Below are positions 1 to 64,000 of a DNA stretch of 64,000 nucleotides, one piece after another. The translations under genes and the position numbers were made by a program. Each line of letters begins with the position of its first letter. Position 1 is the stretch's first letter. Source of the DNA: Ostreococcus lucimarinus (Eukaryota); the NCBI GenBank assembly GCA_000092065.1, contig CP000600.1. The stretch is one strand, 5' to 3'. Under the pieces are notes generated by a model. The model had not been told where the DNA came from. It ran no database searches and saw only the letters and a list, made by a program, of their open reading frames with translations.

Positions 1-1654
1 GAGTGCGCAAACCGTTTTCGCCTTTCTCTAATGTCCATTCCCAGAATCGCACCGTCTTGTCCGCCGAAGCGGAGACGAAACCACTGTCGTCGGGAAGCAT
101 GGCGAACGCCCACACCGCGCCTTCGTGCGCCTCGTCGGGTACAGTGAGCTGGGTTCCTGCGTTCACATCAACGAGCTCGATCGCGCCTTGCTTGGTACCA
201 ATGATGGCGTGCCGACCGCCCGGGGCGAACGACGCACACAACCCGTATCCACCCTTAACGGTTCTCAAACACGCGCCGTCGGCGACATTCCACAGCTTGC
301 AGCCGTTACTCGAGCACGAAAGCACGGTTTCATCATCCGGCGAGAGTGCTACGGCACGAACATCAGAGCGATGCCCGGGGTTCTCGATGGCGTGTAATTT
401 TTCTGGCTCTTCTTCTTCGATGATTTCCCACTCTTGCACCGAGTTGTCGTCGAGCAACACGGCAACTTTGCACATCACATCCGTCCGCTTCGGCGCTTCC
501 GTCGCGAACGCGAAGCCGCGCATTTTAGTTTTGGTCGTGACCGTTGATGCGAGTTCCAGCTCATCCCCCGCGCTTCGTGCGCCCTCTTCATCGTGCTCCT
601 CTCGGGCTTCCTTCGCCGCATCCAAGTCGCCGAGTTCCTCAGCTTCGCGCGCTTTCGCTTCCATCTTTTCGCGTTTGCGCTTCAACCGGCGCTTTTGTTT
701 CTTCATCGCTTCTTTATCGCCGCGCACGCGGTATATTTCGAGGCCGCGACCCGCGCCTTGCACGCCTAGATAGTTCCCAGTTTGATGAAACCGCACCGTC
801 ATCGCTCGTCCCTTTGCGGCGCGCGTCACCGTTCCCATTCGCACCAACGGCGACTCTTGATCGTACCCATCTCTTGACTCATCGCAGTCATACACATGTA
901 GCTTATCATCCCACGTTCCGATCACGCATCGCGTCTGCGTTGGGTTGACGTCTAAACTCCACGTCTCGCCCTCGAACCCCGTGCACGTCTGCGTGCACGC
1001 TCTCGTCCCCAAATCCCAAACTTTCACGTAGCCATCCTTACTCGTCGACACCACCTTTCGCCCGAATAGCTCAGCGCTCTTGTGCATTTTCCCATCGATG
1101 ATGACCACGTCCGTGATTTGATCGCGATGTCCTCGCAACCGCGTCAGCCCGCTCTCGGCGACTACGTCCCAAACCACAACGTCGGCGTCTCGCCCACCGG
1201 ACACCAGCAAGCTCCCGTCCTGCGAAAATCGTAGCGCGGTCACGTCGCGTTTATGTCCTCTAAAAGTCACGTCGCAGTCTAAATCACTCAACGACCAGAG
1301 TCTGATGCTTCCGTCGCTCGCCCCGCACGCGACGACGTCGCCGTTCGGCGACCTCGCGACGCACGTCACCCTCGGCGTCGCCTTCGTCACTCCGTGATCG
1401 TCTGGCTGCGGCTGTGGAATCAACGACGTATCGCGGACGCCGCGCTTCAAGTCCCAGATCCCCACGCGTTCGAGCGCGACGACGGCGAGGCGTTCTCGCG
1501 CCGCCGCCGCCGCCGGTTGCGCGTCGGAAAAATCATCATTTCCGCGCGACGTCGACGCTGGGACGTACGTGAGCGCGCCGGCGGTGTCCGAGATACCCGT
1601 CGCGACGACACCCCACGCTGCGGCTTGCTCGTAGCGCAGGTACGCCTTGACCAT
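1..1654 (-). CDS. WDR3: WD40-repeat protein, U3 snoRNP / SSU processome component WDR3/UTP12 (Dip2). 5' part only; the gene runs off the window start.
   Basis: Minus-strand translation from the ATG (revcomp CAT at 1652-1654) gives MVKAYLRYEQAAAWGVVATGISD..ALTYVP..LAVVALERVGIWDLKRG, matching the WDR3/Dip2 N-terminus. Multiple WD repeats follow, with no stop through to position 1. The ORF track omits it because it is edge-truncated. Confidence 0.7.
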   Translation of the reverse strand, partial: MVKAYLRYEQAAAWGVVATGISDTAGALTYVPASTSRGNDDFSDAQPAAAAARERLAVVALERVGIWDLKRGVRDTSLIPQPQPDDHGVTKATPRVTCVARSPNGDVVACGASDGSIRLWSLSDLDCDVTFRGHKRDVTALRFSQDGSLLVSGGRDADVVVWDVVAESGLTRLRGHRDQITDVVIIDGKMHKSAELFGRKVVSTSKDGYVKVWDLGTRACTQTCTGFEGETWSLDVNPTQTRCVIGTWDDKLHVYDCDESRDGYDQESPLVRMGTVTRAAKGRAMTVRFHQTGNYLGVQGAGRGLEIYRVRGDKEAMKKQKRRLKRKREKMEAKAREAEELGDLDAAKEAREEHDEEGARSAGDELELASTVTTKTKMRGFAFATEAPKRTDVMCKVAVLLDDNSVQEWEIIEEEEPEKLHAIENPGHRSDVRAVALSPDDETVLSCSSNGCKLWNVADGACLRTVKGGYGLCASFAPGGRHAIIGTKQGAIELVDVNAGTQLTVPDEAHEGAVWAFAMLPDDSGFVSASADKTVRFWEWTLEKGENGLRT

Positions 1655-1799
1655 GTCGAGCGGGACGCGGTGAATTGTGAAGCGCGAGCGGGACGGCGCT
1701 CGAGGACCGCGCGGCGACGTCGAGGCCGAATCAAAGAGCGATCGAAAAGCGCGCGCGTGTGAAGTAAAATTAATTATGTCGTGATGTGACGCCACGTGA

Positions 1800-2537
1800 T
1801 CAACGGAAGATTTTAAAGCCGTCGGCGACCGCGCGCATTTCTGCTTCGGCGTCGTCGTATCGTTCGGCGTCCTCCTCCACGGTCAACGTGTAAAGCGTGC
1901 TCGATCCAGCGTCGTCCACGTCCAGGGCTAACGTGCACTGAATCACGCGCCTGACGCCCAGCACGTTCTTTTCGTACACGATGTCGTAGTACTCGATCGA
2001 ATCTTTTCGACGTTCGGCGAACACGCGCAGTTTGGCGTTCGCCTTGCCGCGCGACTTTTTATTTTCAGAATCCACCAAACGCGCCGCCACGTCCTCGATC
2101 GAACCTATGTCGCGCAAACTCCGCGGCCCGCCGCTCGAGGCGGTCTGCTTACTCAGCGTGATCGTGTTCCCCGCCAACCCAAAACGTTTGTCCCGCAGCA
2201 GCGTCTCGTACGTCTTGCCCGAGGCGCTGTCCCCCAGATCGATCTCTTCGAAGTACTCCGGCACGTTACCGACGCGAAACGAGCGCGTCTCCACGCTAAA
2301 CGTCCGCGTTTCCTTCGTCGCGTCGCCCTCGTCGCGCGCTCGCGCGTCTTTCGCGAGCAGCGGGAGCAAACTCAACTGTAAACCTCGCGCAAAGCGTCGT
2401 CGAGTCGTCGTCGCTCCCGCGCGCGCGTCGTCGCTCCCGCGCGCGCGCGCCGCGGCCGACCGTTTCGCGTCGCGGCGTCGCTCGCGCCGCGGCGCCGCGC
2501 GAGTCGCCGCGCGCGCGCCGATCGGCGAAGCGCGCAT
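1800..2537 (-). CDS. PsbP-domain (PsbP-like, thylakoid-lumen) protein with an Arg/Ala-rich transit peptide
   Basis: ORF 1800..2585 (-). The first in-frame ATG is at 2535-2537 (the ORF track start is GTG). The C-terminal region (YETLLRDKRFGLAGNTITL..EYYDIVYEKNVLGVRRVIQ) resembles the PsbP/Mog1 fold. The N-terminus is R/A/S/T-rich. Confidence 0.45.
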   Translation of the reverse strand: MRASPIGARAATRAAPRRERRRDAKRSAAARARGSDDARAGATTTRRRFARGLQLSLLPLLAKDARARDEGDATKETRTFSVETRSFRVGNVPEYFEEIDLGDSASGKTYETLLRDKRFGLAGNTITLSKQTASSGGPRSLRDIGSIEDVAARLVDSENKKSRGKANAKLRVFAERRKDSIEYYDIVYEKNVLGVRRVIQCTLALDVDDAGSSTLYTLTVEEDAERYDDAEAEMRAVADGFKIFR

Positions 2538-2601
2538 CGGTTCGAACGTCCGACAGTGCCGCGCGCGCGCGAGACGAAGCGTCACTTTGCGCGGTGCGTC
2601 C

Positions 2602-2615
2602 TATTTTTAAAGAGC
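2602..2615. promoter_or_regulatory. AT-rich TATA-like element (CCTATTTTTAAAGAG) in the divergent spacer between the PsbP-like gene (ATG 2537, -) and the hypothetical gene (ATG 2663, +)
   Basis: It is the only AT-rich island in a >75% GC spacer, lying 50-65 nt from both ATGs. Confidence 0.3.
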
Positions 2616-2662
2616 GCGCGCGCGCGCGCGCCGCGGGCGCGCGGCGGCCGCGCGCGCGCGCG

Positions 2663-4777
2663 ATGGCGCGAGACGCCGTCGTCGAGCGCCGGTCGTCGGC
2701 GCGCGCGACGCCGCGCGTCGCCGCGCGCTCGGAGAGCCGCGCGGGACATCGCTCGCGTCGGCTGGAACGGCGAGACGGACGCGCGGGCGCGGCGACGTCT
2801 CTCGGGTTTCGACGGGCCCGCGACGTCGCGAACGAGGACGGAATCGAGCGGTGCGAGTGGAACGCGTCGTCGGAGGCGATGTCGCGAAGCGTGCTGGACG
2901 CGGCGACGACGCGGGCGGTGGCGAAGGTGGCGGCGCTTCGCGCGGCGAACGGCGACGACGAAGAACGACGCGCGGCGGTGGAGGATGCGCTTCGCGCCGT
3001 AGATCTCGTGGCGTCGAGCGCGAAGGAGGAAGTAAAGTCGGCGATGCGCTCGGTGAAGCGAGGGCGCGCGCGGGCGAAGGAGCTACGTGAGGAACTCGCG
3101 AGGGAGACGCGGCGGAGCGTAAAGGCGGAGACGGACGCGCGAGAGTTGCGATGCGATTTGGAATGCGCGCGCACGGCGTCGACGTGCGTTGATGTAGACG
3201 GCGCGAGTCGTATTACGGCGTCTGATGACTCGAATGGTCTAGGGCACACCGACGACGACGACGATTCGCGCGTGCGGCGCGCGTCGCAGTCGTCTAGCGA
3301 ATGCGCGAGCGCGTCGCCGCGTACCGAACGCGAACTGAGCGAGGTAGCGTCATCTTTAGGGGACGCAGACGTGGTCGCGAGCCTTCCCGTATTCGTTACA
3401 GACTTAAATCGGGAATGTGGCGGTGAAACCGGGACTGCGGTCGCGGGACGCGATCGACACGTTGATGACGACGACGCGCGGTTCTTCGCCGATACGGAGG
3501 CGTTGGATTCGCCGACGACACATCGTTTGGCGACACTCATAGCGATTGAGTTAGCTCTGAGCTATGACTCAAGCATGGACGTTTCGCATCGTGTTCGCGA
3601 GTTCTTTTACAAGCGACACGGCTCGCGGACTCTCGGTGACAAACACCACCAAATGTTCACGAAGGCGCTCGCGACGATCAACGCGCAGAGCGAGTGGGTG
3701 CAGACTTTCACACGATTCAAAGAGCTCGACGCGTTCGAACTCGAGCGAGTGATGTCGACCATTCGATTCACACAGCATGTATTGATTGAGTCACCGCAAA
3801 CTGCGCCGGTATTAGGCGTTGAAGAGGCGACGCGTTCGCTGGCACACTTGCTGGCTCCCGTTCTTGGCGAAGCGGCTCCGTCGACGGAAGACGTCGACGT
3901 CATCCGGCGAAGTGCGACGCATCGAAACGGAATATCGCGCGTCTCATTCGCGCTCGTCATAGAAAGGGGGCTCGTCGGTATTGTGCGTGCGCGGACATTC
4001 GCGCGCGAGGCCATCGCAGCGACGTTCGCCAAGCGGCATCCGTATGGAACCTTGGCGCATCACCCGGCGCTCGTGAAAACACTCAGCGAAGCGTTCAAGA
4101 GCGCGGGTGCGATCGCGCGCGCGATGCTGAACGACGACGACATGATTGATCGCGTCGCTGCTGACATCGCTCGGCGAGATGCCTCGACGCAAGATTTCGT
4201 CACGCTCGAGTGCTTCGTCGACGTCGCCTCGCGCGAACTCGAGCGATCGGGAGTTTCCAAAGCCTCCGACGTCGTAACGCCGCTTCGACCGCATACAGGA
4301 CCATCGCCACCAAAAGTCGCGTCGAATTCAATTCGACTCGTCAGCTCGCTCGCGCTCGTGGCGCACGCCTGGAGCATGGCCGCCGCCGTCGTCGATCGCT
4401 GGCTTCAGAAATGCGCCGCCGACGCGCGCCGTCCCCCGGCGCCGACCGCGGTCCATCGCACCGCACCATCCATCGCGACCGGCGCGTCACGCGCACCAAA
4501 TCCCCCGAATCCACCCTTACCCCAACCCATCGACGCCTCCAAGCGTCGTCTCATCAAGCGTCACGTCGGCCGGCTCGCCAAGCTTCGCGCCACCGCCGAC
4601 TTCGCCGTGCGCGCCGCGCAATCGCTCGCCCGTCGCGCCGACGCGACCAGCGACGTCGACCGCGCGTGGCAAACGTACGCGTCGACCGTGTGCGCGTTCG
4701 AAGCCGCGTTTTTAGCGCGCAGGCGTTCCCTCGGCGTCGTCGAAGGCGCGCTCGCCGACTGTTGGCGCCCACATTGA
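2663..4777 (+). CDS. Hypothetical protein (~704 aa) with no recognisable domain. The N-terminal third is low-complexity R/A/D-rich.
   Basis: Long + ORF 2594..4777. The ATG at 2663 is the first in-frame Met downstream of the TATA-like element. The latter half has balanced composition (FFYKRHGSRTLGDKHHQMFTKALATINAQSEWVQTFTRFKELDAFELERVMSTIRF). The competing minus ORF 2296..3540 is S/R-rich and typical of antisense. Confidence 0.45.
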   Translation: MARDAVVERRSSARATPRVAARSESRAGHRSRRLERRDGRAGAATSLGFRRARDVANEDGIERCEWNASSEAMSRSVLDAATTRAVAKVAALRAANGDDEERRAAVEDALRAVDLVASSAKEEVKSAMRSVKRGRARAKELREELARETRRSVKAETDARELRCDLECARTASTCVDVDGASRITASDDSNGLGHTDDDDDSRVRRASQSSSECASASPRTERELSEVASSLGDADVVASLPVFVTDLNRECGGETGTAVAGRDRHVDDDDARFFADTEALDSPTTHRLATLIAIELALSYDSSMDVSHRVREFFYKRHGSRTLGDKHHQMFTKALATINAQSEWVQTFTRFKELDAFELERVMSTIRFTQHVLIESPQTAPVLGVEEATRSLAHLLAPVLGEAAPSTEDVDVIRRSATHRNGISRVSFALVIERGLVGIVRARTFAREAIAATFAKRHPYGTLAHHPALVKTLSEAFKSAGAIARAMLNDDDMIDRVAADIARRDASTQDFVTLECFVDVASRELERSGVSKASDVVTPLRPHTGPSPPKVASNSIRLVSSLALVAHAWSMAAAVVDRWLQKCAADARRPPAPTAVHRTAPSIATGASRAPNPPNPPLPQPIDASKRRLIKRHVGRLAKLRATADFAVRAAQSLARRADATSDVDRAWQTYASTVCAFEAAFLARRRSLGVVEGALADCWRPH

Positions 4778-5002
4778 CATTTCGCCAACGGCTGGTCTTT
4801 TTCGCGCGTTCGCCGCGCGCCGCCGCGCGACATCATCGCGCGCCGCACACGCCCGCGCGGCGAGCTGGCGCGCGTCGCGGCCGACGGCGAGCGTCAAAGC
4901 GTCGACTCCGCGCGATCGACGCCGACGCGACGCCGTCGCGCGCGCCGACGCGCCGTCTCGAGCGCGTGAAGCGCCGCCGCCGCCGACGCCGAAATCGTCG
5001 TC

Positions 5003-6532
5003 ATGAGCTCGTCGTTCGCGAAAAAGCTCGCGGACAGCGATAAACGCGTGCGCGATAAGACGTTCGTGAACGTGTCGAAGTGGCTGGCCAGTCGCGAGAC
5101 GCTGACGGCGATCGATGGGAAGAAGCTGTGGCGCGGGTTGTTTTACTCGTATTGGCACGCCGACGGGAGAGCGACGCAGCTGGAGGTGGCGAATAAGATG
5201 GGAGCGCTCGTGCACGTGCTGAATCGCGAGGTGGCGATGGTGTACTTGGAAGCGGGGTTGTGGACGATGCGCACGGAGTGGGGTGGGATAGATAAGCACA
5301 GGATGGATAAGTATTGCTTGTTGACGCGACGCGTGTTGCACCACGGGTTTCGATTCGCGGGCGAACGAGGATGGGATATGGCGGATGATATCGGACGCGC
5401 GATGGCGGAGGCGATATTTGGGGCGCCGAAATCGGCGCAGTTGGAGGGTATCGGGTTCAAGTTGCACGTGGCGGAGGTGTTTTTGAGGGAGGTTGAGGCG
5501 GTGTGTAAGGGTGAGACGGGTTTGGCGATGGACGACGGGGAGGAGGAAATCGAGGCGGGCGCTCCGACGCCGATTCCGAGCGGCGCACTCGCGGCGTTGG
5601 TGGTCGTTTTCATCAACGCCATGCAGAAGGAGGAGAGCAATGTGTTGCTCAAGCGCATCCGCACCGACGTGTTCGAACCACTGACGGATGCGTCGCGAGC
5701 GAGCGAGGATCCGCGCGCGCCGCGTTTGACACCGAGTGCTTTGAAGAAACTTTACGAGCGCGCCATCACGCTCGGTGCCGAGCACGGCGTCGACGATGCG
5801 TGCAGAGAGTCGTTATACGAGTTACACGCCATGTTGAAGAAAGGCGCGAGCAAGATCAAGAAGGACGCCGAGGCGCGTGGTGAGGATCCAGAGGCGGAGG
5901 ACGTCGCGTCGCCACCGAAAAAGCGTAAGCAGAACGGCGTCTCGCAAGAGAGCGCCGGACTCGTCAACGGTTCGACTGCGAAGAAAAAGAAGAAGACGAA
6001 ACGCAAAGTCGACGAAGTCGACAAGCCCGTCGACGAAGAGGCCGCGAAGAAAGAAAAGAAACGTCGTAAGCGCGAACGTCGCCTGGCGAAGGAGCTCGCC
6101 GCGCGAGAAGCAGAGGAAGAGCGAAGCGCTAAGAAGAAGAAGAAGAAAAAGTCAAGCTCAAAGTCATCCGATGATGCCGCGACGGCAAAATCGTCAGACG
6201 CGTCAGAGAGGAGTGGATCGAAGCTGGTCGCCATGCGCGCCGTCGTGGACCGCGGAAACTCCGCGTCGCCGACGCCGTCGCTCGACTCGCTCGACTCCCC
6301 GTCCATGTCCCCGAGATCGAAACGCTTGATGTGGAACGACGAAGGCATCACGTATTCATCCCCGGACCTCCGGGGTCCGATCAACACGAAACGCGGCAAG
6401 CAAAATCTTCGTCTGACGCCGACGAAGACCATCTTCCGTCCGATTCACGGCAAGACCCACAGCGCGCCGCCGAAGCAGACCAAAACAAAGCTCTCCAACG
6501 GCGTCAAGCGTTCCGCCGAAGCATTCTTCTGA
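5003..6532 (+). CDS. RRP1: Ribosomal RNA processing protein 1 / Nop52 (nucleolar) with a Lys-rich C-terminal tail
   Basis: The N-terminal SSSFAKKLADSDKRVRDKTF..LWRGLFYSYWHADGRATQLEVANKMGALVH matches the Nop52 domain. The C-terminus is KKKKKTKRK-rich and NLS-like. Confidence 0.7.
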   Translation: MSSSFAKKLADSDKRVRDKTFVNVSKWLASRETLTAIDGKKLWRGLFYSYWHADGRATQLEVANKMGALVHVLNREVAMVYLEAGLWTMRTEWGGIDKHRMDKYCLLTRRVLHHGFRFAGERGWDMADDIGRAMAEAIFGAPKSAQLEGIGFKLHVAEVFLREVEAVCKGETGLAMDDGEEEIEAGAPTPIPSGALAALVVVFINAMQKEESNVLLKRIRTDVFEPLTDASRASEDPRAPRLTPSALKKLYERAITLGAEHGVDDACRESLYELHAMLKKGASKIKKDAEARGEDPEAEDVASPPKKRKQNGVSQESAGLVNGSTAKKKKKTKRKVDEVDKPVDEEAAKKEKKRRKRERRLAKELAAREAEEERSAKKKKKKKSSSKSSDDAATAKSSDASERSGSKLVAMRAVVDRGNSASPTPSLDSLDSPSMSPRSKRLMWNDEGITYSSPDLRGPINTKRGKQNLRLTPTKTIFRPIHGKTHSAPPKQTKTKLSNGVKRSAEAFF

Positions 6533-6692
6533 CGAACGCGCGCGAAACCAACCGACGACGACGACGACGACGATGATCCGATTTACATTACCACACTACT
6601 CCTCACTCTTCATTGTAACACGAATGTGTCTCCATACGTAGAAACGCCCTCGCTTCGTCTTCGCGCCTCGCCGCACTCGCCGCCTCTTCGCC

Positions 6693-8201
6693 ATGCCCGC
6701 GCTCGAAGAGGTCGACTGCGAGTTCATCGGCCCCGGCGGCGCGCGCGTCGAACGCGCCCTCGGCGACGTCGTGCGATGTCCCGTCGCCGTTCGCGGCGCG
6801 TGCGCGACGAGCGACGCGCACCCGCGCGACGCCTCGCGTCAACAGTCTGATTCAGCGAAACCGTCGCTCGCGCGCGCGGTCCGCGACGCCGCGCTCTCGA
6901 ACGGCGCGCTCACGGAGATCACCCGCGCGCTGTCGCAGTCGACGCGCGACGGCGCGGCGCCGAAAGCCGCGCTGGCGTGGCACCCGACGAAGGAAATCTT
7001 GGCGACGACGGATGACGGCGGTCGGTGCGCGACGCGCGACGCGGCGATGGATGATAAAGGCGCGGTGCGGGCGCGGAAACGCGCGAGCGACGACGAGAGC
7101 GAGTGCGAGGACGAGGTGACGACGCTGCGGCATCGCGCGCACGGACGGTGCGCGGCGATGGCGTGGCGGCCGAGACGGGGACGAGCGCTCGCGCTCGCGG
7201 GCGCGTCGGGCGTGTGCGTTTGGACGCGAGAGCGACGCGCGACGCGCGCGTCGAGCGCGGTTGCGAGCGAAACAGGAGCGCTAAGCCCGGTCGATGCGGC
7301 GAAAGTGCGAGCGTTGGCGCAGCGCGGGACGAGCGGGAAGACGAGCGGGTACCGTTGGAGGCTTACGATTTACAACGAGCGCGGAGCGCACGAGGCGGGG
7401 CCGACGGCGCCGCCGGGCGGGATATGCGCGTCGGAGTGCGTAGCGTGGAGCCCAGATGGACTTTTACTCGTGGCGTGCTCGCGAAGGTGTCGCGTGATTC
7501 ATTGCTGGGACGTGAGCGCGGGGACGTACACGCCTTTGGGCGGCGGCGGCGCGGGCATCTCCAGAGTCGCCTTCAGCGCGTGCGGAGGTTACCTTCTCGC
7601 CGCGCACGTGGGCGAGGGCTTTAGCGTTTGGCAGTGCGACACGATGACGTGTAGAAAGTGGAGCACGAACGGGCGCGAGGTGACCGCGACGGCCTGGGGC
7701 AACGTGCAAGGGAAGCAGGGAGACGCTCCGGTGGCGTTGATAGCCACGCGCGGTTCGGCGAAGCTCTCCGCCGTGCATCTTTCGCCCAGGGATTGCGTGA
7801 ACGAGATTGCGGCTCACGTGTTACCCTTAGAACTCCCGGACATCGTCGGCGGCGACGCCTCGCGATCTGGGACGAGCGAGCACGACGTCGCGGACATGGT
7901 TTGGGACGCGTCGAGCTCGCGCCTCGCGCTCGCGTTGCGCGGCGGCGACAGAGACGGTGTCGTCGCCCTCTACGCCACGCGCACGACAAACATCGTCAGC
8001 AGCAGTCTGATCGGATACTTCGACACCGCGGATGACGATACCGGCGCGCGCGTACCGGCGCAAGCGGTTAAAATTTCCACCCCGCTCGCCGTCGCCGCCG
8101 GCAGACTCCGCGCGACGCTCGCCGTCGCCTTCGCCAACGGCGACGTCGCCCTCGTCCCGCTCACCTTCGCCGACCCGTCCCTCGCGAGCGCGGCGTCTTA
8201 G
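6693..8201 (+). CDS. WD40-repeat protein, possibly aladin (AAAS)-like nucleoporin
   Basis: The pattern ..LAWHPTKEILATTDDGG..AAMAWRPRRGRALALAGASGVCVW..VAWSPDGLLLVACSRRCRVIHCWDV..VAFSACGGYLLAAHVGEGFSVWQ parallels the aladin repeats (AWHPH..SLAWKPLSASVLAVAC..IW). The assignment is tentative. Confidence 0.4.
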   Translation: MPALEEVDCEFIGPGGARVERALGDVVRCPVAVRGACATSDAHPRDASRQQSDSAKPSLARAVRDAALSNGALTEITRALSQSTRDGAAPKAALAWHPTKEILATTDDGGRCATRDAAMDDKGAVRARKRASDDESECEDEVTTLRHRAHGRCAAMAWRPRRGRALALAGASGVCVWTRERRATRASSAVASETGALSPVDAAKVRALAQRGTSGKTSGYRWRLTIYNERGAHEAGPTAPPGGICASECVAWSPDGLLLVACSRRCRVIHCWDVSAGTYTPLGGGGAGISRVAFSACGGYLLAAHVGEGFSVWQCDTMTCRKWSTNGREVTATAWGNVQGKQGDAPVALIATRGSAKLSAVHLSPRDCVNEIAAHVLPLELPDIVGGDASRSGTSEHDVADMVWDASSSRLALALRGGDRDGVVALYATRTTNIVSSSLIGYFDTADDDTGARVPAQAVKISTPLAVAAGRLRATLAVAFANGDVALVPLTFADPSLASAAS

Positions 8202-8315
8202 TTTTTTAGCGGCGAGACACGAGCGCGATCGCTCGCGCGATCGATTGTGATACCGACGGCGTCGGCGTTCGCTCCGGAACCGTCTCGTCCCGAGCCTCAC
8301 TCAAAGACGCACGCC

Positions 8316-9304
8316 ATGCTCGCGAGCGCGCGCCTCGTCGCCCCCGCGTCCGCGTCGCGACGCCCGACGACGTCCCCGAGCGCGTTCCGCGCGCGCGCGT
8401 CGCGCGCGATCGCCGCGCGCGCCGGTAAGAAGCGTTCAATATTCGAAGGTGCGTCAGAGCGCACAGACGTCACGCGACCGAGACTGACGACGCCGCGCGC
8501 GCGCGCGACGCAGAGATGCTGGACGTCATGGAGGGTGGCCCTAAACTGCGCCGCTGGTACGGTTCCGATAGCTCCGTCGGCGACGGCACCGGAGCGTCGG
8601 GCGACGAGAACGGCGACGAGACCGCGGCGTACGGCGACGCCGACGAGGCCGACGAGGACGACGACGACGTCGAGTTGAACCTACCCAAGACGAGCATTTT
8701 GGTCACGAACGCGGACGGCGCGCTCGGAGAATCCATCGTGGTGCAATTGATATTGGCCAAGGCGAGCGTGGTGGCGGCGTGCGAGGCGGAACAGATCGTC
8801 GGCGCGGAGACGCGGTTCGGTCCGTACGTAAACGTGGTGTCGAACTCGATGAGCGCGGGAGCGCGGTTGAACGGCGTGCGCGCGATGGTGGTGACGGACG
8901 CGCTGGAGGAGGATTTATTAGCGGCATGCGTGCGGAGAGGGGTGAAACACGTCGTGCTGGTGTCGAGCGCGAAGAGCGCGGGCGGCGGGTTGTTTCCGAG
9001 CGCCAACGAAAAGGCTCGACGAGATAAAACGAGAGAAGAGCTGGCCAAGCGAAGCGGCGTCGCGCTCACCATCATTCGACCGTGCAGCGTGAAATCATCA
9101 CCGTCGCAAGGTCGAGAGATAAGATTTGGACAGGGCGACACGCTCACGGGGGAGGTGAGCATGGAGGATTTGGCAGAAGTGTGCGCTCGTGCGCTCACGC
9201 GTCCGCCGAAGCCCGGCGAATCTCTCGAGTTCGAAGTCTCCAACGGCGCCGCCGCCGCCGAGCGCGACTGGAAAGCGTTATTCGCACCTCTAGTCATCGT
9301 TTAG
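8316..9304 (+). CDS. NAD(P)-binding Rossmann-fold protein (atypical SDR / NmrA-like), probably plastid-targeted. It has 2 exons, 8316..8448 and 8514..9304.
   Basis: Exon 1 (MLASARLVAPASASRRPTTSPSAFRARASRAIAARAGKKRSIFE) looks like a transit peptide and ends at the donor g|GTGCGTC. A 65-nt intron carries GACTGACGACG and the acceptor CGCAG. Exon 2 carries the SILVTNADGALGESIVVQL glycine-rich dinucleotide motif. Confidence 0.55.
8449..8513 (+). other. Intron (65 nt) of the NAD-binding protein gene
   Basis: GTGCGT donor, ACTGACG branch box 22 nt before the CAG acceptor. It joins two ORF-track frames into one protein with a plausible transit peptide. Confidence 0.55.
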
Positions 9305-9360
9305 CTACGCTATACATTCTATCAATACAACACCGAATTCGTTTCGTTTCGTCCCGTGAG

Positions 9361-9693
9361 CTAAACCATCATCCAGCGCCAGCGCGTCGCCATCCACGCC
9401 TCGACGTCCACGTCCGCCCCCAATCCCGCGACGTCGTCCCCCGCGCGCGCCCCGATCGACAGCTCTTGCAACTCGCTCGCGAACGACGCCCAAACGACGC
9501 CGCACGCGAGCACGAGCGCGAGCGTGACGACGCGTAACACCCAGCCCTCGGTCGTCGTCGTCGCCGCGTCTGGCTTGACGAGCAGCGCGGCGCGCTCGCC
9601 GCGCCGACGCCGATCGGGATTTTCGTCTCGTCGCTTGTCGCGTCGCGCGCGCACGAACGGAAGAAAAGAGAAGACGGCGCCGAAGAGACCCAT
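9361..9693 (-). CDS. Small hypothetical membrane protein (110 aa, two hydrophobic segments)
   Basis: ATG-initiated minus ORF (CAT at 9691-9693) between two convergent genes. It has hydrophobic stretches LFGAVFSFLPFV and WVLRVVTLALVLACGVVWASF. There is no homolog, so it is reported with low confidence only. Confidence 0.25.
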   Translation of the reverse strand: MGLFGAVFSFLPFVRARRDKRRDENPDRRRRGERAALLVKPDAATTTTEGWVLRVVTLALVLACGVVWASFASELQELSIGARAGDDVAGLGADVDVEAWMATRWRWMMV

Positions 9694-9764
9694 CGCGCGG
9701 CGACGTCTGCGGTTCGACGCGGCGACGAGTGGCGAACTACGACGCTTCCTAATGACACGTCGAT

Positions 9765-10759
9765 CTAGGCAAGGTTACTCAGGGGAACCAGACTTTGAGG
9801 CGTGGTCGGCGCTCGACACAGCGGACACTCGGGCTTTTTGCTCGCCCACCCCGCGATGCAGCGCCAGCAAAAGACGTGACCGCACGGCGTCGCCGTCGGC
9901 GATTCGCGAGGCGAGAGGCAGAGCGCGCACTTGGCGGCGATCAAAGGCGACGTGGATTTCGATTTTCGAGACGCCGACGCGCCTTCGTCGACGGGATTAC
10001 CGAAGACGTCGAGCCGCGGCGATGCGACGATCGCGGCTTCGATCGCCGGCGAGCCGTCGGATTCGAGCACGCGCGCGCCGACGGACGGCGCCCCCGACGT
10101 CTCGCTCGACCCGCCCCCGCGCGCGAAGCTCGCGACGTTTTCGCACGTCACGACGGCGAGTTGAAACGCCACGAACACGCCTAACAGCGCGTAACTCGGC
10201 CGTTCCTCGCCCGCGTACGCCCCCGTGAACGCGCGTCTCGTCCCGCTCGCTCGGCAGCTCCAATCGTAATACTCCCCGTTCGCGTAAAACAGCGCCAAAT
10301 GCGCCGCGTTCGCGAACCCACCTCGCGCGTCGATCATCGCCTGCCCGTGCGACGTCGTCTCATCCCCCATCCCGCGCTCGACGCGTCGTCCCACGAGCGC
10401 CAGCGCCGTCCTCGCGCTCGCGTCCATCGCTCGCGTCGCCGCGCTCGTCTCCCCGCCCCCCAGCCCGACGCCGCGTTCGTGATTTCGCACCACGCACCCC
10501 CGCAGCTCGCGCGCGATCTCCTCGCCGAACGCATCGATCACGAACCGCGTCCAGAGCGCCCGCGCGCTCGATTTCCTTCCCCGCGCGTCCCCGCTCGCCA
10601 AGTCGCAGTACTCCTCGCCGAGCGTCGCGCGTCCGCTCAGGTACGTCAGCGCCGGGTACGCCGCCCGCCCGCACGCCCGCAGCGCGCGATTCCACCGCAC
10701 CGACAGTCGAGGTCCGAGCGCGCGCGCGCACGCGTCGTGCAGTCGCTCGGCCGTCGCCT

Positions 10760-10793
<34 letters not shown>

Positions 10794-10969
10794 TCGTCAG
10801 TCGTCAAAGTCGTTACGTCATCGCGTCGTCGCGTCGTCGCGTCGCGCGCGTCGTCGCGCGTCGCGCGCGCGTCCGGTGGACGCACCGCGGCGTGCGTCTC
10901 GTCCTTTTGCGCCGCGCGCACGACGTCGGGCCGCGCCGCGCGCGGGAATCCGCGCGAGCGCGTCGCCAT
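9765..10969 (-). CDS. PEX10: Peroxisome biogenesis factor 10 (RING-finger peroxin), 2 exons: complement(join(9765..10757,10886..10969))
   Basis: Exon 1 ([28 protein letters not shown]) matches the human PEX10 N-terminus (VIRAAQKDEYYRG). The minus-strand donor is GTGCGTCC, the branch ACTGACG sits about 36 nt before the acceptor CAG, and exon 2 continues [24 protein letters not shown]3HC4 RING ([39 protein letters not shown]). The ORF track 'start' at 10700 is a GTG inside exon 2. Confidence 0.7.
10758..10885 (-). other. PEX10 intron (128 nt) containing a (GCGTC)n microsatellite
   Basis: Minus-strand GTGCGT donor, (GACGC)n tract, ACTGACG branch (plus strand CGTCAGT at ~10795-10801), CAG acceptor. 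Confidence 0.6.
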
Positions 10970-11182
10970 GGATGCGTCCCGAAGTGCCGCGCCACGCGTC
11001 GACGCGCGCGCGTCGTCGCGCGCGCGTGCCACTCGCATATACGCGCGCGCGACGACGCGCGTCGCGCGGCATGGCGTCGACGGTCGAGCGCGTGGGACGC
11101 GCGCGCGCGCCGGTTCGGAAAACCATCCTCACGCATCCCGACGACGACGCCGACGCGCTCGCGCTCGGATGCGCGGTGCACG

Positions 11183-11273
11183 GTGCGTCGCGCCGCGTTT
11201 GAACGCGAACGGCGCGCGCGCGCGCGAGATCGGGGACTGACGCGACGCCGACGACGGCGCGACGCTTGAACAG
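11183..11273 (+). other. Candidate 5'-UTR intron (91 nt) upstream of the FKBP-like/TPR gene
   Basis: GTGCGTCG donor at 11183, GGACTGACGCG at 11234-11244, CAG acceptor at 11271-11273, 60 nt before the ATG at 11333. The two flanks cannot be joined into one frame with the CDS, so if real it is non-coding. Confidence 0.3.
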
Positions 11274-11332
11274 CGCACTTTTCGCTTCGCGACGCGACGA
11301 CGGGCGAGACGCTGCGCGACACGAGGGAAGAC

Positions 11333-12232
11333 ATGGAACCGATTCAGTTCACGCTGAGCGCGCGGACGGGCATCGCGGACGAGGAGGGAAGGACGCGCGA
11401 CGGCCCGGCGCGCGTGGAGGCGCTGGACGCGTGCGCGATGACGATGCGAGTGGGCGAGCGGGCGACGTTTGAGTGCGGGGCGGCGCTGGCGTACGGGAAG
11501 GAGGGGAACTTTTCGTTCCCGGCGGTGGGGAAAGACAGGGCGGTGGTGTTGGATTTGGAGATATTGGGCGCGCGGGGGAGCGCGGCGGCGCCGGAGATGC
11601 GACAGAGGGACATGACGTACGAGCAACGGGTGGAGCGCGTGCGCGCGCATCGATCGAACGGGAACGCGGCGTTCGCGGGGGGGCGCGCGCGCGAGGCCGT
11701 GCGCGAATACTCGATGGCGTTGACGTACTTGACGGAAGATTTTATGATGCAGTTGTTCGATAAGTACGAGGTCGAGGCGCACGAGGAGTTCGTCGCCGCG
11801 CACGGGAATTTGGCGGCGGCGTATTTGCGATTGGGCGCGTTCGAAGACGCGGTGACGCACGTCGGGTACGTCTTGAAGGTGGACGAGAACAACGCAAAGG
11901 CGTATTACAGGCGCGGTAAGGCGCGAGCGGGTTTAGGGCAGGAGGACGCCGCGAGAGAAGATTTTTTAAAGGCTAAGAAAATTACCGAAGCCGCGGGCCT
12001 CGTCGACGCGAACGTCGTCAAGGCGTTGCGAGAGATCGACGCGGCGATTCGTGATCGCGAGCGGGCGACATCGGCGGCGTTCAAGGGTATTTTCAATACG
12101 AAAACGGACGGTGGCGACGCATCGTCGAATGCCGACGCGAACGTCGCGCGAAAACCGCCGGATGGTGGCGGTTCGTTCATCTCTCGCGCAGTCGCGTCAT
12201 TATTTGGAAAATCGAGGCGCGAGGGGCCGTGA
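11333..12232 (+). CDS. FKBP-like PPIase domain plus TPR-repeat co-chaperone (AIP/FKBP-like family)
   Basis: N-terminal FKBP-like fold (MRVGERATFECGAALAYG..DRAVVLDLEILG). C-terminal TPRs (NGNAAFAGGRAREAVREYSMALTYL..AAHGNLAAAYLRLGAFEDAVTHVGYVLKVDENNAKAYYRRGKARAGLGQEDAAREDF). The ATG at 11333 has a good context (aagacATGG). Confidence 0.55.
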   Translation: MEPIQFTLSARTGIADEEGRTRDGPARVEALDACAMTMRVGERATFECGAALAYGKEGNFSFPAVGKDRAVVLDLEILGARGSAAAPEMRQRDMTYEQRVERVRAHRSNGNAAFAGGRAREAVREYSMALTYLTEDFMMQLFDKYEVEAHEEFVAAHGNLAAAYLRLGAFEDAVTHVGYVLKVDENNAKAYYRRGKARAGLGQEDAAREDFLKAKKITEAAGLVDANVVKALREIDAAIRDRERATSAAFKGIFNTKTDGGDASSNADANVARKPPDGGGSFISRAVASLFGKSRREGP

Positions 12233-12259
12233 GCGCGACACCTCGACGCGTGAAGCAGC

Positions 12260-14218
12260 ATGTCGGAAGAACCGAAAGAAATCACAGGCGCCACTGCGCT
12301 CTGCAAAGTCGCCGCGGCCGGAGGCGTCGAGGTGTGCTTCGCTAATCCCGGGACTTCAGAGATGCACGTCGTCGGCGCGCTGGCCGAGTGCGCGGATATT
12401 CGCAGCGTCCTCGTTCTCCACGAAAACGTCGCCACGGGCGCGGCGGACGGGTACTCTCGCGTCAAGCGCGACGTCAACCGCGATCGAAACGCGATGGCGA
12501 TGACTCTTTTGCATCTCGCCCCTGGCTTGATGAACGGACTTTCGAACTTGCACAACGCGAGCCGCGGCCGGAGCTCCATTCTCAACGTCGTCGGCGAGAT
12601 GAGCACGTTTCATCGAGGTAACGAAGCCCTGTTGGAGAACGATATCGAGTCGCTCGCGCGGACGGTGTCGACGAAATACGTGCACACGAGTGCGGCGGTG
12701 GATGCGATCGCGAGTGATGCTGCGGACGCGATCGAAGCGGCGCTTCGACACCGCGGCGTTGCCACGCAAATCGTGCCGCACGATTTGACTTGGTCTCGCG
12801 TGTTGGACAGTGGCAGACTGAGCGACGCCATCGCGCGCGCCGAAAACGTTCGCAATAGAAGAGACGGCGCCGAAGACGTGGTCGTCACTGATGCCGTTCG
12901 CGCTTTTCTGCGTGAAATGCTCGCTCGCGCGAAACCGTTGGCGCGCGGCGAAGTTCTCTTTTACATCGGAGGCGATGCGTGCGGCGAGGAAGAACTGCGG
13001 ATCGTCGGCGACGTCGCGGAAGCGCTCGGTGCGGACGTGGTGTGTGAGTGCTTCTTTTCTTGCATCGAACGCGGTGGCGATATGCCCAAAGTGCAGCGCG
13101 CGCCTTACTTTCCGAAAGACGCGGCGAACGCGTTCGCCAAGTACAAAGTCGTCATTTTTCTCGACGTGCCGCGACCGCCAACGGCGATGTTCGGCTACCG
13201 CGATTCTCCGACGAAGTTGTTCGCACAGAACGACGACGACATGTGGTTTGTCGATCCTCCCGGAAACGCGATGATGCTTGACGTCTTGCGCGCGCTCGCG
13301 ATGGAAGTGAATATCGGCGTTCAATGCGCGCCGAAGATGTCAGACGTCGCCGCCGTCGTTGAGCACGTCGTTTCCGAAGCGCTCGCGAAATCGGTCGAGG
13401 ACAAGGAGGATAGTTTGTGGAACTACGGGATGACGAGCACGAAGGCAGTGAGCGTGCACGACAAACTGTGCAAAGAGTTCGACATCAAGTTACAATCGAC
13501 GATTGTGTTCAATCACAATTCGATCAACGCGCTCACGAACGCCGTCGCGACAAAGCTCGGCATCGCAGACGAATCACCGAAGACTGCGATCGCACCGAAG
13601 GACGTAGACGCCAGCCCAAAGTCCACGCTCGAGGGTGAATACGTCCAAGTGCGATGCGATTCACCGACGGGCGCCTTGAACGGTGCCAAGGTGTGTCGAA
13701 TCATAGCCGGCATGCAACCAGCCGGCGCGATCGTCGTGGACGAATCGCTCACCTCTGGATCGACGTACTGGAAGGACAGCGAATCGTCGGCGCGTTTTAC
13801 GCACATGACGCTCACCGGCGGTTCCATCGGTTTCGCGAACGCCGCGGCGGTCGGGGTCGCTTTGGCCGCGCCCGAGAGACAAACGATCGCGCTCGTCGGC
13901 GACGGTTCGGCTCAATACACCGTCCAGGCCCTTTGGACGCAGGCGCGCGAGAAACTCAACGTCGTCACCGTGATCATGAACAACTCCAAGTATCAAATTC
14001 TCCGCGTCGAGTGCGCTATCCAGGGCGTTCGCGCGTCCGGAGGCGCGTGCGACTCGCTCACGAAACTCGACGACCCCTCGATCGACTGGTGCAAACTCGC
14101 CGAAGGGTACGGTGTTCGCGGCGTCCGCACCACTACCTGCGAGGAGTTTGCAGACGCGTTCGCGCGCGCGCTCGACGCCGACGGTCCGACGCTTATCGAT
14201 GCTGTTTTAGAGGCGTGA
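12260..14218 (+). CDS. Thiamine-pyrophosphate enzyme of the acetolactate-synthase family with an embedded acyl/peptidyl-carrier-protein-like insertion
   Basis: The N-terminal Pyr domain (VCFANPGTSEMHVVGALAE..ATGAADGYSRV), the central domain and the C-terminal PP domain (LTGGSIGFANAAAVGVALAAP..ALVGDGSAQYT..VIMNNSKYQI) are canonical. About 110 extra residues lie between the central and PP domains. They contain DSLWNYGMTSTKAVSVHDKLCKEFDIKLQSTIVFNHNSINALTNAV, matching the PP-binding consensus (GxDS..lfehPTi..La). Confidence 0.7.
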   Translation: MSEEPKEITGATALCKVAAAGGVEVCFANPGTSEMHVVGALAECADIRSVLVLHENVATGAADGYSRVKRDVNRDRNAMAMTLLHLAPGLMNGLSNLHNASRGRSSILNVVGEMSTFHRGNEALLENDIESLARTVSTKYVHTSAAVDAIASDAADAIEAALRHRGVATQIVPHDLTWSRVLDSGRLSDAIARAENVRNRRDGAEDVVVTDAVRAFLREMLARAKPLARGEVLFYIGGDACGEEELRIVGDVAEALGADVVCECFFSCIERGGDMPKVQRAPYFPKDAANAFAKYKVVIFLDVPRPPTAMFGYRDSPTKLFAQNDDDMWFVDPPGNAMMLDVLRALAMEVNIGVQCAPKMSDVAAVVEHVVSEALAKSVEDKEDSLWNYGMTSTKAVSVHDKLCKEFDIKLQSTIVFNHNSINALTNAVATKLGIADESPKTAIAPKDVDASPKSTLEGEYVQVRCDSPTGALNGAKVCRIIAGMQPAGAIVVDESLTSGSTYWKDSESSARFTHMTLTGGSIGFANAAAVGVALAAPERQTIALVGDGSAQYTVQALWTQAREKLNVVTVIMNNSKYQILRVECAIQGVRASGGACDSLTKLDDPSIDWCKLAEGYGVRGVRTTTCEEFADAFARALDADGPTLIDAVLEA

Positions 14219-14267
14219 GTTCTAGAATCGCTCGCTCGCTCACGTACATTTCATGTTCATTTTACAA

Positions 14268-15572
14268 TCAACTCTCCGTCTCAACGTGCGCCAACGCCGC
14301 GGCTCTTCGCTCTTCCGTCAACGCGTGCGAGGCAAACTTTTTGTGTCGCGAGAGCGCGTCGCTTTCTTCTCGCACGCGCGCGTCTAGAACGCTCACCGCG
14401 CGCAGTCCCCGCTTCAACGCCTCTGCGATGTCTTCGATCGTCGCCGACGATTCGTCGCCCTCCGAGAAACGCACGACGCCGTCGACGCCGTCGATGCGCG
14501 CGGCTATTTCGCCTCGCACAATCATACCGTACAACACTCTTTCCGCGGCTTCGACGTCTGAGAACCCGATCGCGCTCGCGAAATCCCCCAAGCGAAGCGT
14601 CGAGTACGTCTTCGCGAGCGAACGCGCTTTCGCCGCGACGGCTCGATCGCGCACGAGCGCGACCAATCCGGCGTTTCCGTCGAGCTCGTACGTCGCCTCG
14701 TGTCGCTCGACGACGTCGGCCAGCTCCTTCGCGGCGTCGCGTTTCTTCGCAGCCGCGAGCAGCGACGCGTACGCGTCGCACTCGCGCGACGTGGAGTACT
14801 TCTTCGCCGGCGACGAGAACGTCGACGCGTCGGCGACGGCGTCCGCCAACAGCGTCGCCAGCGCGTACTTTTTATACGCCGCCACCGCGATGGCGCTGAG
14901 CGCCGTCGCGGGCGCGCTCAGCGCGTCTTGAAACCACCGCGCGGCTTCGGGATATCGTCGCAACGCCAAGAGCGCGCGACCGCCGTAGTAGCACCGCAGC
15001 AAAAAGTCCGTCGCGTCCAGCGCCGGGGCGACGTCCATCGCCGGCGCGGCGAGAATCCCATCGCTCGCCGCGAGCGCGTCGTACGCCTTCAGCTTCAAGC
15101 ACACTCGCAAGTAACACGCATCCTGCGGCGTGATCACCGCCTCGCTCTGCGCGCGCGCCATCGCGACGTCGCGCGCGCGTCCGAGCGCCTCCGCCACCGT
15201 CCGCCCGTCCGCCCCGCGCGCGCGCCCTCGACACCAAAGCTCGCTCAAACCGCGACACACGTCCGCGAAATCCCACGCGTCGTCGTCTTCGCCCTCGCCC
15301 TCCTCGATCGACGCCTCGACGCACGCGCGCACCGCGCGCGCCGCGAATGCCTCGTCGTCCGCCTCGTCGTCCTCGTCGCCCCGTCCCTCTCGCGCCCTCC
15401 CCACCGCCTCCCGCGCGTACGCCGCGAGCGCCGCGCGCGCGAACCCACGCCTCTCTACCTCCGTCGCGCCCTCCAGCTCGCTCGCGTCGTCCACGAACGT
15501 CCGCCACCGCGTCGCCGCGTCGCCGCGTCTCTTCTCGCCGCGTCCCATCGCGTCCCGCGTCCACGCGTCCAT
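14268..15572 (-). CDS. COPS3: COP9 signalosome complex subunit 3 (PCI domain)
   Basis: The stretch CYYGGRALLALRRYPEA..AYKKYALATLL..KKYSTS..LAKTYSTLRLGDFASAIGF..VLYGMIVRGEIAARIDGVDGVVRF aligns to human CSN3 ([66 protein letters not shown]). The first plausible ATG is at 15570-15572. The ORF track extends further to an upstream Met at 15815. Confidence 0.75.
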   Translation of the reverse strand: MDAWTRDAMGRGEKRRGDAATRWRTFVDDASELEGATEVERRGFARAALAAYAREAVGRAREGRGDEDDEADDEAFAARAVRACVEASIEEGEGEDDDAWDFADVCRGLSELWCRGRARGADGRTVAEALGRARDVAMARAQSEAVITPQDACYLRVCLKLKAYDALAASDGILAAPAMDVAPALDATDFLLRCYYGGRALLALRRYPEAARWFQDALSAPATALSAIAVAAYKKYALATLLADAVADASTFSSPAKKYSTSRECDAYASLLAAAKKRDAAKELADVVERHEATYELDGNAGLVALVRDRAVAAKARSLAKTYSTLRLGDFASAIGFSDVEAAERVLYGMIVRGEIAARIDGVDGVVRFSEGDESSATIEDIAEALKRGLRAVSVLDARVREESDALSRHKKFASHALTEERRAAALAHVETES

Positions 15573-15907
15573 CGCCCCTCGCGCTCTCGCGCGCGCCGCC
15601 GAGCGCCCGCGCGGTTCCCTCGTCGCGTGCCTCGACGACCGTCGTCGTCGCGGCGCGTGCGCGAGCGTCGCGCTCGCCGTCGACGCGCGGTGTCGCGCGT
15701 CGTCGTCGCGCGCGCCGTCCGACCGCGACGACGTCGTCGGCGTCTGAATCGTCGTCGCGTCGCGCGCGCGCGTCGACGCGCGCGCGCGTCGACGCGCCTC
15801 CAGCGCCGCGCGCATCGCGTCGCGTCGTCGACGTCGACGGGGCGTCGCGTCGTCGCGCGACGCGCGATGACGAACGATCGATGCGTGGACGGTGGTCGAC
15901 GCCGACG

Positions 15908-15928
15908 CCCTAAACCCTAAACCCTAAA
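15908..15928. repeat. Interstitial telomere-type repeat (CCCTAAA)3, i.e. a telo-box-like element, in the divergent spacer between CSN3 and the glutaredoxin-like gene
   Basis: gCCCTAAACCCTAAACCCTAAAaaa, the reverse complement of the plant-type telomere unit TTTAGGG. It lies about 340 nt from each flanking ATG. Confidence 0.8.
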
Positions 15929-16004
15929 AAATTTAGGATACTTCACTCAAGGAGAGCTTTTAGATGATATATTCATCAAAGCACCACGATCTCATCCGCG
16001 CGCC

Positions 16005-16211
16005 AATCGGCGAATCGGTTTCGTGTTACGGGTCCGACGCCGTGACGGCGACGACGTGCGTGGCGCGAAATTAGGGGAAATTGCGCGCGCACGACGAAAA
16101 AATTAGTGACCATCGTCACCGACCTCAACACAAACGTGCGGTCGAACCGCCGTCGCGCGCGCGCGAATCGGCGAATCGGTTTCGTGTTACGGGTCCGACG
16201 CGTGACGTCAC
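16005..16211. repeat. Two copies of a ~45-bp direct repeat (AATCGGCGAATCGGTTTCGTGTTACGGGTCCGACGC..GTGACG) about 160 bp apart in the glutaredoxin-like gene promoter. Copy 2 ends in the palindrome GTGACGTCAC (CRE/C-box-like).
   Basis: Copy 1 at ~16005-16050, copy 2 at ~16166-16211. A 36-nt stretch is identical between them. An inverted repeat GTGACcatcGTCAC and an AT-rich TATA-like GATATATTC lie between and upstream. Confidence 0.7.
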
Positions 16212-16251
16212 GACACATCTACACATCTCGACGACGACGACGACGACGACG

Positions 16252-16400
16252 ATGGCGATGGCGATGGCGATGGCGACGGCGACGCGCTCGACGGCGACGA
16301 TGGCGAGGACGACGCGCGCGATGGCGGCGACGGCGCGCGCGGGGCGCGGCGCGCGGGCGTCCGGCGCGCGCGCGGTGAAGATGCCGATGAAGATGACGAA

Positions 16401-16436
<36 letters not shown>

Positions 16437-17427
16437 GGCCGTGCGCGAGGACGACGAGGACGCGTCGAGCGAACCGGAGATCGTCGAACCGAGCGCGATG
16501 CGCGAACCGACGACGACGACGACGACGCCGGACGCGACGTCGGAGGTGATTCGCGTCGAGACGCGCGCGGAGGGCGAATACGAGCTGCGGCAGACGACGA
16601 CGCCGAAGAGATTCGCGGTGGCGGACGGCGAGCTTCTGAACGTGGCGACGGCGGCGGCGCCGATCGCGCTGCGATGGACGAGCGGATTGATGTGTCACGG
16701 GTACGAGGCGAAGGTCGTGGACGGCGAGGTCGGCGAGGGCGAGTACGCGGTGTGGTCGGGGAGCGGGAAGGCGGTGCGGGAGACGTCGGACGTCGCGAAG
16801 TTCCCTCGCCCGGAGAAGCCGCTGAAGATGTACCAGTTTCAGGGATGTCCGTTTTGTAAGAAGGTTCGCGAGGCGGTGATTTCGTTGGATTTGGACGTGA
16901 TTTACTACCCGTGCCCGAGAGACGGGCCGGAATATCGCGAATTCGTGCGCGCCGAGGGCGGACGCGCGCAGTTTCCGTATCTCGTCGACGACAACACCGG
17001 GACGAAAATGTACGAAAGCGACGACATCATCGCGTACATGTACGAAAAATACGGACCGGGCAAGGCAAACATCGGTCCGGCGTTGACGAGCGGAACGCTG
17101 ACCTCCGTCACGGCGGGTTTGGCGCTGTTGCCGAGACTCGGGAAAGGGTCGGCGTACGCGCCGTCGAAGAAGCCGGAAAACATGCAACCGATCGTGTTTT
17201 ACGGCTACGAGGGTAGTCCGTTTTGCGTTTTAGTGGCGGAAAAGTTGTGCGAGTTGGAGCTGCCTTACCTGCAGCGGTCGTGCGGACGAGGCTCGCCCAA
17301 GCGTCAAGAGTTGTTCGACAAGCGCGGCACGTTTCAAGTGCCGTACATCGAGGACCCCAACACCGGCATCGCCATGTTCGAATCGAAGGACATCGTCAAC
17401 TACTTACAAGAGCAGTACGCGGCGTAA
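16252..17427 (+). CDS. Thioredoxin-fold protein with two glutaredoxin/GST-N-like domains (CPFC active sites), probably plastid-targeted
   Basis: Two repeats of xYxFxGCPFCKKV..D..Y and VFYGYEGSPFCVLV..PY..DPNTG..ESKDIV.YL. The N-terminus (MAMAMAMATATRSTATMARTTRA..) is transit-like. Poly-Thr runs are encoded by (ACG)n. Confidence 0.6.
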
Positions 17428-17539
17428 CGACTTTCCGCCGCTCGAGAGAGAACGAACACACTTGTAACGAATACGCAGCAACGATTTTTTTAGTGTAGAC
17501 GCGATACGCGCTGTGTGGATATTAAATTCCAGATTTTTA

Positions 17540-18724
17540 TCAACGCTTCGAGTACGTCGGCGGGTTGCCCTGCGTGACGCGACAATACTTCAGTAACTGC
17601 GCCTCGATGTTTTGCCCCGGCCGCGCCTGGCCTTTCAAATACGGATCGAGCTCGCTCAGCGTCCATCGCGGTTTCACCGCCCAGAGCGCGGCGAATCGAT
17701 CGCCCGGCTCCCTCGGTAAATCGCTCGCGATGAGCGTGCGCACGAACGCCTCCGCCGCGCGCTCGGGTCGATCGATGAGCGCCAAGCCCGAGAGATACTC
17801 TTCCTTGGCCTCGACGTGCCCGAGATTGAACTCGCTCAGCTTTTCGCGCCACTGGTCCATCATTTCCACCAGACGCCACGCCTTCAATCCAGCGCCGTCG
17901 CGCAGCACGCGCTGCGCCAACGCTCGACACACGGCTTCTTCGTCTAGCGCCCACGTGGCGTCGACATCGTGTTTCGTCGCGAACGCGTGAAGCGTGTTTC
18001 TCGCCATCTCCGGCGCGAACCCGTCGCTCGCCATCGCGTCCACGACGGCGTCCGTCGGCAACGCGCTCGTCGACCATCCGTTCCCGAACGCGCTCGCCGT
18101 CATCATCGCCAACGCATGTAACCTGTACTCCGCGTCCACGCCGCGCCACTTCCCATCGATCTCGATGGCGACGATTTCCTCTTGCAAGCACTTTAAAATC
18201 TCCAACTCGCTCGCCTGCACGCGCGCGTTCAACTCGTCGAACCCGAATCCCACGCCCTCGCCCTCGCCCTCGTCCGCGTCCATCGCCTCCGCCGTCCCGG
18301 CGTACGCCACGCTCGCCATCATCTCTCGCAACCGATCCAACCGCGGCGCGATCTCCGTCAAATCCAAATGCGAGCTCGTCTGCGCTCGAACCGTCGCGCG
18401 CCGCGGCCCGTCCTCCTCCTCCTCCATCGCCTCCGTCTCGTCCTCCTCGCCCCCCAACGCCGGTCCGACGATCAGGCACTGATTCGACGATTCCACGCGC
18501 GTCACCTGATACGTCTTCGACCGCGTGCACACCACGGCGACGTCGTCGGGCTCGCCCTTGAACGCGATGACGCCGTCGTTTGAAAGAATCTCGCTCAAGA
18601 TTTCCTCGTCAACCTCCAGCAGCTCGACGCGTTCGCTCGCGTAGTCGGCGCCGCGGACGAGATCGAACTCTTCGCCGTCCTCCGCGACGAAGGCGCCGTT
18701 CGCGACGGCGTCGCGGCGCGACAT
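17540..18724 (-). CDS. DSCC1: Sister chromatid cohesion protein DCC1 (Ctf18-RFC subunit)
   Basis: KTYQVTRVESSNQCLIVGP and LSGLALIDRPERAAEAFVRTLIASDLPREPGDRFAALWAVKPRWTLSELDPYLKG parallel human DSCC1 (KTYDLKIADTSNMLLFIPG; LKGLALVDRHSRPEIIFLLKVDDLPEDNQERFNSLFSLREKWTEEDIAPYIQD). Confidence 0.7.
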   Translation of the reverse strand: MSRRDAVANGAFVAEDGEEFDLVRGADYASERVELLEVDEEILSEILSNDGVIAFKGEPDDVAVVCTRSKTYQVTRVESSNQCLIVGPALGGEEDETEAMEEEEDGPRRATVRAQTSSHLDLTEIAPRLDRLREMMASVAYAGTAEAMDADEGEGEGVGFGFDELNARVQASELEILKCLQEEIVAIEIDGKWRGVDAEYRLHALAMMTASAFGNGWSTSALPTDAVVDAMASDGFAPEMARNTLHAFATKHDVDATWALDEEAVCRALAQRVLRDGAGLKAWRLVEMMDQWREKLSEFNLGHVEAKEEYLSGLALIDRPERAAEAFVRTLIASDLPREPGDRFAALWAVKPRWTLSELDPYLKGQARPGQNIEAQLLKYCRVTQGNPPTYSKR

Positions 18725-18763
18725 GGGTCGAGAAATGGCGTCAGAGCGCGACGCGCGGTCGAC

Positions 18764-20631
18764 ATGGGCGCGACCGATGGGACGAGCGCGCGCGAGGCGC
18801 GTCGAAAGGCGCGCGAGTTGGAGGAGGGTCGAAAGGTGCGCGCGCGCTCGCGCGCCGAGCGCGTCGACGCGTCGCGCGAGCGACGCGCGGACGACGCGCG
18901 AGGACGATTTCGTCGCGCGCCGCCCGCCATTCCTCGCGACATTCGTTTCGTCGCGCCTCGACGCGACGCGACGCGCGCGACGGCGGTGGACTGACGGCGA
19001 CGACGCGTTCGCGCGCGCTCCAGGCTGGGTTGATCCCGCACGAGATCGATGAGGACGGGAACGCGATCAACCCGCACATTCCTCAATTCATGGCGGCGGC
19101 GCCGTGGTACCTGAAGCAAGACGGGCCGGGATTGAAACATCAAAAGGCGCCGAAAAAAGCCGAAGAGAGCGCGGAGTGGTACAAGAGAGGCGTGACGACG
19201 ACGAAGGCGACGAAATTTCGTAAGGGGGCGTGCGAGAATTGCGGAGCGATGACGCACAAGAAGAAGGATTGCATGGAGCGGCCGCGCGCGAGAGGCGCGA
19301 GCAAGACGCAAAAGGACATCGCGGCGGACGAGTACGTGCAACCGGAGTTGAAGCTTGGGTTTGAGAGTAAGCGCGATCGGTATAACGGATTCGATGTGGA
19401 TGATTACGTCAAGGTGGTGGAGCGATACGAGGCGGCGGACGCGATGAAGCAAAAATTGGCCAAGCAAAAAGAGTTGGAACGCGCGTTTCGGCGGGCGAAT
19501 AAAAAGGAGGACGACGCGGCGAGCGACTCGGATTCGGACGATACGAGCTCCGACGACGACGACGACGACGACGCGAAGGTTGCGGATAAGGCGGCGACGG
19601 GGTTTGCAAACATCAAACGCGCGGTGCGCGCGCCCGGAGGGGGCGCTTCCGGCACGGTGCGTAACTTGCGTCTTCGCGAAGACACGGCGAAATATTTGCG
19701 CAACCTGGATGTGGATTCGGCGTACTACGACCCAAAGACGCGCTCGATGCGCGAGAATCCGACGCCGAACGCCGATCCCAAAGACAACTTCTTCCGCGGT
19801 GATAACGCGGCGCGAAATGACGGGCAAGTGGTGGAGTTTGAGCGTTTGAATCGTCACGCATGGGAGCAGGCGGAAGCCGGCGGCGCGAGCGCCATTCACA
19901 TGCAAGGCGCGCCGTCGCAAGCCGAGGCGCTGTACAAGCAATTCAAAGAAAAGAAGGAAAAGCTCGCGGGAATGAATAAAAAGAACATCATGGAAAAGTA
20001 CGGCGACGCGAGCGCGGGCAAAGAGCTTCCCGACGGTTTGGCGCTCGGTCAAACGGAGCAATACGTCGAGTACGACCGCGCGGGCCGTCTCATCAAGGGA
20101 ACCGAAAAAGCCACGGTGAAGAGTTGTTACGAGGAGGATGTCCTTTTGCAAAATCACACCAAGGTTTGGGGCTCGTACTGGAACGCCGGTCAGTGGGGTT
20201 ACGCGTGTTGTCAAAGCATGGTGAAGAACTCGTATTGCACGGGCGAGCGCGGCGTCGAAGCCGCGCTCGCGAGCGAGCAACTCATGGTGGACAACATGGA
20301 GAACAAGCGCGCGATGGACGAGGCGAACGAAGCGCGAGCGAAGTCGCAGCTCAACGCGACGACGAAACCGAGCGATCTGTGGGGTGGTGATGTCAAGGAT
20401 GACGTCGAGATCGATCCTCAAAAGCTCCTCGAAGCCTTGAAGCGGCAAGACGAACGCGAGGAAGCGCTCAAGCGCGGCGGCGACGGGAAGAACAAGCGCG
20501 GGTACAACGTCACGCACGATTCGCAAGTCACGGCGGAAGACATGGAGGCGTATAGGATGAAAAAGCGCGCATTCGAGGACCCGATGAAAAAAGCGTCGGG
20601 CGCGGGGACCGATGGTTACGATCTAGTGTAG
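18764..20631 (+). CDS. SLU7: Pre-mRNA-splicing factor SLU7 (CCHC zinc knuckle), 2 exons: 18764..18835 and 19024..20631
   Basis: Exon 1 MGATDGTSAREARRKARELEEGRK matches human REDWRKKKELEEQRK. It then runs through a GTGCGC donor, a 188-nt intron with GGACTGACGG and CTCCAG, and exon 2 AGLIPHEIDEDGNAINPHIPQFMAAAPWY..CENCGAMTHKKKDC. The ORF-track N-terminus (18580-) overlaps DSCC1 and is untranslated. Confidence 0.8.
18836..19023 (+). other. SLU7 intron (188 nt)
   Basis: GTGCGCGC donor, ACTGACG branch 40 nt before the CAG acceptor. It restores the conserved SLU7 N-terminal motif. Confidence 0.65.
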
Positions 20632-20668
20632 AAATTGTATAGCAAGTTTGAGCGATTCGCCCTTAAAG

Positions 20669-21865
20669 TCACGCCGCGACGGCGATCTCGTCCGTGAGAT
20701 TGCTTTCGACCGCGCTCACTTTCTCAATCCATCCATCTAAACGCCCGGCGAGTTCGGCGATTTGCGAGCGTAACAAGACGCGAGGTTGGACCCACGTCAC
20801 GATGACCTTGCTCTCGACCTGGTCGATGATGCCTTCGATCAAGTGTACGCTCAGCGCCTTCATGAGCAAGTACTCCACGCCGTCCGTGGTCAGCTTCGTC
20901 TTCACCGCGATGTCGCTCAAAGAAATCTCTCGATGCTCGGCGGGAAGTTTGAATATGATTTGCAACAGGGACAAGATCGTAATCTTCTCCCGAAGCCTGC
21001 GCTCGTTCGCCACGAGCGCGGGTTGCGCGTTCAAAGCCGCGGCGTGCTTGACGCACAACTGATCGTACTCGTGTAAATCGCCCTCGTTGAACGCCTTGAC
21101 GACGTCCATCAACCACGCGAAAGGCCCATCATTCAAACTCTCCACTATCGGATGCGCGAGAAGCTCGGCGAAATTGTACACGTTCTCCCCGAGCAAAGCG
21201 GCGAGACACAAGTCGACGCTCAACGCCGCGCGCGTCTCCGCGGGCAACATTTCGCACGACACGTACGCCAAATACAACATGCCCGACTTGTAAAACTCGG
21301 CGTAATTTTCCCGCACCTTGTAATACCGACTCGCGACGTAATGATACGCCGCGCTGACGCTCGGATCCGGCGCCGGCAACGCCTCCAACGCTTCTTTATC
21401 GCCCTCCGTCACCGCGCGTTTGGCGTACTCTAAATCCCCCGCCACCAATCTCAACAGCGTCACGTGCGCCGCGACGTACACCCCCGGTTCCCTCGCATCG
21501 TCCCCGTGCGCCGCCACCAACCTCGCGCTCGTCTCCGTCAGGAATTCCACCGCTTCTTCCCCGGTCAACGCGTCGCTCACCGCCACCGCCACGTGCGCCG
21601 TCTTCAACGGATTAAACCTCGTCTCCGCCTCCCTCACCACGCCGTCGTACATCCCTCGCAGGCCTCCCGGGAGAAGCGCCACGCGCGCGTTCATCGGCGC
21701 CGCCACCGCGCGCTCGATCGCCAGCGTCAGCTCGTGCCACAGCTTTTTCGTTCGCAAATCGCCGATCTCGATCAACAGCTCGCGCGTCTCGTCGTCGATC
21801 GCGCGCGCGGCGTCGATCGCGGCGTCCAGGTACGCCGTCCCGGCGTCGGGCGCCGCGGCGGGCAT
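20669..21865 (-). CDS. PSMD13: 26S proteasome non-ATPase regulatory subunit 13 (Rpn9, PCI domain)
   Basis: Near-collinear match to human PSMD13 (TKKLWHELTL; YAEFYKSGMLYLAYV; NFAELLAHPIVESL; FNEGDLHEYDQL; LMKALSVHLIEGIIDQVESKVIVTWVQPRVL). The ATG is at 21863-21865 (MPAAAPDAG..). Confidence 0.8.
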   Translation of the reverse strand: MPAAAPDAGTAYLDAAIDAARAIDDETRELLIEIGDLRTKKLWHELTLAIERAVAAPMNARVALLPGGLRGMYDGVVREAETRFNPLKTAHVAVAVSDALTGEEAVEFLTETSARLVAAHGDDAREPGVYVAAHVTLLRLVAGDLEYAKRAVTEGDKEALEALPAPDPSVSAAYHYVASRYYKVRENYAEFYKSGMLYLAYVSCEMLPAETRAALSVDLCLAALLGENVYNFAELLAHPIVESLNDGPFAWLMDVVKAFNEGDLHEYDQLCVKHAAALNAQPALVANERRLREKITILSLLQIIFKLPAEHREISLSDIAVKTKLTTDGVEYLLMKALSVHLIEGIIDQVESKVIVTWVQPRVLLRSQIAELAGRLDGWIEKVSAVESNLTDEIAVAA

Positions 21866-21998
21866 CGCGTCGGCGCGCGTCGCGTCGCGCGTCGCGTCGT
21901 CGTCGCGTCGTCGCGTCGAGGTGTCGCGACGGACGCGTCGGCACACGACGACGCGCGCGACGCGCGACGCGCGCGGCGAGCGCGCGGCGCGGCGCGGG

Positions 21999-22646
21999 AT
22001 GCTCGCGATCGCTCGATCGCGCGCGACGGCGGCGCTTCGCGCGTCGCGCGTCGCGCGCGCGATCGAGCGCGAGGGCGGCGCGGCGACGGCGACGGCGACG
22101 GCGACGAAGGCGACGGCGCGCGCGCGATCGAGCGACGGCGCGGACGCGGACGCGGACGCGACGGCGTCGACGTCGACGACGACGACGACGACGCGCGCGC
22201 GCGGACGCGCGCGCGCGGAGGACGGCGCGGACGAGACGGCGTCGAGGCTGGCGAGCGCGGCGAGCGGGACGCGCGAGGTCGAGCGACCGGCGCGGTTGAG
22301 TCGAGATCGGTTGTATTATCCGGGACAGAACTACGAGCCGAGCGATTTAGCGGCGCAGACGGCGAGAACGGCGCCGGTGCGACACACGGCGGCGGGGAAG
22401 ACGGTGAAGAATCCGATGCGAGGGAAGGCGGTGGAGGCGACGCTGCTCGAACGCGCGGCGTACGAAGACGCGAGGTTTTTGACGCAGTTCGTGAGCGATA
22501 CGGGGAAGATTTACCCGAAGCGACGGTTAGGGGTGAGCGCGAAGGCGCAGCGGAAGATCGCGCGCGCGATCAAAACGGCGCGGCAGATGGGGATTTTGCC
22601 GTACACGTCTCGTCTTCCGCAGTTTCAACGCAGCCGCGAGACGTGA
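21999..22646 (+). CDS. Organellar ribosomal protein bS18 with a long low-complexity targeting/N-terminal extension
   Basis: The C-terminal GKIYPKRRLGVSAKAQRKIARAIKTARQMGILPY is the bS18 signature. The ATG at 21999 is the first Met after the PSMD13 gene. The N-terminus is encoded by (GCGACG)n repeats (ATATATA, ADADADA, TTTTTT). Confidence 0.65.
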   Translation: MLAIARSRATAALRASRVARAIEREGGAATATATATKATARARSSDGADADADATASTSTTTTTTRARGRARAEDGADETASRLASAASGTREVERPARLSRDRLYYPGQNYEPSDLAAQTARTAPVRHTAAGKTVKNPMRGKAVEATLLERAAYEDARFLTQFVSDTGKIYPKRRLGVSAKAQRKIARAIKTARQMGILPYTSRLPQFQRSRET

Positions 22647-22699
22647 CGCGACGCGAAGCGACGTACGACGTAGCCTAATGCGTGTCACAACACGACGCG

Positions 22700-23146
22700 C
22701 TACACCGCGCGCTCCGCTAACTCTAACTCTAACAGTTCCCTGATCCCTCGCTCGATCTCCGCGAGCGACGTCTCGACTTCTCGCAGCGCGTTCGCCGCCT
22801 CGACCTCTCGCGTCGCCGCGTCCCGCCTCGCGTCTCGCGCCCTCCCCAGTCCCTCGTCCACCGTCATCTCCGCCATGAACCCCAGTCCCACGTCCACGAA
22901 CACCGTGCGCGCGTCGTGCGCCCGCGCGCGCGCGCGTATCTCCCCTCCCACGTCCACCAGCGCGTCGAAACCGCCGCCGTCGCCGTCCTCTCGCAACCGC
23001 GACAGCTTCGCCTCGAGCGCCTCCCACGCCTCGCGGTCCTCGCGCGCGTCCTCGAGCGCGCGCGCGCGCGTCGCGCGCTCCGGCACCAGCGTCTCGCGCG
23101 CGACCGCCGCGCGCGCGACCGCGTCGCCGCGCGCGCGCGACGTCAT
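22700..23146 (-). CDS. Prefoldin-alpha-like protein (UXT-like), 148 aa
   Basis: Coiled coil - beta hairpin (TVFVDVGLGFMAEMTVDEGL) - coiled coil, typical of prefoldin alpha/UXT. The ATG is at 23144-23146, and the upstream part of ORF 22700..23503 is S/R-rich junk. Confidence 0.45.
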   Translation of the reverse strand: MTSRARGDAVARAAVARETLVPERATRARALEDAREDREAWEALEAKLSRLREDGDGGGFDALVDVGGEIRARARAHDARTVFVDVGLGFMAEMTVDEGLGRARDARRDAATREVEAANALREVETSLAEIERGIRELLELELAERAV

Positions 23147-23174
23147 TCGTCGTCGCGTCGAGGACTGACGCCCC

Positions 23175-23708
23175 ATGCTCGCGCGCCGCGACGCCCTCCT
23201 GAGCGCCGCGCTGAGCGCCGGCGCGCTCGCGCGACCGCGACGCGCGCGCGCGGCGCCGGCGCCGACGTTCGCGCCGACCAGGGACGGCGTGCGGTTCCGC
23301 GACGCGCGCGTCGGCGACGGACCCGAGGTGTTCGCGCACGACGCCGTCGTCATCCTCTTCACCGCGCGCGTCCTGCCGAGCGACGACGGCGCGCTCGATC
23401 GGCGGCGCGCGGGGGACACGTTCGATCCGTTCGTCGTCGGCGGCGCGGGCGCGAGCGCGTCGAAGGGATTCAAGCTGGAGATTGGGAGCGCGACGAATGA
23501 CATTCCGGAGGGCTGGGCGCGCGCGTTCGAGGGCGACGGCGACGCGATGCCGCGGATGCGAATCGGTGGGAAACGAATCGTGCGGATACCGCCGAGCTTG
23601 GCGTACGGCGAGCGAGGGCATCACTGTCGAGACGGCGTGCGAGGGGCGTGCGAGGTGAACCCGGGGGAGAGCGTGGAGATTGACTTTGAGATTCTTCGGT
23701 ACACGTGA
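23175..23708 (+). CDS. FKBP-type peptidyl-prolyl cis-trans isomerase, lumenal/plastid type (Cys pair in the C-terminal region)
   Basis: FKBP fold (GDGPEVFAHDAVVILFTARV..GDTFDPFVVGGAGASASKGFKLEIG..IPEGWARAFEGDGDAMPRMRIGGKRIVRIPPSLAYGERG). The transit-like N-terminus is MLARRDALLSAALSAGALARPRRARAAPAP. The ATG lies 28 bp from the divergent UXT-like ATG. Confidence 0.65.
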   Translation: MLARRDALLSAALSAGALARPRRARAAPAPTFAPTRDGVRFRDARVGDGPEVFAHDAVVILFTARVLPSDDGALDRRRAGDTFDPFVVGGAGASASKGFKLEIGSATNDIPEGWARAFEGDGDAMPRMRIGGKRIVRIPPSLAYGERGHHCRDGVRGACEVNPGESVEIDFEILRYT

Positions 23709-23721
23709 CGCGTCATCGTCG

Positions 23722-24687
23722 CTATCGATGCTCGTCGTCGGAGACGGTCGTCGCGGCCTGGGCGAGGGCTTTCTTCTTTAGCATCCATTTCGGCGCGTCG
23801 TCGCGGCGGGGCGACAACGCGCTTACCGAAGCCGGCGCGACGCCTTTCGCCTTGGCCTCGAACACGCCGTCGTCCTTCGCGGCGGCGCCGATGGCGACGA
23901 TGTACGATTTCTTCTCGTCTCCGGACGGAAGCGCGGTGAATATCTGCGCGAAGACGACGACGTTCGGGTCCTTCAAATTCACCGAGACTTCGCACTCGGC
24001 GTCGGCGTCCTTGAACGCTCGCTCGCACGCCTTCGCAATCTTCGGCACCATCACCGCGCGCCCGTGCGCGACGTCGGACGCGTCCGTGTCTTCCTCGCTA
24101 ACGCTAGCGGTGCTATCCACCCTCTTGTTATACACCACCGCGAACGCGATCGATTTCGATCTCGCGTCTTCGCTCCGCGCGCGCGTCTCCCGCACGACTC
24201 TCTCCACGCACGCTCGCATCCCGTCCTCGTCCCCGACCTCGAACGCGCCGTCGATCGGGTACATCTTGTATAAAAATTCCGACCCCTCGTCCTTCCCTCC
24301 TCGCACGTCGTCGAGCGCTCGTTTCACCGTCGCCGTCGCCGTCCGCGCCGAGCCGCCGCCGCTCGCCGCCATCAACAGCGCCCCCCTCGCCGGCAGTTTC
24401 ACCGGCGCGTACGCCGAGTCCTCCCCCAGCATCCGTCGCAACGCCGCCGTCGCGCTCTTCTCTCTCGATTGCCGGCACGTCGCGAACACCGCTCGGACGG
24501 CGCCGTCGCCGTCGCCGCGCTCGAGCAGCGTCGCCCGCAGCGTCGCGTACGCGAACCTCCGAAACTCGCCCGCGCCGCGCGCGCGCTTCGCGTCGCCGCC
24601 GTCGTCGTCGTCGGCGTCGTCGCGCGGCGCTCGGCGTCGCATCTGCGCCTCGGCGGCGTCGCGCAGGCGCGCCGACGGCGACGACAT
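23722..24687 (-). CDS. THUMPD1: THUMP-domain protein (THUMPD1 / Tan1-like tRNA acetylation adaptor)
   Basis: The C-terminal half has a THUMP-like fold (VSVNLKDPNVVVFAQIFTALPSGDEKKSYIVAIGAAAKDDGVFEAKAKG). The ATG at 24685-24687 is embedded in a CATG shared with a + strand ATG. Confidence 0.5.
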   Translation of the reverse strand: MSSPSARLRDAAEAQMRRRAPRDDADDDDGGDAKRARGAGEFRRFAYATLRATLLERGDGDGAVRAVFATCRQSREKSATAALRRMLGEDSAYAPVKLPARGALLMAASGGGSARTATATVKRALDDVRGGKDEGSEFLYKMYPIDGAFEVGDEDGMRACVERVVRETRARSEDARSKSIAFAVVYNKRVDSTASVSEEDTDASDVAHGRAVMVPKIAKACERAFKDADAECEVSVNLKDPNVVVFAQIFTALPSGDEKKSYIVAIGAAAKDDGVFEAKAKGVAPASVSALSPRRDDAPKWMLKKKALAQAATTVSDDEHR

Positions 24688-24847
24688 GGATTTCGGCGCC
24701 AAAACGCCGCGCAGTGACGACCGACGTCGTCGTCGTCGCGCGCGCCGGGCGCGCGCGATACCGCGCGAAGGCGCGAGCGCGCCGTTCGCATCGTCGTCGT
24801 CGTCGTCGACGGCGCGTGTGAGTCGAACGGCGCGACGGGAAGGCGCG

Positions 24848-27800
24848 ATGCGTCGACGCGTCGCGAATGTCTCGCGGCATCTTAATCTCAATCTCGCGAC
24901 GCGCGCGACGCGCGGACGGGCGATCTGGACGGCTCGAGCGGATCGAGACGACCGCGCGGATGTCGCGGCGCGAACGGGGGGGCGGGACGCGGCGGGAGAG
25001 ACGTCGGGGCGCGAGGGGGTGGAGGTGGACGCGGGGACGGCGGCGAGGCGGACGACGAACGGCGTGCGAGCGCCGTTCGAACCCTCGGGAGATCAGCCGA
25101 GCGCGATCGAGCGGTGCAAGGAGCTGCTGAGCGATCGCGATAGGAAGTTTGTGTGCCTGAGGGGGGCGACGGGGACCGGGAAGACGTACGTCGTGGCGAA
25201 CGTGTTGGCGGCGCAGCGAAAGCCGGCGCTCGTGGTGGTGCCGAATAAGACGCTCGCGGCGCAAGTCGCGCGCGAACTTCGGGCGTATCTGGGCGAGAGT
25301 CACCGGGTGGAGCTGTTTGTGTCGCATTTCTCGGTGTACGTGCCGGAGTCGTACTCCAATGGGCGGTACACGGAGAAGCGAAGCGCGATTGATTCTGATC
25401 TGGACGCGTTGCGGCATCGAGCGACGCGAGCGCTCGTTGAACCTGGGAAGACGCCCGTCGTCGTCGCGAGCGTGAGTTGCCTGTATGGTTTGGGGTTACC
25501 GACGGATTACGTAGATGCGGCGCTGACGATCGAGATCGGGGCCTCGGCGTCGACATTCGGCATCGACGGCGTCGAGGATAAGCTTCGCGACGATTTACTG
25601 TACGAGCGCGTGATGCCGTACATGGATATTGAGCGCGGTCAATACAAAACTACCGCCGCACCTGACGACGACAACTGCTTCACCATCACTATTTGGCCGC
25701 CATATTTGGAAAGTGCGTTGGACGTACGAGTTCGAGGCGACGACGGCGTCGTCGTCGCGTGTGAAGCGCGCGGACGCCGGGTCGATTTACCGCTCACGAT
25801 TTGGCCGCGCGTGCACTACATCACCCCGGCCGAGCGCCTGCAACGCGCGCTCGTGAGCATCAAGGCTGAACTGGACGAACAAACGAAGAAGCTTCGCGCC
25901 GAGGGGTGCGCGATCGAGGCTGATAGACTGGAGCAGAGAACCAACGCCGACTTGACCTTGCTGCGAGAGCTCGGTTGGTGCCCAGGCGCCGAGCACTACA
26001 GCCGTCATTTACGCTGCGCAAAGCCCGAAGAGCCGCCGGTGACGCTTCTGGATTACTTTTCATACTCAGCGGACTCCCAAACGCGTCGCGACTGGTTATT
26101 GGTCGCCGACGAATCTCACGTCATGCTGCCGCAACTTCGCGCGATGCACGGCGGCGACAGAAGCCGTAAAACGGCGCTCGTGGGCGCCGGTTATCGTCTG
26201 CCATCGGCGTTGGACAATCGTCCACTCATGAGCGAAGAATTCTGGCAGCGTGTCCCGCAGGCACTGCTCGTGAGCGCGACTCCGGGCGATATTGAGACGG
26301 AATGGGTCGGCGGCAAGTCGAGCGATGCCATGGTTGACATGGTCGTGCGACCGAGCGGCGTGCTCGATCCGCCGGTGCACGTCGTAGGCAAAGAGAATCA
26401 ACTCGAAGCGTTGGCACAGCGAGTGAATGAGAAAGCTAAGATTGGCGAACGCTCGCTGGTGTGCGTGCTCACCAAGGCGGACACCGAGGATCTGTCGATG
26501 TACTTGAACGCGCACGGCGTGCGCGCCGATTGGGTGCACTCAGAGCTCACTGCCCCGCAACGTGCCGAAAAACTGTCCAAGCTTCAACAAGGCGAACTAG
26601 ATTGTATCGTGGGTGCGCAGCTTCTGCGCGAAGGCTTGGATCTACCTTCAGTGTCGCTCGTCGCCATTTTAGATGCGGATATTCCTGGTTTCATGCGAAG
26701 CGCGCGCTCGTTGATGCAGATGGCTGGCCGGGCGGCGCGGAACAAGAACGGCGAATGCGTGCTCTTTGCGGATTCCATCACCGCCGCCATGAAAGAGATG
26801 ATGAATGAGGTCGATCGTCGTCGCGTGAAACAACACAAGCACAATGTCGACAACAATCTCGTTCCGGTGACGGCGACGTTGGGGTCTTCGACGTCGACGC
26901 TCTCTCTCTTCGACGTCATGGCGGATGAGATCGAACTTGAGAAGCAAAAGTGGGCCGTAGAACAGTCCGCTGCGCTCACGTCGCCGAAGAGTGCTGAAGT
27001 AGACACGGAAGCCGTCGATAAAGCGCTCCGAAGTTGGCGAAAGCGACGAGAAGGCGGCGGCGTACGGCCGGGTCCGAAACCGTCAGACGCGCTCAAAGAA
27101 GTGCAGGTGGAGGAGGGCGAAAAACTCGTCGCCGAGACTGTGTTAGATGCGTATGGGCTCGATGCGACGCATGTCGAGCGACTCAGGCGTTTACATCGCG
27201 ATATGCCATCGAAAACAGGAGTGTATCGATGGATCGATGAGGCTGGCAACGTGCTTTACGTCGGCAAGGCGAAGAATTTGCGCTCGCGGACTGGGCACTA
27301 TCTGTCGCCCGCATTGATACAGTCATCGCCGCGACATCGAAAGCTCTTAGCCTCAGCACGCACTCTCGATGCTGTGCTGACGCCAGGCGGCGAAGCCGAT
27401 GCGCTTGCGCTCGAAGCGAGATTAATTCAGCGCGAGCGTCCAGCGTTGAACATTTTGCTGAAGGATGCGCCGAAGCCCGAAAGCGCGCGAATCGTTTTGA
27501 CATCGAGGGATGCCGACGGGCGTATTTTCGTGGCTAAGTTTCAAAATGAGTTCGACCCCACCAGAGCCGAGAAAGTGTGGACTCTCCCCACTCGCGAAGC
27601 AGCAATTCGTATGATGGCTGTTCTCGAACGTGCGCTCGATTTGCGCGGCGTTTCGTTTCGCTCGCGTTTCGGCGAAACCGCCGCCGTCGCGCAGTGGCGC
27701 TTCGCCGCGGAAGTCGCGACTTTGGTACTCGATGCCAAGTATGACGAAGCGGTCGCGGCACTGGAAGACCGTGGTGAAGTTGCGTCGGCGCTTGAGTTGC

Positions 27801-28915
27801 GAATATCCGCCCAAGAAGAAGCCGAGCGAGGCCAGGGCGCTCGCGGTTCGCTCGCTGCGCTCCTGCAAGCGGACTCCGCGGCAAAGCAATGGAACATGGA
27901 TGTCATCGCTGCCGCGAGCAGTGGTGGTGCGACATGTGCGGTAAAGATCGTTAAAGTGCGCGACGGTACAATAGTTGACGTCTACGGTACGAGTGTGGAT
28001 GTGCCGAATGCCACAGCGGACGACGCCATCGCCGAGGCCACTCTAGCCGAAGCCGCACAGCTCGTCGCCGAGCAGATGTACTTGAGCGAATTCTCCGATC
28101 GCCCGGACATGGTGTACATCCCGCACACTATCGCAGAACCGATGAACTTACGCGCAGCGCTTCGTCACACCGGCGTCGGCGCCAACGCGACGAAGAAGAG
28201 TAAGGTCTTGCACCACGGTGCCGCCAAGGAAGGATCGCTCCTCGAGGCGCTCGCGGAAATGGCACTCGAGAACGCCGACGAATCCGCGCGCGCAACGGCG
28301 GTGAAATCCGCCGCGGCGCTTCGCTTAAAGGACGCCATCGGACTCGATGAGTCCCCCACGAGCATCGAAGGCGTGGACGTTTCTCATCTCGCCGGCCAGA
28401 ACGCTGTGACGAGCTTTGTTCGATTCGAGGGAGGTTCGCCGGCGCCGCTCAAGCATCGCCGATACCAGCTCAGTGAAGCCGTAACACCAAGCGACGACTA
28501 TGGTGGTATCGCTGAGTCAATAACCGCGCGCTTGGCGTCCAAGAGCAAACTTCCGGACGTCTTTCTCATCGACGGTGGAGTCGGCCAACTCACCGCGGCG
28601 GCGCACGCGCTTCGCGAAGGCGGCGTCGTCATCTCAAACATGATCGACGACGACAACACCCCGATCGCCGATTCCAGCGCAAAGGCACATCGAACCGTTG
28701 CCTTGTGCGCGCTCGCCAAGGGCCGAAGCAGCGGTGAAGAGGCTCTATGGGTCCCCGCGCTCTCGCCCGGAGGCGTCGTCATGGGCCGAAAAGTCGACGA
28801 CGCCCACCTTGACGCGCTAAAACTTCTCCGTTCGGTGCGCGACAGCGCCCACGCCGTGGCGCTCGGCGCGCATCGTTCTTTACGTCGCGAAGAGCGACTA
28901 AACGCCTTCGCTTAG
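24848..28915 (+). CDS. uvrB-uvrC: UvrB-UvrC fusion protein: complete bacterial-type excinuclease B helicase followed by UvrC GIY-YIG and RNase-H-like endonuclease domains. Single exon, N-terminal R/A/T-rich presequence.
   Basis: UvrB: [151 protein letters not shown]..helicase C ([29 protein letters not shown]). UvrC: [30 protein letters not shown] (GIY-YIG)..[80 protein letters not shown]. An alternative in-frame ATG at 24686 would add 54 aa and overlap the THUMPD1 start. Confidence 0.8.
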   Translation: [1355 protein letters not shown]

Positions 28916-28959
28916 CGCATTATCGCATTGTATTTATCATTTATCTCCGCGCGCGTTAA

Positions 28960-30540
<1,581 letters not shown>

Positions 30541-30623
30541 TATCGGGAGTCTTTAGTGTTTTTGTTTGTTATGTGATGATAAACCACGTGTGCTATCTAA
30601 ATTTGCTACTTTTTGTGTGCGTC

Positions 30624-33600
30624 TCAGAGACGAATGTGCTTGCCCGTGGCTTTGTTAGCCTCTTGGTACTGTGCAGCCCGCACGATGTCGTGTTTGAGAG
30701 AAAACGAGCCCGTGCCCAGATCAACAGTGCGACCAACGACGATTCTCGACGATGGCGAGCTCAAGTCGTCCGTTTCTCCGCGAATTGTTGCGTCCGTTAA
30801 GAATGCCGTCGCCGTCTCGTAAGACATCTTCAGGAATGGCGAAGTGCTCTTTTCGATGCCAGATCTGTTGCAGGGTCGGTATTCACCTTGTTGCGTCATG
30901 AAGTCACCGATGAGAGAAAGATGACGCGTATCAACGCCGATGCCGTACACGCCGAATACAGCTTGCACTTCGCTCACGAGCGTCGATCGGCCCGCCTCGA
31001 CCCCAAAGGTTTGCATGATGTCCCATACAGAATTTGATTTCATGGAGTTGACCTCGATGAGATCAGAGTTCGCCCAAGCGGCGCCAAAATTGATACCATC
31101 GGTTTGAATGGATAAAGGTTGCGAGCCAGTGGGATCTTCATCGTCCGTCTTGCCGACGACGAAAGTTTGCTTGATTCCCGGCGTTTCGCGAATGATCGTT
31201 TTCACGGCAACTTCTTGTGCGATTTCGAGCACGAGTACGTGAGGAGAGTTTATACCAGCTGGAACCGTGAACTCTATGGTTCGAGATTTTTCGTCACACA
31301 CGATTGTCTCGACAACTTCATCCTCCGTCAGCTGTACGCCACAGTCCGTCATCTCACTCGAAGGAACTCGCTTCTTCTTTGACTTTGGCGTCTTGGCGCT
31401 AGCGTCGTCCGAAGAAGCATCGGAATCATCGTCACCGGAAGAAGATGAGCCATCAGAATCGCTGTCGACCTCAGTTTCGTCTATTTTGCGATTCTCCGTC
31501 TTTGCACCTTCCTCGTCTTCCTCATCGTCCTCGTCCTCATCCGACGCGTCGCCATTCTCAAATTTGACATTTTTCGCTCGCGCGGCGGAGTTCTTCTCTT
31601 TTTCGTCATCCTCTTCTTCGTCATCGTCCTTGCGAGGGTCCGTGGTTCCTTGCATCGGGCCATTTTTCGCGTTTTTCACGATGACACCATTGTTGCTTTT
31701 GCTCTTCCTCATGTCAGAGCCAATTCTCGCCACGAGCATTTTGGCGAACTTGCGCTTGACGGCGTGCAGAAATTCTGCAAACGTCACCTCATTTGGATCG
31801 TCGTCATTTTGACCTTCGCGCATTTGAATGACAACGGTATACAATCGTGAGAGTCCCTCATCTGGACCTATACCGTAGTCTTTCACCTTGATACAAAGCT
31901 TTGTGATGAGTTCGGCGAGGATCACTCGTCGGAGTCGGCGACAGAGCGTCTCAGCATTTTCCTTAGTTCTGCACCCAGGTTTCAACGGAAGTATCATGAC
32001 GGGCGTCAAAAGCTTCTTTGATGCAGCCATGAGCAACTCTCGAAGACGAGGAATACCAAGCGTGACGTTTGCTTCGCCGCGGCCGGCAAAGTGGAAGGTA
32101 TTCAACGTCATTTGTGTGGATGGTTCTCCAACAGACTGCGCGGCAATGACGCCGACGGCTTCGCCGGGGGGCGCAACGTACGTGAGATAACGCATATTCA
32201 TCAGCATGGCAAACTCTTCAGCGGTCAAACCGGACTTTGCCGCCAATGAACTTTCATTCTTCTTTCCTTTCTCTTCGGCCCAGTAACCTTTCGGTCGCGA
32301 GTCGATGAACGTTTTAAGTTCATCGCCGAATTTCTCTGGCAACACTCCCAACTGGTCGCCAAAGTTTTCCATGCAGAATCGCGGTAGCTCTTCTTTACGA
32401 CCTATGGTCTCAAGAACACTTACTTTTTTCTTGTTGAGCTTGGGCAACATCGAAATCGCGGCTTCGTTGTTGAGCAAAATGAGTTCCGGGTTTTCGGCAA
32501 GGAACTCAAACTTCTCCAAGTACCCAGAACGCGTGACGTCGACGCAATCCTCCCCGTATTGAAACTGCACAATGCTTCCATCGCTGTCACGCACGGTAAA
32601 ATCGTAATGCACTCTCATCGATTCTAGGTTTTTCACCAAACAACGCTGCAAGTAACCAGAGCGCGCAGTCTTCACGGCGGTATCGACCAAACCTTCGCGA
32701 CCAGCCATGCAGTGGAAAAAGTACTCGGCGGGATCCAATCCGCTAAAAAACCGACAGGCGATGTAACCGTTCGCCCGCGAGCTGATGTCGAAAGGCTCGA
32801 ATGAAGGGAGCGTCTTACCACTCGGCATGCGAGGTACACGGCGACCCTCGAGCTCTTGCTGGCCCAAGGCGGCGGCGATTTGAGAAAAGTTCACAAGCGA
32901 ACCCTTTGCGCCAGAGATGGTCATGATGGAGAGACAATTCTTTGAGAATGGCTTCTTTGTACCGAACGGGAGACACTTCTTCACGGTCGCCGAAGTCACC
33001 TTGTTCAAAGCGCCTGACGCTTTCATGTCCAATTGAGCGCCCCATTCGGGATTTTCGAGCAACTTCGCCGCGATAGCCGTCATCACTTCCTCATCCGATT
33101 TCCCGCTCGCTTCTGCGACATCTGCTGTAGCCGTCTTACACATCTCGTCTGCCTTGTTTAGCTCCACTACGCGATCTTTTTCTGCATCAGCGGTGAGAAT
33201 CAAATCATCGATACCGCACGTAAAGCCATGCTTTTGCAAAAAGTTGGTAAAAAGTCGGGAAAAAATTGACAATAAAGCGCCGGCTGTGGACCGTCCGTGG
33301 AGCTCGGCCACGGCGTGCACAAGGCCGTACTTGCCGAACATATTCTTGTCTACGACCCCAGAGCAAAAGTAGTTTCGTCTAATAATCAGTCGATCTTCGC
33401 CAGAGTCTTCACCGCCGAAAAACGTGGCTGGGATCTTGCACGGTGCGCTGAACGTTAGCGGTGGTCGCCCTCGAGTGATGTGCGATAAAACCGCGGCGAT
33501 GACTTGTTTGCCGGTCCAAAGTGCTTTTGGCTTGAGGAGAGCAGGCGCCGGGACGTCGATTTTCCCGTGCTCATCACCGCAGTAGTCCACGAGACCGCTG

Positions 33601-35846
33601 TAAAGAAGCTGCGTGAACTCGGATCGATCGAAGAAGCTGTCTCGCATGGAGAGCAACAACCCGGAACAGATGTGGTCTTGGATCAACCCTCTGAGAGGCT
33701 TCCCGTCCGTTGGTACGGTGAACTGACGATCGCCGTGCATGATTTCATACGCTTCGGCTCGTCCTAAGTGATCCTGCGGAAAGTGAAGGTTGATTTCATC
33801 CCCATCGAAATCGGCGTTGAAGGTGGAACAGTTGGAGTAGTGCATACGGACGACTCGCTGCCCCGGTAGAACCCGCGCAGTGTGCGCCAAAATACCAGGC
33901 TTGTGCAACGTTGGCTGACGATTAACGAGCATCACGTCGCCGTCGCGTAAATGTCTATACACCGTCTTTGCGAGCGGTCTCGCCGGCCCGTCCGCAGATC
34001 CAGCGGCCGTCGTTGCTAAGAGAGTCTTCGCTATGGCAGCTCGCTTTTCGGCGGTGAACTTGTCCAAGTGAATCACACGCCCTCGTTCGTCTTCGATCGC
34101 GTTCGCCCCTGGATGGATTTCAGGTCCGTTTTCAACGAGTGTGCGCATCAAGTCAACGTTATGTGGGGTGACGAGCTCGGGAAACGTGAGCTTTTTCGCG
34201 AACACCGGAGGAACGCCAATTTCGCTCGTGCCCAGGTATGGATCGGGGGAAATCACCGACCGTGCGGCGAAATTCACGCGCTTACCCATCATGTTCATGC
34301 GAAATAAACCCTCTTTCTTCTCAAGCTGCTGACGAATCCCAATAGCCTGCTTGGCTTCTTGGGTGTCAGCCTTCGTGGCGTCGATGAGCCGATTCACGCC
34401 GGATTGCAAAGCCAACCAAGCGCGTACGGCTCGGCCTGCTCGCACCTCAGGCGGCTCTGGGACCGTTGGAGGCGTCCTAAAGAGCTCGGCCAGACTTAAA
34501 TTGGCCTGGATAATCGTCGTGAGCGCCGTATTTTGCGGGTGATCAAAGATCATATCGCCCATCTTGCTTGGCGGCCGGAACTTTGACGGAGCCACGAGGA
34601 GTGTTTGAATGAAAAACCTCGCCGGATCACTTCGACGCTCTTCGCCTCGCTTCGTGCACTTATTCGGTGGGGTCGTCGCCCAGATCATGGAACAAAAATC
34701 GTACTCGTACATCCATAAACGTTTAAGCAAAGCTCGAGCCTCAATTGGGGTGATGTAAAGCGACTTTGCCGCCTCCTGCACGCGCTCATCCACGGACATC
34801 GTCTCTGAGTCGCTACTATCGCTATCGTCGCTGCTATCAGACTGCGCGTCGACGTCTCGGGCTTCACTACTCTTTTCAGCCGCACCCACGTCATCCGTCG
34901 ATCTATCCGACTCATCCCCTTCGCCGAGTCTCTTGCGCGCCTTCTTTTTCGCCGGCACGAGCTTCGGTTCCACAGCTGCGCCGGCCAACTTCGTCGCTCC
35001 AGCGTGTGAATCTGCGCTCTCGGCGCTAGCTTCGCGAGCAAGGTACGCCATATCGTCGTTGATGTCAATGCCCTTGGCTAAGTTGTTCTCGTGATGCGCC
35101 TTCGGAAGTGCACCTCTGAAGATCTTATTGTGTCCCTCGGGCGACACCTTCGGATTCATAGCCCCACAGTTCTCACACTTCTTCGGTTGTATCGCGAGAA
35201 ACTCCTTGATTAAATTTCGCGCTGCCGTGGACGTGATCGAAGTCCATACGACCGGTTCACCTCGACCACGCGTTTTCAATCTCGGCAAGACGTCGTGGAT
35301 GTTGTCTAAATCCATCTCCTCCGCATCGCCGTCGCCCTCGACCTCTTTAAACACTGAGCTCATCTCTTCCTTCGCCTTCTTGCTAATCTCCGGAAGTACT
35401 CCCTCGGCCGCTTCCATGTCACCATCCATGAGCATCTCTAACCGCTCTCGAAACCTTCGCACGCGACTGGCGTGCAAGCGAAACTTGTGACAATGAAAAC
35501 ACGTCGTCTTCAGCAACCGCACCACCGTGCCGAACGTCAACGGGTTGTACACCGGCACGACGAGCTCGAGGTGTCCAAAGTGTCCCGCGCACATCCCTCC
35601 CGGAAATTTACACGTCACGCACGTCGTTTTCGAGTCCGTCGGTCCGAGCGCGGGGTCGTACAGACCATCCGCCACCGCGTTGTTCAACCCGTCGAACAGC
35701 ACCGGGTTCGTGATCCTCTTCACCGATATCTTGCGCACATCCTCGGCGTCGTAAAAGCTGAAGCTCGCGCTCGCGATCTCTTTCTGCACCAGTCCGCGCT
35801 GTTTGACCCGGTGTCGCGCCGTCGTCGCCGTCGCATCGCGCGGCAT
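30624..35846 (-). CDS. POLR1A: DNA-directed RNA polymerase I largest subunit (RPA1/A190)
   Basis: The N-terminal zinc ribbon (CVTCKFPGGMCAGHFGHLELVVPVYNPL..CFHCHKF), the NADFDGDE catalytic motif, the funnel/cleft domains and a large D/E/S-rich insertion are typical of A190. There is no CTD heptad. The ATG is at 35844-35846 (MPRDATATTARH..). Confidence 0.8.
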   Translation of the reverse strand: MPRDATATTARHRVKQRGLVQKEIASASFSFYDAEDVRKISVKRITNPVLFDGLNNAVADGLYDPALGPTDSKTTCVTCKFPGGMCAGHFGHLELVVPVYNPLTFGTVVRLLKTTCFHCHKFRLHASRVRRFRERLEMLMDGDMEAAEGVLPEISKKAKEEMSSVFKEVEGDGDAEEMDLDNIHDVLPRLKTRGRGEPVVWTSITSTAARNLIKEFLAIQPKKCENCGAMNPKVSPEGHNKIFRGALPKAHHENNLAKGIDINDDMAYLAREASAESADSHAGATKLAGAAVEPKLVPAKKKARKRLGEGDESDRSTDDVGAAEKSSEARDVDAQSDSSDDSDSSDSETMSVDERVQEAAKSLYITPIEARALLKRLWMYEYDFCSMIWATTPPNKCTKRGEERRSDPARFFIQTLLVAPSKFRPPSKMGDMIFDHPQNTALTTIIQANLSLAELFRTPPTVPEPPEVRAGRAVRAWLALQSGVNRLIDATKADTQEAKQAIGIRQQLEKKEGLFRMNMMGKRVNFAARSVISPDPYLGTSEIGVPPVFAKKLTFPELVTPHNVDLMRTLVENGPEIHPGANAIEDERGRVIHLDKFTAEKRAAIAKTLLATTAAGSADGPARPLAKTVYRHLRDGDVMLVNRQPTLHKPGILAHTARVLPGQRVVRMHYSNCSTFNADFDGDEINLHFPQDHLGRAEAYEIMHGDRQFTVPTDGKPLRGLIQDHICSGLLLSMRDSFFDRSEFTQLLYSGLVDYCGDEHGKIDVPAPALLKPKALWTGKQVIAAVLSHITRGRPPLTFSAPCKIPATFFGGEDSGEDRLIIRRNYFCSGVVDKNMFGKYGLVHAVAELHGRSTAGALLSIFSRLFTNFLQKHGFTCGIDDLILTADAEKDRVVELNKADEMCKTATADVAEASGKSDEEVMTAIAAKLLENPEWGAQLDMKASGALNKVTSATVKKCLPFGTKKPFSKNCLSIMTISGAKGSLVNFSQIAAALGQQELEGRRVPRMPSGKTLPSFEPFDISSRANGYIACRFFSGLDPAEYFFHCMAGREGLVDTAVKTARSGYLQRCLVKNLESMRVHYDFTVRDSDGSIVQFQYGEDCVDVTRSGYLEKFEFLAENPELILLNNEAAISMLPKLNKKKVSVLETIGRKEELPRFCMENFGDQLGVLPEKFGDELKTFIDSRPKGYWAEEKGKKNESSLAAKSGLTAEEFAMLMNMRYLTYVAPPGEAVGVIAAQSVGEPSTQMTLNTFHFAGRGEANVTLGIPRLRELLMAASKKLLTPVMILPLKPGCRTKENAETLCRRLRRVILAELITKLCIKVKDYGIGPDEGLSRLYTVVIQMREGQNDDDPNEVTFAEFLHAVKRKFAKMLVARIGSDMRKSKSNNGVIVKNAKNGPMQGTTDPRKDDDEEEDDEKEKNSAARAKNVKFENGDASDEDEDDEEDEEGAKTENRKIDETEVDSDSDGSSSSGDDDSDASSDDASAKTPKSKKKRVPSSEMTDCGVQLTEDEVVETIVCDEKSRTIEFTVPAGINSPHVLVLEIAQEVAVKTIIRETPGIKQTFVVGKTDDEDPTGSQPLSIQTDGINFGAAWANSDLIEVNSMKSNSVWDIMQTFGVEAGRSTLVSEVQAVFGVYGIGVDTRHLSLIGDFMTQQGEYRPCNRSGIEKSTSPFLKMSYETATAFLTDATIRGETDDLSSPSSRIVVGRTVDLGTGSFSLKHDIVRAAQYQEANKATGKHIRL

Positions 35847-36171
35847 CGCGGCGCCGATGCCGGCGGCGGCGGCGGCGGTTCGAGCGCGGCGACGACGCGC
35901 GCGACGACGCGTTCGAGGCGCGCGCGACGGGAGCGCGCGCGATGAACGTTCGTACCCGCGGCGGGTGTCGTCGCGAAAGTCGCGCGGGCGCCGAGACGAC
36001 GGGGCGTCCGTCTGTGCGGCGCGGGTTTTCAGTCGGTTGGAGCGACGGCTCTGCGAGGTCGCGTCGCGGAGAAGAAATGGATGAAACACTCTAAAGCTCG
36101 ATTTGATCACACGCGAGACTACGGCGCTCGCGAACGATGTTGTTGTGTAGATCTATGGAGACTATGTTTTG

Positions 36172-37278
36172 TTAATGCATCGGAGAGTGCAGGTCGTCGT
36201 AATCGGAAGAATTGCTCACATAGGAAAGGGGCGGCGTGCCGAGATCGCTGCCGAGCGCGATAAACGTCGCGTTTGGATCCTCGAATTTTCTAATCCACGG
36301 GTGCTTCATAATGCGCTCGATGTTGAAACGACGTCGAGGGTCGACGCGCAAACATCCCGCGATCAAGTCTTTGGCGCCCATGCTGATGGAGTCCCACGTC
36401 TCCACGTCGTACTTGAAGGCGGTGAAGTTGCCTTGGCGAATTTTCTCGCAAAGCGTTCGACTATCTTCGCCTTCAAAGGGAAGGTATCCCGCCAATAACG
36501 TGTACATGATCACGCCGAACGACCATACATCCACCGACGGTTGCCGATCGCGTCCTCGAGAGTCCGGCTTCAAGCGCTCGGGCGCGGCGAAGTGTAACTT
36601 TCGCGCATCCTCTGGAAACGTTCGCGTCACCGGTTGTCCCAACTCATCCTCGATCTCGTACGTCCCGTACTCCACGACGTACGGCGAAGGGTGTCCCGCT
36701 AACGATGCATAACGCATCGACGTCACCACTAATTCCATGTTATCTTCCTCTCTAAACACCAACGTATCTAAATCCAAATTCCCACACGTCACCCCGCAGT
36801 CGACGAGGTGCTTCAACACCGACGCCAGTTGCACCATGATCTCCCGCGCCTCGTCCTCACCGAGCTTCGCCCCGTCCTTCTGTTGCAAGTAATCGATCAG
36901 TTTCGCCCCGCGCAACCGATCCACGATCAACACCCCCATCGCCGGTCTCTTTCGCAGCTCCGTGAAGCTCTCGTACACGCTCGCCACGCCGTCGTGACGC
37001 AACAACTGCAACACGTACTCCTCCATGGAAAACTGCGATATCGTCAAGCTCTCGCCGTCCGCCTGCTTTTTCAACCGCGCCAACACCGCCGTTCGCGCGC
37101 TCCCGTCTTCCCTCGACACGACGTCGAACGCGCCTCCGTACGCGTCGAACGTCGCCTTGGATTCCACCTCGTACGCGTCCACGAACGCCACCGGAAACAA
37201 CGACTTCATCACCGCGAGCGACCGATCGCGCGCCTTCACGCTCCCCGCGCGCTTCAGCGTTCCCTGCGCGCATCCCAT
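36172..37278 (-). CDS. CAMK-like protein kinase-fold protein, predicted pseudokinase, N-terminally myristoylated/palmitoylated (MGCAQG..)
   Basis: The kinase-fold landmarks APE (HFAAPERL) and the alphaF region (DVWSFGVIMYTLLAGYLPF) are present. HRDLKPEN is replaced by TCGNLDLDTL and DFG by TSM, so the catalytic Asp, loop Lys/Asn and DFG Asp are all missing. The MGC N-terminus fits an N-myristoylation site. Confidence 0.6.
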   Translation of the reverse strand: MGCAQGTLKRAGSVKARDRSLAVMKSLFPVAFVDAYEVESKATFDAYGGAFDVVSREDGSARTAVLARLKKQADGESLTISQFSMEEYVLQLLRHDGVASVYESFTELRKRPAMGVLIVDRLRGAKLIDYLQQKDGAKLGEDEAREIMVQLASVLKHLVDCGVTCGNLDLDTLVFREEDNMELVVTSMRYASLAGHPSPYVVEYGTYEIEDELGQPVTRTFPEDARKLHFAAPERLKPDSRGRDRQPSVDVWSFGVIMYTLLAGYLPFEGEDSRTLCEKIRQGNFTAFKYDVETWDSISMGAKDLIAGCLRVDPRRRFNIERIMKHPWIRKFEDPNATFIALGSDLGTPPLSYVSNSSDYDDLHSPMH

Positions 37279-37310
37279 GACGCGCGCCCTCGCGCTCGCC
37301 GCGCGTCGTC

Positions 37311-37450
37311 GAATTCGCGTCGAATTCGCGTCGAATTCGCGTCGTTGAATTCGAAAGGTCGCGACGCGCGCGCGCGTCCCGCGATCGATCGACGCGCGCG
37401 TCGACCGCGTCGACCGCGTCGACCGCGTCGACCGCGTCGACCGCGTCGAC
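37311..37450. repeat. Tandem repeats upstream of the pseudokinase gene: (GAATTCGCGTC)x3 at ~37311-37345 and (GTCGACCGC)x7 at ~37388-37450. A (CAAA)n microsatellite follows at ~37600-37625.
   Basis: Perfect 11-mer and 9-mer arrays. The ORF track translates them as STRSTRSTR.., but they lie upstream of the MGC start. Confidence 0.8.
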
Positions 37451-37710
37451 CGCGTCGCGACGTGCGGACGCGCGCGCGAACGCGGCGAACGCGCCGGAGA
37501 ATGCGCGACGTTTCGCGAAACCCACGATTGGCGATCCCGAGCCCCGCGAGACGAGACGCGAGACGAAGCGCGAGACGCGGCGACGCGCGAACGATCGACG
37601 TCGCGAACAAACAAACAAACAAACTAACACACACACCGCTACTCTCTTCCACGCCGACGCCCGCCGCGATCGATCGATCGATCGACGACGCGCGTCCTCC
37701 GGCGCGCGCG

Positions 37711-38232
37711 CTACGCGTCCTCGGCGCCGTCGTCGCGCGCGCGCTTCTCCCCCACCTCCGCGCTCGCCCGCATCCCCTCCAGCTCGTCCCGCAACAATTT
37801 CCCGTACCCGCCCCGCCCCGCGTCGTAGTACGTCCTGTACTCGTCTCGCACCTGCCCACCGGATTTCCCTCGTCCGAACTCGCGTCCCGGCTCGTAGCCC
37901 CAGTCGAAGTCGATCCTGATCTCGCGATCGTCCAGTTTCGTCCCGTTCAGGTACCGCACGCACCGCTCGGCGTCCGCGCGCGTCTCGTACTCGACGAACG
38001 CGAATCCGCACGGCGTGCGCCGCGCGCTGTCGAGGCCGACGACGATGGCGCGCACGACGCCGACGGATCGAAACAGCGCGTGCATCTGATTCTCCGTCGT
38101 GTAAAAGGACACGTTCCCGACGTACAGCGTCGTCGACGCGCGCAGGCGGTCGAGGTACTCGTCGAGCGTGCCGTTGAACCGGCGGTCTTTGTACTGCGTC
38201 AGCGGCTCGCGGTCGAGGAACAGGCGCGCCAT
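37711..38232 (-). CDS. NCBP2: Nuclear cap-binding protein subunit 2 (CBP20), RRM
   Basis: [81 protein letters not shown] is near-identical in pattern to the CBP20 RRM. The ATG is at 38230-38232. There is an RG/Y-rich C-terminus. Confidence 0.85.
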
Positions 38233-38309
38233 GACGCGTCGATTCGAGATTCGATTCGATGCGGCGCGATGTGACGCGGCGTCGTCTCGCGTCGCATTCG
38301 TCGACGCGC

Positions 38310-38591
38310 ATGCGCGAGCGATCGAGCGAGCGCGACGATGGCGACGACGACGACGCGGAACCGCGCGGGCGCGGCGCGACGGCGCGCGCGATCGCGACGT
38401 GGGCGAAGCGCGGCGTCGCGAGCGCGCTCGGCGTCGTCCTCGCGCTGTACGTCGTCGGTCTGGCGGTGCCGGAGGCGCGAGGCGACGAGGAAGCGGCGAT
38501 AGAGGAAGCGCGCGCGACGGGACGCGCGAAAGAGACGCCGACGAGCTCGAGGATCGAGTACGTGCCGCAGGCGCCGCGCGCGGGACGATGA
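38310..38591 (+). CDS. Small hypothetical single-pass membrane protein (~93 aa)
   Basis: ATG-initiated, GC3-rich ORF divergent from CBP20, with a hydrophobic segment [18 protein letters not shown]. It has no homolog and is reported with low confidence. Confidence 0.25.
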
Positions 38592-38697
38592 GACGACGAG
38601 GCGCTCGACGACGGCGCGACGGCGACGGTGTACGCATTAATTTTTTGTGTGAATTGTAATTGAAGCTACGGATGCTACGGCTACTGCGCGCGCGCGA

Positions 38698-39696
38698 TCA
38701 CGCGTCGGGCTCGAGCTTGATTTTTTTCGCTCGACGCTTTTCGGACGTCGGCGTCGCGGATTCCTTGAACGCGGACGGGCACGACGCGTCGGCGGCGAGC
38801 GGGCACTCGGCGCACTTCGGTCGAAGCGGCGTGCACGTGAGCTGGCCGAAGCCCACCAACAGCGGGTTGATCTCGATCCACTCGTCCCGGGGAAGCCAAC
38901 GCTCGAGCGACGCGCGCGTGTCCTCGGGCGTCTTTTTACGCGGCGATCCATTCTTACCGATCGCGCGCTCGGGCGTCCACCCGAGGCGCTCGGTGATTCG
39001 ATGCACGTGCACGTCGACGCAAATTCCCGTCGGCTTTTGCCATCCGACGTTCATGACCAAGTACGCCATCTTCGGTCCGACGCCCGGCAGCGCGCACAGC
39101 GTCTCGACGCTCGAGGGAATGTCCCCGTCGTACTCGTCCAATAAAATCTTCGCCGTCGCCCGTAAATATTGCGCCTTGCGCCTGTGAAATCCCACCGGGT
39201 TCAGCATCGCGTCCAGGGCGTCCTCATCCGTGTTCAGCACGTTCTCCGGCGTGCACCCGTGCGCGCGCAGTCGCGCCATCGCCGCGTGATTGATCTCGTC
39301 CCTCGTCTGCGAGCTCAGCATCGCGCTCGTGAGCGTCAAATATCTCCGATACTTTTCCTCATCCATCGCGCCGCCCTCGCCCTCGACGTCGGCGATCTTT
39401 TCGCACCCCATCGTGTCCACCGCCGCCCGCGGTCCCTCCGCGCGCCAACGCTTGATCGTCGCCAGCGTCTTTTCCCATCCCTCCGGCGCCGTCGTCTCGC
39501 GCGCGGGCTCGAACGCCATCTGCACCGTCTTCGAGCGGCGCTTCGGCGTCGACGGCGGCGCGACGGCGGCGCGCGTCGTCGTCGCGTCGTCGACGTCGCG
39601 GCGTCCGGGCGCGGGCGCGCCGAGGGCTTGGGAAAACGCGCTTCCCATCGCGCGCGCGCGCGAGTCGACGACGCGCGCGAGGACGCGAGGGCGCAT
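38698..39696 (-). CDS. NTH1: Endonuclease III (Nth) DNA glycosylase with a 4Fe-4S cluster loop
   Basis: HhH-GPD (LCALPGVGPKMAYLVMNVGW..GICVDVHVHRITERLGW) and C-X6-C-X2-C-X5-C (CTPLRPKCAECPLAADASC). The ATG is at 39694-39696. Confidence 0.8.
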   Translation of the reverse strand: MRPRVLARVVDSRARAMGSAFSQALGAPAPGRRDVDDATTTRAAVAPPSTPKRRSKTVQMAFEPARETTAPEGWEKTLATIKRWRAEGPRAAVDTMGCEKIADVEGEGGAMDEEKYRRYLTLTSAMLSSQTRDEINHAAMARLRAHGCTPENVLNTDEDALDAMLNPVGFHRRKAQYLRATAKILLDEYDGDIPSSVETLCALPGVGPKMAYLVMNVGWQKPTGICVDVHVHRITERLGWTPERAIGKNGSPRKKTPEDTRASLERWLPRDEWIEINPLLVGFGQLTCTPLRPKCAECPLAADASCPSAFKESATPTSEKRRAKKIKLEPDA

Positions 39697-39783
39697 GCGC
39701 CGAGGTGTGCGGAGCCGACGCGACGCGCGACGAGGCGAACGACTCGCGCGGCGCGCGTGGATTACAAAACGCGGCGGCGACGA

Positions 39784-41070
39784 TCAGTTCCAATCGTCCT
39801 CGGGCTCGTCGTCGGCGACGTCGGCGGCGCGCGCGTCGGCGACGATCGGCGACGCCGCGGCGGCGGGCGCGACGGCGGCTAATACCTCCTCCTTGAGCGG
39901 CTTCTTAAAGAATTGTCGCAACGTCGCGATGTGATTCAGCACCTCGCGCTTGCCTTCGCCGTTCACGGATGAGGTGTAAAGCATGGGCGGTAACTCGTCC
40001 CAATACTCGCTCACTTCGCGGCAAAATTCTTCGACGTTTTCCGCCGGGTTGGCGCGCTTGCCGGCGCCAACTTTTTTACGCTTGTCCACCTTGGTGAACA
40101 CCACGGTCACGGGCACGCCGGCTTCGCCGAGCCAATCGAGACACTCCAAATCTAAACGCTGCGGTTTCACCGTGCTGTCGATCAAGAGCAACACGGTGAT
40201 GAGCGATTCTCGTTTGATCAAATATTCGCGCGTAAACGCCGCCCACTTTTCTCGCAAATCCTCCGGCGCGTTCGCGTACCCGTAACCGGGAAGATCGACG
40301 AGGTAAAACTTCCCATCCCCGGTCGTCATGCGATAGTGATTGATCGTCTGCGTCTTCCCAGGATTCTTCGACGTCTTCGCCAACGACTTACGATTCGTGA
40401 GCATGTTCACCAGCGAGCTCTTCCCGACGTTCGACCGACCGATGACGGCGATCTCCGGCAGCGTCGGTTTCGGGCATCCCGCCAAGTCCACGCACGCCTG
40501 CACGAACTCGCAGCTCTTCACATTCGCCCCGCGTCCCTGATCTGCGAGCTCGAGCGTGCGCACGCCCAGCGCGCCTTCGTCGTCGTCGTCGTCGTAATCC
40601 TCCGCGTAATCCTCGAACCCATCCGACGTCTCCAGCACCACCACGTCCTCCGCGCGCCCTTCCCGTCGCGTCGCGTCGCTTCCCGTCGCCGTCGTCCGCC
40701 GCTTCGCCCGCGCGGGCGCCGGGACGTCGTCGTCGAAGTCTCGACACTCCCTCGGCGCGTCTCGCGTCCTCGCGCGTCCGCCGCGTCCGCCGCGTCCGCC
40801 GCGTCCGCGCCCGCCGCCGCCGCCGCCGCCGCGCCCCCGCGCGCGCGCGCGCGTCGCCGTCGTCTCGCCGCGCGCGGACGCCTCCGCGCGCGCGTGCGAC
40901 GCCGCGCGCGCGGCGAACGCGCCGCCGCCGCCGCATTCGCCCGGACGTCCTCGCGCCGTCGTCGCGACCGCGACCGCGCGCGCGCGCGCGCGCGAGGGCT
41001 CGCGCGCGGCGCGGCGCGCGACGGAGGCGCGCGCGCCGCGCGCGAGCGCGCTCGCGGCGCCGCGGAGCAT
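39784..41070 (-). CDS. engB: Ribosome-biogenesis GTPase EngB/YihA (organellar) with a Gly/Arg-rich (RGG-like) N-terminal extension
   Basis: G1 IAVIGRSNVGKSSLVN, G3 DLPGYGYA, TKVDK. The N-terminal region (..GRGGGGGGGRGRGGRGGRGGRA..) is encoded by the (CCGCGTCCG)n/(CCG)n repeats at ~40779-40840. The ATG is at 41068-41070, and the ORF-track start at 41949 overlaps the next gene. Confidence 0.7.
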   Translation of the reverse strand: MLRGAASALARGARASVARRAAREPSRARARAVAVATTARGRPGECGGGGAFAARAASHARAEASARGETTATRARARGRGGGGGGGRGRGGRGGRGGRARTRDAPRECRDFDDDVPAPARAKRRTTATGSDATRREGRAEDVVVLETSDGFEDYAEDYDDDDDEGALGVRTLELADQGRGANVKSCEFVQACVDLAGCPKPTLPEIAVIGRSNVGKSSLVNMLTNRKSLAKTSKNPGKTQTINHYRMTTGDGKFYLVDLPGYGYANAPEDLREKWAAFTREYLIKRESLITVLLLIDSTVKPQRLDLECLDWLGEAGVPVTVVFTKVDKRKKVGAGKRANPAENVEEFCREVSEYWDELPPMLYTSSVNGEGKREVLNHIATLRQFFKKPLKEEVLAAVAPAAAASPIVADARAADVADDEPEDDWN

Positions 41071-41274
41071 GTCGACGCGATGTGACGCCGCCGAGCGCCA
41101 TCGCGCGACGCGTCGCGCCGCGATTCGACGCGCCCGACTTCGCGCGTCGACGCCGCGCGCGCGCGCGCGCGAGAGCGCTCGACGCGCGTCGTCGACGGCG
41201 ACGCCGGGACGCGGCGACGCGGATTCGGGACGCGGCGCGCCGAGGACGGATCGAAGATTTAAAATTAAATCAAA

Positions 41275-42384
41275 ATGTCGAAACGGTCGGACGACGGCGA
41301 CGACGACGAGGCGCGCGCGACGATGCGCGCGCCGCACGAGCGCGCGATGCGGGTGAAAATGATATCGACGACGCGACCGGCGACGGCGGCGCACGAGCTG
41401 GACGCGTCGGAGGCGCTGCTGAAACGGGACGGGAAGGACATCCATAAGCGAAGCGCGGCGAAAAAGGCGCGGTACGCGATGGTGTTCCCGGGACAGCTGA
41501 GCGTGAGCAAAGAGGGAAGGATCGGGGAGATGCGAGAGATGCACACGCAGGCGCCGGTGGTGTACTTGGATTTCGAGGGAGGGCGGATAAAGATGCTGGG
41601 GAGCATCGTGCGGCCGAAGTCGACGCGATACTTTACGCTGAACGCGAAGTCGAAGGATAGGATGAACCTGGAGGAGTGGTTCGAGAGCGTGATCGTGTTT
41701 CCGAGTTGGTACTGGATCGGGACGAAGGAGGAGAATCCCGAGGAGAAACCGTTGGCGCTTCCGGCGGAGTTGGGGGATTTGGCGGGGGAGGCGGAGACGG
41801 ATTGGGACGCGTCCGTGGCGGCGGGGAGCGGAAAGGCGGCGACGACGCCGACGACGGGTGCCACGGCGACGGCGATGAAGGCGAGTGAAACCGTTGTCGG
41901 CGATGACGCGAAAGACGCCGCGGACGGCGGTCGAAGACCGCGTCGACAAGCCGCGACGGTGGCGCGCAAGAAGATGTACGCCGACGACAGCGAGGCGGAA
42001 GAGGCGAGCGACGACGACGACGACGACGGACGCGTCACGTCCCCGATCGTCGTGCGTGGAAAAGTGGAGTCGTTCATGCCTCCACCGCCACCCGTGACAG
42101 CTCCCGCGCCGGTGCGCGAATCGATCGCGGCGCCCGCCCGAACGTCCGTTTCGGCGCCGTCGCGACGAGCCTCCGTTTCGGCGCCGTCGCGACGAGCCTC
42201 CGTTTCGGCGCCCAAGGTGGCGCCCGCGGCGAAGCGTCAGAAGAAGGACAGCGACGCCATCGTCATCGAGAGCGACTCGGACGATATCGAAAAGTCGGAT
42301 GATGACGATGATGAGATGGAGCTCGACGACGACGACGACGAGAGCGAGAGCGAGGACGAGGACGACGACAGCGATTTCGAATGA
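41275..42384 (+). CDS. Acidic nuclear-type hypothetical protein (PH-like N-terminal region, poly-Asp/Glu tail, 27-nt tandem repeat encoding SVSAPSRRA x2.4)
   Basis: The ATG at 41275 lies directly downstream of the AT-rich GATTTAAAATTAAATCAAA. Conserved-looking N-terminal block VVYLDFEGGRIKMLGSIVRPKSTRYFTLNAKSKDRMNLEEWFESVIVFPSWYWIG. The C-terminus is DDDDDEMELDDDDDESESEDEDDDSDFE. Confidence 0.45.
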   Translation: MSKRSDDGDDDEARATMRAPHERAMRVKMISTTRPATAAHELDASEALLKRDGKDIHKRSAAKKARYAMVFPGQLSVSKEGRIGEMREMHTQAPVVYLDFEGGRIKMLGSIVRPKSTRYFTLNAKSKDRMNLEEWFESVIVFPSWYWIGTKEENPEEKPLALPAELGDLAGEAETDWDASVAAGSGKAATTPTTGATATAMKASETVVGDDAKDAADGGRRPRRQAATVARKKMYADDSEAEEASDDDDDDGRVTSPIVVRGKVESFMPPPPPVTAPAPVRESIAAPARTSVSAPSRRASVSAPSRRASVSAPKVAPAAKRQKKDSDAIVIESDSDDIEKSDDDDDEMELDDDDDESESEDEDDDSDFE

Positions 42385-42445
42385 CTTGGGCGATTAGCGA
42401 GCGTTGAGTGTAATTCATTAAAATCAATATGCCACGAGACGGGTC

Positions 42446-43576
42446 TCAATACTTCTTCAAGAACTCTTGCAAGTCTTGCACCGCGGATTTCGACCCGACG
42501 AACATCGGGCTCTTTTCGTGAATATGCTTCGGCACGACGTCGAGCACGGATTCGTTCGCCTTCGGGCCTCGCGTCGACATGCCACCGGCTTGTTCGGCAA
42601 TCATGGAGATTGGCGCGATTTCATACAGCAACCGCGCCTTACCGTTCGGCGCCGACGTATCTGGCGGGTATAGCCAAATTCCGCCATAGAGCAAAGTGCG
42701 GTGGAAATCTCCGATGAGCGCTCCGATGTACCGATACGTCCACGGCTTGCCGCCGTCGCTACCACCCTTTTGTAGATGCGCGACGTAATCCTTGAGCTCG
42801 GGCGCCCACAAGTTGACGTTGCCGTTATTCCCCGAGTAAATGCGTTGCATCTTATCCCCGTCCGGAATCGTCACGCGTTCCTTCGAGCACACGAACTCGC
42901 CGACGTTTTCGTCAAAGTCGTACTGCGCGACGCCGTCTCCCGTCGTCAGCACGAACACGCACGACGAGCTATACATGCAGTATCCCGCCGCCACGAGCGC
43001 CTCGCCGCTCTGCAACGAATTCGTCAAGCAATTCGCCAGCGTCTCCTCCGCGCTATCCGTATCCTTAATCTCGCACGCGCCCGGCGCGTACACCCCGAAG
43101 ATGCTCCCCGTCGTCACGCACGCGTCGATGTTGCTCGACCCATCGATCGGATCGAACGTCACGATGTATCCACTCGCTCGTTCCACCGCGATCGGCGTGT
43201 CTTCCTCCTCCGTCACGATCACGCTCGCCCGTCCGCACGCGCGCAGCGTCTCCACGAAGACGTCGTTCGCGATGACGTCGAGTTTCTTCTGCTCGTCCCC
43301 GCTCGCGTTCGACCCGCCGGCGGCGCCGGTGTTCCCCGCGATCGGCGCGCGCGCGACGAGCGCGCGCACGCGCTTGCACGCGATGGCGACCGAGTTGAGC
43401 GCGATGGCGAGATCGGCGTCGATGTCCCCGCGCGCGCTCGCGCTCGCCAGGTGCGCGCTGAGCGACTCGCCGAGCGCGGCGCGCGCGCGCATCGCGCGCG
43501 CGGGCGCGCGGCGCGCGCGTCGCGGCGCGCGCGCGGGCGCGCGAGCGATGCGGGCGCGCGCGGCGAGCGTCGACAT
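42446..43576 (-). CDS. FBP: Fructose-1,6-bisphosphatase, chloroplast redox-regulated type
   Basis: The FBPase motifs DVIANDVFVETLRACGRASVIVTEEED and GYIVTFDPIDGSSNID are present. A Cys-containing insertion (GACEIKDTDSAEETLANCLTNSLQ) is typical of plastid FBPase. The ATG is at 43574-43576 (MSTLAARARIARAPA.. transit). Confidence 0.8.
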   Translation of the reverse strand: MSTLAARARIARAPARAPRRARRAPARAMRARAALGESLSAHLASASARGDIDADLAIALNSVAIACKRVRALVARAPIAGNTGAAGGSNASGDEQKKLDVIANDVFVETLRACGRASVIVTEEEDTPIAVERASGYIVTFDPIDGSSNIDACVTTGSIFGVYAPGACEIKDTDSAEETLANCLTNSLQSGEALVAAGYCMYSSSCVFVLTTGDGVAQYDFDENVGEFVCSKERVTIPDGDKMQRIYSGNNGNVNLWAPELKDYVAHLQKGGSDGGKPWTYRYIGALIGDFHRTLLYGGIWLYPPDTSAPNGKARLLYEIAPISMIAEQAGGMSTRGPKANESVLDVVPKHIHEKSPMFVGSKSAVQDLQEFLKKY

Positions 43577-43652
43577 GGCGTCGCGTCGCGGAGTGTCGAA
43601 TCGCGACACTCATCCGCGCGCGACGCGCGAACGACGCCGACGCGCGCGCGGG

Positions 43653-44534
43653 ATGTCGCGCGCGAGCGTCGCGGCGACGCCGCGCGCGCTCGCGCGCGCG
43701 CGCGCGACGTCGCGCGTCGCGCGAGGTCGACGCGCGGTGGAACGTTTGAGAATTCTCGAGCGCGCGACGACGACGACGCGCGCGAACGCGTACGACGACG
43801 GCGACGGGGACGGCGACGACGACGGGAGACGCGCGTACGAGCGCGGGTCGCGGTCGACGACGCAGGGCGATCGCTTGCGGGAGGCGCGACGGCGGGAATC
43901 GGCGTACGAGCGCGCGCCGCCTCGAGCGGGACGGGGCGGCGGCGGCGGCGGAAGGATGGCGTACGAGGACGACGGGTACGACGACGGTGGTGGACCGGGA
44001 AAAGAGTTGAATAAATTTCTCATCGCGGGCGCGTTCGTGGTGGGGATCGGGGCGGGGGTGGTGTTCGACACGGCGGTGGACTTGGAGCCGTCGAACGTGG
44101 CGTCGAGGGAGATTTTGGATAGGCGGACGCCGAGCTCGGAGCTGTGCATGGCGAACGGGGCGTCGGCGATGGTGTTTGATCAACGCGTGTTCTTGTCGTT
44201 GAACCCGTTTAACGTGTACGTGGCGCAGCCGGAGGTGAAACCGGGGTGCGTGGTTCGCCGGTCGAATTGGGGCGTGTTGGAGCGAAACAACGTAGTGGAT
44301 AAAAAGGCTGAAGACGTGTGCAAGCAGCATTTGAACACGTTCGCGTTCGTGGGTGATCTAGACAAGTCCCCGGAGGTGTCGTGCGTGTATCACAGCGAGG
44401 ACGCCGAGAATCAATTCATGAAGGATCCGTCCAAAGCGGTGTTGGGGGACGGAGTCGCCCAAGCGATGCGCGAGGCCACGGCGGCGAAAAAGGCCGACAT
44501 GGGGCCGCAGGCGGGTCCGAAAGGTTTCCGGTGA
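43653..44534 (+). CDS. Conserved hypothetical single-TM protein (plastid-lineage, DUF-like)
   Basis: N-terminal low-complexity presequence, a TM segment FLIAGAFVVGIGAGVVF, then a conserved-looking soluble domain (EPSNVASREILDRRTPSSELCMANGASAMVFDQRVFLSLNPFNVYVAQPEVKPGCVVRRSNWGVLE). Confidence 0.35.
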   Translation: MSRASVAATPRALARARATSRVARGRRAVERLRILERATTTTRANAYDDGDGDGDDDGRRAYERGSRSTTQGDRLREARRRESAYERAPPRAGRGGGGGGRMAYEDDGYDDGGGPGKELNKFLIAGAFVVGIGAGVVFDTAVDLEPSNVASREILDRRTPSSELCMANGASAMVFDQRVFLSLNPFNVYVAQPEVKPGCVVRRSNWGVLERNNVVDKKAEDVCKQHLNTFAFVGDLDKSPEVSCVYHSEDAENQFMKDPSKAVLGDGVAQAMREATAAKKADMGPQAGPKGFR

Positions 44535-44616
44535 TCGATCGGTGCCGTCGTTGTACGTGTGTAATGAACCAACCAATTTGTTTTCTTTGTTTTACATGTG
44601 CTAGTACACCGCGCAG

Positions 44617-46377
44617 CTAGGCGTCGGTGGGTTGAGAATCTTCACCCGCCGGCGACGATAACTGCGTTGCCTGAGATGCGAACAGCTCGGTCAGCGTCCT
44701 TTGGGAGACGTCGATCACGGGTTGCACTTTTTGCCGTTTCGGCGACTTCCCGTTCGTCGATGTCGTCTCGAGGTGATTTCCGCTCGTTTGCCCGTTCAAC
44801 ACCGCGCCGAGATTATCCAACTTCTTCTTTATGCTTTGCCAAATGATTTCGTCGATCGTGTCCTTGGCGTGTAGGTACTGCACCAAAACGCTCGATTGCT
44901 GCCCGATTCTGTGCGCTCTATCCTCAGCCTGAATCAAGTCGCCAGGCGTCCACACCATTTCGCCGAAGATCACCGTCGAAGCCGCGGTGAGCGTCAAGCC
45001 CATCCCCGCGGCTTTGATGCTGAGAATCGCCACGCGAACGTCGTCGCGACGCTGGAACGCGTTCACTAAGTCGCCTCTCACCGCCGCTGGCGTCGATCCG
45101 TCGATGCGAATCGTTTTGACTTTCTTCGCGTCCATACACTGAGCCACGGCGTCGAGCAAGACGCCGTGATGCGCGAAGAACAAAAATTTCGACGTACTCC
45201 CGTCGATCAACGTCTCCAAGTACTCGCACACCGATTTCGTCTTCGCCTTGGCGCTCGCTAAGAAGAGCTCGTTTAGCAGCCTTTTTTCTTCCAGCTCGTT
45301 CCCGCCTCTCTGACGCAGTTCGTCGAGTAGCGATTTTATGCGGCGCACGTCGCCCATGCTCGACTTCTCCAGCGCGAGCCAAACCTGCGTTCGTTGCTTC
45401 GGCGGCAAGTCCTTGAGCACGTCCTTTTTCAAACGACGCACCATACAAAGCTTTGAAATCATGACGTGCAGTTCGTCGGCGTGAGTACATCCCGTGTACA
45501 TGCCGAACGGCCCGCCGTTTGCGCAGTACCGCGCGCCGTACTCGTTCAATCGCGCGAAGACTTTCGGCACCAAGGCCTCGAGCTGGGTGAACAGCTCGAT
45601 CGGCCTGCTGAGCGCTGGCGTGCCCGTCAGACAAATCGCGCGATTGGCATCCTTGAGCAGCGGCATCACCGCCTGCGTTCTCTGCGCGCGTCGATCCTTT
45701 AAAAAATGACTCTCGTCGCACACGACGATTTTATACCGCTTCGCGAGCAATTTCGAGCGAAGCTTCACGACGAGCGAGTACGGCACGATGTCGAACGGTC
45801 GTCCTTCGTCGAGTTTCCACCCCTCGCTCGCCGCCCCCACGCACGCGACGTCGCCGTCCGCGACGTCGAGCCACGATTGCAAAGCGTTTCGCCAAGCCTC
45901 GCGCAACGAAGTCGGCACTAAAATGAGCGCCGGGCACTCCTCGCGATAACACGCCAACAACGCGCACGCCTGCACCGTCTTCCCCAGCCCCATCTCGTCC
46001 CCGATCAACACGCGTCCCCGTCGCCTCAGCGCGTACATCACCCCCGTCCTCTGAAATTCAAACATCTTCGCGTCCAGCGCCTTCGGCACGCCTCTCGCGT
46101 ACGCCCCCGCCGCGTCCTCCTCGAACCGCACCTCCGCGCACCGCAGCGCCATCCCCGGCACGTCCAGCACTCGCGCGTTCGTCCGACGCACGAGCGCGTC
46201 GCGAATCGCGCGCACCGCGCCCGCCGGCGCCGTCCACGCGCCGTCGCTCGCGCGCGTCGCGCCCGCGTCCCGCGCCGCCGCCGCCGCCGCCTCCCCGAGC
46301 GCGCCCGCGCGCGGCGTCGCGCGCGCGATCGCGAACGCGTCCCCAGGTTCGCGAAGCGCGAACTCGATCGTCGTCGG

Positions 46378-46429
<52 letters not shown>

Positions 46430-46533
46430 GATTCCGCGCGCATTCGCCGTCGCAGCGCCTCGCTCGCGTCCGCGACCGCGCGCGCGGCGCGCTCGGCGTC
46501 GACGGCGTCGTCCCACGCGTCCCACGCGTCCAT
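44617..46533 (-). CDS. SMARCAL1: SNF2-family annealing helicase, SMARCAL1-like (HARP-like N-terminal region plus SNF2 ATPase)
   Basis: LIGDEMGLGKT (motif I), VVCDESHFLK (DExH), LTGTPALSRPIELF, and the helicase C motifs (LSIKAAGMGLTLTAASTVIFGE..QAEDRAHRIGQ). A HARP-like block (ASDGAWTAPAGAVRAIRDAL) precedes them. Poly-Thr is encoded by (GTC)n. Confidence 0.7.
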
Positions 46534-46792
46534 CGTCGCGACGCGCCGCCGCGAAGCGCCGCCGCGACGCCGCCGACCGCGCGCGCGCGAGTGCCTCGTT
46601 CGCGCGACGGATCGGGCGACGGACGGGTTTTAGTATTGCGTCGTATCCCAAACCCTAGGATACAATATACATATTCAACGACCCAGTAGACGCATCGGCG
46701 CGCGCTGTAGATATACACGACACCGCACTGTATGCGCACACACGCAATCCGCGAGCCGGTCGCGATCGCGGCACACCTCGACGCATCCCGCG

Positions 46793-49700
46793 ATGCGCGC
46801 GCACGTCACCCTCCGCGCGGCGACGCCCGCGCGCGCCGCCGCGACCGTGCGCGCGGGCCGACGACCGTCCGCGATGCGCGCCGACGCGGCGCCGACGCGC
46901 GCGACGAGCGCGCGCGTCGCGTACGGCAACGCGTCGACGACGACGCTCAAGCTCGACGCGCGAGGCGCGACGCGAAGGCCGACCCTAGGCGGGGGGCGTC
47001 GACGATTCGAGACGCGCGCGATGTTTGAGGTGCGCGCGACGCGACCGCGAGGGCGGGGCACGCGAGCGTGTATTTTGATGCGTCGCGGACGCGGCGCGGA
47101 GGGGGAGGGGCGACGCGGGAGAGGACGAGGGACTGACGAGACGATGGCTTCGATCGACGCGCGCGCAGCGGTTCACGGAGAAGGCCATCAAGGTGGTGAT
47201 GTTGGCGCAGGAGGAGGCGCGGCGATTGGGGCACAACTTCGTCGGGACCGAACAGGTGAGTGGAGAGAATATTGAACGCGCGAACGGGCGCGGATTCGGG
47301 GCGCGGGGAAGGGGTAGGGCGGCGTCGGGGGGGACGCGGAGGACGCGACGTTAGGTTTAAGCGGGAAGGCGCGGCGCGCGGGGAACGCGCGGCGGCGTCG
47401 CGGGCGCGAGGAACGCGAGGACGGCGCGCGAGGACGCGTGGGAGGGGTGGAAGATGCGCGCGCGCGCGCGCGACGGCGCGATACGGACGGTGACTGACGA
47501 GACGGCGTTCGCGACGCGACAGATCATGCTCGGTTTGATTGGCGAAGGCACCGGCATCGCGGCCAAGGTGCTCAAGTCGATGGGCATTTCGTTGAAGGAA
47601 GCGCGCATCGAGGTTGAGAAGATTATTGGACGCGGTTCCGGTTTCGTCGCGGTGGAGATTCCGTTCACGCCGCGCGCGAAGCGCGTGTTGGAGCTCGCGC
47701 TCGAGGAGGCGCGCCAGTTGGGCCACAACTACATCGGCACCGAACACTTGTTGCTCGGTTTGCTCCGTGAAGGCGAGGGCGTGGCTGCGCGCGTGCTCGA
47801 AAACCTCGACGCCGACCCGGCAAAGATTCGTTCTCAAGTGATTCGCATGGTTGGTGAGACGCAAGAAGCCGTCGGCGCGGGCGCCGGCGGCGGCCAAGGC
47901 GCGCAATCCGGCTCCAAGACGCCGACTTTGGAAGAGTTCGGTAGCGACCTCACCAAGAAGGCTGAAGAGGGTAAGCTCGATCCGTGCATCGGTCGTGCGA
48001 ACGAAATCGTTCGCGTCACGCAAATTCTCGGTCGCCGTACCAAGAACAACCCGTGCTTGATTGGTGAACCGGGCGTCGGTAAGTCTGCCATTGCCGAAGG
48101 TCTCGCGCAAAAGATTGCCGCCAACGACGTTCCGGATACTCTCGACTCCAAGCGTATGATGACGCTCGATATGGGTTTGCTCGTCGCCGGTACCAAGTAC
48201 CGTGGTGAGTTCGAGGAGCGTCTCAAGAAGCTCATGGACGAAGTGAAGAGTGATGAAAACATCATCCTTTTCATCGACGAAGTCCACACGCTCATCGGCG
48301 CCGGCGCGGCGGAGGGCGCCATCGATGCGGCGAACATCTTGAAGCCGGCCTTGGCGCGTGGTGAACTCCAGTGCATCGGTGCGACGACTATTGACGAGTA
48401 CCGCAAGCACATCGAGAAGGATCCGGCGCTCGAGCGTCGTTTCCAACCGGTTCAAGTTCCGGAGCCGTCGGTGGATGAAACCATTCAAATTCTCCGCGGA
48501 CTCCGCGAGCGTTACGAATTGCACCACAAGCTCAAGTACGATGACGACGCTTTGATCGCCGCCGCAAAGTTCTCGAGCCAGTACATCTCCGATCGTTTCT
48601 TGCCGGACAAGGCGATCGATCTCATCGATGAGGCTGGTTCTCGCGTGCGACTGGAAAACGCCGCCCTCCCGGAGGAAGCCAAGGAACTCGATAAGGAGCT
48701 CAAGGCTTTGATGAAGGAGAAGGATACGGCCATCCGCTCTCAGGATTTCGAAGCCGCTGGTGGCCTTCGTGATCGCGAAGTCGAGCTCAGAGCTCAAATC
48801 AAGCAAATCACCGAGCGAAAGCAAGAGGAGAACAAGGCGAAGGCTGAATCCGGTGACGCGTCTGGTCCGACGGTGGTCGAGCAAGACATTGCCGATATTG
48901 TCGCCGCCTGGACTGGTATCCCCGTCGATAAGGTGTCTTCCGATGAAGGTACCCGATTGATGGACATGGAAGAAACCCTTCACAAGCGATTGGTTGGTCA
49001 AGAAGAAGCCGTCGTGGCGTGCGCTCGCGCCATTCGCCGCGCCCGTACCGGCTTGAAGAACCCGAACCGTCCGGTCGCGTCCTTCATCTTCTCCGGTCCC
49101 ACTGGTGTCGGTAAATCCGAGCTCGCCAAGTCCCTCTCTGCCTTTTACTTCGGTTCCGAAGAAGCCATGGTTCGTCTTGATATGTCCGAATTCATGGAGC
49201 GCCACACTGTTTCCAAGCTCATCGGTTCCCCGCCGGGTTACGTCGGTTACTCTGAGGGTGGTCAGCTCACCGAGGCTGTTCGGCGGCGTCCGTACACCCT
49301 CGTGCTTTTCGATGAAATCGAAAAGGCGCACCCGGATGTGTTCAACATGATGCTTCAAATCCTCGAAGACGGTCGCTTGACCGACTCCAAGGGTCGCGTG
49401 ATTGACTTCAAGAACACCCTCATCATCATGACGTCGAACGTTGGTGCGTCGGCGATTGAAAAGGGTGGCGGTGGATTGGGCTTCCAACTCGACGACAACG
49501 CGGAGGATCAGTCCTACAACCGCATTAAGAGCTTAGTCATGGAAGACTTGAAGAACTACTTCCGACCGGAATTCCTCAACCGTCTTGACGAAATCATCGT
49601 GTTCCGTCAACTCAACAAGCAAGAAGTGCGAGAAATTGCGTACATCATGCTCGAGAACGTCTTCAAGCGCCTTAAGGAGAAGGAAATCGTCCTCGAATGC

Positions 49701-49949
49701 ACGGAGCGATTCAAGGATCGTCTCGTCGACGAGGGTTTCTCTCCGGCGTACGGTGCGCGTCCTTTGCGTCGCGCCATCATGCGCTTGCTTGAGGACAACC
49801 TCTCCGAGAAGATGCTCACGGGTGAGATTTCGGAGGGTTCGTCGTGCATTATGGACGTGAACGCGGAAGGTGAAATCACGGTGTTGACTGGCGACGGTAG
49901 AGAGCTGAAGGCTGGTAGCGCGATCGGTGGTCCGGCTGGCATCGCGTAA
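46793..49949 (+). CDS. CLPC: Chloroplast ATP-dependent Clp protease ATP-binding subunit ClpC (Hsp100), 3 exons: 46793..47029, 47169..47255, 47523..49949
   Basis: Exon 1 is the transit peptide and ends ..RAMFE. Exon 2 is [29 protein letters not shown]. Exon 3 is [21 protein letters not shown].., followed by two AAA+ modules ([16 protein letters not shown]; [14 protein letters not shown]) and a UVR-like linker. Both introns have GT..ACTGACGAG..CAG. Confidence 0.85.
47030..47168 (+). other. ClpC intron 1 (139 nt)
   Basis: GTGCGCGCG donor after the MFE codons, GGGACTGACGAG branch, GCGCAG acceptor. It restores the conserved [12 protein letters not shown] junction. Confidence 0.75.
47256..47522 (+). 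other. ClpC intron 2 (267 nt), G-rich, similar to the uL11c intron
   Basis: GTGAGTGGAGAGAATATT donor region, internal TTAGGTTTAAGCGGG and GGGAGGGGTGGAAGA, GTGACTGACGAG branch, GACAG acceptor. It restores ..GTEQ|IMLGLIGEG. Confidence 0.75.
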
Positions 49950-50256
49950 TTCTAGGCTGCGAGAACGCTTAAAAAATGATTGATTACAAAATGACTTTTG
50001 TTCTTTGGGGGTCACCCCATCATCAGCGTCGGAGCCTGTGTTATTAGGCGATTTAGATTACGTGTCTCTCACGCATGTTATACGATGAAACGAGCGAATT
50101 AACACCCGCGCGCGCCGAACCACATAAGTGACCTCTTCTCCTCTGAGCTCGTCAGTCCACGACACGGCCCGAATTCTCAGAGCAATTTGACAGATTGTTT
50201 TGATTGTTTGTATCGATTATCACAACTGTTGTATGTTCGTAACGTCGCAACGAATC

Positions 50257-53121
50257 CTAAGCCAGCAACTGAACCAAGTCCCCCCGTATAGAGCACGTCT
50301 CTTGCTCGACGAGTAACATCGCTGCGTCTCGAACTTCCTGCACGCTGAGCGCCATAGAACCGTCTCTCTCCGCGAGCATCTTTACCAACTCACTCAATCT
50401 AAGTCGACCGCTCGACGACGTCAAGCACGCCGTGATACCGTCAGCGATGACCTTGCGGTGTTGACGATCGCTCGCACTGTGTCCGGTTAAAATCTTGTCC
50501 ATGTCGATGGTGCCCGTTCGGGGATCGACGGCGGATTGTTGCATGGCGACGCGCATCAAACGCAACGCTTCCTTCGCGTCGTCGCGATCGACTCGGACGC
50601 TCAAGCGCATACGGGCGAGAGACTCTGAAAGACGGATCAAAGACTCCAACTGTCTCGGCGTCGCCGTGATCACTTTACGACTACCTCCCATGCGACGCAT
50701 CTCCACGTACCCTTCGACGAGCTCCTCCGCGGCTTCATCGCTCAGCACCGGTTGTACGTGAGATCGCGCGAAAGAAACGTAGTCGGTGAGCAACGACGCT
50801 TCAATCGCGCCGCGCTTCTTTTGCGGCGGATCTTTGTAGTGCAAGCTCACCAAGTGTCGCGCCAATCGTCGATCCGTCTCCGGGTTCGCGCGATCGAGCA
50901 AAAGGTACAACAAATCGAAACGCGAGAGAAGCGTGGGCGGAAGCTGAATGTTCTCCACCATGGACATATTTGGGTTGTATCGACTCCCCACCGGGTTCGC
51001 GGAGGCAAGCACGGATGTTCGCGCGTTTAACACGGCGATGATGCCAGCCTTGGCGATGGAAACCGTTTGTTGCTCCATGACTTCGTGCAACATCGATCGA
51101 GCGCTATCAGACATTTTGTCAAACTCGTCGATGCAACAAATTCCTCTATCGGAAAGCACAAGGGCTCCAGATTCAAGAACCATGTCCTTTGATTCCGGAT
51201 CGCGTGTGACGTACGCCGTGAGACCGACCGCTGAGGAACCTCTGCCCGAGGTGTACATGCCGCGCGGCGCGATGCGGTGGACGTACGTCAACAATTGCGA
51301 CTTGGCCACCCCCGGATCACCGACTAGTAAAACGTTTATATCACCGCGAACTTTATTTGCTGCGGTGCCACTGAATGTCTTGTTCGTCGCCCCGAAGAGT
51401 TGGCACAGTAGCCCTTTCTTCACGTCTTCCAACTCCCAAATCGACGGCGCGAGCGACGCCACGAGACGTTGGTAAATATCCGGCGATCGCCCGAGCTCTT
51501 CGATCTCCGCCGTCCTCGCCGGAGTGAACTCGAGTTGGGCGTTCGGATTTTGATTGCTCGCCGGTTTCGATGCGCGCTCGGCGGAAGAATGCTTCGCCGC
51601 TTCGTCGTCTTCGGTGCCCGCGGTGTTTCGCATGCGATTACCGGCGTCTTTTCTAATGTGAATAATGTCCAAGTACGTCTTGTACACGCTCTTCAACGTC
51701 CTTCGCGTCGAACTGATGCGAATCGGCACGGCGCGGTACACTCCCGTGACTTCCACGCGATCGCCGGGTTTGGCTTGGTCGACGAGTTCGTCGAAAACGC
51801 ACATCGAAACAGTGTGTGGGGTTTCACCCTCGGGAATCGCGTCCGGCGTCTCTTGCATTTTGACGGTTTGCTTGTTCGCGAAGACGCACTGGTTATGAAT
51901 CAACGTCATCGTCCCTGGCTTTCCGCACTCCGTACACTTGAGCGGGGGCTCGTTCACGCGTCCACGATCAACCTGAACGTGCTCGGGGGCGAACCCGCAC
52001 ATCAAGCATTTGAAGTACGCGAGCTTCAGATCGGGAATAATCGTCGTGCATCGCGTCACCATCCCGCGCACGCACACCATCTTGTCAATATCCGAAGGAT
52101 TCAAGTCACGCATCGGCTTGGCGTCCATCATGTTGAACGGTCGAACGATGATTCGCGCGGCGGGCGTGTCCTCGTCCATATCTTCGGGCGCGACGACGTT
52201 TTCCAAAAAGTATTCGTTCGCCACGACATCAAAGAGCGGAATGATCTCTTGCGGATAATGAATCAACTGCTTGTACAAAAACTCATCGTACTCGTGCACG
52301 TGTTGACAATCCAAATCCAAGTGCGTGTGCTCTTTTTCGTAAATCTCTCGCATGCGCTCGTCGTAGTACGAATCCGCGGAGTCGGGCAATTCAAAGTTTT
52401 CGATAAACCTCCGAAAGCGCTGCTGCGTGTCGAGCACGTTCACCCTCGTCCCCCAAATGTACGTCTGCGCCGCCACCTCATCCCGCTGCGCCTGCGCCGC
52501 GTGCAAGTGTTCGCCCGCGCTCATCGGCGGCGACGCCAAGAAATCCGCCGCGTCCTGCGTCGCCGTCAACTGTGTCATCTCCTGCGTCCCGTATCGTTGA
52601 CTCGCCCCCGGCGCGCCGAATCCGTCGTCGTCCCCGTCCGTCACCCGCCTCGCCCTCGCGCTCCCATTCAGCCCCAAATCGCTCCTCGGCGTCGCTCTCG
52701 GCGTCCCAAACAATCTCGGCGTCCCAAACTGTCCCTGTCCCTGTCCCTGTCTCGCCGGCGTCACCGCCTCCCGCGTCCCGTTCGCCCCGCTCGACCGTCG
52801 CCGCGCCGGCGGCGAAAACAAATCCTCCATCGGGCTCCCTCTCCCTCGTCCCGCGCCCTCGGGCCCCCCGACCGCCCGCGCCCGCGGCGGCGACATCAAC
52901 CCCACGTCCGCGCCCGCGCTCGCCCCGCCTCGCCCCCCCGACCGCGTCGGCGCCGCGTTCTCGTCGTCCTCGTCCCCAGCTGTCGTCGCGATCGCGACGT
53001 CCCGCCCGTCCCGCGTCGTCGTCTCCGCGTTCGCGTCGCTCAGCCGTCGTCGCGTCGTCGCCGGCGACGCCGACGGCAACCTCGACGGCGCCTTCCTCGG
53101 GCTTCGTCGCGGCGTCGACAT
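50257..53121 (-). CDS. MCM4: DNA replication licensing factor MCM4 (Ser/Pro-rich N-terminal tail, C4 zinc finger, MCM AAA+ core)
   Basis: Zinc finger CLMCG..(19)..[14 protein letters not shown], Walker [12 protein letters not shown], arginine finger/SRFDLL, and an N-terminal S/T-P-rich region ([20 protein letters not shown]..) typical of MCM4. The ATG is at 53119-53121. Confidence 0.8.
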
Positions 53122-53282
53122 CGCCGTCGAGCGCGTCGCGGTGTCGCGCGGCGTTTGAAATCCGCCGCGCGCGCGATTCAAACGCGCGACGAGACTGGGT
53201 TTACACACGGACGCATCGATCCCCCGTCGACCGGTCGCGACTCGACGACGCGGGGGGTCCGCGTCGTCGATCGGTCGGATCG

Positions 53283-53290
53283 TATATAGG
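53283..53290. promoter_or_regulatory. Canonical TATA box (TATATAGG) in the MCM4 / uL11c divergent spacer
   Basis: cggatcgTATATAGGcgttcg, about 205 nt upstream of the uL11c ATG and about 165 nt from the MCM4 ATG on the other strand. Confidence 0.35.
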
Positions 53291-53495
53291 CGTTCGACGC
53301 CGCGATGTGCGACGCGCGCGCGCGATTTTCATTTACGTCGCGGGTTCAGGGTCGCGCGACGTCGGCGACGTCGGCGCGCGCGCGGGCGCGACGCGCGCGC
53401 GCGACGCGCGGCACACCGCGACGACGTCGCGACCGACCCACGAGGCGCCGCACGTCGCGCGTCGACACACGCCACCGCGCACCACGAGCTCGAAC

Positions 53496-54476
53496 ATGTT
53501 CGCGCGAACCATCGGCCGCGCGCGCCCCGCGCGCGCGACGCCCGCGGACAAGCGCGCGGACAAGCGCGCGGCGGCGACGCGCGCGATGACGCGCCCGGTC
53601 GCGCTCGGCGACGCGCGCGCGGTATTTACGACGAGCGCGTTCAGGGCGAACGCGGTCGAGCGCGCGCGCGACGTGCGCGCGCGCGGGGCGAGACGGTCGA
53701 CGGTGATGGCGGCCAAGGTGGCGGGGTACATCAAGCTCGCGATCGAGGCGGGGAAGGCGTCGCCGGCGCCGCCGATCGGACCGGCGCTCGGCGCGAAGGT
53801 GCGTGAGAATATTTCGTTCGACGCGACGACGGCGCGCGCGGGACGCGCGCGCGGACGCGCGCGAGGGAGGGGTGGGAGAACGCGCGCGGCGGGTGAGGGT
53901 GGAAGACCTAGGCGAGAGAGGGTTTCGCGCGGCGACGCGAGCGCGCGAGGGACGACGGCTGGGCGCGACGCGCGGGCGCGGTGGCGAGGGAGACGCGCGC
54001 GCGATGGATCGATGGTCGCGGGGGACGCGCGCGGCGCGGTCGGGACGCGAGTGGTGCGGTGAATCGACGCGAACGGCGACTGACGACGACGACGACGCGC
54101 GCGCGCGATTCGCGGCACGCAGGGCGTGAACATCATGATGTTTTGCAAGGAGTACAACGCGCGCACGCAAGATCAACCGGGTATGATCATCCCGGTCGAG
54201 ATTACCGTTTTCGAGGATAAGTCCTTCACGTTCATTTTGAAGACCCCGCCGGCGTCGGTGTTGTTGAAGAAAGCCGCGGGCGTGCCCAAGGGGGCGGGCG
54301 ATCCGCAAAAGCAAGTCGTCGGGCGCGTGACCAAGGAGCAACTCGAGGAAATCGCCAAGATTAAGATGCCCGATTTGAACTGCGTCAAGGTGGAAAGTGC
54401 GATGAAGGTCGTCGCCGGTACCGCGGCGAACATGGGGATCAAGATTGACGGCTGGCCCGAGGTCGACGCCGCGTAA
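53496..54476 (+). CDS. RPL11: Chloroplast ribosomal protein uL11 (nuclear-encoded), 2 exons: 53496..53798 and 54123..54476
   Basis: Exon 1 is the transit peptide plus [32 protein letters not shown]. The donor GTGCGTGAG and a 324-nt intron carrying GGCGACTGACGACG and CACGCAG follow. Exon 2 is [53 protein letters not shown].. (the L11 signature). Confidence 0.85.
53799..54122 (+). other. uL11c intron (324 nt), G-rich, related to ClpC intron 2
   Basis: Shares GAGAATATT near the donor, GGGAGGGGTGG, GGTGGAAGA and a GAGGGTTTCGCGCGG element with ClpC intron 2. The branch ACTGACG lies 48 nt before the acceptor. Confidence 0.75.
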
Positions 54477-54742
54477 AGCGCGACGACGACTGCGGACGCC
54501 CCGTCGTAGCCGAGACGAAGGCGCGCCGAAGAACATTCTTACGCTCCCGTGGCGATAAATTCATATAAATTGCTCGAAGACCTCGCGTAGTGGTCTGCGT
54601 TAGATTTGTAAATGCTTTATACCTAGTGATGAAAACGAACGCCCCCTCGACTCGCGAAGAGACGACCCTCGCGCGCCCAAGCCCTATCCGCGAAACGCGA
54701 ATCGGTGCGTGTGAATTATAACAATGCTACGCTGACGACGCC

Positions 54743-55254
54743 CTACTTCTTCAACTCCCGGTGAAGCGTGTGCTTTTGCAAGAACGGATTGTACTTCATC
54801 AACTCCAATCTCTGCGACGTGTTACGACGGTTCTGCGAATCGAAAACGAGCGCGCCTCCGTCAGTCCTTCGTCCCGAAACCCTCAAATCGTCCCGTCGTC
54901 CCATCCCTCGTCGTCCCGCGCCGTCCCGCGCCGGCCTCGGCGCGCGTCCCGCGCGCGCCCGCTTCGCCTCGCGTTCGCCCGCGCGTCATCGCTTACCTTC
55001 TGGGTCATGTATCGCGACATCCCCTGCACGCCGCTCTCCTTTTGCTCGGTGCACTCGAGGGTGACTTGCAGGCGCACGTCCTTCTTCTTGCTCGCCGCCG
55101 TGACGACGAGCGCGCCGCGCGAGCGCTCTCTGGCGCTCGCGGCCGACGGGCGCGCGGCGAGCGAGCTGGTGGAGCAGACGTTGGCGCGGGCGGCGAGCAT
55201 GGCGAGTCGCGGCGCGGAGTGCCGGCGCGGCGATCGGGCGGCGGACGTCGGCAT
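54743..55254 (-). CDS. RPL33: Organellar ribosomal protein bL33, 2 exons: complement(join(54743..54832,54997..55254))
   Basis: Exon 1 is the presequence plus [29 protein letters not shown]. The minus-strand donor is GTAAGC, the branch ACTGACG (plus strand CGTCAGT at ~54859-54865) is followed by CAG, and exon 2 is [29 protein letters not shown]. Compare E. coli L33 ..[33 protein letters not shown]. Confidence 0.7.
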
Positions 55255-55388
55255 CGCGCGCGTGTGCGCAAACAGTACGCGTGTACTTTTATGGGGTGGT
55301 CGGTCGGACACCGCGCGCGCGAACCGCGCCCGAACCGCGCGCGCCGACGCGCGCGACGCGAGTCCGCGACGCCGACGCGCGCGCCGTC

Positions 55389-56082
55389 ATGTCCGCCGAC
55401 GCCTCGACGCGACGATTCAAGATTTACACCAAGACGGGCGACGCGGGGACGAGCTCGCTGTACAATTGCGAACGACGCGATAAGGACGACGCCGCGTTCG
55501 ACGCGCTCGGGGACGTCGACGAGTGCAACGTCGCGTGCGGGATCGCGCGGGAGTTTTGCGTCGATGAAAACAACGGGCTCGAGGCGCAGGTGCGGCGTCG
55601 ACGACGACGGACGCGAGGGGAGAGAGCGAGGCGACGACGCGCGGCGAGCGACGACTGACGGGGACGACGAACGACGCGACGCGCAGCTCGCGGAGATTCA
55701 GAGTCGATTGCTCGACGTGGGATCGGCGGTGGCGACGCCGCTGTATGCAAGCTCGGACGCGATGAAAGCGCGCGCGGCGTTTTCGGAGACGCACGTGGAG
55801 ACGTTGGAGGGATGGATCGACGGGATGGACGCCGAGTTGCCGGCGCTGTCGAGTTTTCTGCTCGTGTCGGGGGGGAAGGCGAGCGTGTTTTTACACCAAG
55901 CGCGCGTCGTGTGTCGACGCGCGGAGCGTAGGTGCGTGCCGTTGGTGCGGAGCGGAGCGGTACCGGACGTGGTGCGGGTGTACTTGAATAGATTGAGCGA
56001 TTACATGTTCACCGCCGCGCGTTTCGCGGCGATGAAAGCGGGCAGAGAGGAGGAGGCGTACAAAAAGTCGACGGCGAATTGA
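55389..56082 (+). CDS. MMAB: Cob(I)alamin adenosyltransferase, PduO/MMAB type, 2 exons: 55389..55589 and 55687..56082
   Basis: Exon 1 KIYTKTGDAGTSSLYNCERRDKDDAAFDALGDVDECNVACGIAREF. A 97-nt intron (GTGCGG..GACGACTGACGGGG..GCGCAG). Exon 2 LAEIQSRLLDVGSAVATP..LEGWIDGMDAELPALSSFLLVSGGKASVFLHQARVVCRRAER..YLNRLSDYMFTAARFAA. It is collinear with human MMAB. Confidence 0.8.
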
Positions 56083-56160
56083 ATCGGGACGTGTCGAAAT
56101 AATCGAGCGAGCTTGCAAATACTACGTCTACGTTAGGTGTACAAATGATCTATTCAACGC

Positions 56161-56931
56161 TCAGTCGTCGAAGAGCGACGCCGCGAGCTCTTCGACCGTG
56201 TCGAAGACGACGTGGAAATTTCGCGCGTTGGCTTCTTCGCGCAAATCGTGCGACCCCCAATTCACGCCCACCGCCAACATCCCAGCCGACTTCGCCGCCG
56301 CACCGTCGCTCGGTGCGTCCCCGACGTACGCCATCGATCGATCGATGCCGTCGAGGCCGAGCTCGCGCGCGATTTGAACCAACCCATCCGGCTCTGGCTT
56401 CGCTCGCGGCACGTCGTCGGCGCCGTACACGCGCGCCATCACATCCACGCATTCGTTCGCCGCGATCACCGCCCGCGCGTACGCCCCGCACGCGTTACTC
56501 AGCACCGCCTGTTTTCTCCCCTCTTCGCGCAATCGCACGACGATGCGGGCGATTCCGGGGTAAAATCCCGCCGTCGTCGTCGTCACGAGCGCCACGTATG
56601 CGTCGTCGAACGCCGCGCCGAGCGCCTCTCCGCACGCGTCGTCCGCGTTCTTCGTCGCGTGCCACGCGAGGCGACGGGGCGTGGTATAGCGCGTCCCGCG
56701 CAGGTACTCGTCGCGCGTGATCTCGCGCAGCGCGGCGTCGCGCAGGACTTTGTTGGTCGAGCTGAAGCCCAGCTCGGTGCTGTCGGCGAGCGTCCCGTCG
56801 ACGTCCCAGAGGACGACGCGCGCGCGGCGCAGGGCCGCGCGGTTCGAATCGCCGCGCGACGCGCTCGAGGCGCGCGCGGCGGTGGCGCCGCGCGTCGCGC
56901 GCGGCGGCGGCGACGCGCCGAGAGTCGCCAT
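56161..56931 (-). CDS. HAD-superfamily hydrolase, subfamily IA (CbbY/phosphoglycolate phosphatase-like)
   Basis: Motif I VVLWDVDGTLADS, motif II region, motif III K..(AKPEPDGL), and motif IV YVGDAPSDGAAAKSAGM. The ATG is at 56929-56931. Confidence 0.65.
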   Translation of the reverse strand: MATLGASPPPRATRGATAARASSASRGDSNRAALRRARVVLWDVDGTLADSTELGFSSTNKVLRDAALREITRDEYLRGTRYTTPRRLAWHATKNADDACGEALGAAFDDAYVALVTTTTAGFYPGIARIVVRLREEGRKQAVLSNACGAYARAVIAANECVDVMARVYGADDVPRAKPEPDGLVQIARELGLDGIDRSMAYVGDAPSDGAAAKSAGMLAVGVNWGSHDLREEANARNFHVVFDTVEELAASLFDD

Positions 56932-57011
56932 GTGCGGGCGCGCCGGATGAAAGAGTATAATGACAACGCTAATTCGGTGCTCGTTCGGCGCGATGATCGT
57001 ACAGTACATGA

Positions 57012-57866
57012 TTATGATTTTTGTGGTTTGACGGCAGACTTGTTCGCGACGGCGGCGAACTGGTCGGTGATGGCGTCGAAGGCGTGGACGCACGCGCCGA
57101 GGGCGCGTCGCGACGTCGATTTCGCAAAATCCGTGGCTTCGTCCAATGTCGGCGCGCGGATGTCGCCCTTGGCGTGCGCTTGCTTGAGCTTTCCCGCCGC
57201 CGTTGTGGCGTGTTGTTTCGAGTAGTCGAACGCCTTTGTAGTCGCCGAGCGCACGTGGGGCGCGGCGAAGTCGACGAATTTCTTCGTCGCGGCGAGCGCC
57301 GACTTGGCCGCCTCGGCGGCTTTTTCGCCAGCTCCGGGCCCGAGTGGGGCCTCGTACGTCGACTGCTTGAACGTCTCCTTGACTTCACGCAAAGGCGCGA
57401 CGGGGATACCGAGCTCGGACGCCATGTGTACGACTTGCTCGCGATATCGCAGCGCGTCTTGAAACTCTTGGTTACTCTCCACTCTTCGCGCGTGGGCCTT
57501 GTGCACGAGCGCATTCGCCTCATGAATCGCGCGCACCAGCTTGGGATGCTCGGCGATGACGTCGTATGCTTCGCCATCGGCATGATGCCGCTCGACGATC
57601 GGTTCGACGTCGTGGGATACCGTCGGCGTCGGCGCGACTGGCGCCTCCGACTCTGGCGTCTCGAACGAGCGCTCGTTCACGGACACCACGCGCACCGCCG
57701 CGTCGGTCGCTTCTGTTTCGTCGCTCGACGTCGACGCAGATATCACGGCGGTATCCTCGACGTCAGCGCCGACGTCCGATCTCGTCGACGCGTCCGCCCG
57801 CTCGTCGGCGGCGCCTTCCGGCGCCGGCGCCGAGACATCCTTCGGCTTTTCTTCAACCTTAAAATT

Positions 57867-57904
<38 letters not shown>

Positions 57905-58628
57905 CTCCCGCGGGCCCGGTCGCGCGCATCGTCTTCGCCGCCTTCGCCCTCGCCGCCTCCTTCGCCTCGTCCAATCGCTTCGCGAGCTTCGCCGCCTCGT
58001 CGTCTCGCTCGACGCGCCGCTTCGCCAGCGTCTCCGACTCTCGCGTCTCCATCGCGTATTTCTCCCGCTCCGCGCGCGTGGGCTTTATCCCGCGAAACAC
58101 CAACCACGCAACGGGCGCCAGCATCGTCGACACCACGCCCGCGAAGAGCGCGCCGCCGTCCGCCGCCACTCTCGCGCGTCTTCGGTCCGCGCGCGCCCAC
58201 GACGCCGCCCTCGACGCGTCGTCCTCGCCGTCGCCCTCGCCGTCGCCGTCGCCGTCGCCGTCGCGGCCGTTCGATCCGCCGTCGCCGTCGCCGCCGTCGT
58301 CGTCGTCGCCGTCGTCCCGGGACGTCGAGCCGCGCGCGTCGCGCGTCGTCGCGTCGTCGCGTCGCGTCGCCGCGTGCCCCTCGGCGTCGCGCGCGCGCGC
58401 GTCGCTCGGCGCGTCGTCGGCGCCCGGCGCGCGCGACGTCGGCGTCGCGAGCGACGAGACGTCGCCGTCGTCGCCGAGCGAGGCGCGCGAGGACGCGCGC
58501 GCGCGCGCGCGGGGCGCGATTGCGCGCCGACGCGAATTCGCGAATTCGCCGACGCGCGCGGGACGCGCGCGGGACGCGCGCGCGGACGCGCGGACGCGCG
58601 AGGCGGCGCGCGAGGACGCGGCGCGCAT
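57012..58628 (-). CDS. Hypothetical protein with an N-terminal Asp/Gly repeat region encoded by (GCCGTC)n, one predicted TM helix, and a C-terminal alpha-helical A/K-rich domain
   Basis: The long minus ORF is ATG-initiated (CAT at 58626-58628). The C-terminal half has balanced composition (..HPKLVRAIHEANALVHKAHARRVESNQEFQDALRYREQVVHMASELGIPVAPLREVKETFKQSTYEAPLG..). The TM segment is FAGVVSTMLAPVAWLVF. Confidence 0.4.
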
Positions 58629-58779
58629 CGCGCGAGGTCGCGGCGGCGCGGCGCGAGGCGAGACGACGGACGGTCGTCGAGTGCGGGCGCGGCGCGCGAA
58701 CGCGGCGGTTGGTCTGGCGAGCCGACGCTCGGCGCGCGAATGGTTAAAAGCTACTACGTGCGCGCGCGCGTCGGTGAAT

Positions 58780-60648
58780 CTAATCTTCGTCCATGGCGTC
58801 GACGTCGCGCGCGGCGTCGTCGGCGTCGGAGTCGTCGTCGTCCTTGATCTCCACCTTGGGCTGCGAACCGCCGGCGCGGTAGGCTTCCATCTCGCGCTCG
58901 TATCGAATCTTGTCCTCGTCGGCTTGTTGCTGGTACACGCTCTTTTCTTCGTCGGTGATCGTCTTCCACTTTTCGCCGAGCGCCTTGGCGACGTCGGTGA
59001 CGCCGAACGAAGGGTTAGCGGCGGTGATTTCGGCGCGCTTGGCGGCGGAGAAGAACATGTACGCGGACAAGCCTCGTTTCGGAGCGTTCGGATCCTTCTT
59101 CGCGCGTTTGGCTTTGGGCGACTTCTTCGACTTCTTCGCGCCCTCGTCGCTTTCGCTGTCGGAATCGCTGTCGGTGGGCTCGCCGCCGTCGGACTCGCTT
59201 CCCGCGGCGAAGTCTTCGTCCTCTTCGCTGTCGTCGTCGCCGCGTCGCGCGTAGCCTTCGTCGTCGTCGTCCGAAGCTTCGGCGATGAGCTGGTCCGCGC
59301 GCGCGTTGGCGTCGACGTTGGAGATTCTCACTTGTTTGGCGGTCAAGAAGTTAACCAAGTTCTGGAACTCCGACCGTTGAATGCCGTGGAAATCGTACGA
59401 TGAGCCATTCTTCATATTCACAGAGACGTCAAACGTCCTGCCGCTCGTCGCGCCCTGCGCGCTGTGACGCTCAAACTCAACCTCATCGACTTCGCTGTAG
59501 TGCAACAACAGCGGAGGTTTGGGCAAGTAGAAGAACGCTTTTTCAAGCGGGTACAGTAGGCCGACGTCAGCCTTGTGCGACACGCGGATGGCGTGTCCGC
59601 CCGCCGAGGCGGTGAATAAGCTTTGTCTCGTCAACTTGACGCCAGCCATGTTTTTCAATACGCGCACGAAGACTTCTCCCGAGGAGCCGTCGTAAGTCGA
59701 CTCGAGGGTGGGGAACTTGTCTTTCATGTCTGCAGCCAAGTTTGGTTCCACCGTGAGATGATCGTCGTCGTTGAACATGGCGAGAATGTGCGGGTAAAAC
59801 GTTTGTCCCTTGCGAATCGGTGGGTCGAGCGCGATGACCGCGTGCGACTGGTTCGAGTGCGGCTTCGGAAGCAAGTACACGCGAACGATGGAGCTGTACT
59901 GAACCTTGAAGTCCAGCGTCGAGGATTGCATGCGCATGTGCGTGTTGTGCAACTCGATCGAAACCTTGCCTCTCGGGACGACCATGGAGACGCCGTCGAA
60001 TTCCGCCACGGGTTCGCCCGCCTCGGCGTCGGCGGCGGCGATCGACATGATCGCCGCGTGCAAACGCTTCGCCGCGGTGTCATCGGGATCTTCCATATCG
60101 TCTCCTTTCCAAGTCTCGCTGCCCGGCGGAACGTAAAACGACATCTCCACCAAAGAATCCTTCTCCGCCGCCGTGTCGTCGTGGTGAAATTGCAAGACGA
60201 CGTCGCTCTTCCCGACGACCGTCGCCTCGGAGATGTACTGCCCATCGATCTCAAACGCCGTCTTCCCACCGACCTCAAACACCGTCCCGCTCCCCTCGAT
60301 CGCGACGTCGCCCCAGTTCCGTCCGTTCACGTTCATCTTCGTCTCGCCGCTCGCGCACCCCAGCTCGCGCGCCGCGTACTCCGCCGCGTTCTTCGCGTCC
60401 TCCGTCCCCATCCCTCCCAGCACGAGCGTCCGTCCGTCCGTCGATCGCACTCGCAGCACCCCACCCGTCGGCGCGTCGCTCCATCGCACCTCGCGCACCT
60501 TCCCCGCCTCGATCTCCGTCTTCTTCTGCTCGCCCGCGCCCGTCGCCGCTCGAAACCGCGCGCCGATCGCCTTGCTCAGCGTCAACTCTCCCTGCGTCCC
60601 GCTCCCGCGTCCGAGCGCGCGCGCCGCGACGGTAAACTCCGCGCTCAT
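58780..60648 (-). CDS. SSRP1: FACT complex subunit SSRP1 (Pob3-like N- and middle domains plus a C-terminal HMG box)
   Basis: The N-terminal GRNWGDVAIEGSGTVFEVGGKTAFEIDGQYISEATVVGKSDVVLQFHHDD aligns with human SSRP1 GWNWGTVKFGG..VTLEFHQND. The middle region has YSSIVRVYLLPKPHSNQSHAVIALDPPIRKGQTFYPHILAMF. The HMG box is PKRGLSAYMFFSAAKRAEITAANPSFGVTDVAKALGEKWKTITDEEKSVYQQQADEDKIRYEREMEAY. The ATG is at 60646-60648, and the upstream 1,140 nt of the ORF-track ORF is not coding. Confidence 0.8.
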   Translation of the reverse strand: MSAEFTVAARALGRGSGTQGELTLSKAIGARFRAATGAGEQKKTEIEAGKVREVRWSDAPTGGVLRVRSTDGRTLVLGGMGTEDAKNAAEYAARELGCASGETKMNVNGRNWGDVAIEGSGTVFEVGGKTAFEIDGQYISEATVVGKSDVVLQFHHDDTAAEKDSLVEMSFYVPPGSETWKGDDMEDPDDTAAKRLHAAIMSIAAADAEAGEPVAEFDGVSMVVPRGKVSIELHNTHMRMQSSTLDFKVQYSSIVRVYLLPKPHSNQSHAVIALDPPIRKGQTFYPHILAMFNDDDHLTVEPNLAADMKDKFPTLESTYDGSSGEVFVRVLKNMAGVKLTRQSLFTASAGGHAIRVSHKADVGLLYPLEKAFFYLPKPPLLLHYSEVDEVEFERHSAQGATSGRTFDVSVNMKNGSSYDFHGIQRSEFQNLVNFLTAKQVRISNVDANARADQLIAEASDDDDEGYARRGDDDSEEDEDFAAGSESDGGEPTDSDSDSESDEGAKKSKKSPKAKRAKKDPNAPKRGLSAYMFFSAAKRAEITAANPSFGVTDVAKALGEKWKTITDEEKSVYQQQADEDKIRYEREMEAYRAGGSQPKVEIKDDDDSDADDAARDVDAMDED

Positions 60649-62007
60649 CTCGCCGAGCCGTTCGGCGTCTCGATCGCGCGTCTCAATCGCGCCGCGCGTC
60701 GCCTCGAAGCTCTTTCGCGATGCTTTTTGAAATCCAAAAGATCTCGCGTTCGCGTCGCGTCGTCCGCCGTTCGCGCGTCGTTCGCGCGTTCGCGCGTTCG
60801 CGCGTTCGAGACCGCGACCGAGGCGCTTCGGCGCGCGGTCGCTCGCCTCGTCGCGCGCGCGGTCGCGGCGTCGGCGTCCGCGGCGTCGCGCGCCGCGCGT
60901 CGCGCACAGGGAGGCGAGCGAAACACGGACCAGTCTCACGGATACGAAACGACACAACACGGACCGGTGACCCGAAACGACGCCGACGGTCGCGCGCGCC
61001 GTCGACGCCGACGCGCGCGACGACGATGGCGCGCGCGCCGGCGACCGACGGCGGCGACGCGGCGTCGGCGTTTCGCGCGCGCGATGACGGCGCGAGACGC
61101 GCGTATAACGTCGAGATCCCGGCGGCGTGGCAGCGCGAGAGCGTGGACGAGTCGCTGCTGCGAGGGCACAGAAGCGCGTGTACAACGGCAACGCGCACTG
61201 ATCGTCGTACGCGTACACGCCTCGCGATCGCCCCGAGCGCCGAGGAGGGCGCCGCGACCGTCGCCCTCCTCGAGCGAGGTTTCGCGAACGCGCTTGCTCG
61301 CGACGAGCTCCGGCGCCGCGCAAAGCTTCGCGAGACGACTCGCAGCCGCGCGCGCACATATCGCTCGGTCGCCCGCGTCTTGACCGGGCGCGAGCGCGAT
61401 TTGCGCGAGCCGCGCGAAATTTCGGTCCCCCGCGACGCGCGCGTTCTCCGCCACGCGTCGTTGGCGTCGCAGAAACTTTTTCGCGTGCGTCTTCTTCGTC
61501 ATGCCTCCATGTGACGTTTCGTCTCGGCGTCTCGACCTCGTGACGCGCGCCTCGGACGCGCGCGAGGGCACCTCGGCACTCTGCGACGCGCGCGCGACTC
61601 GGCGCGGTCGTCGCGGACGCGTCGCGAGAGAAGAAAAAAAGTCGAGCGTCGAACCGCGCGTCGTTCGAGCGCCGCGCCGCGGCGCGCGCGACGCGCGGAC
61701 GCGCGAGATGGGGCGCGTTGAAGCGGCGTTTCTCGGCGCCGGATCCCGCCTCGGGCGGCGCCTCGGGCGTCGCGCGCGCGACTAGCAAGACACGAAAACG
61801 AAGGAAAGAAAGCGGGTACGAATTCTTTTGAATCGATGTGCGCGGCGATGGACGCGCGCGCGCGCGTTCGCGCGCCGACTCGCGCGATCGTCATCTCCGA
61901 GACGGGCCGCGCAGACTGACCCTCGCGCAGAGGCCGACGCCAGAAGACACGCGAAACAAGGCGGCGATAGCGTACAAACTATCGCTCGCCTGCGGCAGGT
62001 TAACCCA

Positions 62008-62034
62008 GGGTTGACCCAGGGTTGACCCAGCCGC
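62008..62034. repeat. 11-mer tandem repeat GGTTAACCCAG/GGTTGACCCAG x3 in the long SSRP1-Cpn20 spacer, about 350 nt upstream of the Cpn20 ATG
   Basis: caggttaacccagggttgacccagggttgacccagccgcag. Confidence 0.75.
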
Positions 62035-62380
62035 AGCATTACACCCTCGCGACGCGAGGACGCGAAGGAGGGACAGCTCGCTCGCGCGATCTCGTAGCCC
62101 TCGAAAGTAGCGATTGTAATGCGCCGGAAGACTTCCATCGAGTCGCTTCGCCGAGAGAGCGCCGACGACGTCGAGCGCGGCGCCGCCGTCGCAGACGCCG
62201 CCGCCTCCCCGCGCTAGCCTACCCTCCCAATATTAGTATACTTCACCCACCGTCGTTTTCTTCCCCATCGCGCGTCGCGCGACGACGTCCACGACGTCTC
62301 CAAATTCCGCGCGCGCCGCGGAGGCGTCCTTCCAGAAGCCGACGCCGCGCGCGCGTCCTCATTACTCGCCGCACATCCGA

Positions 62381-63280
62381 ATGTTCGCCGTCTCCGCGCA
62401 CTCGCGCGCGCGCATCGCGCCCGCGGTCATTCCGCGCGCGCGCGCGCGCGTCGTCACGCGCGCCGGCGCCGCGTTCGAGGTGCCGTCGGCGTACAAGACG
62501 GTGACGCCGTGCGGCGCGGGCGTCTTAATCAAGGTGGCGGCCGCGGAAACGGTGACCAAGGGCGGGATCGTGCTCACGGAGAGCGCGCAGCGCAAGCCCA
62601 CGAGCGGTGCGTCGACGCGTTCGACCGACGCGCGCGCGCTCGAGGACGGGCGACGCGACCGCGCGACGCGCGCGGGGGATAAAGGACGACACCCTAACCT
62701 TGAGGGTTTGACGGCGGGACGCGCGGCGAGACGCGCGAGACGCGAATGGATCGACGCGCGAACGCGAGCGACGCGCGAAGACTGACGACGATGACGAATG
62801 AATCGCGCAGGCGACGTCACGGCGATCGGACCGGACGTGAAACACGTCAAGACCGGTTCCACGGTGTTGTACAGCAGATTCGGCATCGGGTGCACCGACG
62901 TGGTCGTCGCCGGCGAGGAGTACACGATGATTCGAGAACAAGATCTCATCGGTACGCTCCCGAGCAGCGGCGCGCGCGCGAACGATATCCCAAAGCTTCA
63001 ACCTTGCGGCGATCGCGTCCTGTTGTCGGTGGAGAAGGCGGCCGCGGAAACCAAGGGGGGCATCTTACTCACGGAGGGGTCCAAGGAGAAGCCCATCGTC
63101 GGCACCGTCGTCGCCGTCGGGCCGGGCAAGGCGGGCGAAAAAGACGAAGAAGTCAAGCCGATGACCCTGAAGGCGGGCGACAAGGTGATTTACTTCAAGT
63201 ACGCCGGTGACCAAATGACCGACGAGGAAGGCAACGGCTTCGTCGTCTTGCACGAGAGCGACTGCTTGGCCAAGCTTTAA
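62381..63280 (+). CDS. CPN20: Chloroplast 20 kDa chaperonin Cpn20 (tandem GroES domains), 2 exons: 62381..62606 and 62811..63280
   Basis: Exon 1 is the transit peptide plus VTPCGAGVLIKVAAAETVTKGGIVLTESAQRKPTS(G). A phase-1 donor g|GTGCGTCG and a 204-nt intron with GAAGACTGACGACG and CGCGCAG follow. Exon 2 is (G)DVTAIGPDVKHVKTGSTVLYSRFGIG.. and a second GroES domain LQPCGDRVLLSVEKAAAETKGGILLTEGSKEKPIVGTVVAVGPGK.. Confidence 0.8.
62607..62810 (+). other. Cpn20 intron (204 nt) containing CCCTAACCTTGAGGGTTTGACGG
   Basis: GTGCGT donor, ACTGACG 24 nt before the CAG, phase-1 split Gly codon. It carries a telomere-unit-like CCCTAA / GGGTTT pair. Confidence 0.7.
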
Positions 63281-63745
63281 GCCGCGCGCGCGTCGCGTCG
63301 CTCGTTTAGAACGTCGACGTTGTGAGTACCAGCGCCGGATCGAACGTCGAACCGACACATCGCAGAGCCTTCGCCGCGCGCGTCGCGTCGCGTCCTCCCC
63401 TCGCGTCCTCGCCCTCGCCGACAAAAAAGAACGCAACGCGTAAACAGAAACCACGATACTCGCTCCGCGCGAACCCGCGCGTCGGCGCCTTCGCCGCGCG
63501 ATCGGCGCGATCGCTTACGGGCCGATCCATCGACCGACCGCGCGCGCGCGTACGCGCAAACAGTCTCGCGATCGAACCACCACCCAATAAACCACCCATC
63601 GCATTGAAATCACGCATTCAAAGACCCCGAACCGGTATCGATCTCCACCCCGCGCCGCCCGACGCGACGCCCGTCGCGCGCGCGGTCGATCGCGCGATCG
63701 CGCGCTTCGTCGCGCCGCGACACTCCCGCACGCGCGCACAGGACC

Positions 63746-64000
63746 ATGCAAGTCAACGCCCTGCTCAAGAAAGCCGCCCCCGCGCCCGCCAAGACCGCCA
63801 AGGCGCCGGCGAAGACGCAGATCAAGAAGGCGCCGGCGAAGAAGGCGTCGCCGTCGCTGCCGTCGCTGCCGAATCCGTTCGGCGGCGCCGCGCCCAAGGC
63901 GAGCGCGAAGACGGTCAAGAAGGCCGCGCCGGCGAAGAAGGCGGTCGCGAAGAAGGCGCCGGTCAAGAAGGCGCCGGTCAAGAAGAAGGCGCCGGTCGCG
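63746..64000 (+). CDS. 5' part of a Lys/Ala/Pro-rich protein (histone-H1-like or ribosomal-protein N-terminal-like). It continues past the window end.
   Basis: ATG at 63746, MQVNALLKKAAPAPAKTAKAPAKTQIKKAPAKKASP..KKAAPAKKAVAKKAPVKKAPVKKKAPVA, no stop before the edge. It is absent from the ORF track because it is edge-truncated. Confidence 0.35.
   Translation, partial: MQVNALLKKAAPAPAKTAKAPAKTQIKKAPAKKASPSLPSLPNPFGGAAPKASAKTVKKAAPAKKAVAKKAPVKKAPVKKKAPVA

Follow-up and report, generated by a model that had tools for sequence, protein, structure and literature searches.

We find that ten segments of a 64,000-nucleotide stretch of DNA (the window), assigned by exact protein identity to Ostreococcus lucimarinus strain CCE9901, are almost certainly genuine spliceosomal introns of this green alga, with the boundaries that a sequence-only reading had proposed. 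The architecture they share, a GTGCG donor, a GACTGACG box and a CAG acceptor, was published in 2008, and the finding is thus correct and not new: among 319 EST-confirmed introns outside chromosome 2, ACTGAC is present in 87.2% and GACTGACG in 66.5% (Irimia & Roy 2008, PLoS Genet 4:e1000148; PMC2483917), and the donor consensus of the species is the atypical GTGCGTG, with 4.8 bits (PMC2483917).

All ten coordinate pairs have GT at the start and AG at the end in the window sequence, and removal of each segment restores a single open reading frame. The donor begins GTGCG in eight of the ten introns, the exceptions being GTGAGT at 47256 and GTAAGC at 54996 on the minus strand, and seven of the ten have AG on the exon side immediately before it. 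The 8-mer GACTGACG is present in every intron, its putative branch A lying 25-39 nt from the 3' splice site across the ten, well inside the 20-48 nt that had been claimed for the box. Donor, box and acceptor were thus found in place in all ten segments, apart from two details: the acceptor had been described as (C/G)CAG, which holds for eight introns (GCAG in seven, CCAG in one), the other two having ACAG, and the base after the box, described as A or G, is so in nine and is C in the segment at 11183. The introns are 65-324 nt long, sum to 1,667 nt, and have a G+C content of 74% vs. 63.6% for the window. Pyrimidines form 30-52% of the stretch from box to acceptor, where the window introns have no polypyrimidine tract, and T accounts for 9% of intron bases. 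The ten introns are found in 9 of the roughly 37 genes of the window, one or two per gene, and they cluster at gene 5' ends as had been noticed, all ten donors lying 72-324 nt of coding sequence after the start codon.

The sequence-only reading had proposed a check of the junctions against transcripts. Searching RNA-derived contigs for exact 40- or 50-mers across the predicted joins, we found five introns spliced exactly as predicted: two in ClpC and one each in uL11c, bL33, and MMAB. The boundaries are observed directly, as is removal from RNA for these five. The ClpC gene (46793-49949, plus strand, as for all genes below unless stated; coding sequence 46793-47029, 47169-47255, and 47523-49949; 916 amino acids) contains intron 1 at 47030-47168 (139 nt, phase 0; GTGCGC, box at 47131-47138, GCAG) and intron 2 at 47256-47522 (267 nt, phase 0; GTGAGT, box at 47492-47499, ACAG). 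Exact 40-mers for both of its junctions occur in six contigs (L005-L010), both introns are used by the deposited model XP_001422509, which starts further downstream at 47021 (840 amino acids), and the upstream transit-peptide reading frame is open in transcripts L005, L006, L008, and L009. The uL11c gene (53496-54476; coding sequence 53496 or 53586 to 53798, then 54123-54476; 218 or 188 amino acids) has its intron at 53799-54122 (324 nt, phase 0; GTGCGT, box at 54078-54085, GCAG), with the exact junction 50-mer in two contigs (L001 and L002). The deposited protein P0065 (148 amino acids) spans the same junction and again starts further downstream, and the 218-residue frame was called on spliced contig L001. 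The bL33 gene, on the minus strand (54743-55200; coding sequence 55200-54997 and 54832-54743; 97 amino acids), has an intron at 54833-54996 (164 nt, phase 0; GTAAGC, box at 54859-54866, GCAG) whose junction 50-mer occurs exactly in three contigs (L001-L003); its unusual donor is GTGCGC in the population loci L012 and L015 and in a second species, L022. The MMAB gene (55389-56082; coding sequence 55389-55589 and 55687-56082; 198 amino acids) has its intron at 55590-55686 (97 nt, phase 0; GTGCGG, box at 55653-55660, GCAG), and the junction 40-mer is found in one contig (L004) and spanned by an MMETSP transcript protein (P0036). Among population loci of at least 99% identity, variation occurs within introns and never in the box or acceptor.

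No transcript contig was recovered for the introns at 8449, 10758, 11183, 18836, and 62607, whose support comes from deposited models and orthology. Three of them belong to PEX10, SLU7, and Cpn20. PEX10, on the minus strand (9765-10969; coding sequence 10969-10886 and 10757-9765; 358 amino acids), has an intron at 10758-10885 (128 nt, phase 0; GTGCGT, box at 10795-10802, GCAG), and orthologous introns follow a conserved ..RA(A/S)QKD.. exon 1 in O. tauri and in the Ostreococcus lineages L029 and L030; the O. tauri PEX10 model starts inside an intron. SLU7 (18764-20631; coding sequence 18764-18835 and 19024-20631; 559 amino acids) has an intron at 18836-19023 (188 nt, phase 0; GTGCGC, box at 18989-18996, CCAG), matched in O. 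tauri by a 155-nt intron at the same codon with GTGCGC...GGACTGACGG...TAG. Cpn20 (62381-63280; coding sequence 62381-62606 and 62811-63280; 231 amino acids) has an intron at 62607-62810 (204 nt, phase 1, splitting a Gly codon; GTGCGT, box at 62780-62787, GCAG). The spliced models agree residue for residue with the deposited proteins for PEX10 (XP_001422663), SLU7 (XP_001422502), bL33 (XP_001422677), MMAB (XP_001422511), and Cpn20 (XP_001422512). In all, eight of the ten introns are already in deposited O. lucimarinus models, and the earlier statement that the signals rescue eight gene models is true against the raw list of open reading frames but not against the public annotation, where the gain is limited to an exon in two models and a transit peptide in two.

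The two introns absent from the deposit are those at 8449-8513 and 11183-11273. The first (65 nt, phase 1; GTGCGT, box at 8482-8489, GCAG) lies in a gene for an NAD(P)-binding protein (8316-9304; coding sequence 8316-8448 and 8514-9304; 307 amino acids) with a transit-peptide-like exon 1, and the second (91 nt, phase 1; GTGCGT, box at 11235-11242, ACAG) in a gene for an FKBP/TPR protein resembling FKBP42 (11071-12232; coding sequence 11071-11182 and 11274-12232; 356 amino acids). It could be argued that some segments, these two especially, are chance combinations of signals and that the single-exon models are right, given that the deposited proteins begin at an ATG after each putative intron (XP_001422498 at 8516 and XP_001422499 at 11333) and that neither is covered by a transcript contig. 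We consider this very unlikely, because the upstream exons encode conserved sequence: ..R(S/G)(I/L)F(E/D).. in the NAD(P)-binding protein, and in the FKBP/TPR protein DDDADA and an FKBP strand that the junction restores (..CAVH|AHFSL..). Moreover, three lineages, O. tauri (L025), L029, and L030, have the upstream part of the NAD(P)-binding protein joined directly to exon 2, and their orthologous frame runs uninterrupted across the junction (RSIFE|EMLDVMEGG vs. RGLFDDVLDMLEGG and similar). In O. tauri the two FKBP/TPR parts are kept apart by an intron that is annotated there and interrupts the same codon, with GTGCGT...GACTGACG...CAG, and splicing it reproduces protein P0271 exactly; L029 and L030 carry this intron as well. 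The segment at 11183 had been put forward as a candidate.

Conservation of the signals across species is likewise observed directly. The uL11c, bL33, and Cpn20 introns occur at identical codons with all three signals in Ostreococcus sp. L022, as do the FKBP/TPR, SLU7, and PEX10 introns in O. tauri and the FKBP/TPR and PEX10 introns in L029 and L030; in all of these the sequence has otherwise diverged. The L022 Cpn20 intron retains GTGCGT, GACTGACG, TAG, and TGAGGGTTTG. The uL11c intron is likewise found at the identical codon, with the signals in otherwise diverged sequence, in Bathycoccus (GTACGG..ACTGAC..TAG) and Micromonas pusilla. Where an intron is precisely absent, as for MMAB in L022 and the NAD(P)-binding protein in three lineages, the exon join is the one predicted; the MMAB intron is also absent from Bathycoccus.

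The uniformity of the set could also have arisen, not by selection on splice signals, but because a mobile element like the introners of Micromonas spread recently and left the ten introns as its copies. Such an origin would suit the introns of the NAD(P)-binding protein (65 nt) and MMAB (97 nt), which are restricted to the O. lucimarinus lineage and count among the shortest of the set, and the IE-C introners of Micromonas RCC299 are about 67 nt long and contain the same GACTGACG motif (PMC3879977). Pairwise alignment of the intron bodies, however, yielded just (CG)n and (GACGCG)n low-complexity matches in this sample of ten, and the two lineage-specific introns align with a local score of 12, which amounts to no similarity. 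Most of the introns are old, because their positions are common to O. tauri, L022, Bathycoccus, or Micromonas, and this too counts against an introner origin, which we regard as highly improbable.

The box itself is enriched in the window: GACTGACG occurs 12 times vs. 4.2 ± 2.2 expected (0 of 100 shuffles reach 12), and copies with a CAG 12-32 nt after the box number 8 vs. 0.97 expected. By itself, the 7-mer ACTGACG shows no enrichment in the window (14 vs. 9.7 expected; 12 of 100 shuffles reach 14). Ten of the 12 copies fall in the ten introns, an enrichment that is partly circular because the introns were originally picked by scanning for the box; the independent test lies in the junctions, which proved to be real. 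The remaining two lie outside introns, at 23163 (plus strand), directly preceding the FKBP2 start codon, and at 50150 (minus strand), in the 3' intergenic region between MCM and ClpC, where transcript contig L007 is unspliced through the site. These two copies would be compatible with a protein-binding or transcriptional element that stands near intron 3' ends by chance and is no branch site, a reading to which we give almost no credence: the box conforms to CTRAY, the universal consensus for branch sites, lies on the sense strand in ten of ten introns, keeps a fixed distance of 25-39 nt to the acceptor, has been conserved between orthologous introns, and is interpreted as the branch point in genome-wide studies.

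We take the introns to be ordinary U2-type (GT-AG) introns of the "canonical" class, which O. lucimarinus and other Mamiellophyceae have on their normal, GC-rich chromosomes; like other intron-poor eukaryotes, this lineage combines few introns with near-invariant splice signals. From established splicing biochemistry, the AG|GTGCGY donor would be read by U1 and U6 snRNA, and GACTGACG would serve as the branch-point sequence and site of lariat formation, its second A being the presumed bulged branch nucleotide; ACUGAC would pair with the GUAGUA segment of U2 snRNA, with a G-U pair where yeast has A-U. The acceptor is the first suitable YAG 25-39 nt downstream of the box, and, as in budding yeast, recognition of the 3' end presumably depends mainly on the strong branch box. 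At position +4 the donor GUGCGU does not match standard U1, a mismatch for which Roy & Bowser (2022) report no compensating U1 snRNA change (bioRxiv 10.1101/2022.06.08.495308); an Rfam scan of the window returned no snRNA gene. The 5' position of the introns fits the standard model in which loss mediated by reverse transcripts preferentially removes 3' introns.

A further observation concerns the uL11c, bL33, and Cpn20 introns, all in nuclear genes for plastid proteins, which contain an AGGGTTT/AAACCCT motif resembling a telo-box: GAGGGTTT at 53918 in uL11c and on the sense strand of bL33 (54877-54884 in plus-strand coordinates), and TGAGGGTTTG at 62701 in Cpn20. The motif is kept in the orthologous introns of the second Ostreococcus species, where exons are ~20% diverged and intron bodies largely unalignable, and it appears in reversed orientation in the M. 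pusilla uL11c and bL33 introns, a flip that speaks for a site in double-stranded DNA rather than a signal in RNA. We tentatively raise the possibility, on balance a doubtful one, that some 5' introns are retained in this extremely compact genome as carriers of a DNA-level regulatory element. If so, intron retention would be tied to expression control, and the excess of introns reported for highly expressed genes of O. lucimarinus would have a concrete explanation.

As a discovery the architecture matters little, since earlier publications already cover its form, its restriction to normal chromosomes, the 5' bias, and the lack of a compensating U1 change. The signals are nonetheless strong enough for gene-model correction: they add an N-terminal exon to XP_001422498 and XP_001422499, support transit peptides for ClpC and uL11c, and lead to annotation corrections for two genes in O. 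lucimarinus and one (PEX10) in O. tauri. The two lineage-specific introns and the conserved telo-box-like motif offer small leads on intron persistence in a minimal eukaryotic genome.

Among known systems, the closest is the canonical intron set of O. lucimarinus itself (PMC2483917), with the same organism and the same signals, of which the window is a local sample; here ten of ten introns have the extended box, and two introns missing from the 2007 annotation are added. In Micromonas RCC299 and CCMP1545, canonical introns resemble those of the window in the donor (AG|GTGCGT), the NCTGAC branch motif, the genic 5' preference, and the small number of introns per gene (Verhelst et al. 2013; PMC3879977), but there the distance between branch motif and acceptor is 43-52 nt vs. 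25-39 nt in the window, and the two introns of M. pusilla that we read contain C-rich pyrimidine tracts, whereas window introns have none. The introners of Micromonas (IE-A to IE-D) are likewise functional introns, inserted on the sense strand within genes, but they are highly identical over their whole length, whereas the window introns have nothing in common beyond the signals and CG-rich low complexity; the body alignments, limited to ten introns, place them outside that class. BOC1-type introns, from the low-GC outlier chromosome region of the same genomes, are also spliceosomal but are 40-65 nt long, AT-rich, many per gene, and without recognizable donor or branch consensus; we rejected this class for the window introns, which are 74% G+C, 65-324 nt long, strongly marked, and one or two per gene. 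Saccharomyces cerevisiae is alike in being intron-poor, with a near-invariant donor and branch site, 5'-biased introns, little reliance on a pyrimidine tract, and a donor mismatch to U1 at +4 without compensating snRNA change (bioRxiv 10.1101/2022.06.08.495308). The claim that the box is as constrained as TACTAAC is slightly overstated, ACTGAC being present in 87% of confirmed introns outside chromosome 2 vs. 94% for ACTAAC in yeast (PMC2483917). The sequences themselves differ, with a GUAUGU donor and UACUAAC/ACUAAC branch in yeast vs. GUGCGU and ACUGAC in the alga, and the yeast-like signals of this green alga are a case of independent convergence.

The intron boundaries proposed for this region are exact, and each of the ten introns opens with GT and closes with AG: those of the genes for an NAD(P)-binding protein (8449-8513), PEX10 (10758-10885, minus strand), an FKBP/TPR protein (11183-11273), SLU7 (18836-19023), ClpC (47030-47168 and 47256-47522), uL11c (53799-54122), bL33 (54833-54996, minus strand), MMAB (55590-55686) and Cpn20 (62607-62810). 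The GTGCG donor is found in eight of the ten, and the two exceptions, GTGAGT at 47256 and GTAAGC at 54996 (minus strand), had been recorded as such in the sequence-only reading. The ACTGAC-type box claimed for every intron is present in each as the 8-mer GACTGACG, with the presumed branch A 25-39 nt from the 3' splice site, in agreement with the 20-48 nt proposed for the spacing of box and acceptor. The proposed acceptor, (C/G)CAG, needs widening: GCAG occurs in seven introns and CCAG in one, but two end in ACAG. Pyrimidines make up just 30-52% of the stretch from box to acceptor, and a polypyrimidine tract is lacking because the introns are composed of 44% G, 29% C, 17% A and 9% T. Seven introns are in phase 0 and three in phase 1, and their clustering at the 5' ends of genes is borne out, with all ten donors lying within 72-324 coding nucleotides of the start codon.

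Within populations, substitutions among the eight or nine loci at least 99% identical to the window fall in intron bodies, none in the box or acceptor. The eight population loci (L011-L018) were used for polymorphism only, since at this identity they are too close for phylogenetic footprinting. The bL33 donor (54996-54991, minus strand) reads GTAAGC in the reference versus GTGCGC in two population contigs (L012 and L015) and in the sister species L022, a two-base polymorphism at positions +3 and +4.

RNA-derived contigs encoding the spliced proteins came from JGI samples and from sequencing runs assembled by Logan, and when they are aligned to the window the gaps coincide exactly with introns. 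Exact exon-exon 40- or 50-mers in these contigs document the removal from RNA of five introns: both ClpC introns (six contigs, L005-L010) and those of uL11c (L001, L002), bL33 (L001-L003) and MMAB (L004), the MMAB junction also being crossed by an MMETSP transcript protein (P0036).

The 7-mer ACTGACG by itself shows no enrichment across the window (14 observed versus 9.7 expected); the 8-mer GACTGACG does (12 observed versus 4.2 ± 2.2 expected, a count reached in none of 100 shuffles), and GACTGACG followed by CAG 12-32 nt on occurs eight times against 0.97 expected. Of the 12 window copies, 10 lie in sense orientation within the ten introns; the others are at 23163 (plus strand), immediately 5' of the FKBP2 start codon, and at 50150 (minus strand), in the 3' region between MCM and ClpC, the latter site being one that the RNA-derived contig L007 spans without a gap. 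Four extra ACTGACG sites (5680, 23164, 33722 and 50150) lie in coding, antisense coding, 5' or unspliced 3' sequence. A relaxed scan for GTRHG...CTRAC...AG with coding-potential flanks returned, beyond the known introns, only in-frame false positives within continuous ORFs. No additional intron was found in the window, which contains about 37 genes, in a search that is not an exhaustive transcript-based check. Single-exon ORFs equal the deposited proteins for FKBP2, adenylosuccinate lyase, a protein kinase, SNF2, HAD and SSRP1, and an Rfam scan of the window gave no matches.

We compared syntenic loci from O. tauri (L025, GCA_000214015.2), three Ostreococcus-like metagenome lineages (L022, L029 and L030), Bathycoccus prasinos (L026) and Micromonas pusilla CCMP1545 (L028), and the splice signals are conserved across species. 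The uL11c, bL33 and Cpn20 introns lie at the same codons in L022, flanked by exons that are approximately 75-87% identical, and retain GTGCG(T/C), GACTGACG and (C/T)AG within bodies that are largely unalignable. The uL11c position is kept in Bathycoccus (GTACGG...ACTGAC...TAG) and M. pusilla, and the bL33 position in M. pusilla. SLU7 of O. tauri has the orthologous intron (GTGCGC...GGACTGACGG...TAG), and PEX10 has its intron in O. tauri, L029 and L030, 3' of a conserved ..RA(A/S)QKD.. exon and each time with donor, box and acceptor. The FKBP/TPR intron at 11183-11273, put forward only as a candidate, is supported: O. tauri has an annotated 112-nt intron at the same codon (GTGCGT...CGACTGACGA...CAG), whose removal gives the deposited protein P0271 exactly, and the intron is present in L029 and L030 too. 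The possibility that the ten introns are chance combinations of signals is excluded, countered as it is by the transcript and orthology data together.

Across the syntenic 21 kb of O. tauri, the gene range exceeds the coding length only for FKBP/TPR and SLU7, PEX10 being a mis-annotated exception. Gene-range arithmetic and protein alignment had suggested that O. tauri PEX10 is intronless, which was rejected on reading the DNA, where exon 1 and the intron are present. The deposited protein (356 aa, MIHSPH...) begins at an ATG within the intron (L025, CAID01000014.2, about 9560-9900, minus strand), and the true exon 1 (MSTPLGGFPAAAPPDVVRASQKDDAVAS) lies upstream of the deposited start, followed by GTGCGC...GACGACTGACGAA...CAG.

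Two introns have a narrower distribution. In O. tauri, L029 and L030 the ORF of the NAD(P)-binding protein reads unbroken through the point where O. lucimarinus is spliced (..R(G/S)LF(D/N)..(L/I)D.LEGG..), which validates the splice at 8449-8513 and confines the 65-nt intron to the O. lucimarinus lineage. L022 and Bathycoccus precisely lack the 97-nt MMAB intron (55590-55686), and M. pusilla MMAB has no canonical intron at the corresponding position. Both absences leave a clean exon join; the O. lucimarinus lineage has either gained the two introns recently or kept them while they were lost repeatedly elsewhere. An origin of the ten introns of the type seen in introners, the mobile intron family of Micromonas, is not supported: the only similarity among the intron bodies is low complexity of the (CG)n and (GACGCG)n type, and the majority of intron positions are ancient. 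MMAB exon 1 and the MMAB intron both terminate in GCGCAG.

Exact-sequence look-up of the spliced models against deposited proteins gave identity, in O. lucimarinus CCE9901, for PEX10 (XP_001422663), SLU7 (XP_001422502), bL33 (XP_001422677), MMAB (XP_001422511) and Cpn20 (XP_001422512); the ClpC deposit (XP_001422509, 840 aa) is identical to the model spliced at both introns, starting at the Met that opens MFERFTEK, and the uL11c deposit (148 aa) crosses the GPALGAK|GVNIMMFCK junction. Public gene models thus already include eight of the ten introns. The deposits for the NAD(P)-binding protein (XP_001422498, 262 aa) and FKBP/TPR (XP_001422499, 299 aa) are unspliced downstream ORFs, so the introns at 8449-8513 and 11183-11273 are additions to public annotation. 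Full-length models with transit peptides have no exact match for ClpC (916 aa), the NAD(P)-binding protein (307 aa), FKBP/TPR (356 and 389 aa) and uL11c (188 aa), in the case of ClpC because the transcripts differ by one amino acid. The longer ClpC with a transit peptide proposed earlier is supported by transcripts L005, L006, L008 and L009, in which the ORF 5' of MFERFTEK is open back to MRAHVTL.

A telomere-repeat or “telo-box”-like motif, GAGGGTTT, is carried in sense orientation by the uL11c, bL33 and Cpn20 introns (53918-53925, plus strand; 54877-54884, minus-strand sense; and 62701-62710, plus strand), all three genes encoding plastid proteins. The 8-mer has only five copies in the window on both strands. 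It is kept in the orthologous L022 introns as TGAGGGTTTG, AAGACCTAGG..GAGGGTTT and GATTT(G/C)AGGGTTT (L022 positions 3339, 4265 and 10579), and appears reversed in the M. pusilla uL11c and bL33 introns as CCCTAAACCCTC and AAACCCTA (L028 positions 3353 and 4879), the only two motif copies in that 7-kb locus. The literature found to mention both telo-box and Ostreococcus does not describe such an intronic motif. Promoter-located sites of this kind also occur: a plant-type interstitial telomeric repeat, (CCCTAAA)x3, at 15905-15930 in the divergent CSN3/GST intergenic region, and a single AAACCCTAGG at 46645-46660 between the divergent SNF2 and ClpC start codons.

Other features of the window were noted in passing. 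Five of the eight near-identical population contigs (L012, L013, L015, L016 and L018) have no match to the interval 61178-62121 (~0.94 kb, between SSRP1 and Cpn20), which is replaced by ~1.1 kb of unrelated coding-looking sequence where this was read (L012, L016); L014 departs from the window sequence after 62095. The interval looks like a dimorphic or hypervariable locus, and contains no Pfam-recognisable gene. A single 1,741-aa ORF at 23690-28915 (plus strand), with UvrB-like helicase, UvrC GIY-YIG and RNase H-like endonuclease domains, is an apparent UvrB-UvrC fusion. The gene for the largest subunit of RNA polymerase I (30624-36152, minus strand) lies in an island of 52-58% G+C versus 64% for the window. 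Prefoldin (minus strand) and FKBP2 (plus strand) apparently stand head to head at 23146-23175 with starts within ~30 bp, so that their 5' regions would overlap. The metagenome contig L019 (ERZ24794573 k141_261005) is 99% identical to the window across ClpC-MCM and 74-87% from uL11c on (positions 1-5978 set against the remainder of the locus), and is a recombinant, or else its assembly has joined two Ostreococcus species.

The intron architecture is confirmed and its spliceosomal interpretation supported. From established spliceosome biochemistry, the box would act as the branch-point sequence, pairing with U2 GUAGUA with its second A bulged; the donor would be recognised by U1 and U6 in spite of the +4C mismatch; and the strong branch box would take the place of the pyrimidine tract. 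The 5' bias may be the outcome of preferential 3' intron loss.

The feature was already known, since every element has been published (Irimia & Roy 2008; Verhelst et al. 2013; Roy & Bowser 2022), and the residual value of our analysis lies in annotation corrections and side observations. Among 319 EST-confirmed O. lucimarinus introns outside chromosome 2, 87.2% have ACTGAC and 66.5% have GACTGACG, with an atypical 5' site consensus of GTGCGTG; chromosome-2 introns are without these box and donor signals (Irimia & Roy 2008, PMC2483917, “The Peculiar Case of Ostreococcus”). Canonical Micromonas introns have AG|GTGCGT and NCTGAC and favour the 5' part of genes (Verhelst et al. 2013, PMC3879977). 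The U1 snRNAs of five Mamiellales genomes searched have the standard pairing region, and therefore no change compensating for the GYGCGY donor (Roy & Bowser 2022, bioRxiv 10.1101/2022.06.08.495308). The likening of the box to the yeast branch site, claimed to be equally constrained, is the thesis of the 2008 paper, although the genome-wide figure for ACTGAC, 87%, is somewhat under the 94% of yeast for ACTAAC.

Follow-up and report, generated by a model that had tools for sequence, protein, structure and literature searches.

Gene and domain organization

The window is a stretch of 64,000 nucleotides from Ostreococcus lucimarinus (contig CP000600.1). It contains a complete gene for a ThDP enzyme with a predicted carrier domain embedded in the polypeptide. 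The features of the gene are listed below.

12260..14218, + strand: complete coding sequence for the ThDP enzyme and its embedded carrier domain; uninterrupted open reading frame of 652 aa plus stop
12284..12631, + strand: Pyr domain core (TPP_enzyme_N), aa 9-124; Pfam E 1.9e-19
12809..13306, + strand: middle (beta) domain, ~aa 184-349; from the NF005760 profile alignment and AF2 secondary structure
13328..13564, + strand: inserted acyl-carrier-protein-like domain, aa 357-435; from PF00550, PDB profile matches, AF2, Foldseek and dN/dS
13436..13438, + strand: codon of Ser393 in the motif Y-G-M-T-S, predicted to be where phosphopantetheine is attached; from invariance, the start of helix II and alignment to the Ser of the Pks13 N-ACP
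13565..13669, + strand: Ser/Pro/Thr/Lys-rich flexible tether from the carrier domain to the PP domain, aa 436-470; from pLDDT and orthologue variation
13670..14215, + strand: PP (ThDP diphosphate-binding) domain, aa 471-652; TPP_enzyme_C at aa 518-647, E 5.9e-31
13898-13984, + strand: GDGS-X-NN Mg-ThDP motif, aa 547-575; D548, G549 and N575 invariant

Judged by its sequence, the protein has an intact ThDP catalytic signature consisting of Glu55, GDG-X-NN and the equivalent of His70 in benzoylformate decarboxylase (BFD). The codon of the cofactor-activating Glu55 lies at nt 12422-12424 and the residue aligns with BFD E47, while His85 is the counterpart of BFD His70 in the alignment. The Mg-ThDP motif runs from GDGS547-550 to NN574-575, in agreement with the superfamily pattern GDG-X(24-27)-NN. 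E55, H85 and GDGS-NN are all invariant across the aligned orthologues and the family. BFD residues 344-521 give the best-matching PDB stretch for the PP domain. The middle domain is predicted by AF2 to have an alpha/beta fold and is included in the match of NF005760 profile positions 2-326 to aa 9-359, but the PF00205 central domain has no Pfam match in the protein, even at E <= 10. Marine metagenome assemblies contain an identical protein, whose 90% cluster has 114 members.

Family assignment

The protein scores 494.5 bits against the NF005760/PRK07586 profile (cut-off 363), in two stretches that flank the insert. NF005760 comprises ThDP enzymes of ~512 aa from Alphaproteobacteria and green algae, which are labelled 'acetolactate synthase large subunit'. 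The window protein is 42-47% identical to the bacterial and chlorophyte members and has the Pyr, middle and PP domains and the invariant residues in common with them; however, it carries a ~105-aa insertion, an ACP plus tether, at profile position ~326. This insertion is absent from the aligned bacterial, Chlorella, Micractinium, Chloropicon and Pedinophyceae members. The profile scores identify the protein as an NF005760/PRK07586 ThDP enzyme that is benzoylformate-decarboxylase-like. No paper on the substrate of NF005760 was found in a literature search.

The closest solved relatives, in sequence (E ~1e-38 to 1e-40) as well as in fold among the PDB matches listed, are BFD of Pseudomonas putida (MdlC, PDB 1BFD) and the 4-hydroxybenzoylformate decarboxylases. 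The BFD residues E47 (the activating Glu), E28 and H70 and the GDG-NN motif are kept in the window protein, and neither enzyme has a FAD-type signature in the middle domain. However, the identity is only ~27-29% and BFD has no carrier domain. The protein is not assigned to BFD itself, since the corresponding profile (NF005485) gives 188 bits vs a cut-off of 493; at the catalytic positions, the window protein has Thr in place of Ser26 and does not conserve His281, but keeps the His70 equivalent. A biosynthetic acetolactate synthase is also rejected (TIGR00118, 96.3 bits vs a cut-off of 538; PF00205 FAD-binding middle domain undetected). The original prediction of an acetolactate-synthase-family enzyme with canonical Pyr, central and PP domains therefore stands for the Pyr and PP domains, which Pfam recovers; the central domain is seen with the NF005760 profile only, and the enzyme belongs to the BFD-like type, not with the biosynthetic acetolactate synthases. 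Names of oxalyl-CoA decarboxylase or HACL do not occur among the best 25 of 58 NCBIfam families or the best 60 of 79 PDB sequences.

The inserted carrier domain

Relative to the ~512-aa bacterial family members, the insert adds ~105 aa between the middle and PP domains. This is close to the ~110 extra residues originally placed at nt 13312-13640, which correspond to aa 351-461. The core sequence quoted for the domain at that time is aa 384-429 (nt 13409-13546), and the Ser placed at about nt 13436 is indeed S393, with its codon at 13436-13438.

In a Pfam search with the whole protein, PF00550 (PP-binding) matches aa 369-428 with 27.4 bits, above the GA of 20.8, and E 4e-6. The score rises to 31-33 bits with the isolated segment, so the PF00550 match expected from the original reading is significant. 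The same family matches all of the 11 orthologue inserts tested (threshold E <= 0.1; best E 5.9e-14). Taken together, the matches in the window protein and in 11/11 orthologue inserts are far beyond chance. When a profile of the insert is compared to the PDB, nearly all matches are PKS ACPs or NRPS PCPs; one is a non-carrier chain, with E 0.22. The best sequence matches are type I PKS ACPs of the same fold, namely the module-5 ACP of mycolactone MLSA1 (6H0J, E 2e-6) and the N-terminal ACP of Pks13 (E 7.5e-6). When the insert profile was run against an index of 5.8 billion proteins, the sole match was a fragment of 52 aa.

The AF2 model of the insert (pLDDT 85.9) predicts a four-helix bundle with helices at 2-17, 35-49, 57-60 and 64-75. 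In a Foldseek search with this model, the top 50 matches are all ACPs or PCPs with TM about 0.7-0.83, and the best of them have TM about 0.8 and rmsd 1.3-1.8 Å. Helix II begins with Ser393 in the AF2 models. The predicted structure thus has the anticipated ACP fold, a bundle of four helices in which the Ser opens helix II, and together with the PF00550 score above GA it bears out the claim of a carrier-like domain inside a ThDP enzyme. Profile and fold matches support the insert as a bona fide carrier domain of the PKS type, and its origin can be traced no further than 'PKS-type'. PKS ACPs sit in megasynthases beside KS or AT domains, whereas this carrier sits inside a ThDP enzyme.

The attachment motif departs from the canonical one. 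The GxDS motif that had been read at this site is actually G-x-[T/N/S]-S. All orthologues have G-[ML]-[TNS]-S-[TAR] in place of the G-x-D/H-S-L signature; the Gly and Ser are kept, the canonical Asp occurs in no orthologue, and the Ser is followed by T, A or R where L or I would be usual. A motif of this kind occurs in the Pks13 N-ACP, which has the Asp-less G-L-S-S-R-x-A; GLSSRTAL is also present in orthologues P0014 and P0015. Ser393 aligns with the Ser of the Pks13 'GLSS', and the Ppant attachment site of that ACP is reported to be Ser55 (PMC11649247). Therefore, an Asp-less motif can be modified.

The carrier domain is followed by a tether of ~30-35 residues that is probably disordered, as judged from the model: pLDDT is <50 for aa 437-466 in the full-length AF2 prediction. 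Its length and sequence vary among orthologues, with a 1-codon in-frame indel relative to L003. On the N-terminal side, the ACP is joined by a linker of only about 7-10 aa, so that the domain has limited mobility. The full-length AF2 model has a pLDDT of 70, a pTM of 0.53 and a TM of 0.35-0.44 to BFD, and is too poor for ACP docking or arm-reach distances.

Conservation and coding status

All 26 sequences compared, whose pairwise identities go as low as about 53%, have Ser393 and Gly390. Ostreococcus tauri XP_003082888.2 is among the orthologues that retain both the insertion and the Ser, as the original reading would have it for related algae. Orthologues share the gene order TPR, ThDP enzyme, COP9-S3, GST, Dcc1 and Slu7. 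On this comparison, the carrier domain is conserved in positional orthologues of several distinct picoalgal lineages, including O. tauri. The dN/dS of the ACP segment is 0.15, vs 0.16 for the whole gene, and the changes in the insert segment are 10 synonymous vs 6 non-synonymous; at the codon level the carrier domain is under purifying selection.

Since the host is a eukaryote, the segment might be an in-frame intron or an assembly or annotation artefact that is missing from the mature protein. However, it contains no stop codons, and GC3 through the insert is 0.72-0.80, the same as in the flanks, as had already been argued from the sequence. The dN/dS, the nearby indel of exactly one codon and the two annotated O. 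tauri gene models, both of which retain the segment, mean that the insert is coding and not an intron. The protein also occurs on many independent metagenome contigs, and its conservation at the protein level extends to ~53% whole-protein identity with the signature of a folded domain. The intron or artefact explanation is therefore rejected as extremely improbable.

Carrier domains elsewhere in NF005760

A syntenic orthologue on 48%-GC contigs, which are Bathycoccus-like by GC content only, has a PF00550 match of 30.7 bits in the linker between the Pyr and middle domains, with the motif G-L-T-S. The Ostreococcus-type and 48%-GC ACPs are 20% identical (hhalign probability 93%) and have G-x-T-S in common. 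The middle-PP linker of the 48%-GC protein ('KKESLWRTD...') was considered as a decayed relic of the Ostreococcus-type ACP, which the alignment does not support (hhalign probability 1.1%). From the different linker positions, the carrier may have been relocated or gained twice.

Metagenomic members of NF005760 have further arrangements. In P0270, P0326 and P0361, the ThDP enzyme is followed by an acyl-CoA-ligase-like adenylation domain and then by a PP-binding domain; P0270 and P0326 also have a C-terminal region of ~600 aa without a Pfam match, even at E <= 10. P0362 combines ThDP, adenylation, KR, serine-hydrolase and GNAT domains with two PP-binding stretches, one of them at aa 1918-1969 after the hydrolase. 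These adenylation-fused relatives have canonical GGDS carriers. The repeated joining of NF005760 to carrier domains argues for a functional link with carrier-bound thioesters, and the two further architectures strengthen the idea of channelling on a Ppant arm. The bacterial and other green-algal members work without a fused carrier, so the carrier is not intrinsic to the chemistry of NF005760. Two bacterial neighbourhoods (Hyphomicrobium L001 and Iodidimonas L002) showed no conserved partners and no ACP.

PPTase and partner genes

A group II (Sfp-type) PPTase, which was to be looked for elsewhere in the genome, is listed for O. tauri (XP_003080746.1) and also for Micromonas (PMC4103896). No PPTase, PKS or loader (ligase or acyltransferase) was found among the 20 long ORFs (>= 280 aa) scanned in the 64-kb window, which otherwise encode only housekeeping genes.

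Proposed mechanism

The preferred explanation, which we hold to be moderately probable, is that the gene encodes a BFD-like NF005760 enzyme with a PKS-type carrier in the surface linker between the middle and PP domains, with Ser393 Ppant-modified and the arm either presenting a tethered acyl group to the ThDP site or capturing its product. The combination of domains suggests thiamine-dependent chemistry on carrier-tethered thioesters, and we infer that substrates could be channelled on the phosphopantetheine arm, as originally proposed.

The Sfp-type PPTase of the alga would attach phosphopantetheine to Ser393, and a ligase or acyltransferase working in trans would load a carboxylic acid onto it in thioester linkage. 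The arm would then swing the tethered acyl group to a ThDP site of the same oligomer. There, non-oxidative decarboxylation or carboligation could occur at the carbonyl beside the thioester, in the manner of oxalyl-CoA decarboxylase or 2-hydroxyacyl-CoA lyase, or a tethered 2-oxoacyl group could serve as the acceptor. Alternatively, the arm may pick up the ThDP product and pass it on. For a plain thiol arm to take over an acyl group from hydroxyalkyl-ThDP, an oxidant is required, and no signature of a redox cofactor was found. This weighs against the proposal, as do the Asp-less attachment motif, the short N-terminal linker, the lack of loader, PPTase and PKS genes among the 20 long ORFs scanned, and the carrier-free bacterial and other green-algal members.

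Several known systems resemble parts of this scheme. Oxalyl-CoA decarboxylase and 2-hydroxyacyl-CoA lyase carry out non-oxidative ThDP chemistry at a carbonyl directly on a phosphopantetheine thioester, which makes them the simplest precedent in chemical terms for an acyl-S-Ppant at a ThDP site. The analogy is mechanistic only: their thioester carrier is free CoA rather than a protein-bound arm, and the best matches of the window protein are BFD and NF005760. The 2-oxoacid dehydrogenase complexes pair a ThDP E1 with a lipoyl swinging arm on E2, in which the lipoyl-lysine disulfide is also the oxidant. They likewise couple a ThDP-bound intermediate to a flexible, protein-tethered thiol cofactor, but the arm is on a separate subunit, while the Ppant arm predicted for the window protein belongs to an ACP of four helices within the ThDP enzyme itself. 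Since this predicted Ppant is a mono-thiol and not a lipoyl disulfide, the redox logic cannot match that of the 2-oxoacid dehydrogenases.

In ALDH1L1 (10-formyltetrahydrofolate dehydrogenase) and A-T-R enzymes such as carboxylic acid reductase, an internal Ppant carrier shuttles an intermediate between catalytic domains. These are metabolic enzymes with an internal carrier outside PKS, NRPS and FAS; however, the partners differ (hydrolase plus aldehyde dehydrogenase in ALDH1L1, adenylation plus reductase in carboxylic acid reductase) and ThDP is not involved. CAR structures also appear among the Foldseek matches of the insert.

Alternative explanations

Modification and loading of the carrier do not by themselves place it at the ThDP site. 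The ThDP domain could make a free carboxylic acid or use a free substrate while the ACP serves a neighbouring step (a ligase in trans, a PKS or a transferase), in which case the fusion would only co-localise a pathway. The carrier is PKS-like, and in the ThDP-adenylation-carrier fusions it comes after the adenylation domain with further domains next, as in an assembly line with the ThDP enzyme acting upstream on free acids. The differing position of the carrier in the two picoalgal versions also suggests that its location relative to the active site is not critical. However, both insertions are internal and not terminal, which keeps the carrier no more than tens of Å away from the oligomer's active sites, and partner genes for a neighbouring step are missing from the 20 long ORFs of the window. 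We consider this explanation unlikely, though it deserves some weight.

It is also conceivable that the insert has degenerated into a carrier-like fold that goes unmodified and now serves in structure, oligomerisation, regulation or protein docking. The position before the Ser is T, N or S in all orthologues and never Asp, the next residue is not hydrophobic, and the PF00550 scores of several members are modest (23-33 bits). Against this reading, Gly390 and Ser393 do not vary among 26 orthologues down to about 53% identity, and the differently placed 48%-GC carrier shares the G-L-T-S motif. The Pks13-type GLSS carrier is a bona fide holo-ACP, and related fusions bear canonical GGDS carriers beside adenylation domains. 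Degeneration is therefore judged improbable, and Ppant modification of Ser393 in a carrier that serves the ThDP site is preferred.

Significance

Both ThDP enzymes and carrier-protein thiotemplates rank among the best-studied catalytic platforms, and we know of no case in which they are combined in one polypeptide. A literature search found no description of the embedded-carrier ThDP architecture. More tentatively, and with somewhat less than even confidence, the NF005760 enzymes with embedded or fused carriers may form an unrecognised class of thiotemplated ThDP enzymes in which ThDP-dependent C-C bond formation or cleavage takes place on a Ppant-thioester substrate. Such a class would have at least three origins within a single family, namely the two picoalgal linker insertions and the metagenomic ThDP-adenylation-carrier fusions (one with KR, hydrolase and GNAT domains), and would feed a metabolite pathway found throughout the Ostreococcus group.

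If the arm feeds the ThDP site, it would open a new route for acyloin, decarboxylation or lyase chemistry on tethered substrates, which would matter for enzymology and for one-carbon and acyloin biocatalysis. It would also point to a conserved metabolite pathway in the Ostreococcus group, which is among the most abundant marine picoeukaryotes. O. tauri is genetically tractable, and the metagenomic fusions provide a second, independent entry point because their loading domain is encoded in cis.

Gene and setting

The window has a G+C content of 63.6% and its long ORFs encode eukaryotic housekeeping proteins (Nop52, an Aladin-like WD40 protein, COP9 subunit 3, Dcc1, Slu7, PSD13, RNA polymerase largest subunit, MCM and SSRP1). 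The thiamine diphosphate (ThDP) enzyme is encoded among them as follows.

Features of the ThDP-carrier enzyme
12260-14218, + strand: ORF of the ThDP-carrier enzyme, 652 aa, no interruption
aa 9-124: TPP_enzyme_N (Pfam)
aa 518-647: TPP_enzyme_C (Pfam)

Marine metagenome assemblies hold an identical protein, and the 114 members of its 90% cluster include one from a TARA surface sample. The nearest named relative is Ostreococcus tauri XP_003082888.2 / CEG02008.1 (64% identity), which is annotated as 'Thiamine pyrophosphate enzyme, C-terminal TPP-binding'. This relationship places the window in an Ostreococcus-like picoalga. Since the Pyr domain begins at residue 9 from the CDS start (12260), without an N-terminal extension, and no organellar transit peptide is apparent, a cytosolic location is suggested. 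Some orthologue ORF calls have 30-40 additional N-terminal residues, which may be upstream-ATG artefacts.

The window also has a single 1736-aa ORF (23705-28915, + strand) with ResIII, Helicase_C and UvrB domains plus UvrC RNase-H-like endonuclease domains, an apparent fusion of UvrB and UvrC in a eukaryotic picoalga. At E <= 1e-4, Pfam matches neither of two long ORFs, 2594-4777 (+ strand, 727 aa) and 36857-38311 (- strand, 484 aa). In a stretch so rich in G+C, each may be either spurious or specific to the lineage.

ThDP scaffold

The scaffold is a member of NCBIfam NF005760 (PRK07586; 494.5 bits against a cut-off of 363), nominally named 'acetolactate synthase large subunit'. The match is split into two stretches, the first of which (aa 9-359) covers profile positions 2-326. 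The original prediction placed the protein in the acetolactate synthase (ALS) family, which holds for a ThDP enzyme of NF005760 but not for a biosynthetic ALS, as the protein reaches 96 bits with TIGR00118 (cut-off 538) and PF00205 is undetected. A strict-sense benzoylformate decarboxylase (BFD) is likewise rejected (NF005485, 188 against 493). A literature search on NF005760 / PRK07586 found no paper.

The closest solved structure is BFD, both by sequence (E ~1e-38 to 1e-40) and among the best Foldseek matches. The window protein was aligned with P. putida BFD, confirmed identical in sequence to 1BFD chain A. The cofactor-activating Glu (BFD E47, window E55) is kept, as are BFD E28 and His70 (window H85); Ser26 is replaced by Thr and His281 is not conserved. 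With these three residues kept and the Mg-ThDP motif GDGS(547-550)...NN(574-575) intact, the ThDP site looks catalytically competent from its sequence.

Inserted carrier domain

The window protein has ~105 residues more than the ~512-aa bacterial members, close to the ~110 predicted between the central and PP domains. They lie where BFD has its middle-PP linker; the linker is short there in those bacterial members and in chlorophytes (Chlorella, Micractinium, Chloropicon, Pedinophyceae). Over aa 369-428, PF00550 reaches 27.4 bits in the whole protein (GA 20.8) and 31-33 bits in the isolated segment, and all 11 of 11 orthologue inserts match it at E <= 0.1 (best E 5.9e-14). Against the PDB, the insert profile matches almost only PKS acyl carrier proteins (ACPs) and NRPS PCPs, with mycolactone MLSA1 ACP 6H0J (2e-6) and the Pks13 N-terminal ACP (7.5e-6) at the top.

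An AlphaFold2 model from the insert alignment is a four-helix bundle (pLDDT 85.9) in which helix II starts exactly at the invariant Ser (fragment residue 35, S393). The best 50 Foldseek matches are all carrier proteins (top TM about 0.8, rmsd 1.3-1.8 Å). The full-length model is confident over the ACP (aa 360-433), and the pLDDT of <50 at aa 437-466 suggests a flexible tether.

The predicted GxDS attachment consensus stands only in part: G390 and S393 are invariant (n=26 orthologues), but the Asp is absent. The motif is Y-G-M-T-S in the window protein and G-[ML]-[TNS]-S across the orthologues, none of which has GxDS. The GLSS motif of the Pks13 N-terminal ACP is a precedent for an Asp-less attachment motif; in that ACP, Ser55 is reported as the site of Ppant attachment (PMC11649247). 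The insert is a genuine carrier domain. It belongs to the PF00550 carrier superfamily, departs from the signature at one position, and bears out the predicted TPP enzyme with an internal carrier.

An intron or artefact is rejected as an explanation of the segment. GC3 across the insert (0.72-0.80) is the same as in the flanks. Compared with the 96%-identical relative L003, the ACP segment has 10 synonymous and 6 non-synonymous differences (dN/dS 0.15; whole gene 0.16), and the sole indel is one codon within the tether. Both deposited O. tauri gene models also keep the segment.

Distribution and possible relocation

The carrier-bearing proteins (605-681 aa) fall into several clusters with 53-67% identity. 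Loci from three of the more distant clusters (L007, L008, L009) and from the 96%-identical relative (L003/L004) have the gene order of the window: Aladin, NAD-binding protein, Pex2/12, TPR, ThDP enzyme, COP9-S3, GST, Dcc1, Slu7. Their ThDP genes are positional orthologues of the window gene. Since positional orthologues in several clusters carry the insert, the insertion is old and maintained.

Over window 5003-21946, gene order is strongly conserved with L003-L009, picoalgal contigs of 48-66% GC: Nop52, Aladin-like WD40, NAD-binding protein, Pex2/12, TPR/FKBP, ThDP-ACP enzyme, COP9 subunit 3, tandem GST-N protein, Dcc1 and Slu7. The TPR neighbour has an FKBP_C domain on L005/L006 (48% GC); the 299-aa version in the window shows TPR repeats only.

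The 48%-GC contigs, 'Bathycoccus-like' by GC content only, are syntenic with window 11333-17427 and carry the orthologue at L005:10001-12136 and L006:10001-12136 (proteins P0054, P0193, P0046; 708-727 aa; NF005760 member, 435 bits). Its PF00550 domain (aa 245-309, 30.7 bits, motif I-G-L-T-S) separates the Pyr domain from the middle domain; the profile match breaks at about position 188, and the middle-PP linker of this orthologue is short. The two carriers share 20% identity (hhalign probability 93%). A relic of the other carrier was looked for in this orthologue and could not be demonstrated; its carrier domain was either relocated or independently gained.

Metagenomic fusions

HMMER was run exhaustively over 1.84 billion representative proteins, with Pfam as the next step, and brought up more ThDP domains of the NF005760 type in fusion with other domains. 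In P0270 (ThDP part 402 bits), P0326 and P0361, the ThDP part is followed by AMP-binding, AMP-binding_C and PP-binding domains and then by ~600 aa, a region with no Pfam match in P0270 and P0326. The P0270 adenylation domain resembles acyl-CoA ligases (feruloyl-/fatty-acyl-CoA synthetases, o-succinylbenzoate-CoA, oxalate- and malonyl-CoA ligases), a likeness by which it would load a carboxylic acid. P0362 (2251 aa) has ThDP, adenylation, KR, FSH1-type serine-hydrolase and GNAT domains with two PP-binding stretches, one at aa 1918-1969. In P0231, P0235 and P0363 an AMP-binding domain comes after ThDP and PP-binding is not matched; of these, P0231 and P0235 at least seem to be truncated. Every fusion was seen again on independent metagenome contigs, the ThDP-adenylation-carrier type as single large genes (1736-1789 aa products) with a canonical GGDS carrier motif.

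ThDP-adenylation-carrier fusion genes
L010:257-5626 and L011:257-5626: TARA metagenome
L012:177-5387 and L013:105-5315: JGI metagenomes

That one ThDP family is joined to carriers in three different ways is a classic Rosetta-stone argument that the two share a pathway or mechanism.

Novelty and possible mechanism

Automated annotation has already flagged PF00550 in these proteins, and a literature search found no paper mentioning the ThDP-plus-carrier architecture. We rate it a new domain architecture from known parts, with a reasonable chance that it stands for a new catalytic logic. ALDH1L1 and A-T-R enzymes have an internal Ppant arm, and 2-oxoacid dehydrogenases combine ThDP with a swinging thiol arm; the window protein is a member of neither group and is similar only in its possible working mode.

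As far as computation goes, the reading as a carrier-bearing ThDP enzyme is supported: the ThDP signature is intact, and the tethered carrier fold is conserved, with no exception at its Ser. The function of the enzyme we infer. A Sfp-type PPTase would convert the carrier to the holo form, and one is listed for O. tauri and Micromonas (PMC4103896); the original prediction had proposed to look for such an enzyme in the genome. A ligase or acyltransferase would load the acyl thioester in trans, and the tethered group would be processed by a ThDP site of the oligomer. Alternatively, the carrier may serve a neighbouring step or be an unmodified structural module.

If the carrier does serve the ThDP site, the most economical chemistry for the tethered group is non-oxidative. 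It could be decarboxylation or lyase/synthase chemistry at the thioester-adjacent carbonyl, as in oxalyl-CoA decarboxylase and 2-hydroxyacyl-CoA lyase acting on CoA thioesters. A ThDP-bound donor could also be carboligated onto a tethered 2-oxoacyl acceptor, and the KR of P0362 would fit the reduction of the resulting keto product. Acyl transfer to the arm in the manner of PDH is less likely, since a mono-thiol cannot be the oxidant and no signature of a redox cofactor was seen.

A Logan metagenome protein, P0345 (957 aa), has an MFS_1 transporter (aa 25-372) N-terminal to a ThDP enzyme with 36% identity to the window protein. This fusion may hint at an imported small organic acid as the substrate.

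Follow-up and report, generated by a model that had tools for sequence, protein, structure and literature searches.

A candidate telo-box-type short interstitial telomere repeat between two divergent genes of Ostreococcus lucimarinus

The locus and its features

Two genes of the chlorophyte Ostreococcus lucimarinus, one for CSN3 (COP9 signalosome subunit 3) and one for a thioredoxin-fold protein of the Glutaredoxin-2/GST_N type (hereafter Grx-like), face away from each other across a spacer of 679 bp that hosts three tandem copies of CCCTAAA. We describe this locus in the setting of a window of 64,000 nucleotides, by which we mean the whole stretch of DNA that was analysed. The features from one gene to the other are as follows.

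14268-15572, minus strand: coding sequence of CSN3, with the Pfam domains COP9_hel_rpt and PCI
15573-15894, minus strand: non-coding 5' region of CSN3 with a GC content of 78-82%, which is collinear between strains and far more variable than the coding sequence
15895-15907, plus strand: conserved left junction GTCGACGCCGACG, identical in 7/7 alleles, with which the collinear GC-rich block next to CSN3 comes to an end
15908-15914, 15915-15921 and 15922-15928, plus strand: the three CCCTAAA units, read from the sequence
15912-15920 and 15919-15927, plus strand: overlapping sites of the telo-box consensus AAACCCTAA, located by motif search
15926-15937, plus strand: run of six A followed by TTTAGG, forming with the last unit a small inverted repeat (CCTAAA-AAA-TTTAGG)
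15929-15996, plus strand: AT-rich segment (35% GC) with GATATATTC at 15966-15974, present or absent depending on the strain
15997-16055, plus strand: distal copy of the proximal-promoter module, with CCCGTAA on the minus strand at 16026-16032 and without the TGACGTCA site
16056-16157, plus strand: body of the repeated unit (GTGCGTGGCGCGAAATTAGGGG...), whose middle part falls into two haplotype classes among strains
16158-16214, plus strand: proximal module, ending in the palindrome TGACGTCA (16203-16210), found in all alleles that reach the Grx-like gene
16252-17427, plus strand: Grx-like gene, whose product has an N-terminal low-complexity presequence, two Pfam GST_N_3 domains and a Glutaredoxin domain

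From the repeat it is 336 bp to the start codon of CSN3 (ATG 15572, minus strand) and 324 bp to that of the Grx-like gene (ATG 16252, plus strand). An earlier sequence-only reading of this DNA had placed it mid-way in a divergent spacer of about 680 bp; the measured distances bear this out, and the Pfam domains agree with the flanking genes as they were described there. Homologues of the Grx-like protein include an Arabidopsis protein annotated as 'putative glutaredoxin-2, thioredoxin-like superfamily'. Exact-protein look-ups for the Grx-like protein, CSN3 and ORF 46793, each with its start as chosen here, returned no match.

The start of CSN3 deserves some comment. Upstream of ATG 15572 the reading frame stays open for a further 243 nt, and this extension differs between strains by 4.9%, evenly over the codon positions, compared with 0.38% for the CSN3 coding sequence. 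There are 9 amino-acid changes in its 81 codons, and its GC2 is 0.81 versus 0.53 in the coding sequence. Because both the substitution pattern and the GC2 are unlike those of the coding sequence, we consider the extension non-coding, and the start at 15572, which had been assigned from the letters alone, is upheld. The same pattern and composition rule out the in-frame ATG at 15815, from which gene callers draw a 515-aa ORF. Had that start held, it would have placed the repeat 93 bp from a start codon.

The Grx-like side of the spacer carries a duplication, in which 44 nt are shared at 98% between the modules at 15997-16055 and 16158-16214. The proximal copy is situated 38-94 bp upstream of the Grx-like ATG and is probably the core promoter of that gene. 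Both the AT-rich block (15929-15996) and the duplicated module had been pointed out beforehand as neighbours of the repeat. Their existence is confirmed, but they do not form a fixed design, as their presence varies by strain. We also considered the AT-rich insert as a viral or dispersed repeat and rejected this; it has no exact match in IMG/VR viral contigs and no second copy in the window. The motif scan of the locus found no TATAWA.

A repeat of the species' own telomere unit

On the plus strand at 15908-15928 stands an exact 21-mer, (CCCTAAA)x3. It reads gCCCTAAACCCTAAACCCTAAAaaa, is preceded by G and followed by AAA, and is present where it had been claimed. When the 14-mer CCCTAAACCCTAAA, equivalent to two units, was searched for with at most one mismatch, this repeat was the sole match in the window, and 0 matches were obtained in 100 dinucleotide-preserving shuffles. 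The telo-box consensus AAACCCTAA occurs twice in the window, both times within the repeat, where 0.09 occurrences are expected. Single CCCTAAA matches are also found at 3355, 8539 and 11932; these lie in coding-like sequence and are unrelated.

Exact matches of three window proteins to XP_001422665.1, XP_001422500.1 and XP_001422675.1 identify the DNA as that of O. lucimarinus CCE9901. The telomere motif of O. lucimarinus is CCCTAAA (Fajkus et al. 2021, PMC8287931, Table 1), and the POT1 protein of this species, OlPOT1, binds GGGTTTAGGGT (PMC2794166). The repeat is therefore built from the species' own telomere unit. The sequence-only reading had proposed a check on which unit the species uses at its chromosome ends, and the answer is favourable: in O. 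lucimarinus CCE9901 this is CCCTAAA, the same as in the repeat (PMC8287931, PMC2794166). In terms of sequence a telo box takes at least 1.14-1.3 units of a species' own telomere repeat in the phase AAACCCTA(A), and such a match begins both at 15912 and at 15919. The repeat also has the hallmarks of a short interstitial telomere repeat, with few exact tandem units, sharp junctions and no degenerate halo; its three units stand between GTCGACGCCGACG and the A-run.

Alleles within the O. lucimarinus clade

Seven independent alleles were compared, namely the window and six further assemblies: L003/L010 (an NCBI MAG), L004 (from ENA), and L005, L008, L009 and L011 (from JGI metagenomes). All seven have GTCGACGCCGACG followed by CCCTAAACCCTAAACCCT at the same place. 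The first 18 nt of the repeat are invariant in 7/7 alleles, and three exact units are kept in five, the window included; the third unit is mutated to CCCTgAA in L003 and to CCCTAcg in L004. No copy-number slippage of the repeat was seen among the seven alleles, though the adjoining 3' sequence is rearranged in nearly all of them. As a sign of constraint, this is suggestive but no more.

The two sides of the repeat behave very differently. To its left the seven alleles are collinear, whereas to its right they are unalignable and the structure differs in nearly every allele (variants in 6/7). The repeat thus marks the point where collinearity between strains ends. The AT-rich segment, 68-90 nt long, is found in three alleles (window, L005 and L008) and is absent from L003, L004, L009 and L011. 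Two copies of the module are present in 5/7 alleles and one copy in L003 and L004. An A-run directly 3' of the repeat is shared by five alleles, while TTTAGG follows only in the window and L005; L008 reads TTTACG, and on the right side of this allele the Grx gene has been lost.

Is the repeat itself under constraint? The left flank, taken from 50 to 336 bp from the repeat, has about 0.14-0.16 segregating sites per bp. At this rate the invariant 18 bp should contain about 2.6 such sites, and they would contain none with a probability of about 0.07. The seven-allele alignment also has invariant stretches of about 30 bp elsewhere. Given this probability and these stretches, no special constraint on the repeat is demonstrable from the seven alleles.

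Relatives and age

The order of the genes around the locus (TPP enzyme, CSN3, Grx-like, Dcc1, Slu7, PSD13) is kept in three related lineages, L012, L006 and L013/L014. The first of these is an O. tauri-like lineage, as its proteins share a 90% protein cluster with those of O. tauri. In all three, the spacer between CSN3 and the Grx gene is only 40-110 bp long and lacks any telomere motif. These short spacers do not align with the 679-bp spacer, and the repeat is absent from them. Because the whole spacer is unalignable with the outgroups, the empty ancestral site is not reconstructable. That said, the relatives keep the gene order without the repeat, which means that the O. lucimarinus lineage acquired the repeat between two genes that were already neighbours in the ancestor, and that it does not mark a fusion. 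Judged from this distribution, we take the repeat to be a young feature that originated in the O. lucimarinus clade and was not inherited from the ancestor of the genus.

A related motif turns up in a different genus. In the Micromonas-like genome L015/16, where the synteny is different, the region upstream of the Grx orthologue carries AACCCTAAA at a distance of about 250 bp. Most simply, this would be an independent gain.

A second telo-type site and the intergenic excess

Beyond the repeat, AAACCCTA is found at one further place in the window, at 46650. It is part of a second telo-type site, which we call locus B:

46642-46663, plus strand: CCCAAACCCTAGGATAC, in the divergent spacer between SNF2 (minus strand) and ORF 46793 and ClpC (plus strand)

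The context here, CCCAAACCCTAGG, looks like a decayed repeat of two units. At this locus AAACCCTA is kept in eight other strains, five of which read AAACCCTAAG, equal to the full consensus AAACCCTAA, and the variation beside the motif is confined to point polymorphisms. The two telo loci share no significant homology beyond short words (local alignment score 26, shuffle mean 19.2 +/- 3.3). We also evaluated TAGGATAC as a conserved partner motif. It was found only beside the two telo sites, but it is polymorphic at locus B and was rejected.

Both spacers that bear AAACCCTA are divergent (-+). Counted over the window, AAACCCTA is found in 2/39 intergenic regions where 0.049 are expected (P(>=2) = 0.0006), a post hoc figure that concerns two loci in 64 kb, with a first-order Markov null for each region and an ORF-based gene map. 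Among 280 words of the same composition just two, AAACCCTA and ATCCCAAA, match at least two intergenic regions, and AAACCCTA ranks second of the 280. The intergenic excess is equally compatible with a functional element and with promoter-biased insertion. A pure insertion bias, with no function behind it, would yield just such an excess.

Discussion

In land plants, telo boxes are bound by telomere-repeat Myb factors (TRB; also AtPur-alpha) and modulate expression jointly with other elements, and the range of their positions extends to -60 to +140 from the transcription start site (TSS). Most of the AAACCCTA(A) motifs that have been described under this name in the promoters and 5'UTRs of Arabidopsis and rice lie between -50 and +50 around the TSS, above all in 5'UTRs; their synergy with site II or TEF boxes is typical of genes for ribosomal proteins and ribosome biogenesis, and their spread has been proposed to occur via telomerase acting on 3' ends that arise at open promoters (Gaspin et al. 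2010, PMC3022908). In Arabidopsis, telo boxes often come as several copies that point the same way, an arrangement associated with stronger co-expression (PMC4778318). Telo-box enrichment and the co-regulation of ribosomal-protein genes have been reported as land-plant-specific, following tests in Ectocarpus and Chlamydomonas (PMC3212954). Among the papers that were searched, none describes telo boxes in the Mamiellophyceae.

The O. lucimarinus repeat resembles the plant telo box in a number of ways. It consists of the species' telomere unit, has the telo-box phase twice, is located in a 5' intergenic spacer, is tandem in the same orientation and is accompanied by an intergenic excess in the window. 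The proposed origin, by telomerase at promoter breaks, is shared too. There are also clear differences. The host is a chlorophyte of the Mamiellophyceae, whereas telo boxes were described in land plants, and three full units are found here as opposed to 1.1-1.3. Neither of the usual partners, site II (TGGGCY) and the TEF box (ARGGRYANNNNNGT), occurs in 15500-16300 or 46500-46830. The neighbours, CSN3 and a Grx/GST-like gene, do not belong to the translation or ribosome class, nor do those of locus B (SNF2, an unknown ORF and ClpC), and elsewhere in the window the spacers of four genes, those for Nop52, an RNA polymerase large subunit, MCM and SSRP1, contain no AAACCCTA. The repeat occupies a divergent 5' spacer, and more than 320 bp separate it from either ATG, a large distance in a genome as compact as this one. 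Finally, conservation at orthologous promoters within the genus is lacking: the repeat is kept in the seven O. lucimarinus-clade alleles and absent in L012, L006 and L013/14.

The factors that might read such a motif are themselves a matter of debate. Telobox-Myb families have been reported from O. lucimarinus, with TRFL and Smh/TRB already separated (PMC4700174), whereas the origin of the TRB family has been placed in streptophytes or streptophyte algae (PMC10167121). The presence of TRB-type factors in chlorophytes is disputed between these two reports and, because of the streptophyte placement (PMC10167121), the plant trans-factor may be absent here.

The suggestion that the repeat is a telo-box-like promoter element, made in the sequence-only reading, has fared in a mixed way. 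The species' unit, the divergent 5' spacer, the two AAACCCTAA sites, the second AAACCCTA at 46650 and the telobox-Myb proteins (PMC4700174) all speak for it; the regulon context familiar from plants does not carry over, there being no site II or TEF box, no translation genes and no motif at the four genes named above. Going by its letters, the element can be classed as a telo-box-type short interstitial telomere repeat in a chlorophyte, of a kind already known from land plants.

There are parallels outside plants as well. In yeast, the Rap1 'rpg box' is a telomere-like motif in the promoters of ribosomal-protein genes. The O. lucimarinus repeat is likewise a telomere-like sequence in a promoter, which could bind a telomere-binding Myb-type protein and act as an accessory and not as an autonomous activator, but the motif and the protein family are different and there is no link to ribosomal-protein genes. 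A second parallel is offered by vertebrates, whose short interstitial telomeric sequences were reportedly inserted by telomerase during the repair of double-strand breaks, as Nergadze and colleagues are said to have found in 2004 and 2007. Those sequences are similar to ours in having few exact units and sharp junctions, in being lineage-specific and in leaving synteny unchanged; they differ in that the position here is promoter-specific and the empty ancestral site is not reconstructable. A third is the fusion-type array, exemplified by human 2q13, which also places telomere repeats at an internal chromosomal site, but here there are no head-to-head arrays, subtelomeric relics or break in synteny, and just 21 bp of repeat.

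Some points are firm. The repeat is real, equals the telomere unit of its species, is restricted to one clade and bounds a structurally hypervariable stretch. The account of it that we think probable, with considerable room for error, is that of a young telo-box-type short interstitial telomere repeat, which was probably added by telomerase at a break in a promoter and for which a regulatory role is plausible. The break would have occurred in the open, nucleosome-poor divergent promoter. Telomerase would then have added about three TTTAGGG units to a T-rich 3' end on the bottom strand, on the Grx side, and the extended end would have been sealed by end-joining to GTCGACGCCGACG on the CSN3 side. 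In 5/7 alleles the repeat borders an A-run, a T-run on the extended strand, which would fit telomerase priming. By analogy, this proposal agrees with how the Tremousaygue/Gaspin model has telo boxes spread, and with the model for short interstitial repeats in vertebrates.

As for the present, the repeat offers two to three adjacent predicted sites for double-strand telobox-Myb proteins of the TRFL or Smh/TRB-like type. Binding of such proteins would make it an accessory, non-autonomous promoter element for one or both genes. We put the chance that the repeat is now such a putative tandem docking site, modulating one or both promoters, close to even but on the lower side. Against function stands the fact that three related lineages have orthologous promoters that work although the repeat is missing. 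If there is neither docking nor promoter action, what is left is a neutral repair scar.

That last reading is the main rival, and a serious one to which we give somewhat less than an even chance. It holds that telomerase, or slippage at a break, left a scar that has no effect on either gene and persists since the clade is young. The absence of the repeat from three sister lineages with functional, much shorter spacers is what this would predict, and several aspects of the alleles agree with it: the 18 bp are not significantly less variable than the flank (P about 0.07), L003 and L004 show decay of the third unit, and the unusually long spacer, with structural variants in 6/7 alleles and a substitution level of 4.9% versus 0.38%, suggests weak constraint overall. 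The absence of the plant partner motifs points the same way. It is less at ease with the lack of copy-number slippage in seven alleles despite the rearranged 3' neighbour, with the independent telo-type site at locus B, likewise in a divergent promoter of this 64-kb window (P about 6e-4), and with a telo-type motif upstream of the Grx orthologue in a different genus, although a bias of insertion towards promoters would explain the latter two without function. At the opposite extreme, the repeat could belong to a conserved regulon of plant type, as an ancient cis-element that the common ancestor of green plants passed on and that co-ordinates translation and proliferation genes. Two matches to AAACCCTAA in a 5' spacer, a tandem same-orientation arrangement typical of Arabidopsis (PMC4778318) and telobox-Myb proteins in O. 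lucimarinus (PMC4700174) are in keeping with this, but the orthologous promoter is not conserved even within the genus, the association with site II or TEF boxes is missing, the neighbours are CSN3 and a Grx/GST-like gene, the ribosome-biogenesis and replication genes of the window are without the motif, and enrichment and co-regulation are reported to be land-plant-specific (PMC3212954); we regard this as very unlikely. A further idea, which is compatible with any of the others, is that the repeat acts as a replication-fork barrier or break hot spot and so drives the hypervariability of the 3' spacer. Collinearity among all seven alleles breaks off at the 3' edge of the repeat, beyond which lie at least six structures that vary in the AT-rich insert, in the length of the A-run and in how many proximal units they contain. 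Yet a fork barrier of 21 bp would be very short, unequal crossing-over would yield variants of the 3' DNA wherever it was located since that DNA is a tandem duplication, and at locus B only point polymorphisms are seen next to the motif. A fragile site thus strikes us as improbable.

The remaining identities can be set aside with far more confidence. The sequence-only reading had allowed that the repeat may mark an ancient fusion or rearrangement point. The orientation of (CCCTAAA)n is indeed that of a left chromosome end, and an inverted TTTAGG (TTTACG in one case) follows the repeat in three alleles as a minimal head-to-head arrangement. But the gene order is intact in L012, L006 and L013/L014, whose spacers of 40-110 bp are without the motif, there are three units only, with no degenerate halo and no recognisable subtelomeric sequence, and the sole inverted element is a 6-nt TTTAGG that is missing in 4/7 alleles; a relic of a chromosome fusion, or of a healed chromosome end, is effectively refuted by this conserved synteny. 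An assembly artefact that joined a telomere to internal sequence, named in advance as something that would undo the claim, has no point in its favour. It is excluded because the same repeat and left junction recur in seven independent assemblies, which come from different projects and samples and have unique sequence and syntenic genes on both sides. We also considered the template region of an Ostreococcus telomerase RNA (TR) gene. The plus strand bears the C-strand sequence that a template needs, and no telomerase RNA is known for O. lucimarinus, in which six TR-like loci are listed, none with TR homology (PMC8287931). The locus lacks what such a gene should have: there is no USE (CCCRTAA) on the plus strand in 15500-15908 (<=200 nt upstream), the two CCCRTAA copies (16026 and 16187) being on the minus strand, downstream and within the duplicated module; there is no TATA box; three full units are about twice the normal template length; and no Rfam telomerase family matches at E <= 10. 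In addition, a structured essential RNA is incompatible with a 3' sequence that is unalignable among seven strains whose proteins are 92-99% identical. For practical purposes this identity is refuted. A non-coding RNA gene of any other kind was likewise rejected, as neither Rfam (gathering threshold over the whole window; E <= 10 over 15500-16400) nor ARAGORN gave anything meaningful.

Returning to the young repeat that telomerase probably added, we can ask whether it is one of many. A bolder extension would be that telo-type motifs are a recurrently acquired promoter element of the Mamiellophyceae, seeded by telomerase at open divergent promoters and read by telobox-Myb proteins, and that the repeat described here is at the same time a break-prone boundary that generates the polymorphism in promoter structure between natural O. 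lucimarinus strains. We consider this doubtful as a whole. If it were true, the telo-box system would be older than the land plants, or else a parallel system would have arisen in a chlorophyte whose genome measures 13 Mb.

Few promoter words of land plants are as well conserved as the telo box, which ties telomere-binding proteins to gene regulation and to Polycomb targeting. A genome-wide promoter excess in Ostreococcus, if true, would place this link at the base of the green lineage, or else imply two origins. Ostreococcus is transformable and has tiny promoters, and a single element can be tested cleanly in it. If there is no such excess, the locus would be a dated example of a telomerase scar in a promoter. 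Either way, it provides a natural allelic series, with 2.6 or 3 telomere units, one or two proximal modules and the AT-rich insert present or absent, which may be used to study promoter evolution in wild picoplankton.

Structural variation among strains

The half of the spacer that faces the glutaredoxin-like (Grx-like) gene (15929-16251) is structurally polymorphic among natural strains, as seen when the window is compared with six other alleles of the O. lucimarinus clade (L003, L004, L005, L008, L009 and L011). Across this comparison an AT-rich insert measures 0, 68, 71 or 90 nt depending on the strain, the proximal promoter unit is present in one or two copies, and the body of that unit falls into two haplotype classes. 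Collinearity between the alleles stops exactly where the telomere repeat (15908-15928) finishes on its 3′ side.

Two of these alleles call for comment. In L004 (ENA contig_13684) both CSN3 and Slu7 have an ORF broken into two pieces, and the spacer carries numerous 1-nt indels. Long-read assembly errors probably account for these defects, and the allele was therefore left out of the indel evidence. In L008 (Ga0206682_10000364, 386-3364) GC-rich DNA of unrelated sequence comes after the proximal module in place of the Grx-like gene; this contig represents a rearranged allele or else a metagenomic chimera.

On the other side of the spacer, the non-coding region 5′ of CSN3 (15573-15815) differs by 4.9% between the window and L003. 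The CSN3 coding sequence differs by 0.38% in the same comparison, with 0.7% at third codon positions. This region is a local substitution hot spot. The 515-aa CSN3 ORF reported by gene callers wrongly takes in these non-coding nucleotides.

Motifs in the duplicated module

The module (15997-16055 and 16158-16214) hosts the following sites:

16026-16032 and 16187-16193, minus strand: CCCGTAA, one inside each copy
16203-16210: perfect palindrome TGACGTCA, a CRE/bZIP-type site, 42 bp 5′ of the Grx-like start codon

CCCGTAA fits CCCRTAA, the snRNA-type USE consensus reported for O. lucimarinus; a search for snRNAs and snoRNAs downstream of the module copies of this word detected none. The palindrome occurs in the proximal copy only, and is retained in every strain whose sequence reaches the Grx-like gene.

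Telo-type motifs at other loci

Related motifs were located at two further places:

46642-46663: second telo-type motif CCCAAACCCTAGGATAC, in the divergent SNF2 / ORF 46793 spacer (~2190-2215 in the contigs of other strains, L017-L025)
3751-3759 of L015/L016, sense strand: AACCCTAAA, in the 5′ flank of the Grx orthologue, ~250 bp from it

The L015/L016 genome is Micromonas-like and GC-rich (67%), with CSN3 and the TPP enzyme located elsewhere. Within the 64 kb TAGGATAC occurs only twice, each time close by on the 3′ side of a telo motif. At the SNF2 locus this word is polymorphic, with variants TAAGATAC and TAAGAACC, and the locus has three polymorphic sites grouped within 6 bp. Among words of the same composition as AAACCCTA, the only one to outdo it is ATCCCAAA, which is found in three intergenic regions of the window (1013, 46645 and 62987) whose contexts look unrelated.

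Other proteins in the window

An acetolactate-synthase-like TPP enzyme (12260-14218, plus strand) contains an internal phosphopantetheine-binding (PP-binding) carrier domain, an arrangement that is conserved across all Ostreococcus lineages examined. A 1674-aa ORF (23891-28915, plus strand) joins a UvrB-like helicase (ResIII, Helicase_C and UvrB domains) to the UvrC RNase H/endonuclease domains in one protein, and is an excision-repair fusion of bacterial type in a green alga.

Follow-up and report, generated by a model that had tools for sequence, protein, structure and literature searches.

The window analysed here is a 64-kb stretch of the Ostreococcus lucimarinus CCE9901 nuclear genome (100% identity to the RefSeq model), and it contains a gene that encodes a bacterial-type UvrB helicase running directly into a UvrC endonuclease (Table 1). 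It is surrounded by genes for Slu7, proteasome PSD13, prefoldin, FKBP, adenylosuccinate lyase, an Rpb1-type polymerase subunit, and a kinase. The initial annotation had placed the fusion in the algal nucleus rather than in a contaminant, and these eukaryotic neighbors, their similar GC3, and the RefSeq match support that placement. The GC3 above 90% that it had quoted was too high; the measured value is 0.69, with neighboring genes at 0.62 to 0.87. The upper value belongs to the divergent gene upstream, which had been labeled THUMPD1 but gave no Pfam match at E≤0.01 and no PDB sequence match at E≤1.

The plus strand is free of stop codons from 23705 to 28915; it is open across the divergent neighbor only because the antisense frame of that gene has no stops. 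An intronless reading frame of about 1,350 residues had been proposed, and its length holds, but the start at ATG 24686 does not. RefSeq XP_001422505.1 (100% identity over 690 aa) begins at ATG 24848, as do the 1355-aa metagenomic gene models. The ATG at 24686 overlaps the ATG of the divergent gene within a CATG palindrome, and GC2 of 24686-24847 is 0.80, a non-coding-like value, versus 0.47 in the coding sequence. The overlap, the GC2 value, and the RefSeq start together indicate that the protein is most likely 1355 aa long with a presequence of about 72 residues. Because the RefSeq model ends after the UvrB half, the fusion is hidden in RefSeq. An uninterrupted in-frame ORF from which both halves were recovered agrees with the earlier view that this is one gene and not two.

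Table 1. Features of the UvrB-UvrC fusion locus (positions in the 64-kb window)
Feature	Coordinates	Strand	Basis or remark
Divergent neighbor gene, outside the system	23725..24687	-	Minus-strand ORF; bounds the 5′ end of the fusion
In-frame upstream stretch from alternative ATG	24686..24847	+	Probably 5′ UTR or divergent promoter, non-coding
UvrB-UvrC fusion, most likely CDS	24848..28915	+	1355 aa plus TAG stop, no intron
N-terminal extension, putative organelle (plastid) transit peptide	24848..25063	+	About 72 aa, Arg/Ala/Thr-rich
UvrB helicase module, domains 1a, 1b, 2, and 3	25064..26902	+	NCBIfam UvrB, model, Foldseek
Walker A, GATGTGKTY	25163..25189	+	Lysine invariant in 20 fusions
Beta-hairpin, damage-verification element	25316..25393	+	Aligns to B. 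caldotenax UvrB 89-116
Domain 2 (UvrA/Mfd docking in bacteria)	25496..25825	+	Fold kept, contact motifs lost
DESH box (Walker B/motif II)	26105..26122	+	D, E, S, and H invariant in 20 fusions
Linker in place of UvrB C-terminal tail and UVR domain	26903..27190	+	About 96 aa; pLDDT 44-66
UvrC GIY-YIG nuclease	27191..27469	+	PF01541, 844-918, 23.4 bits (cut-off 22.6)
Beta motif and helical bundle (site of UvrC Cys-rich motif and UvrB-binding helices)	27470..27892	+	
Central inactive RNase H-like domain of UvrC (RNase H1)	27893..28285	+	PF22920, 1070-1200, 27.2 bits (cut-off 24.3)
Catalytic RNase H/EndoV-like domain	28331..28861	+	PF08459, 1216-1392, E 4.7e-25

Pfam and NCBIfam searches recovered models for both UvrB and UvrC, as the initial annotation had anticipated, although both halves score under the NCBI equivalog cut-offs. 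For UvrB, the NCBIfam match (E 2.7e-179, 597 bits) covers profile positions 4 to 595 of 653. Pfam, counted here and in Table 1 in protein numbering from ATG 24686, places ResIII/DEAD at 134-209, Helicase_C at 574-686, and UvrB PF12344 at 693-729. All of the motifs quoted earlier are present, including a 30-residue stretch and the block that opens with LEQRT and continues with 78 residues. The module is 41% identical to residues 8-590 of Bacillus caldotenax UvrB. Its AF2 model (pLDDT 93, pTM 0.90) matches the solved UvrB structures 6O8F, 3UWX, and 2FDC in Foldseek with TM scores of 0.87 to 0.92. The helicase motifs, the beta-hairpin, and domains 1a, 1b, 2, and 3 of bacterial UvrB (PDB 2FDC/1D9Z/6O8F) are all retained. 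In contrast with bacterial UvrB, the algal protein has an N-terminal presequence, lacks the C-terminal UVR domain, and runs on into UvrC.

Alignment moved the beta-hairpin, previously assigned to the LEQRT block, to a segment that begins with a different 12-residue motif and extends to KRSAID. Compared with B. caldotenax UvrB, the hairpin is 2 aa shorter and carries Y92H, Y93F, and Y95V, while Y96 is retained. Three of the four key tyrosines are gone from the Mamiellophyceae hairpin, whereas diatom orthologues keep the canonical YYNHY; the altered residues might change or weaken damage verification. Nor does the protein contain every UvrB domain, as had been claimed; it lacks the C-terminal UVR domain, and its domain 2 is without the UvrA-contact motifs. 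Those contact motifs, FRVRGD and RVEFFGDE, are invariant in 30 bacterial UvrB proteins and absent from all fusions. The UvrA-binding residues R183, R194/R196, and R213/E215 of B. caldotenax UvrB lie within the missing motifs.

The linker that follows gave no Pfam match at E≤10, and custom UVR HMMs gave it no positive score. Beyond it, the UvrC half (NCBIfam UvrC, E 4.4e-52) follows the bacterial domain order of GIY-YIG, beta motif, helical bundle, inactive RNase H1 (a domain defined in Seck et al. 2023), and active RNase H2, and keeps all catalytic residues of bacterial UvrC (T. maritima 1YCZ/2NRT; D. radiodurans 8B0Q and the full-length model of Seck et al. 2023). The GIY-YIG model superimposes on 1YCZ with a TM score of 0.92 and an rmsd of 1.2 Å. 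The RNase H triad consists of D in IEGVDVSH, D in LIDGG, and H in RDSAH, and Foldseek pairs this domain with 2NRT and 8B0Q (E 2e-10). Unlike bacterial UvrC, to which it is only 25 to 36% identical, this half stands behind UvrB and has lost several accessory elements. The Fe-S cysteine motif CX6-14CX3H/QX3CX3C is an alignment gap in the middle region, where UVR HMMs recognized no UVR signature. The helices of that region are predicted confidently (pLDDT 83-91). That the C-terminal HhH pair is missing was correctly noted before; Pfam finds no HhH domain, and the protein ends 25 aa past the RDSAH motif.

The same fusion is conserved among Mamiellophyceae, including other Ostreococcus and Bathycoccus, and also in Pycnococcus, several diatoms, and Chromera. 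It was found in more than 60 database clusters and in MMETSP transcript ORFs, marked "complete," of the diatom Extubocellulus. In public databases these proteins bear automatically assigned names, for example "excinuclease ABC subunit B." Full-text searches, with subscription journals outside their coverage, found no description of a UvrB-UvrC fusion. This result did not contradict the earlier suspicion that the architecture is undescribed, but other algae clearly have it as well. The orthologues (Bathycoccus prasinos, Pycnococcus provasolii, Seminavis, Nitzschia, Amphora, Extubocellulus, and Chromera velia) share the domain order and the losses and form one clade with 100% bootstrap support. 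Across 20 fusions with 35 to 83% identity, the Walker A lysine, the DESH residues, the GIY-YIG residues Y, Y, K, R, E, and N, and the RNase H residues D, D, and H are invariant, so that all three catalytic centers are intact, as first proposed. Both UVR docking motifs, the Fe-S cysteine motif, (HhH)2, and the UvrA-contact motifs are lost from all fusions. Diatom and Chromera fusions differ in having a signal peptide followed by an A|F motif, the canonical hairpin, and a faint "EFEEAG" UVR remnant. In probable Micromonas-type forms, large insertions extend the protein to 1630 to 1790 aa.

Horizontal acquisition had been suggested for the gene. A profile built from the fusions gave its top prokaryotic scores to cyanobacterial UvrB, and a neighbor-joining tree of the UvrB half, a small one of 29 taxa picked from top hits, grouped eukaryotes with cyanobacteria (92% bootstrap). 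When a single sequence served as the query, GC-rich Chloroflexota and Coriobacteriia came out on top instead. Judged from these comparisons, the best reading is that the fusion was inherited from the endosymbiont that gave rise to the plastid, and recent horizontal transfer seems less likely.

In bacteria, the GIY-YIG domain makes the 3′ incision and the RNase H/EndoV-like domain the 5′ incision. We consider it probable that the fusion is a single-chain excinuclease encoded in the nucleus and targeted to an organelle (most likely the plastid), in which a flexible linker of about 100 aa connects a cyanobacterial-type UvrB covalently with a trimmed UvrC. Once imported, the UvrB module would engage DNA, and its ATPase and beta-hairpin would verify the lesion. 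Relative to the lesion, the 3′ cut would then come from the tethered GIY-YIG domain and the 5′ cut from the RNase H domain, with oligonucleotide removal and gap filling left to other plastid enzymes. Bacterial 3′ incision needs contact between UvrB and UvrC (Seck 2023). The covalent link would substitute for the UVR-UVR docking that brings UvrC to UvrB in bacteria, which would explain the decay of both UVR motifs. Since the UvrC-type helical bundle, which provides UvrB-binding helices in bacteria, is still predicted, some intramolecular docking may persist.

Two bacterial precedents resemble parts of this scheme. UvrBC complexes diffuse on DNA and locate lesions in the absence of UvrA (Hughes 2013; Springall 2018); like them, the fusion is proposed to contact duplex DNA and move along it as a B-plus-C unit. 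The bacterial complex is a transient, UVR-UVR-docked back-up to UvrAB, whereas the algal union is permanent and its docking motifs are gone. D. radiodurans UvrC engineered to lack (HhH)2 retains dual incision with a weaker 5′ cut (Seck 2023). That protein is a laboratory truncation that needs free UvrA and UvrB, while the algal form is natural and conserved over long evolutionary times. The plant "uvrB/uvrC motif" protein AT2G03390 shares only its name and plastid location; it has a short UVR motif and a YccV-like domain with no helicase or nuclease, whereas the algal fusion has the enzymes and no UVR motif.

With its UvrA-contact motifs lost, the fusion may load without canonical UvrA, as the bacterial UvrBC complex can do, and this streamlined enzyme is possibly UvrA-independent. 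Alternatively, it could act as UvrB and UvrC together within a canonical three-component system in which a separate organelle-targeted UvrA, diverged to fit domain 2, finds lesions and loads it. Domain 2 has not been deleted in any lineage and is modeled confidently (pLDDT 93-97). PF17757 had no match in the O. lucimarinus protein in the Pfam search, but the Pycnococcus fusion retains one (38 bits), so a diverged UvrA contact is possible. In addition, UvrA is the main damage sensor of bacteria, where repair by UvrBC independently of UvrA plays only a minor part. On the other hand, the motifs carrying the UvrA-binding residues are missing from every fusion despite their invariance in bacteria. 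As stated earlier, no UvrA lies in the 64-kb window (tblastn with E. coli UvrA, best E 0.56), a result with little bearing on the whole genome. On balance, we regard UvrA dependence as unlikely, although it is the strongest of the competing explanations.

Localization is the second point of contention. The N-terminal extension has no counterpart in bacterial UvrB, where GDQP falls near residue 14, and contains no Pfam domain; extensions of 50 to 100 aa are found in all green-algal orthologues. A signal peptide followed by [ASGC][FWYL] was detected in 20 of 27 complex-plastid orthologues and 0 of 15 green ones with a crude home-made heuristic in place of ASAFind or SignalP; about 17 of the former look like clean A|F, A|W, or A|Y cases when read by eye. 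An organellar presequence had been proposed for plastid or mitochondrion alike. The extension fits import, and the complex-plastid orthologues favor the plastid, making it a putative plastid transit peptide. The same enzyme might still be mitochondrial or dual-targeted in green algae, because its Arg-rich, acid-poor N terminus (11 R/K versus 4 D/E in the first 40 aa) suits either presequence and organelle DNA-maintenance proteins are commonly dual-targeted in plants. We think this distinctly improbable, given that the diatom and Chromera signal peptide with an aromatic +1 residue marks the plastid route and not the mitochondrial one, and that the affinity of the UvrB half is cyanobacterial and not alphaproteobacterial.

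A task other than lesion excision, such as stalled-fork or R-loop cutting, ribonucleotide removal, or controlled organelle DNA degradation, would suit the loss of the UvrA contacts and of the UVR, Fe-S, and HhH elements, as well as the altered Mamiellophyceae hairpin, and a role outside NER is suspected for the plant plastid Mfd homologue as well. We give this alternative very little credence, since dual incision around a verified lesion depends on the ATPase, the hairpin, and both nuclease sites, which have been conserved as a set, and diatom orthologues retain the canonical hairpin tyrosines. Finally, an artefactual origin, through bacterial contamination, a chimeric assembly, or two neighboring genes mistaken for one, which the UvrB-only RefSeq model and the long spurious ORFs frequent in this GC-rich DNA might suggest, is effectively refuted by the eukaryotic genes of similar composition on both flanks, the ORF free of stops and frameshifts, the identical architecture in independent assemblies, metagenomes (a 160-member cluster), and transcriptomes of distant algae, and the derived losses common to all fused representatives.

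The preferred reading thus remains a plastid single-chain excinuclease, with DNA lesions as its likely physiological substrate. The fusion probably brings bacterial-type excision repair to the chloroplast, a compartment in which plants are believed to lack it.

The plus strand is free of stop codons from 23705 to 28915, and the initial annotation had started the UvrB-UvrC fusion gene at ATG 24686 within this frame. That ATG overlaps, in a CATG palindrome, the start codon of a divergent minus-strand gene (23725-24687), and GC2 over the 162 nt from 24686 to 24847 is 0.80, vs 0.42 to 0.52 in local coding sequence. The RefSeq model XP_001422505.1 (O. lucimarinus CCE9901; 690 residues, 100% identity) begins at ATG 24848. 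The best reading of the gene is thus an intron-less 1355-aa ORF at 24848-28915, with a divergent intergenic region of ~160 bp upstream, and the start at ATG 24686, which opens a GC2-rich stretch abutting the minus-strand gene, was rejected. A 1736-aa ORF from 23705 was likewise rejected because the first 1 kb of the open frame is antisense to the minus-strand gene; it is an example of how misleading ORF length alone is in this genome. The GC-rich region from 22.5 to 25.5 kb contains several long overlapping ORFs of 200 to 430 aa on both strands, all of them antisense frames poor in stop codons. XP_001422505.1 is flagged as partial and terminates at residue 690 (window 24848-26917, plus strand) inside the linker between the two halves, so that the reference shows the UvrB half only and leaves the UvrC half unannotated. 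The RefSeq model is truncated and needs extension.

The neighboring genes encode Slu7 splicing factor, proteasome subunit PSD13, a prefoldin subunit, an FKBP, adenylosuccinate lyase, an Rpb1-type RNA polymerase large subunit, a protein kinase, and an HhH-GPD glycosylase. The last of these (38701-39696, minus strand; endonuclease III-like, with an HhH motif) is a second DNA repair gene, 10 kb downstream. Contamination or a chimera is excluded by the eukaryotic neighbors, the composition, and the 100% identity to the RefSeq model, in agreement with the initial assignment to the algal nuclear genome. The GC3 of more than 90% cited for that assignment is wrong; we measured 0.69 for the fusion gene, within the 0.62 to 0.87 of its neighbors. 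The label THUMPD1 for the minus-strand neighbor could not be verified either, since its 321-aa product had no Pfam match at an E value of ≤0.01 and no PDB sequence match at an E value of ≤1. As had been stated, no UvrA was found in the 64-kb window with E. coli UvrA as the query.

All motifs quoted in the initial annotation are present in the translated ORF, and models for both halves were recovered from Pfam and NCBIfam, as expected for a fusion. The UvrB half matched the NCBIfam UvrB model with an E value of 2.7e-179 over profile positions 4 to 595 of 653, with scores below the equivalog cutoffs (597.6 bits vs 743 for NF003673 and 587.5 vs 750 for TIGR00631). It is 41% identical to residues 8 to 590 of Bacillus caldotenax UvrB, and its SF2 helicase core is complete, with Walker A (GxGKT), the DESH box, and motif VI (QMAGRAARN). 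An AlphaFold2 model of this half (pLDDT, 93; pTM, 0.90) matched 6O8E and 6O8F in Foldseek with TM scores of 0.87 to 0.92 and rmsd values of 2.5 to 2.7 Å; 3UWX_B was also matched.

Pfam domains of the O. lucimarinus fusion and relatives with the same architecture. Residues are counted from ATG 24686; subtracting 54 gives the numbering of the 1355-aa protein. P numbers label homologous proteins from database searches.
Entry	Residues	Support or protein	Identity
ResIII/DEAD	134-209	Pfam	
Helicase_C	574-686	Pfam	
UvrB (PF12344)	693-729	Pfam	
GIY-YIG	844-918	PF01541, 23.4 bits (cutoff, 22.6)	
UvrC_RNaseH (PF22920), central inactive	1070-1200	27.2 bits (cutoff, 24.3)	
UvrC_RNaseH_dom (PF08459)	1216-1392	E 4.7e-25	
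Other Ostreococcus clades		Fusion	79-83%
P0015-P0023, probable Micromonas-type		Fusion, 1630-1790 aa	51-57%
Bathycoccus prasinos		Fusion	48%
Pycnococcus provasolii		Fusion, XRB01906.1, database name "exonuclease uvrABC"	
Diatoms Seminavis, Nitzschia, Amphora, Extubocellulus		Fusion	35-37%
Chromera velia		Fusion	32%

The UvrC half matched the NCBIfam UvrC model with an E value of 4.4e-52, under the curated equivalog cutoff. In the predicted model of residues 690 to 1409 (numbered from ATG 24686; pLDDT, 78), the GIY-YIG domain superimposed on 1YCZ with a TM score of 0.92 and an rmsd of 1.2 Å, and the RNase H domain matched 2NRT and 8B0Q in Foldseek (E value, 2e-10). All six GIY-YIG catalytic residues (Tyr, Tyr, Lys, Arg, Glu, and Asn) align, and the DDH triad of the RNase H/EndoV-like domain is supplied by the D of IEGVDVSH, the D of LIDGG, and the H of RDSAH. 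Cho, a UvrC homologue with the 3′ nuclease only, was rejected as an identity for this half, because the RNase H nuclease is present and the NCBIfam Cho model scored 36.9 bits vs a cutoff of 367. The two halves are joined by a linker of ~100 aa that is predicted to be flexible (pLDDT, 44 to 66).

Several parts of the bacterial proteins are missing. For the UvrB C-terminal UVR motif, PF02151 gave no match at an E value of ≤10, and the NCBIfam match stops short of this region; the linker and the middle of UvrC likewise gave no UVR Pfam match at an E value of ≤10. Custom UVR HMMs built from 129 bacterial UvrB segments and 97 bacterial UvrC segments yielded no positive score in the O. lucimarinus fusion, so that hidden UVR domains were rejected. 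A faint "EFEEAG" UVR remnant was seen in diatom fusions only. A helical bundle is still confidently predicted at the site of the UvrB-binding helices of bacterial UvrC, and for this reason we take the apparent UVR loss in the fusions to concern the sequence signature but perhaps not the fold. The Cys-rich Fe-S segment (CX6-14CX3H/QX3CX3C [Seck 2023]) is deleted in all fusions, and the aligned positions contain no cysteine. The (HhH)2 domain is missing from all fusions as well. In O. lucimarinus, no HhH Pfam match was obtained and the protein ends 25 aa past RDSAH, which bears out the initial observation that the UvrC part lacks its C-terminal HhH pair; every fusion ends within ~100 aa of this motif, most within 60 aa.

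UvrB has changed elsewhere too. YDRND (R183), FRVRGD (R194/R196), and RVEFFGDE (R213/E215) were present in 30 of 30 bacterial UvrB proteins and are gone from domain 2 of all fusions, which also have lineage-specific insertions (B. caldotenax numbering, rebuilt from the HMMER alignment and checked against known residues). In bacteria, domain 2 is the docking site of UvrA and Mfd, and in B. caldotenax UvrB these residues reportedly contact UvrA. The domain 2 model PF17757 matched no fusion except that of Pycnococcus, and thus not that of O. lucimarinus; the fold of the domain is still predicted, with a pLDDT of 93 to 97. The β-hairpin of Mamiellophyceae fusions is 2 aa shorter and carries Y92H, Y93F, and Y95V/L/M with Y96 retained (Y95V in O. 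lucimarinus), while diatom orthologues retain the hairpin YYNHY.

The UvrB-UvrC architecture recurs in many database clusters, and the search for the fusion in other algae that the initial annotation had called for recovered it from Mamiellophyceae, Pycnococcus, diatoms, and Chromera. The probable Micromonas-type proteins contain large low-complexity insertions (e.g., one of >100 aa that separates the GIY-YIG domain of P0020 from its helical bundle), in some cases in domain 2 too. Complete MMETSP transcript ORFs span both halves in one diatom; a single mRNA is transcript supported in orthologues, that is, in a species other than O. lucimarinus. Two fusion-bearing contigs that were inspected look eukaryotic, one with a PPR neighbor and the other (518 kb) with an 8125-aa neighbor. 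Five near-identical fusion variants of 813 to 998 aa (P0057, P0060, P0061, P0063, and P0065) differ in blocks around GIY-YIG, with the entire middle of UvrC missing from P0063 and P0065; their pattern resembles alternative exons or mosaics of paralogues from one uncultured eukaryote.

The UvrC half was used as the query in an exhaustive HMMER search of 1.84 billion representatives, in which the best 150 matches included ~10 to 15 fused clusters at 50% identity, and ordinary bacterial UvrC ranked after these at ~1e-31. No fused match among these 150 kept bacterial features. A bacterial fused ancestor was rejected because all of them show the derived, eukaryote-type losses, which is absence of evidence only. 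Among the best bacterial matches were UvrC-like proteins of ~430 to 460 aa from Gemmataceae, Gemmatales, and Anaerolineaceae (P0260-P0304), which retain GIY-YIG, the Cys motif, UVR, and an active RNase H domain and lack the central inactive RNase H domain and (HhH)2. A 1684-aa protein of the chlorarachniophyte Norrisiella sphaerica (P0552, MMETSP0113) has the reverse order, with UvrC RNase H and (HhH)2 at 272-538, no GIY-YIG, and UvrB at 786-1525. The UvrB part branches as the sister of the fusion clade, and the protein represents an independent fusion, a permuted one, or a transcript assembly chimera.

The anatomy of the fusion is conserved down to its active sites. In an alignment of 20 fusions (1355-aa numbering), the Walker A lysine K112 and the DESH box (421-424) are invariant, as are Y793, Y804, K807, R814, E856, and N868 of GIY-YIG and E1174, D1177, S1179, H1180, D1216, D1217, D1242, G1243, G1244, R1331, D1332, and H1335 of RNase H. 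By this pattern, all three catalytic centers are under purifying selection in both green and red-plastid lineages, which argues against a decaying relic.

The N termini of the fusions are consistent with organellar import. The O. lucimarinus protein has a basic N-terminal extension of 72 aa, and green algal orthologues have basic, Ser/Thr/Ala-rich extensions of 50 to 100 aa that lack a hydrophobic core. In orthologues from algae with complex plastids, a hydrophobic, signal peptide-like start precedes A|F, A|W, or A|Y, as in MLFFMWLLLLSSRRCVA|F, MTTACLCWVSSRATA|F in Amphora, and MRVSLLCVAMALPLNSYA|F in Chromera. By a crude heuristic applied in place of a dedicated predictor, a signal peptide followed by [ASGC][FWYL] was found in 20 of 27 complex-plastid orthologues vs 0 of 15 green ones. 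An aromatic residue at position +1 of the signal peptide cleavage site is the known hallmark of diatom-type plastid import.

In a fusion profile search, the top prokaryotic UvrB proteins were cyanobacterial (Pseudanabaenaceae, hot-spring Synechococcus, and Prochloron). In a neighbor-joining tree of the UvrB half (587 columns; 200 bootstraps; a small taxon sample drawn from the top matches), the fusions were monophyletic (100%) and eukaryotes grouped with cyanobacteria with 92% bootstrap support. A single-sequence search put GC-rich Chloroflexota and Coriobacteriia first; we rejected them as donors and attribute the ranking to composition, given that cyanobacteria are favored by both the profile search and the tree. 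Given the small top-hit sample and the conflicting single-sequence search, a cyanobacterial, hence endosymbiotic, origin of the UvrB half is likely but not proven. The donor lineage sought in the initial annotation could thus be suggested for the UvrB half; the UvrC half has no close bacterial relative, and no donor could be called for it.

In bacteria, UvrA2B2 locates damage, UvrB verifies it, and UVR-UVR docking brings in UvrC; UvrB-UvrC contact is required for the 3′ cut by GIY-YIG, after which RNase H cuts 5′, aided by (HhH)2 (Seck 2023). In the fusion, with UvrB and UvrC welded by a flexible tether of ~100 aa, recruitment of UvrC would be built in, which would explain the decay of both UVR motifs. 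Deinococcus radiodurans UvrC without (HhH)2 still incises on both sides, though less efficiently on the 5′ side (Seck 2023), so the loss of HhH in the fusions is compatible with activity. UvrB and UvrC form a complex that diffuses on duplex DNA, which UvrB contacts, and without UvrA, UvrBC can recognize UV lesions and raise survival (Hughes 2013; Springall 2018). This is a precedent for UvrA-free loading and fits the lost contact motifs. The fusion would then be a plastid-imported, self-contained, lesion-verifying dual nuclease; anatomy and conservation are what the analysis shows, and from them we infer plastid import, UvrA independence, incision, and substrate. A bolder reading is that prasinophyte green algae, diatoms, and chromerids carry out nucleotide excision repair (NER) of the bacterial type in their plastids with one polypeptide, derived from the cyanobacterial endosymbiont and working without UvrA, UVR, Fe-S, or HhH. 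We offer it tentatively, as a possibility that we consider a little more apt to fail than to hold.

Other readings bear on separate parts of the proposed mechanism. A diverged UvrA may still exist; the search of the window was empty, and the putative contact motifs are gone from every fusion. The green algal fusion may be mitochondrial or dual targeted; its basic extension fits either organelle, and signals of the plastid type were seen in the complex-plastid orthologues. The fusion may also serve a non-NER task, against which the joint conservation of the ATPase site and both nuclease centers speaks. An artefact is effectively excluded, with the architecture recurring across lineages and in transcripts.

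The components and chemistry are those of UvrB and UvrC; what is new is the covalent arrangement, the set of losses common to the fusions, the location in eukaryotes and probably in their plastids, and the UvrA independence that is implied. A 2020 review describes plant organelles as apparently devoid of NER and flowering plants as having no UvrA, UvrB, or UvrC; a 2006 GIY-YIG census listed UvrC for no eukaryote, and the plant "uvrB/C" gene encodes a UVR motif protein only. A full-text literature search, with most subscription journals outside its reach, returned no account of a UvrB-UvrC fusion or of a bacterial-type NER enzyme in algae. For years, the fusion sequences have been available in public databases with automatically assigned names, and a prior mention in print may exist.

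If the bolder reading is true, the fusion is the first NER machine of an organelle and a natural excinuclease of minimal form. The idea is directly testable in Ostreococcus tauri and Phaeodactylum, both genetically tractable. The fusion amounts to a natural experiment in NER, in which B was joined to C and docking motifs, Fe-S, HhH, and UvrA contacts were then discarded, and it speaks to which NER parts are essential and whether UvrBC finds and cuts lesions unaided. It is conserved among phytoplankton that include some of the most abundant in the ocean, and it is probably plastid targeted; it would show that the plastids of several lineages of algae have kept a bacterial excision nuclease, and it bears on the upkeep of highly light-exposed plastid genomes and on their differing mutation rates.
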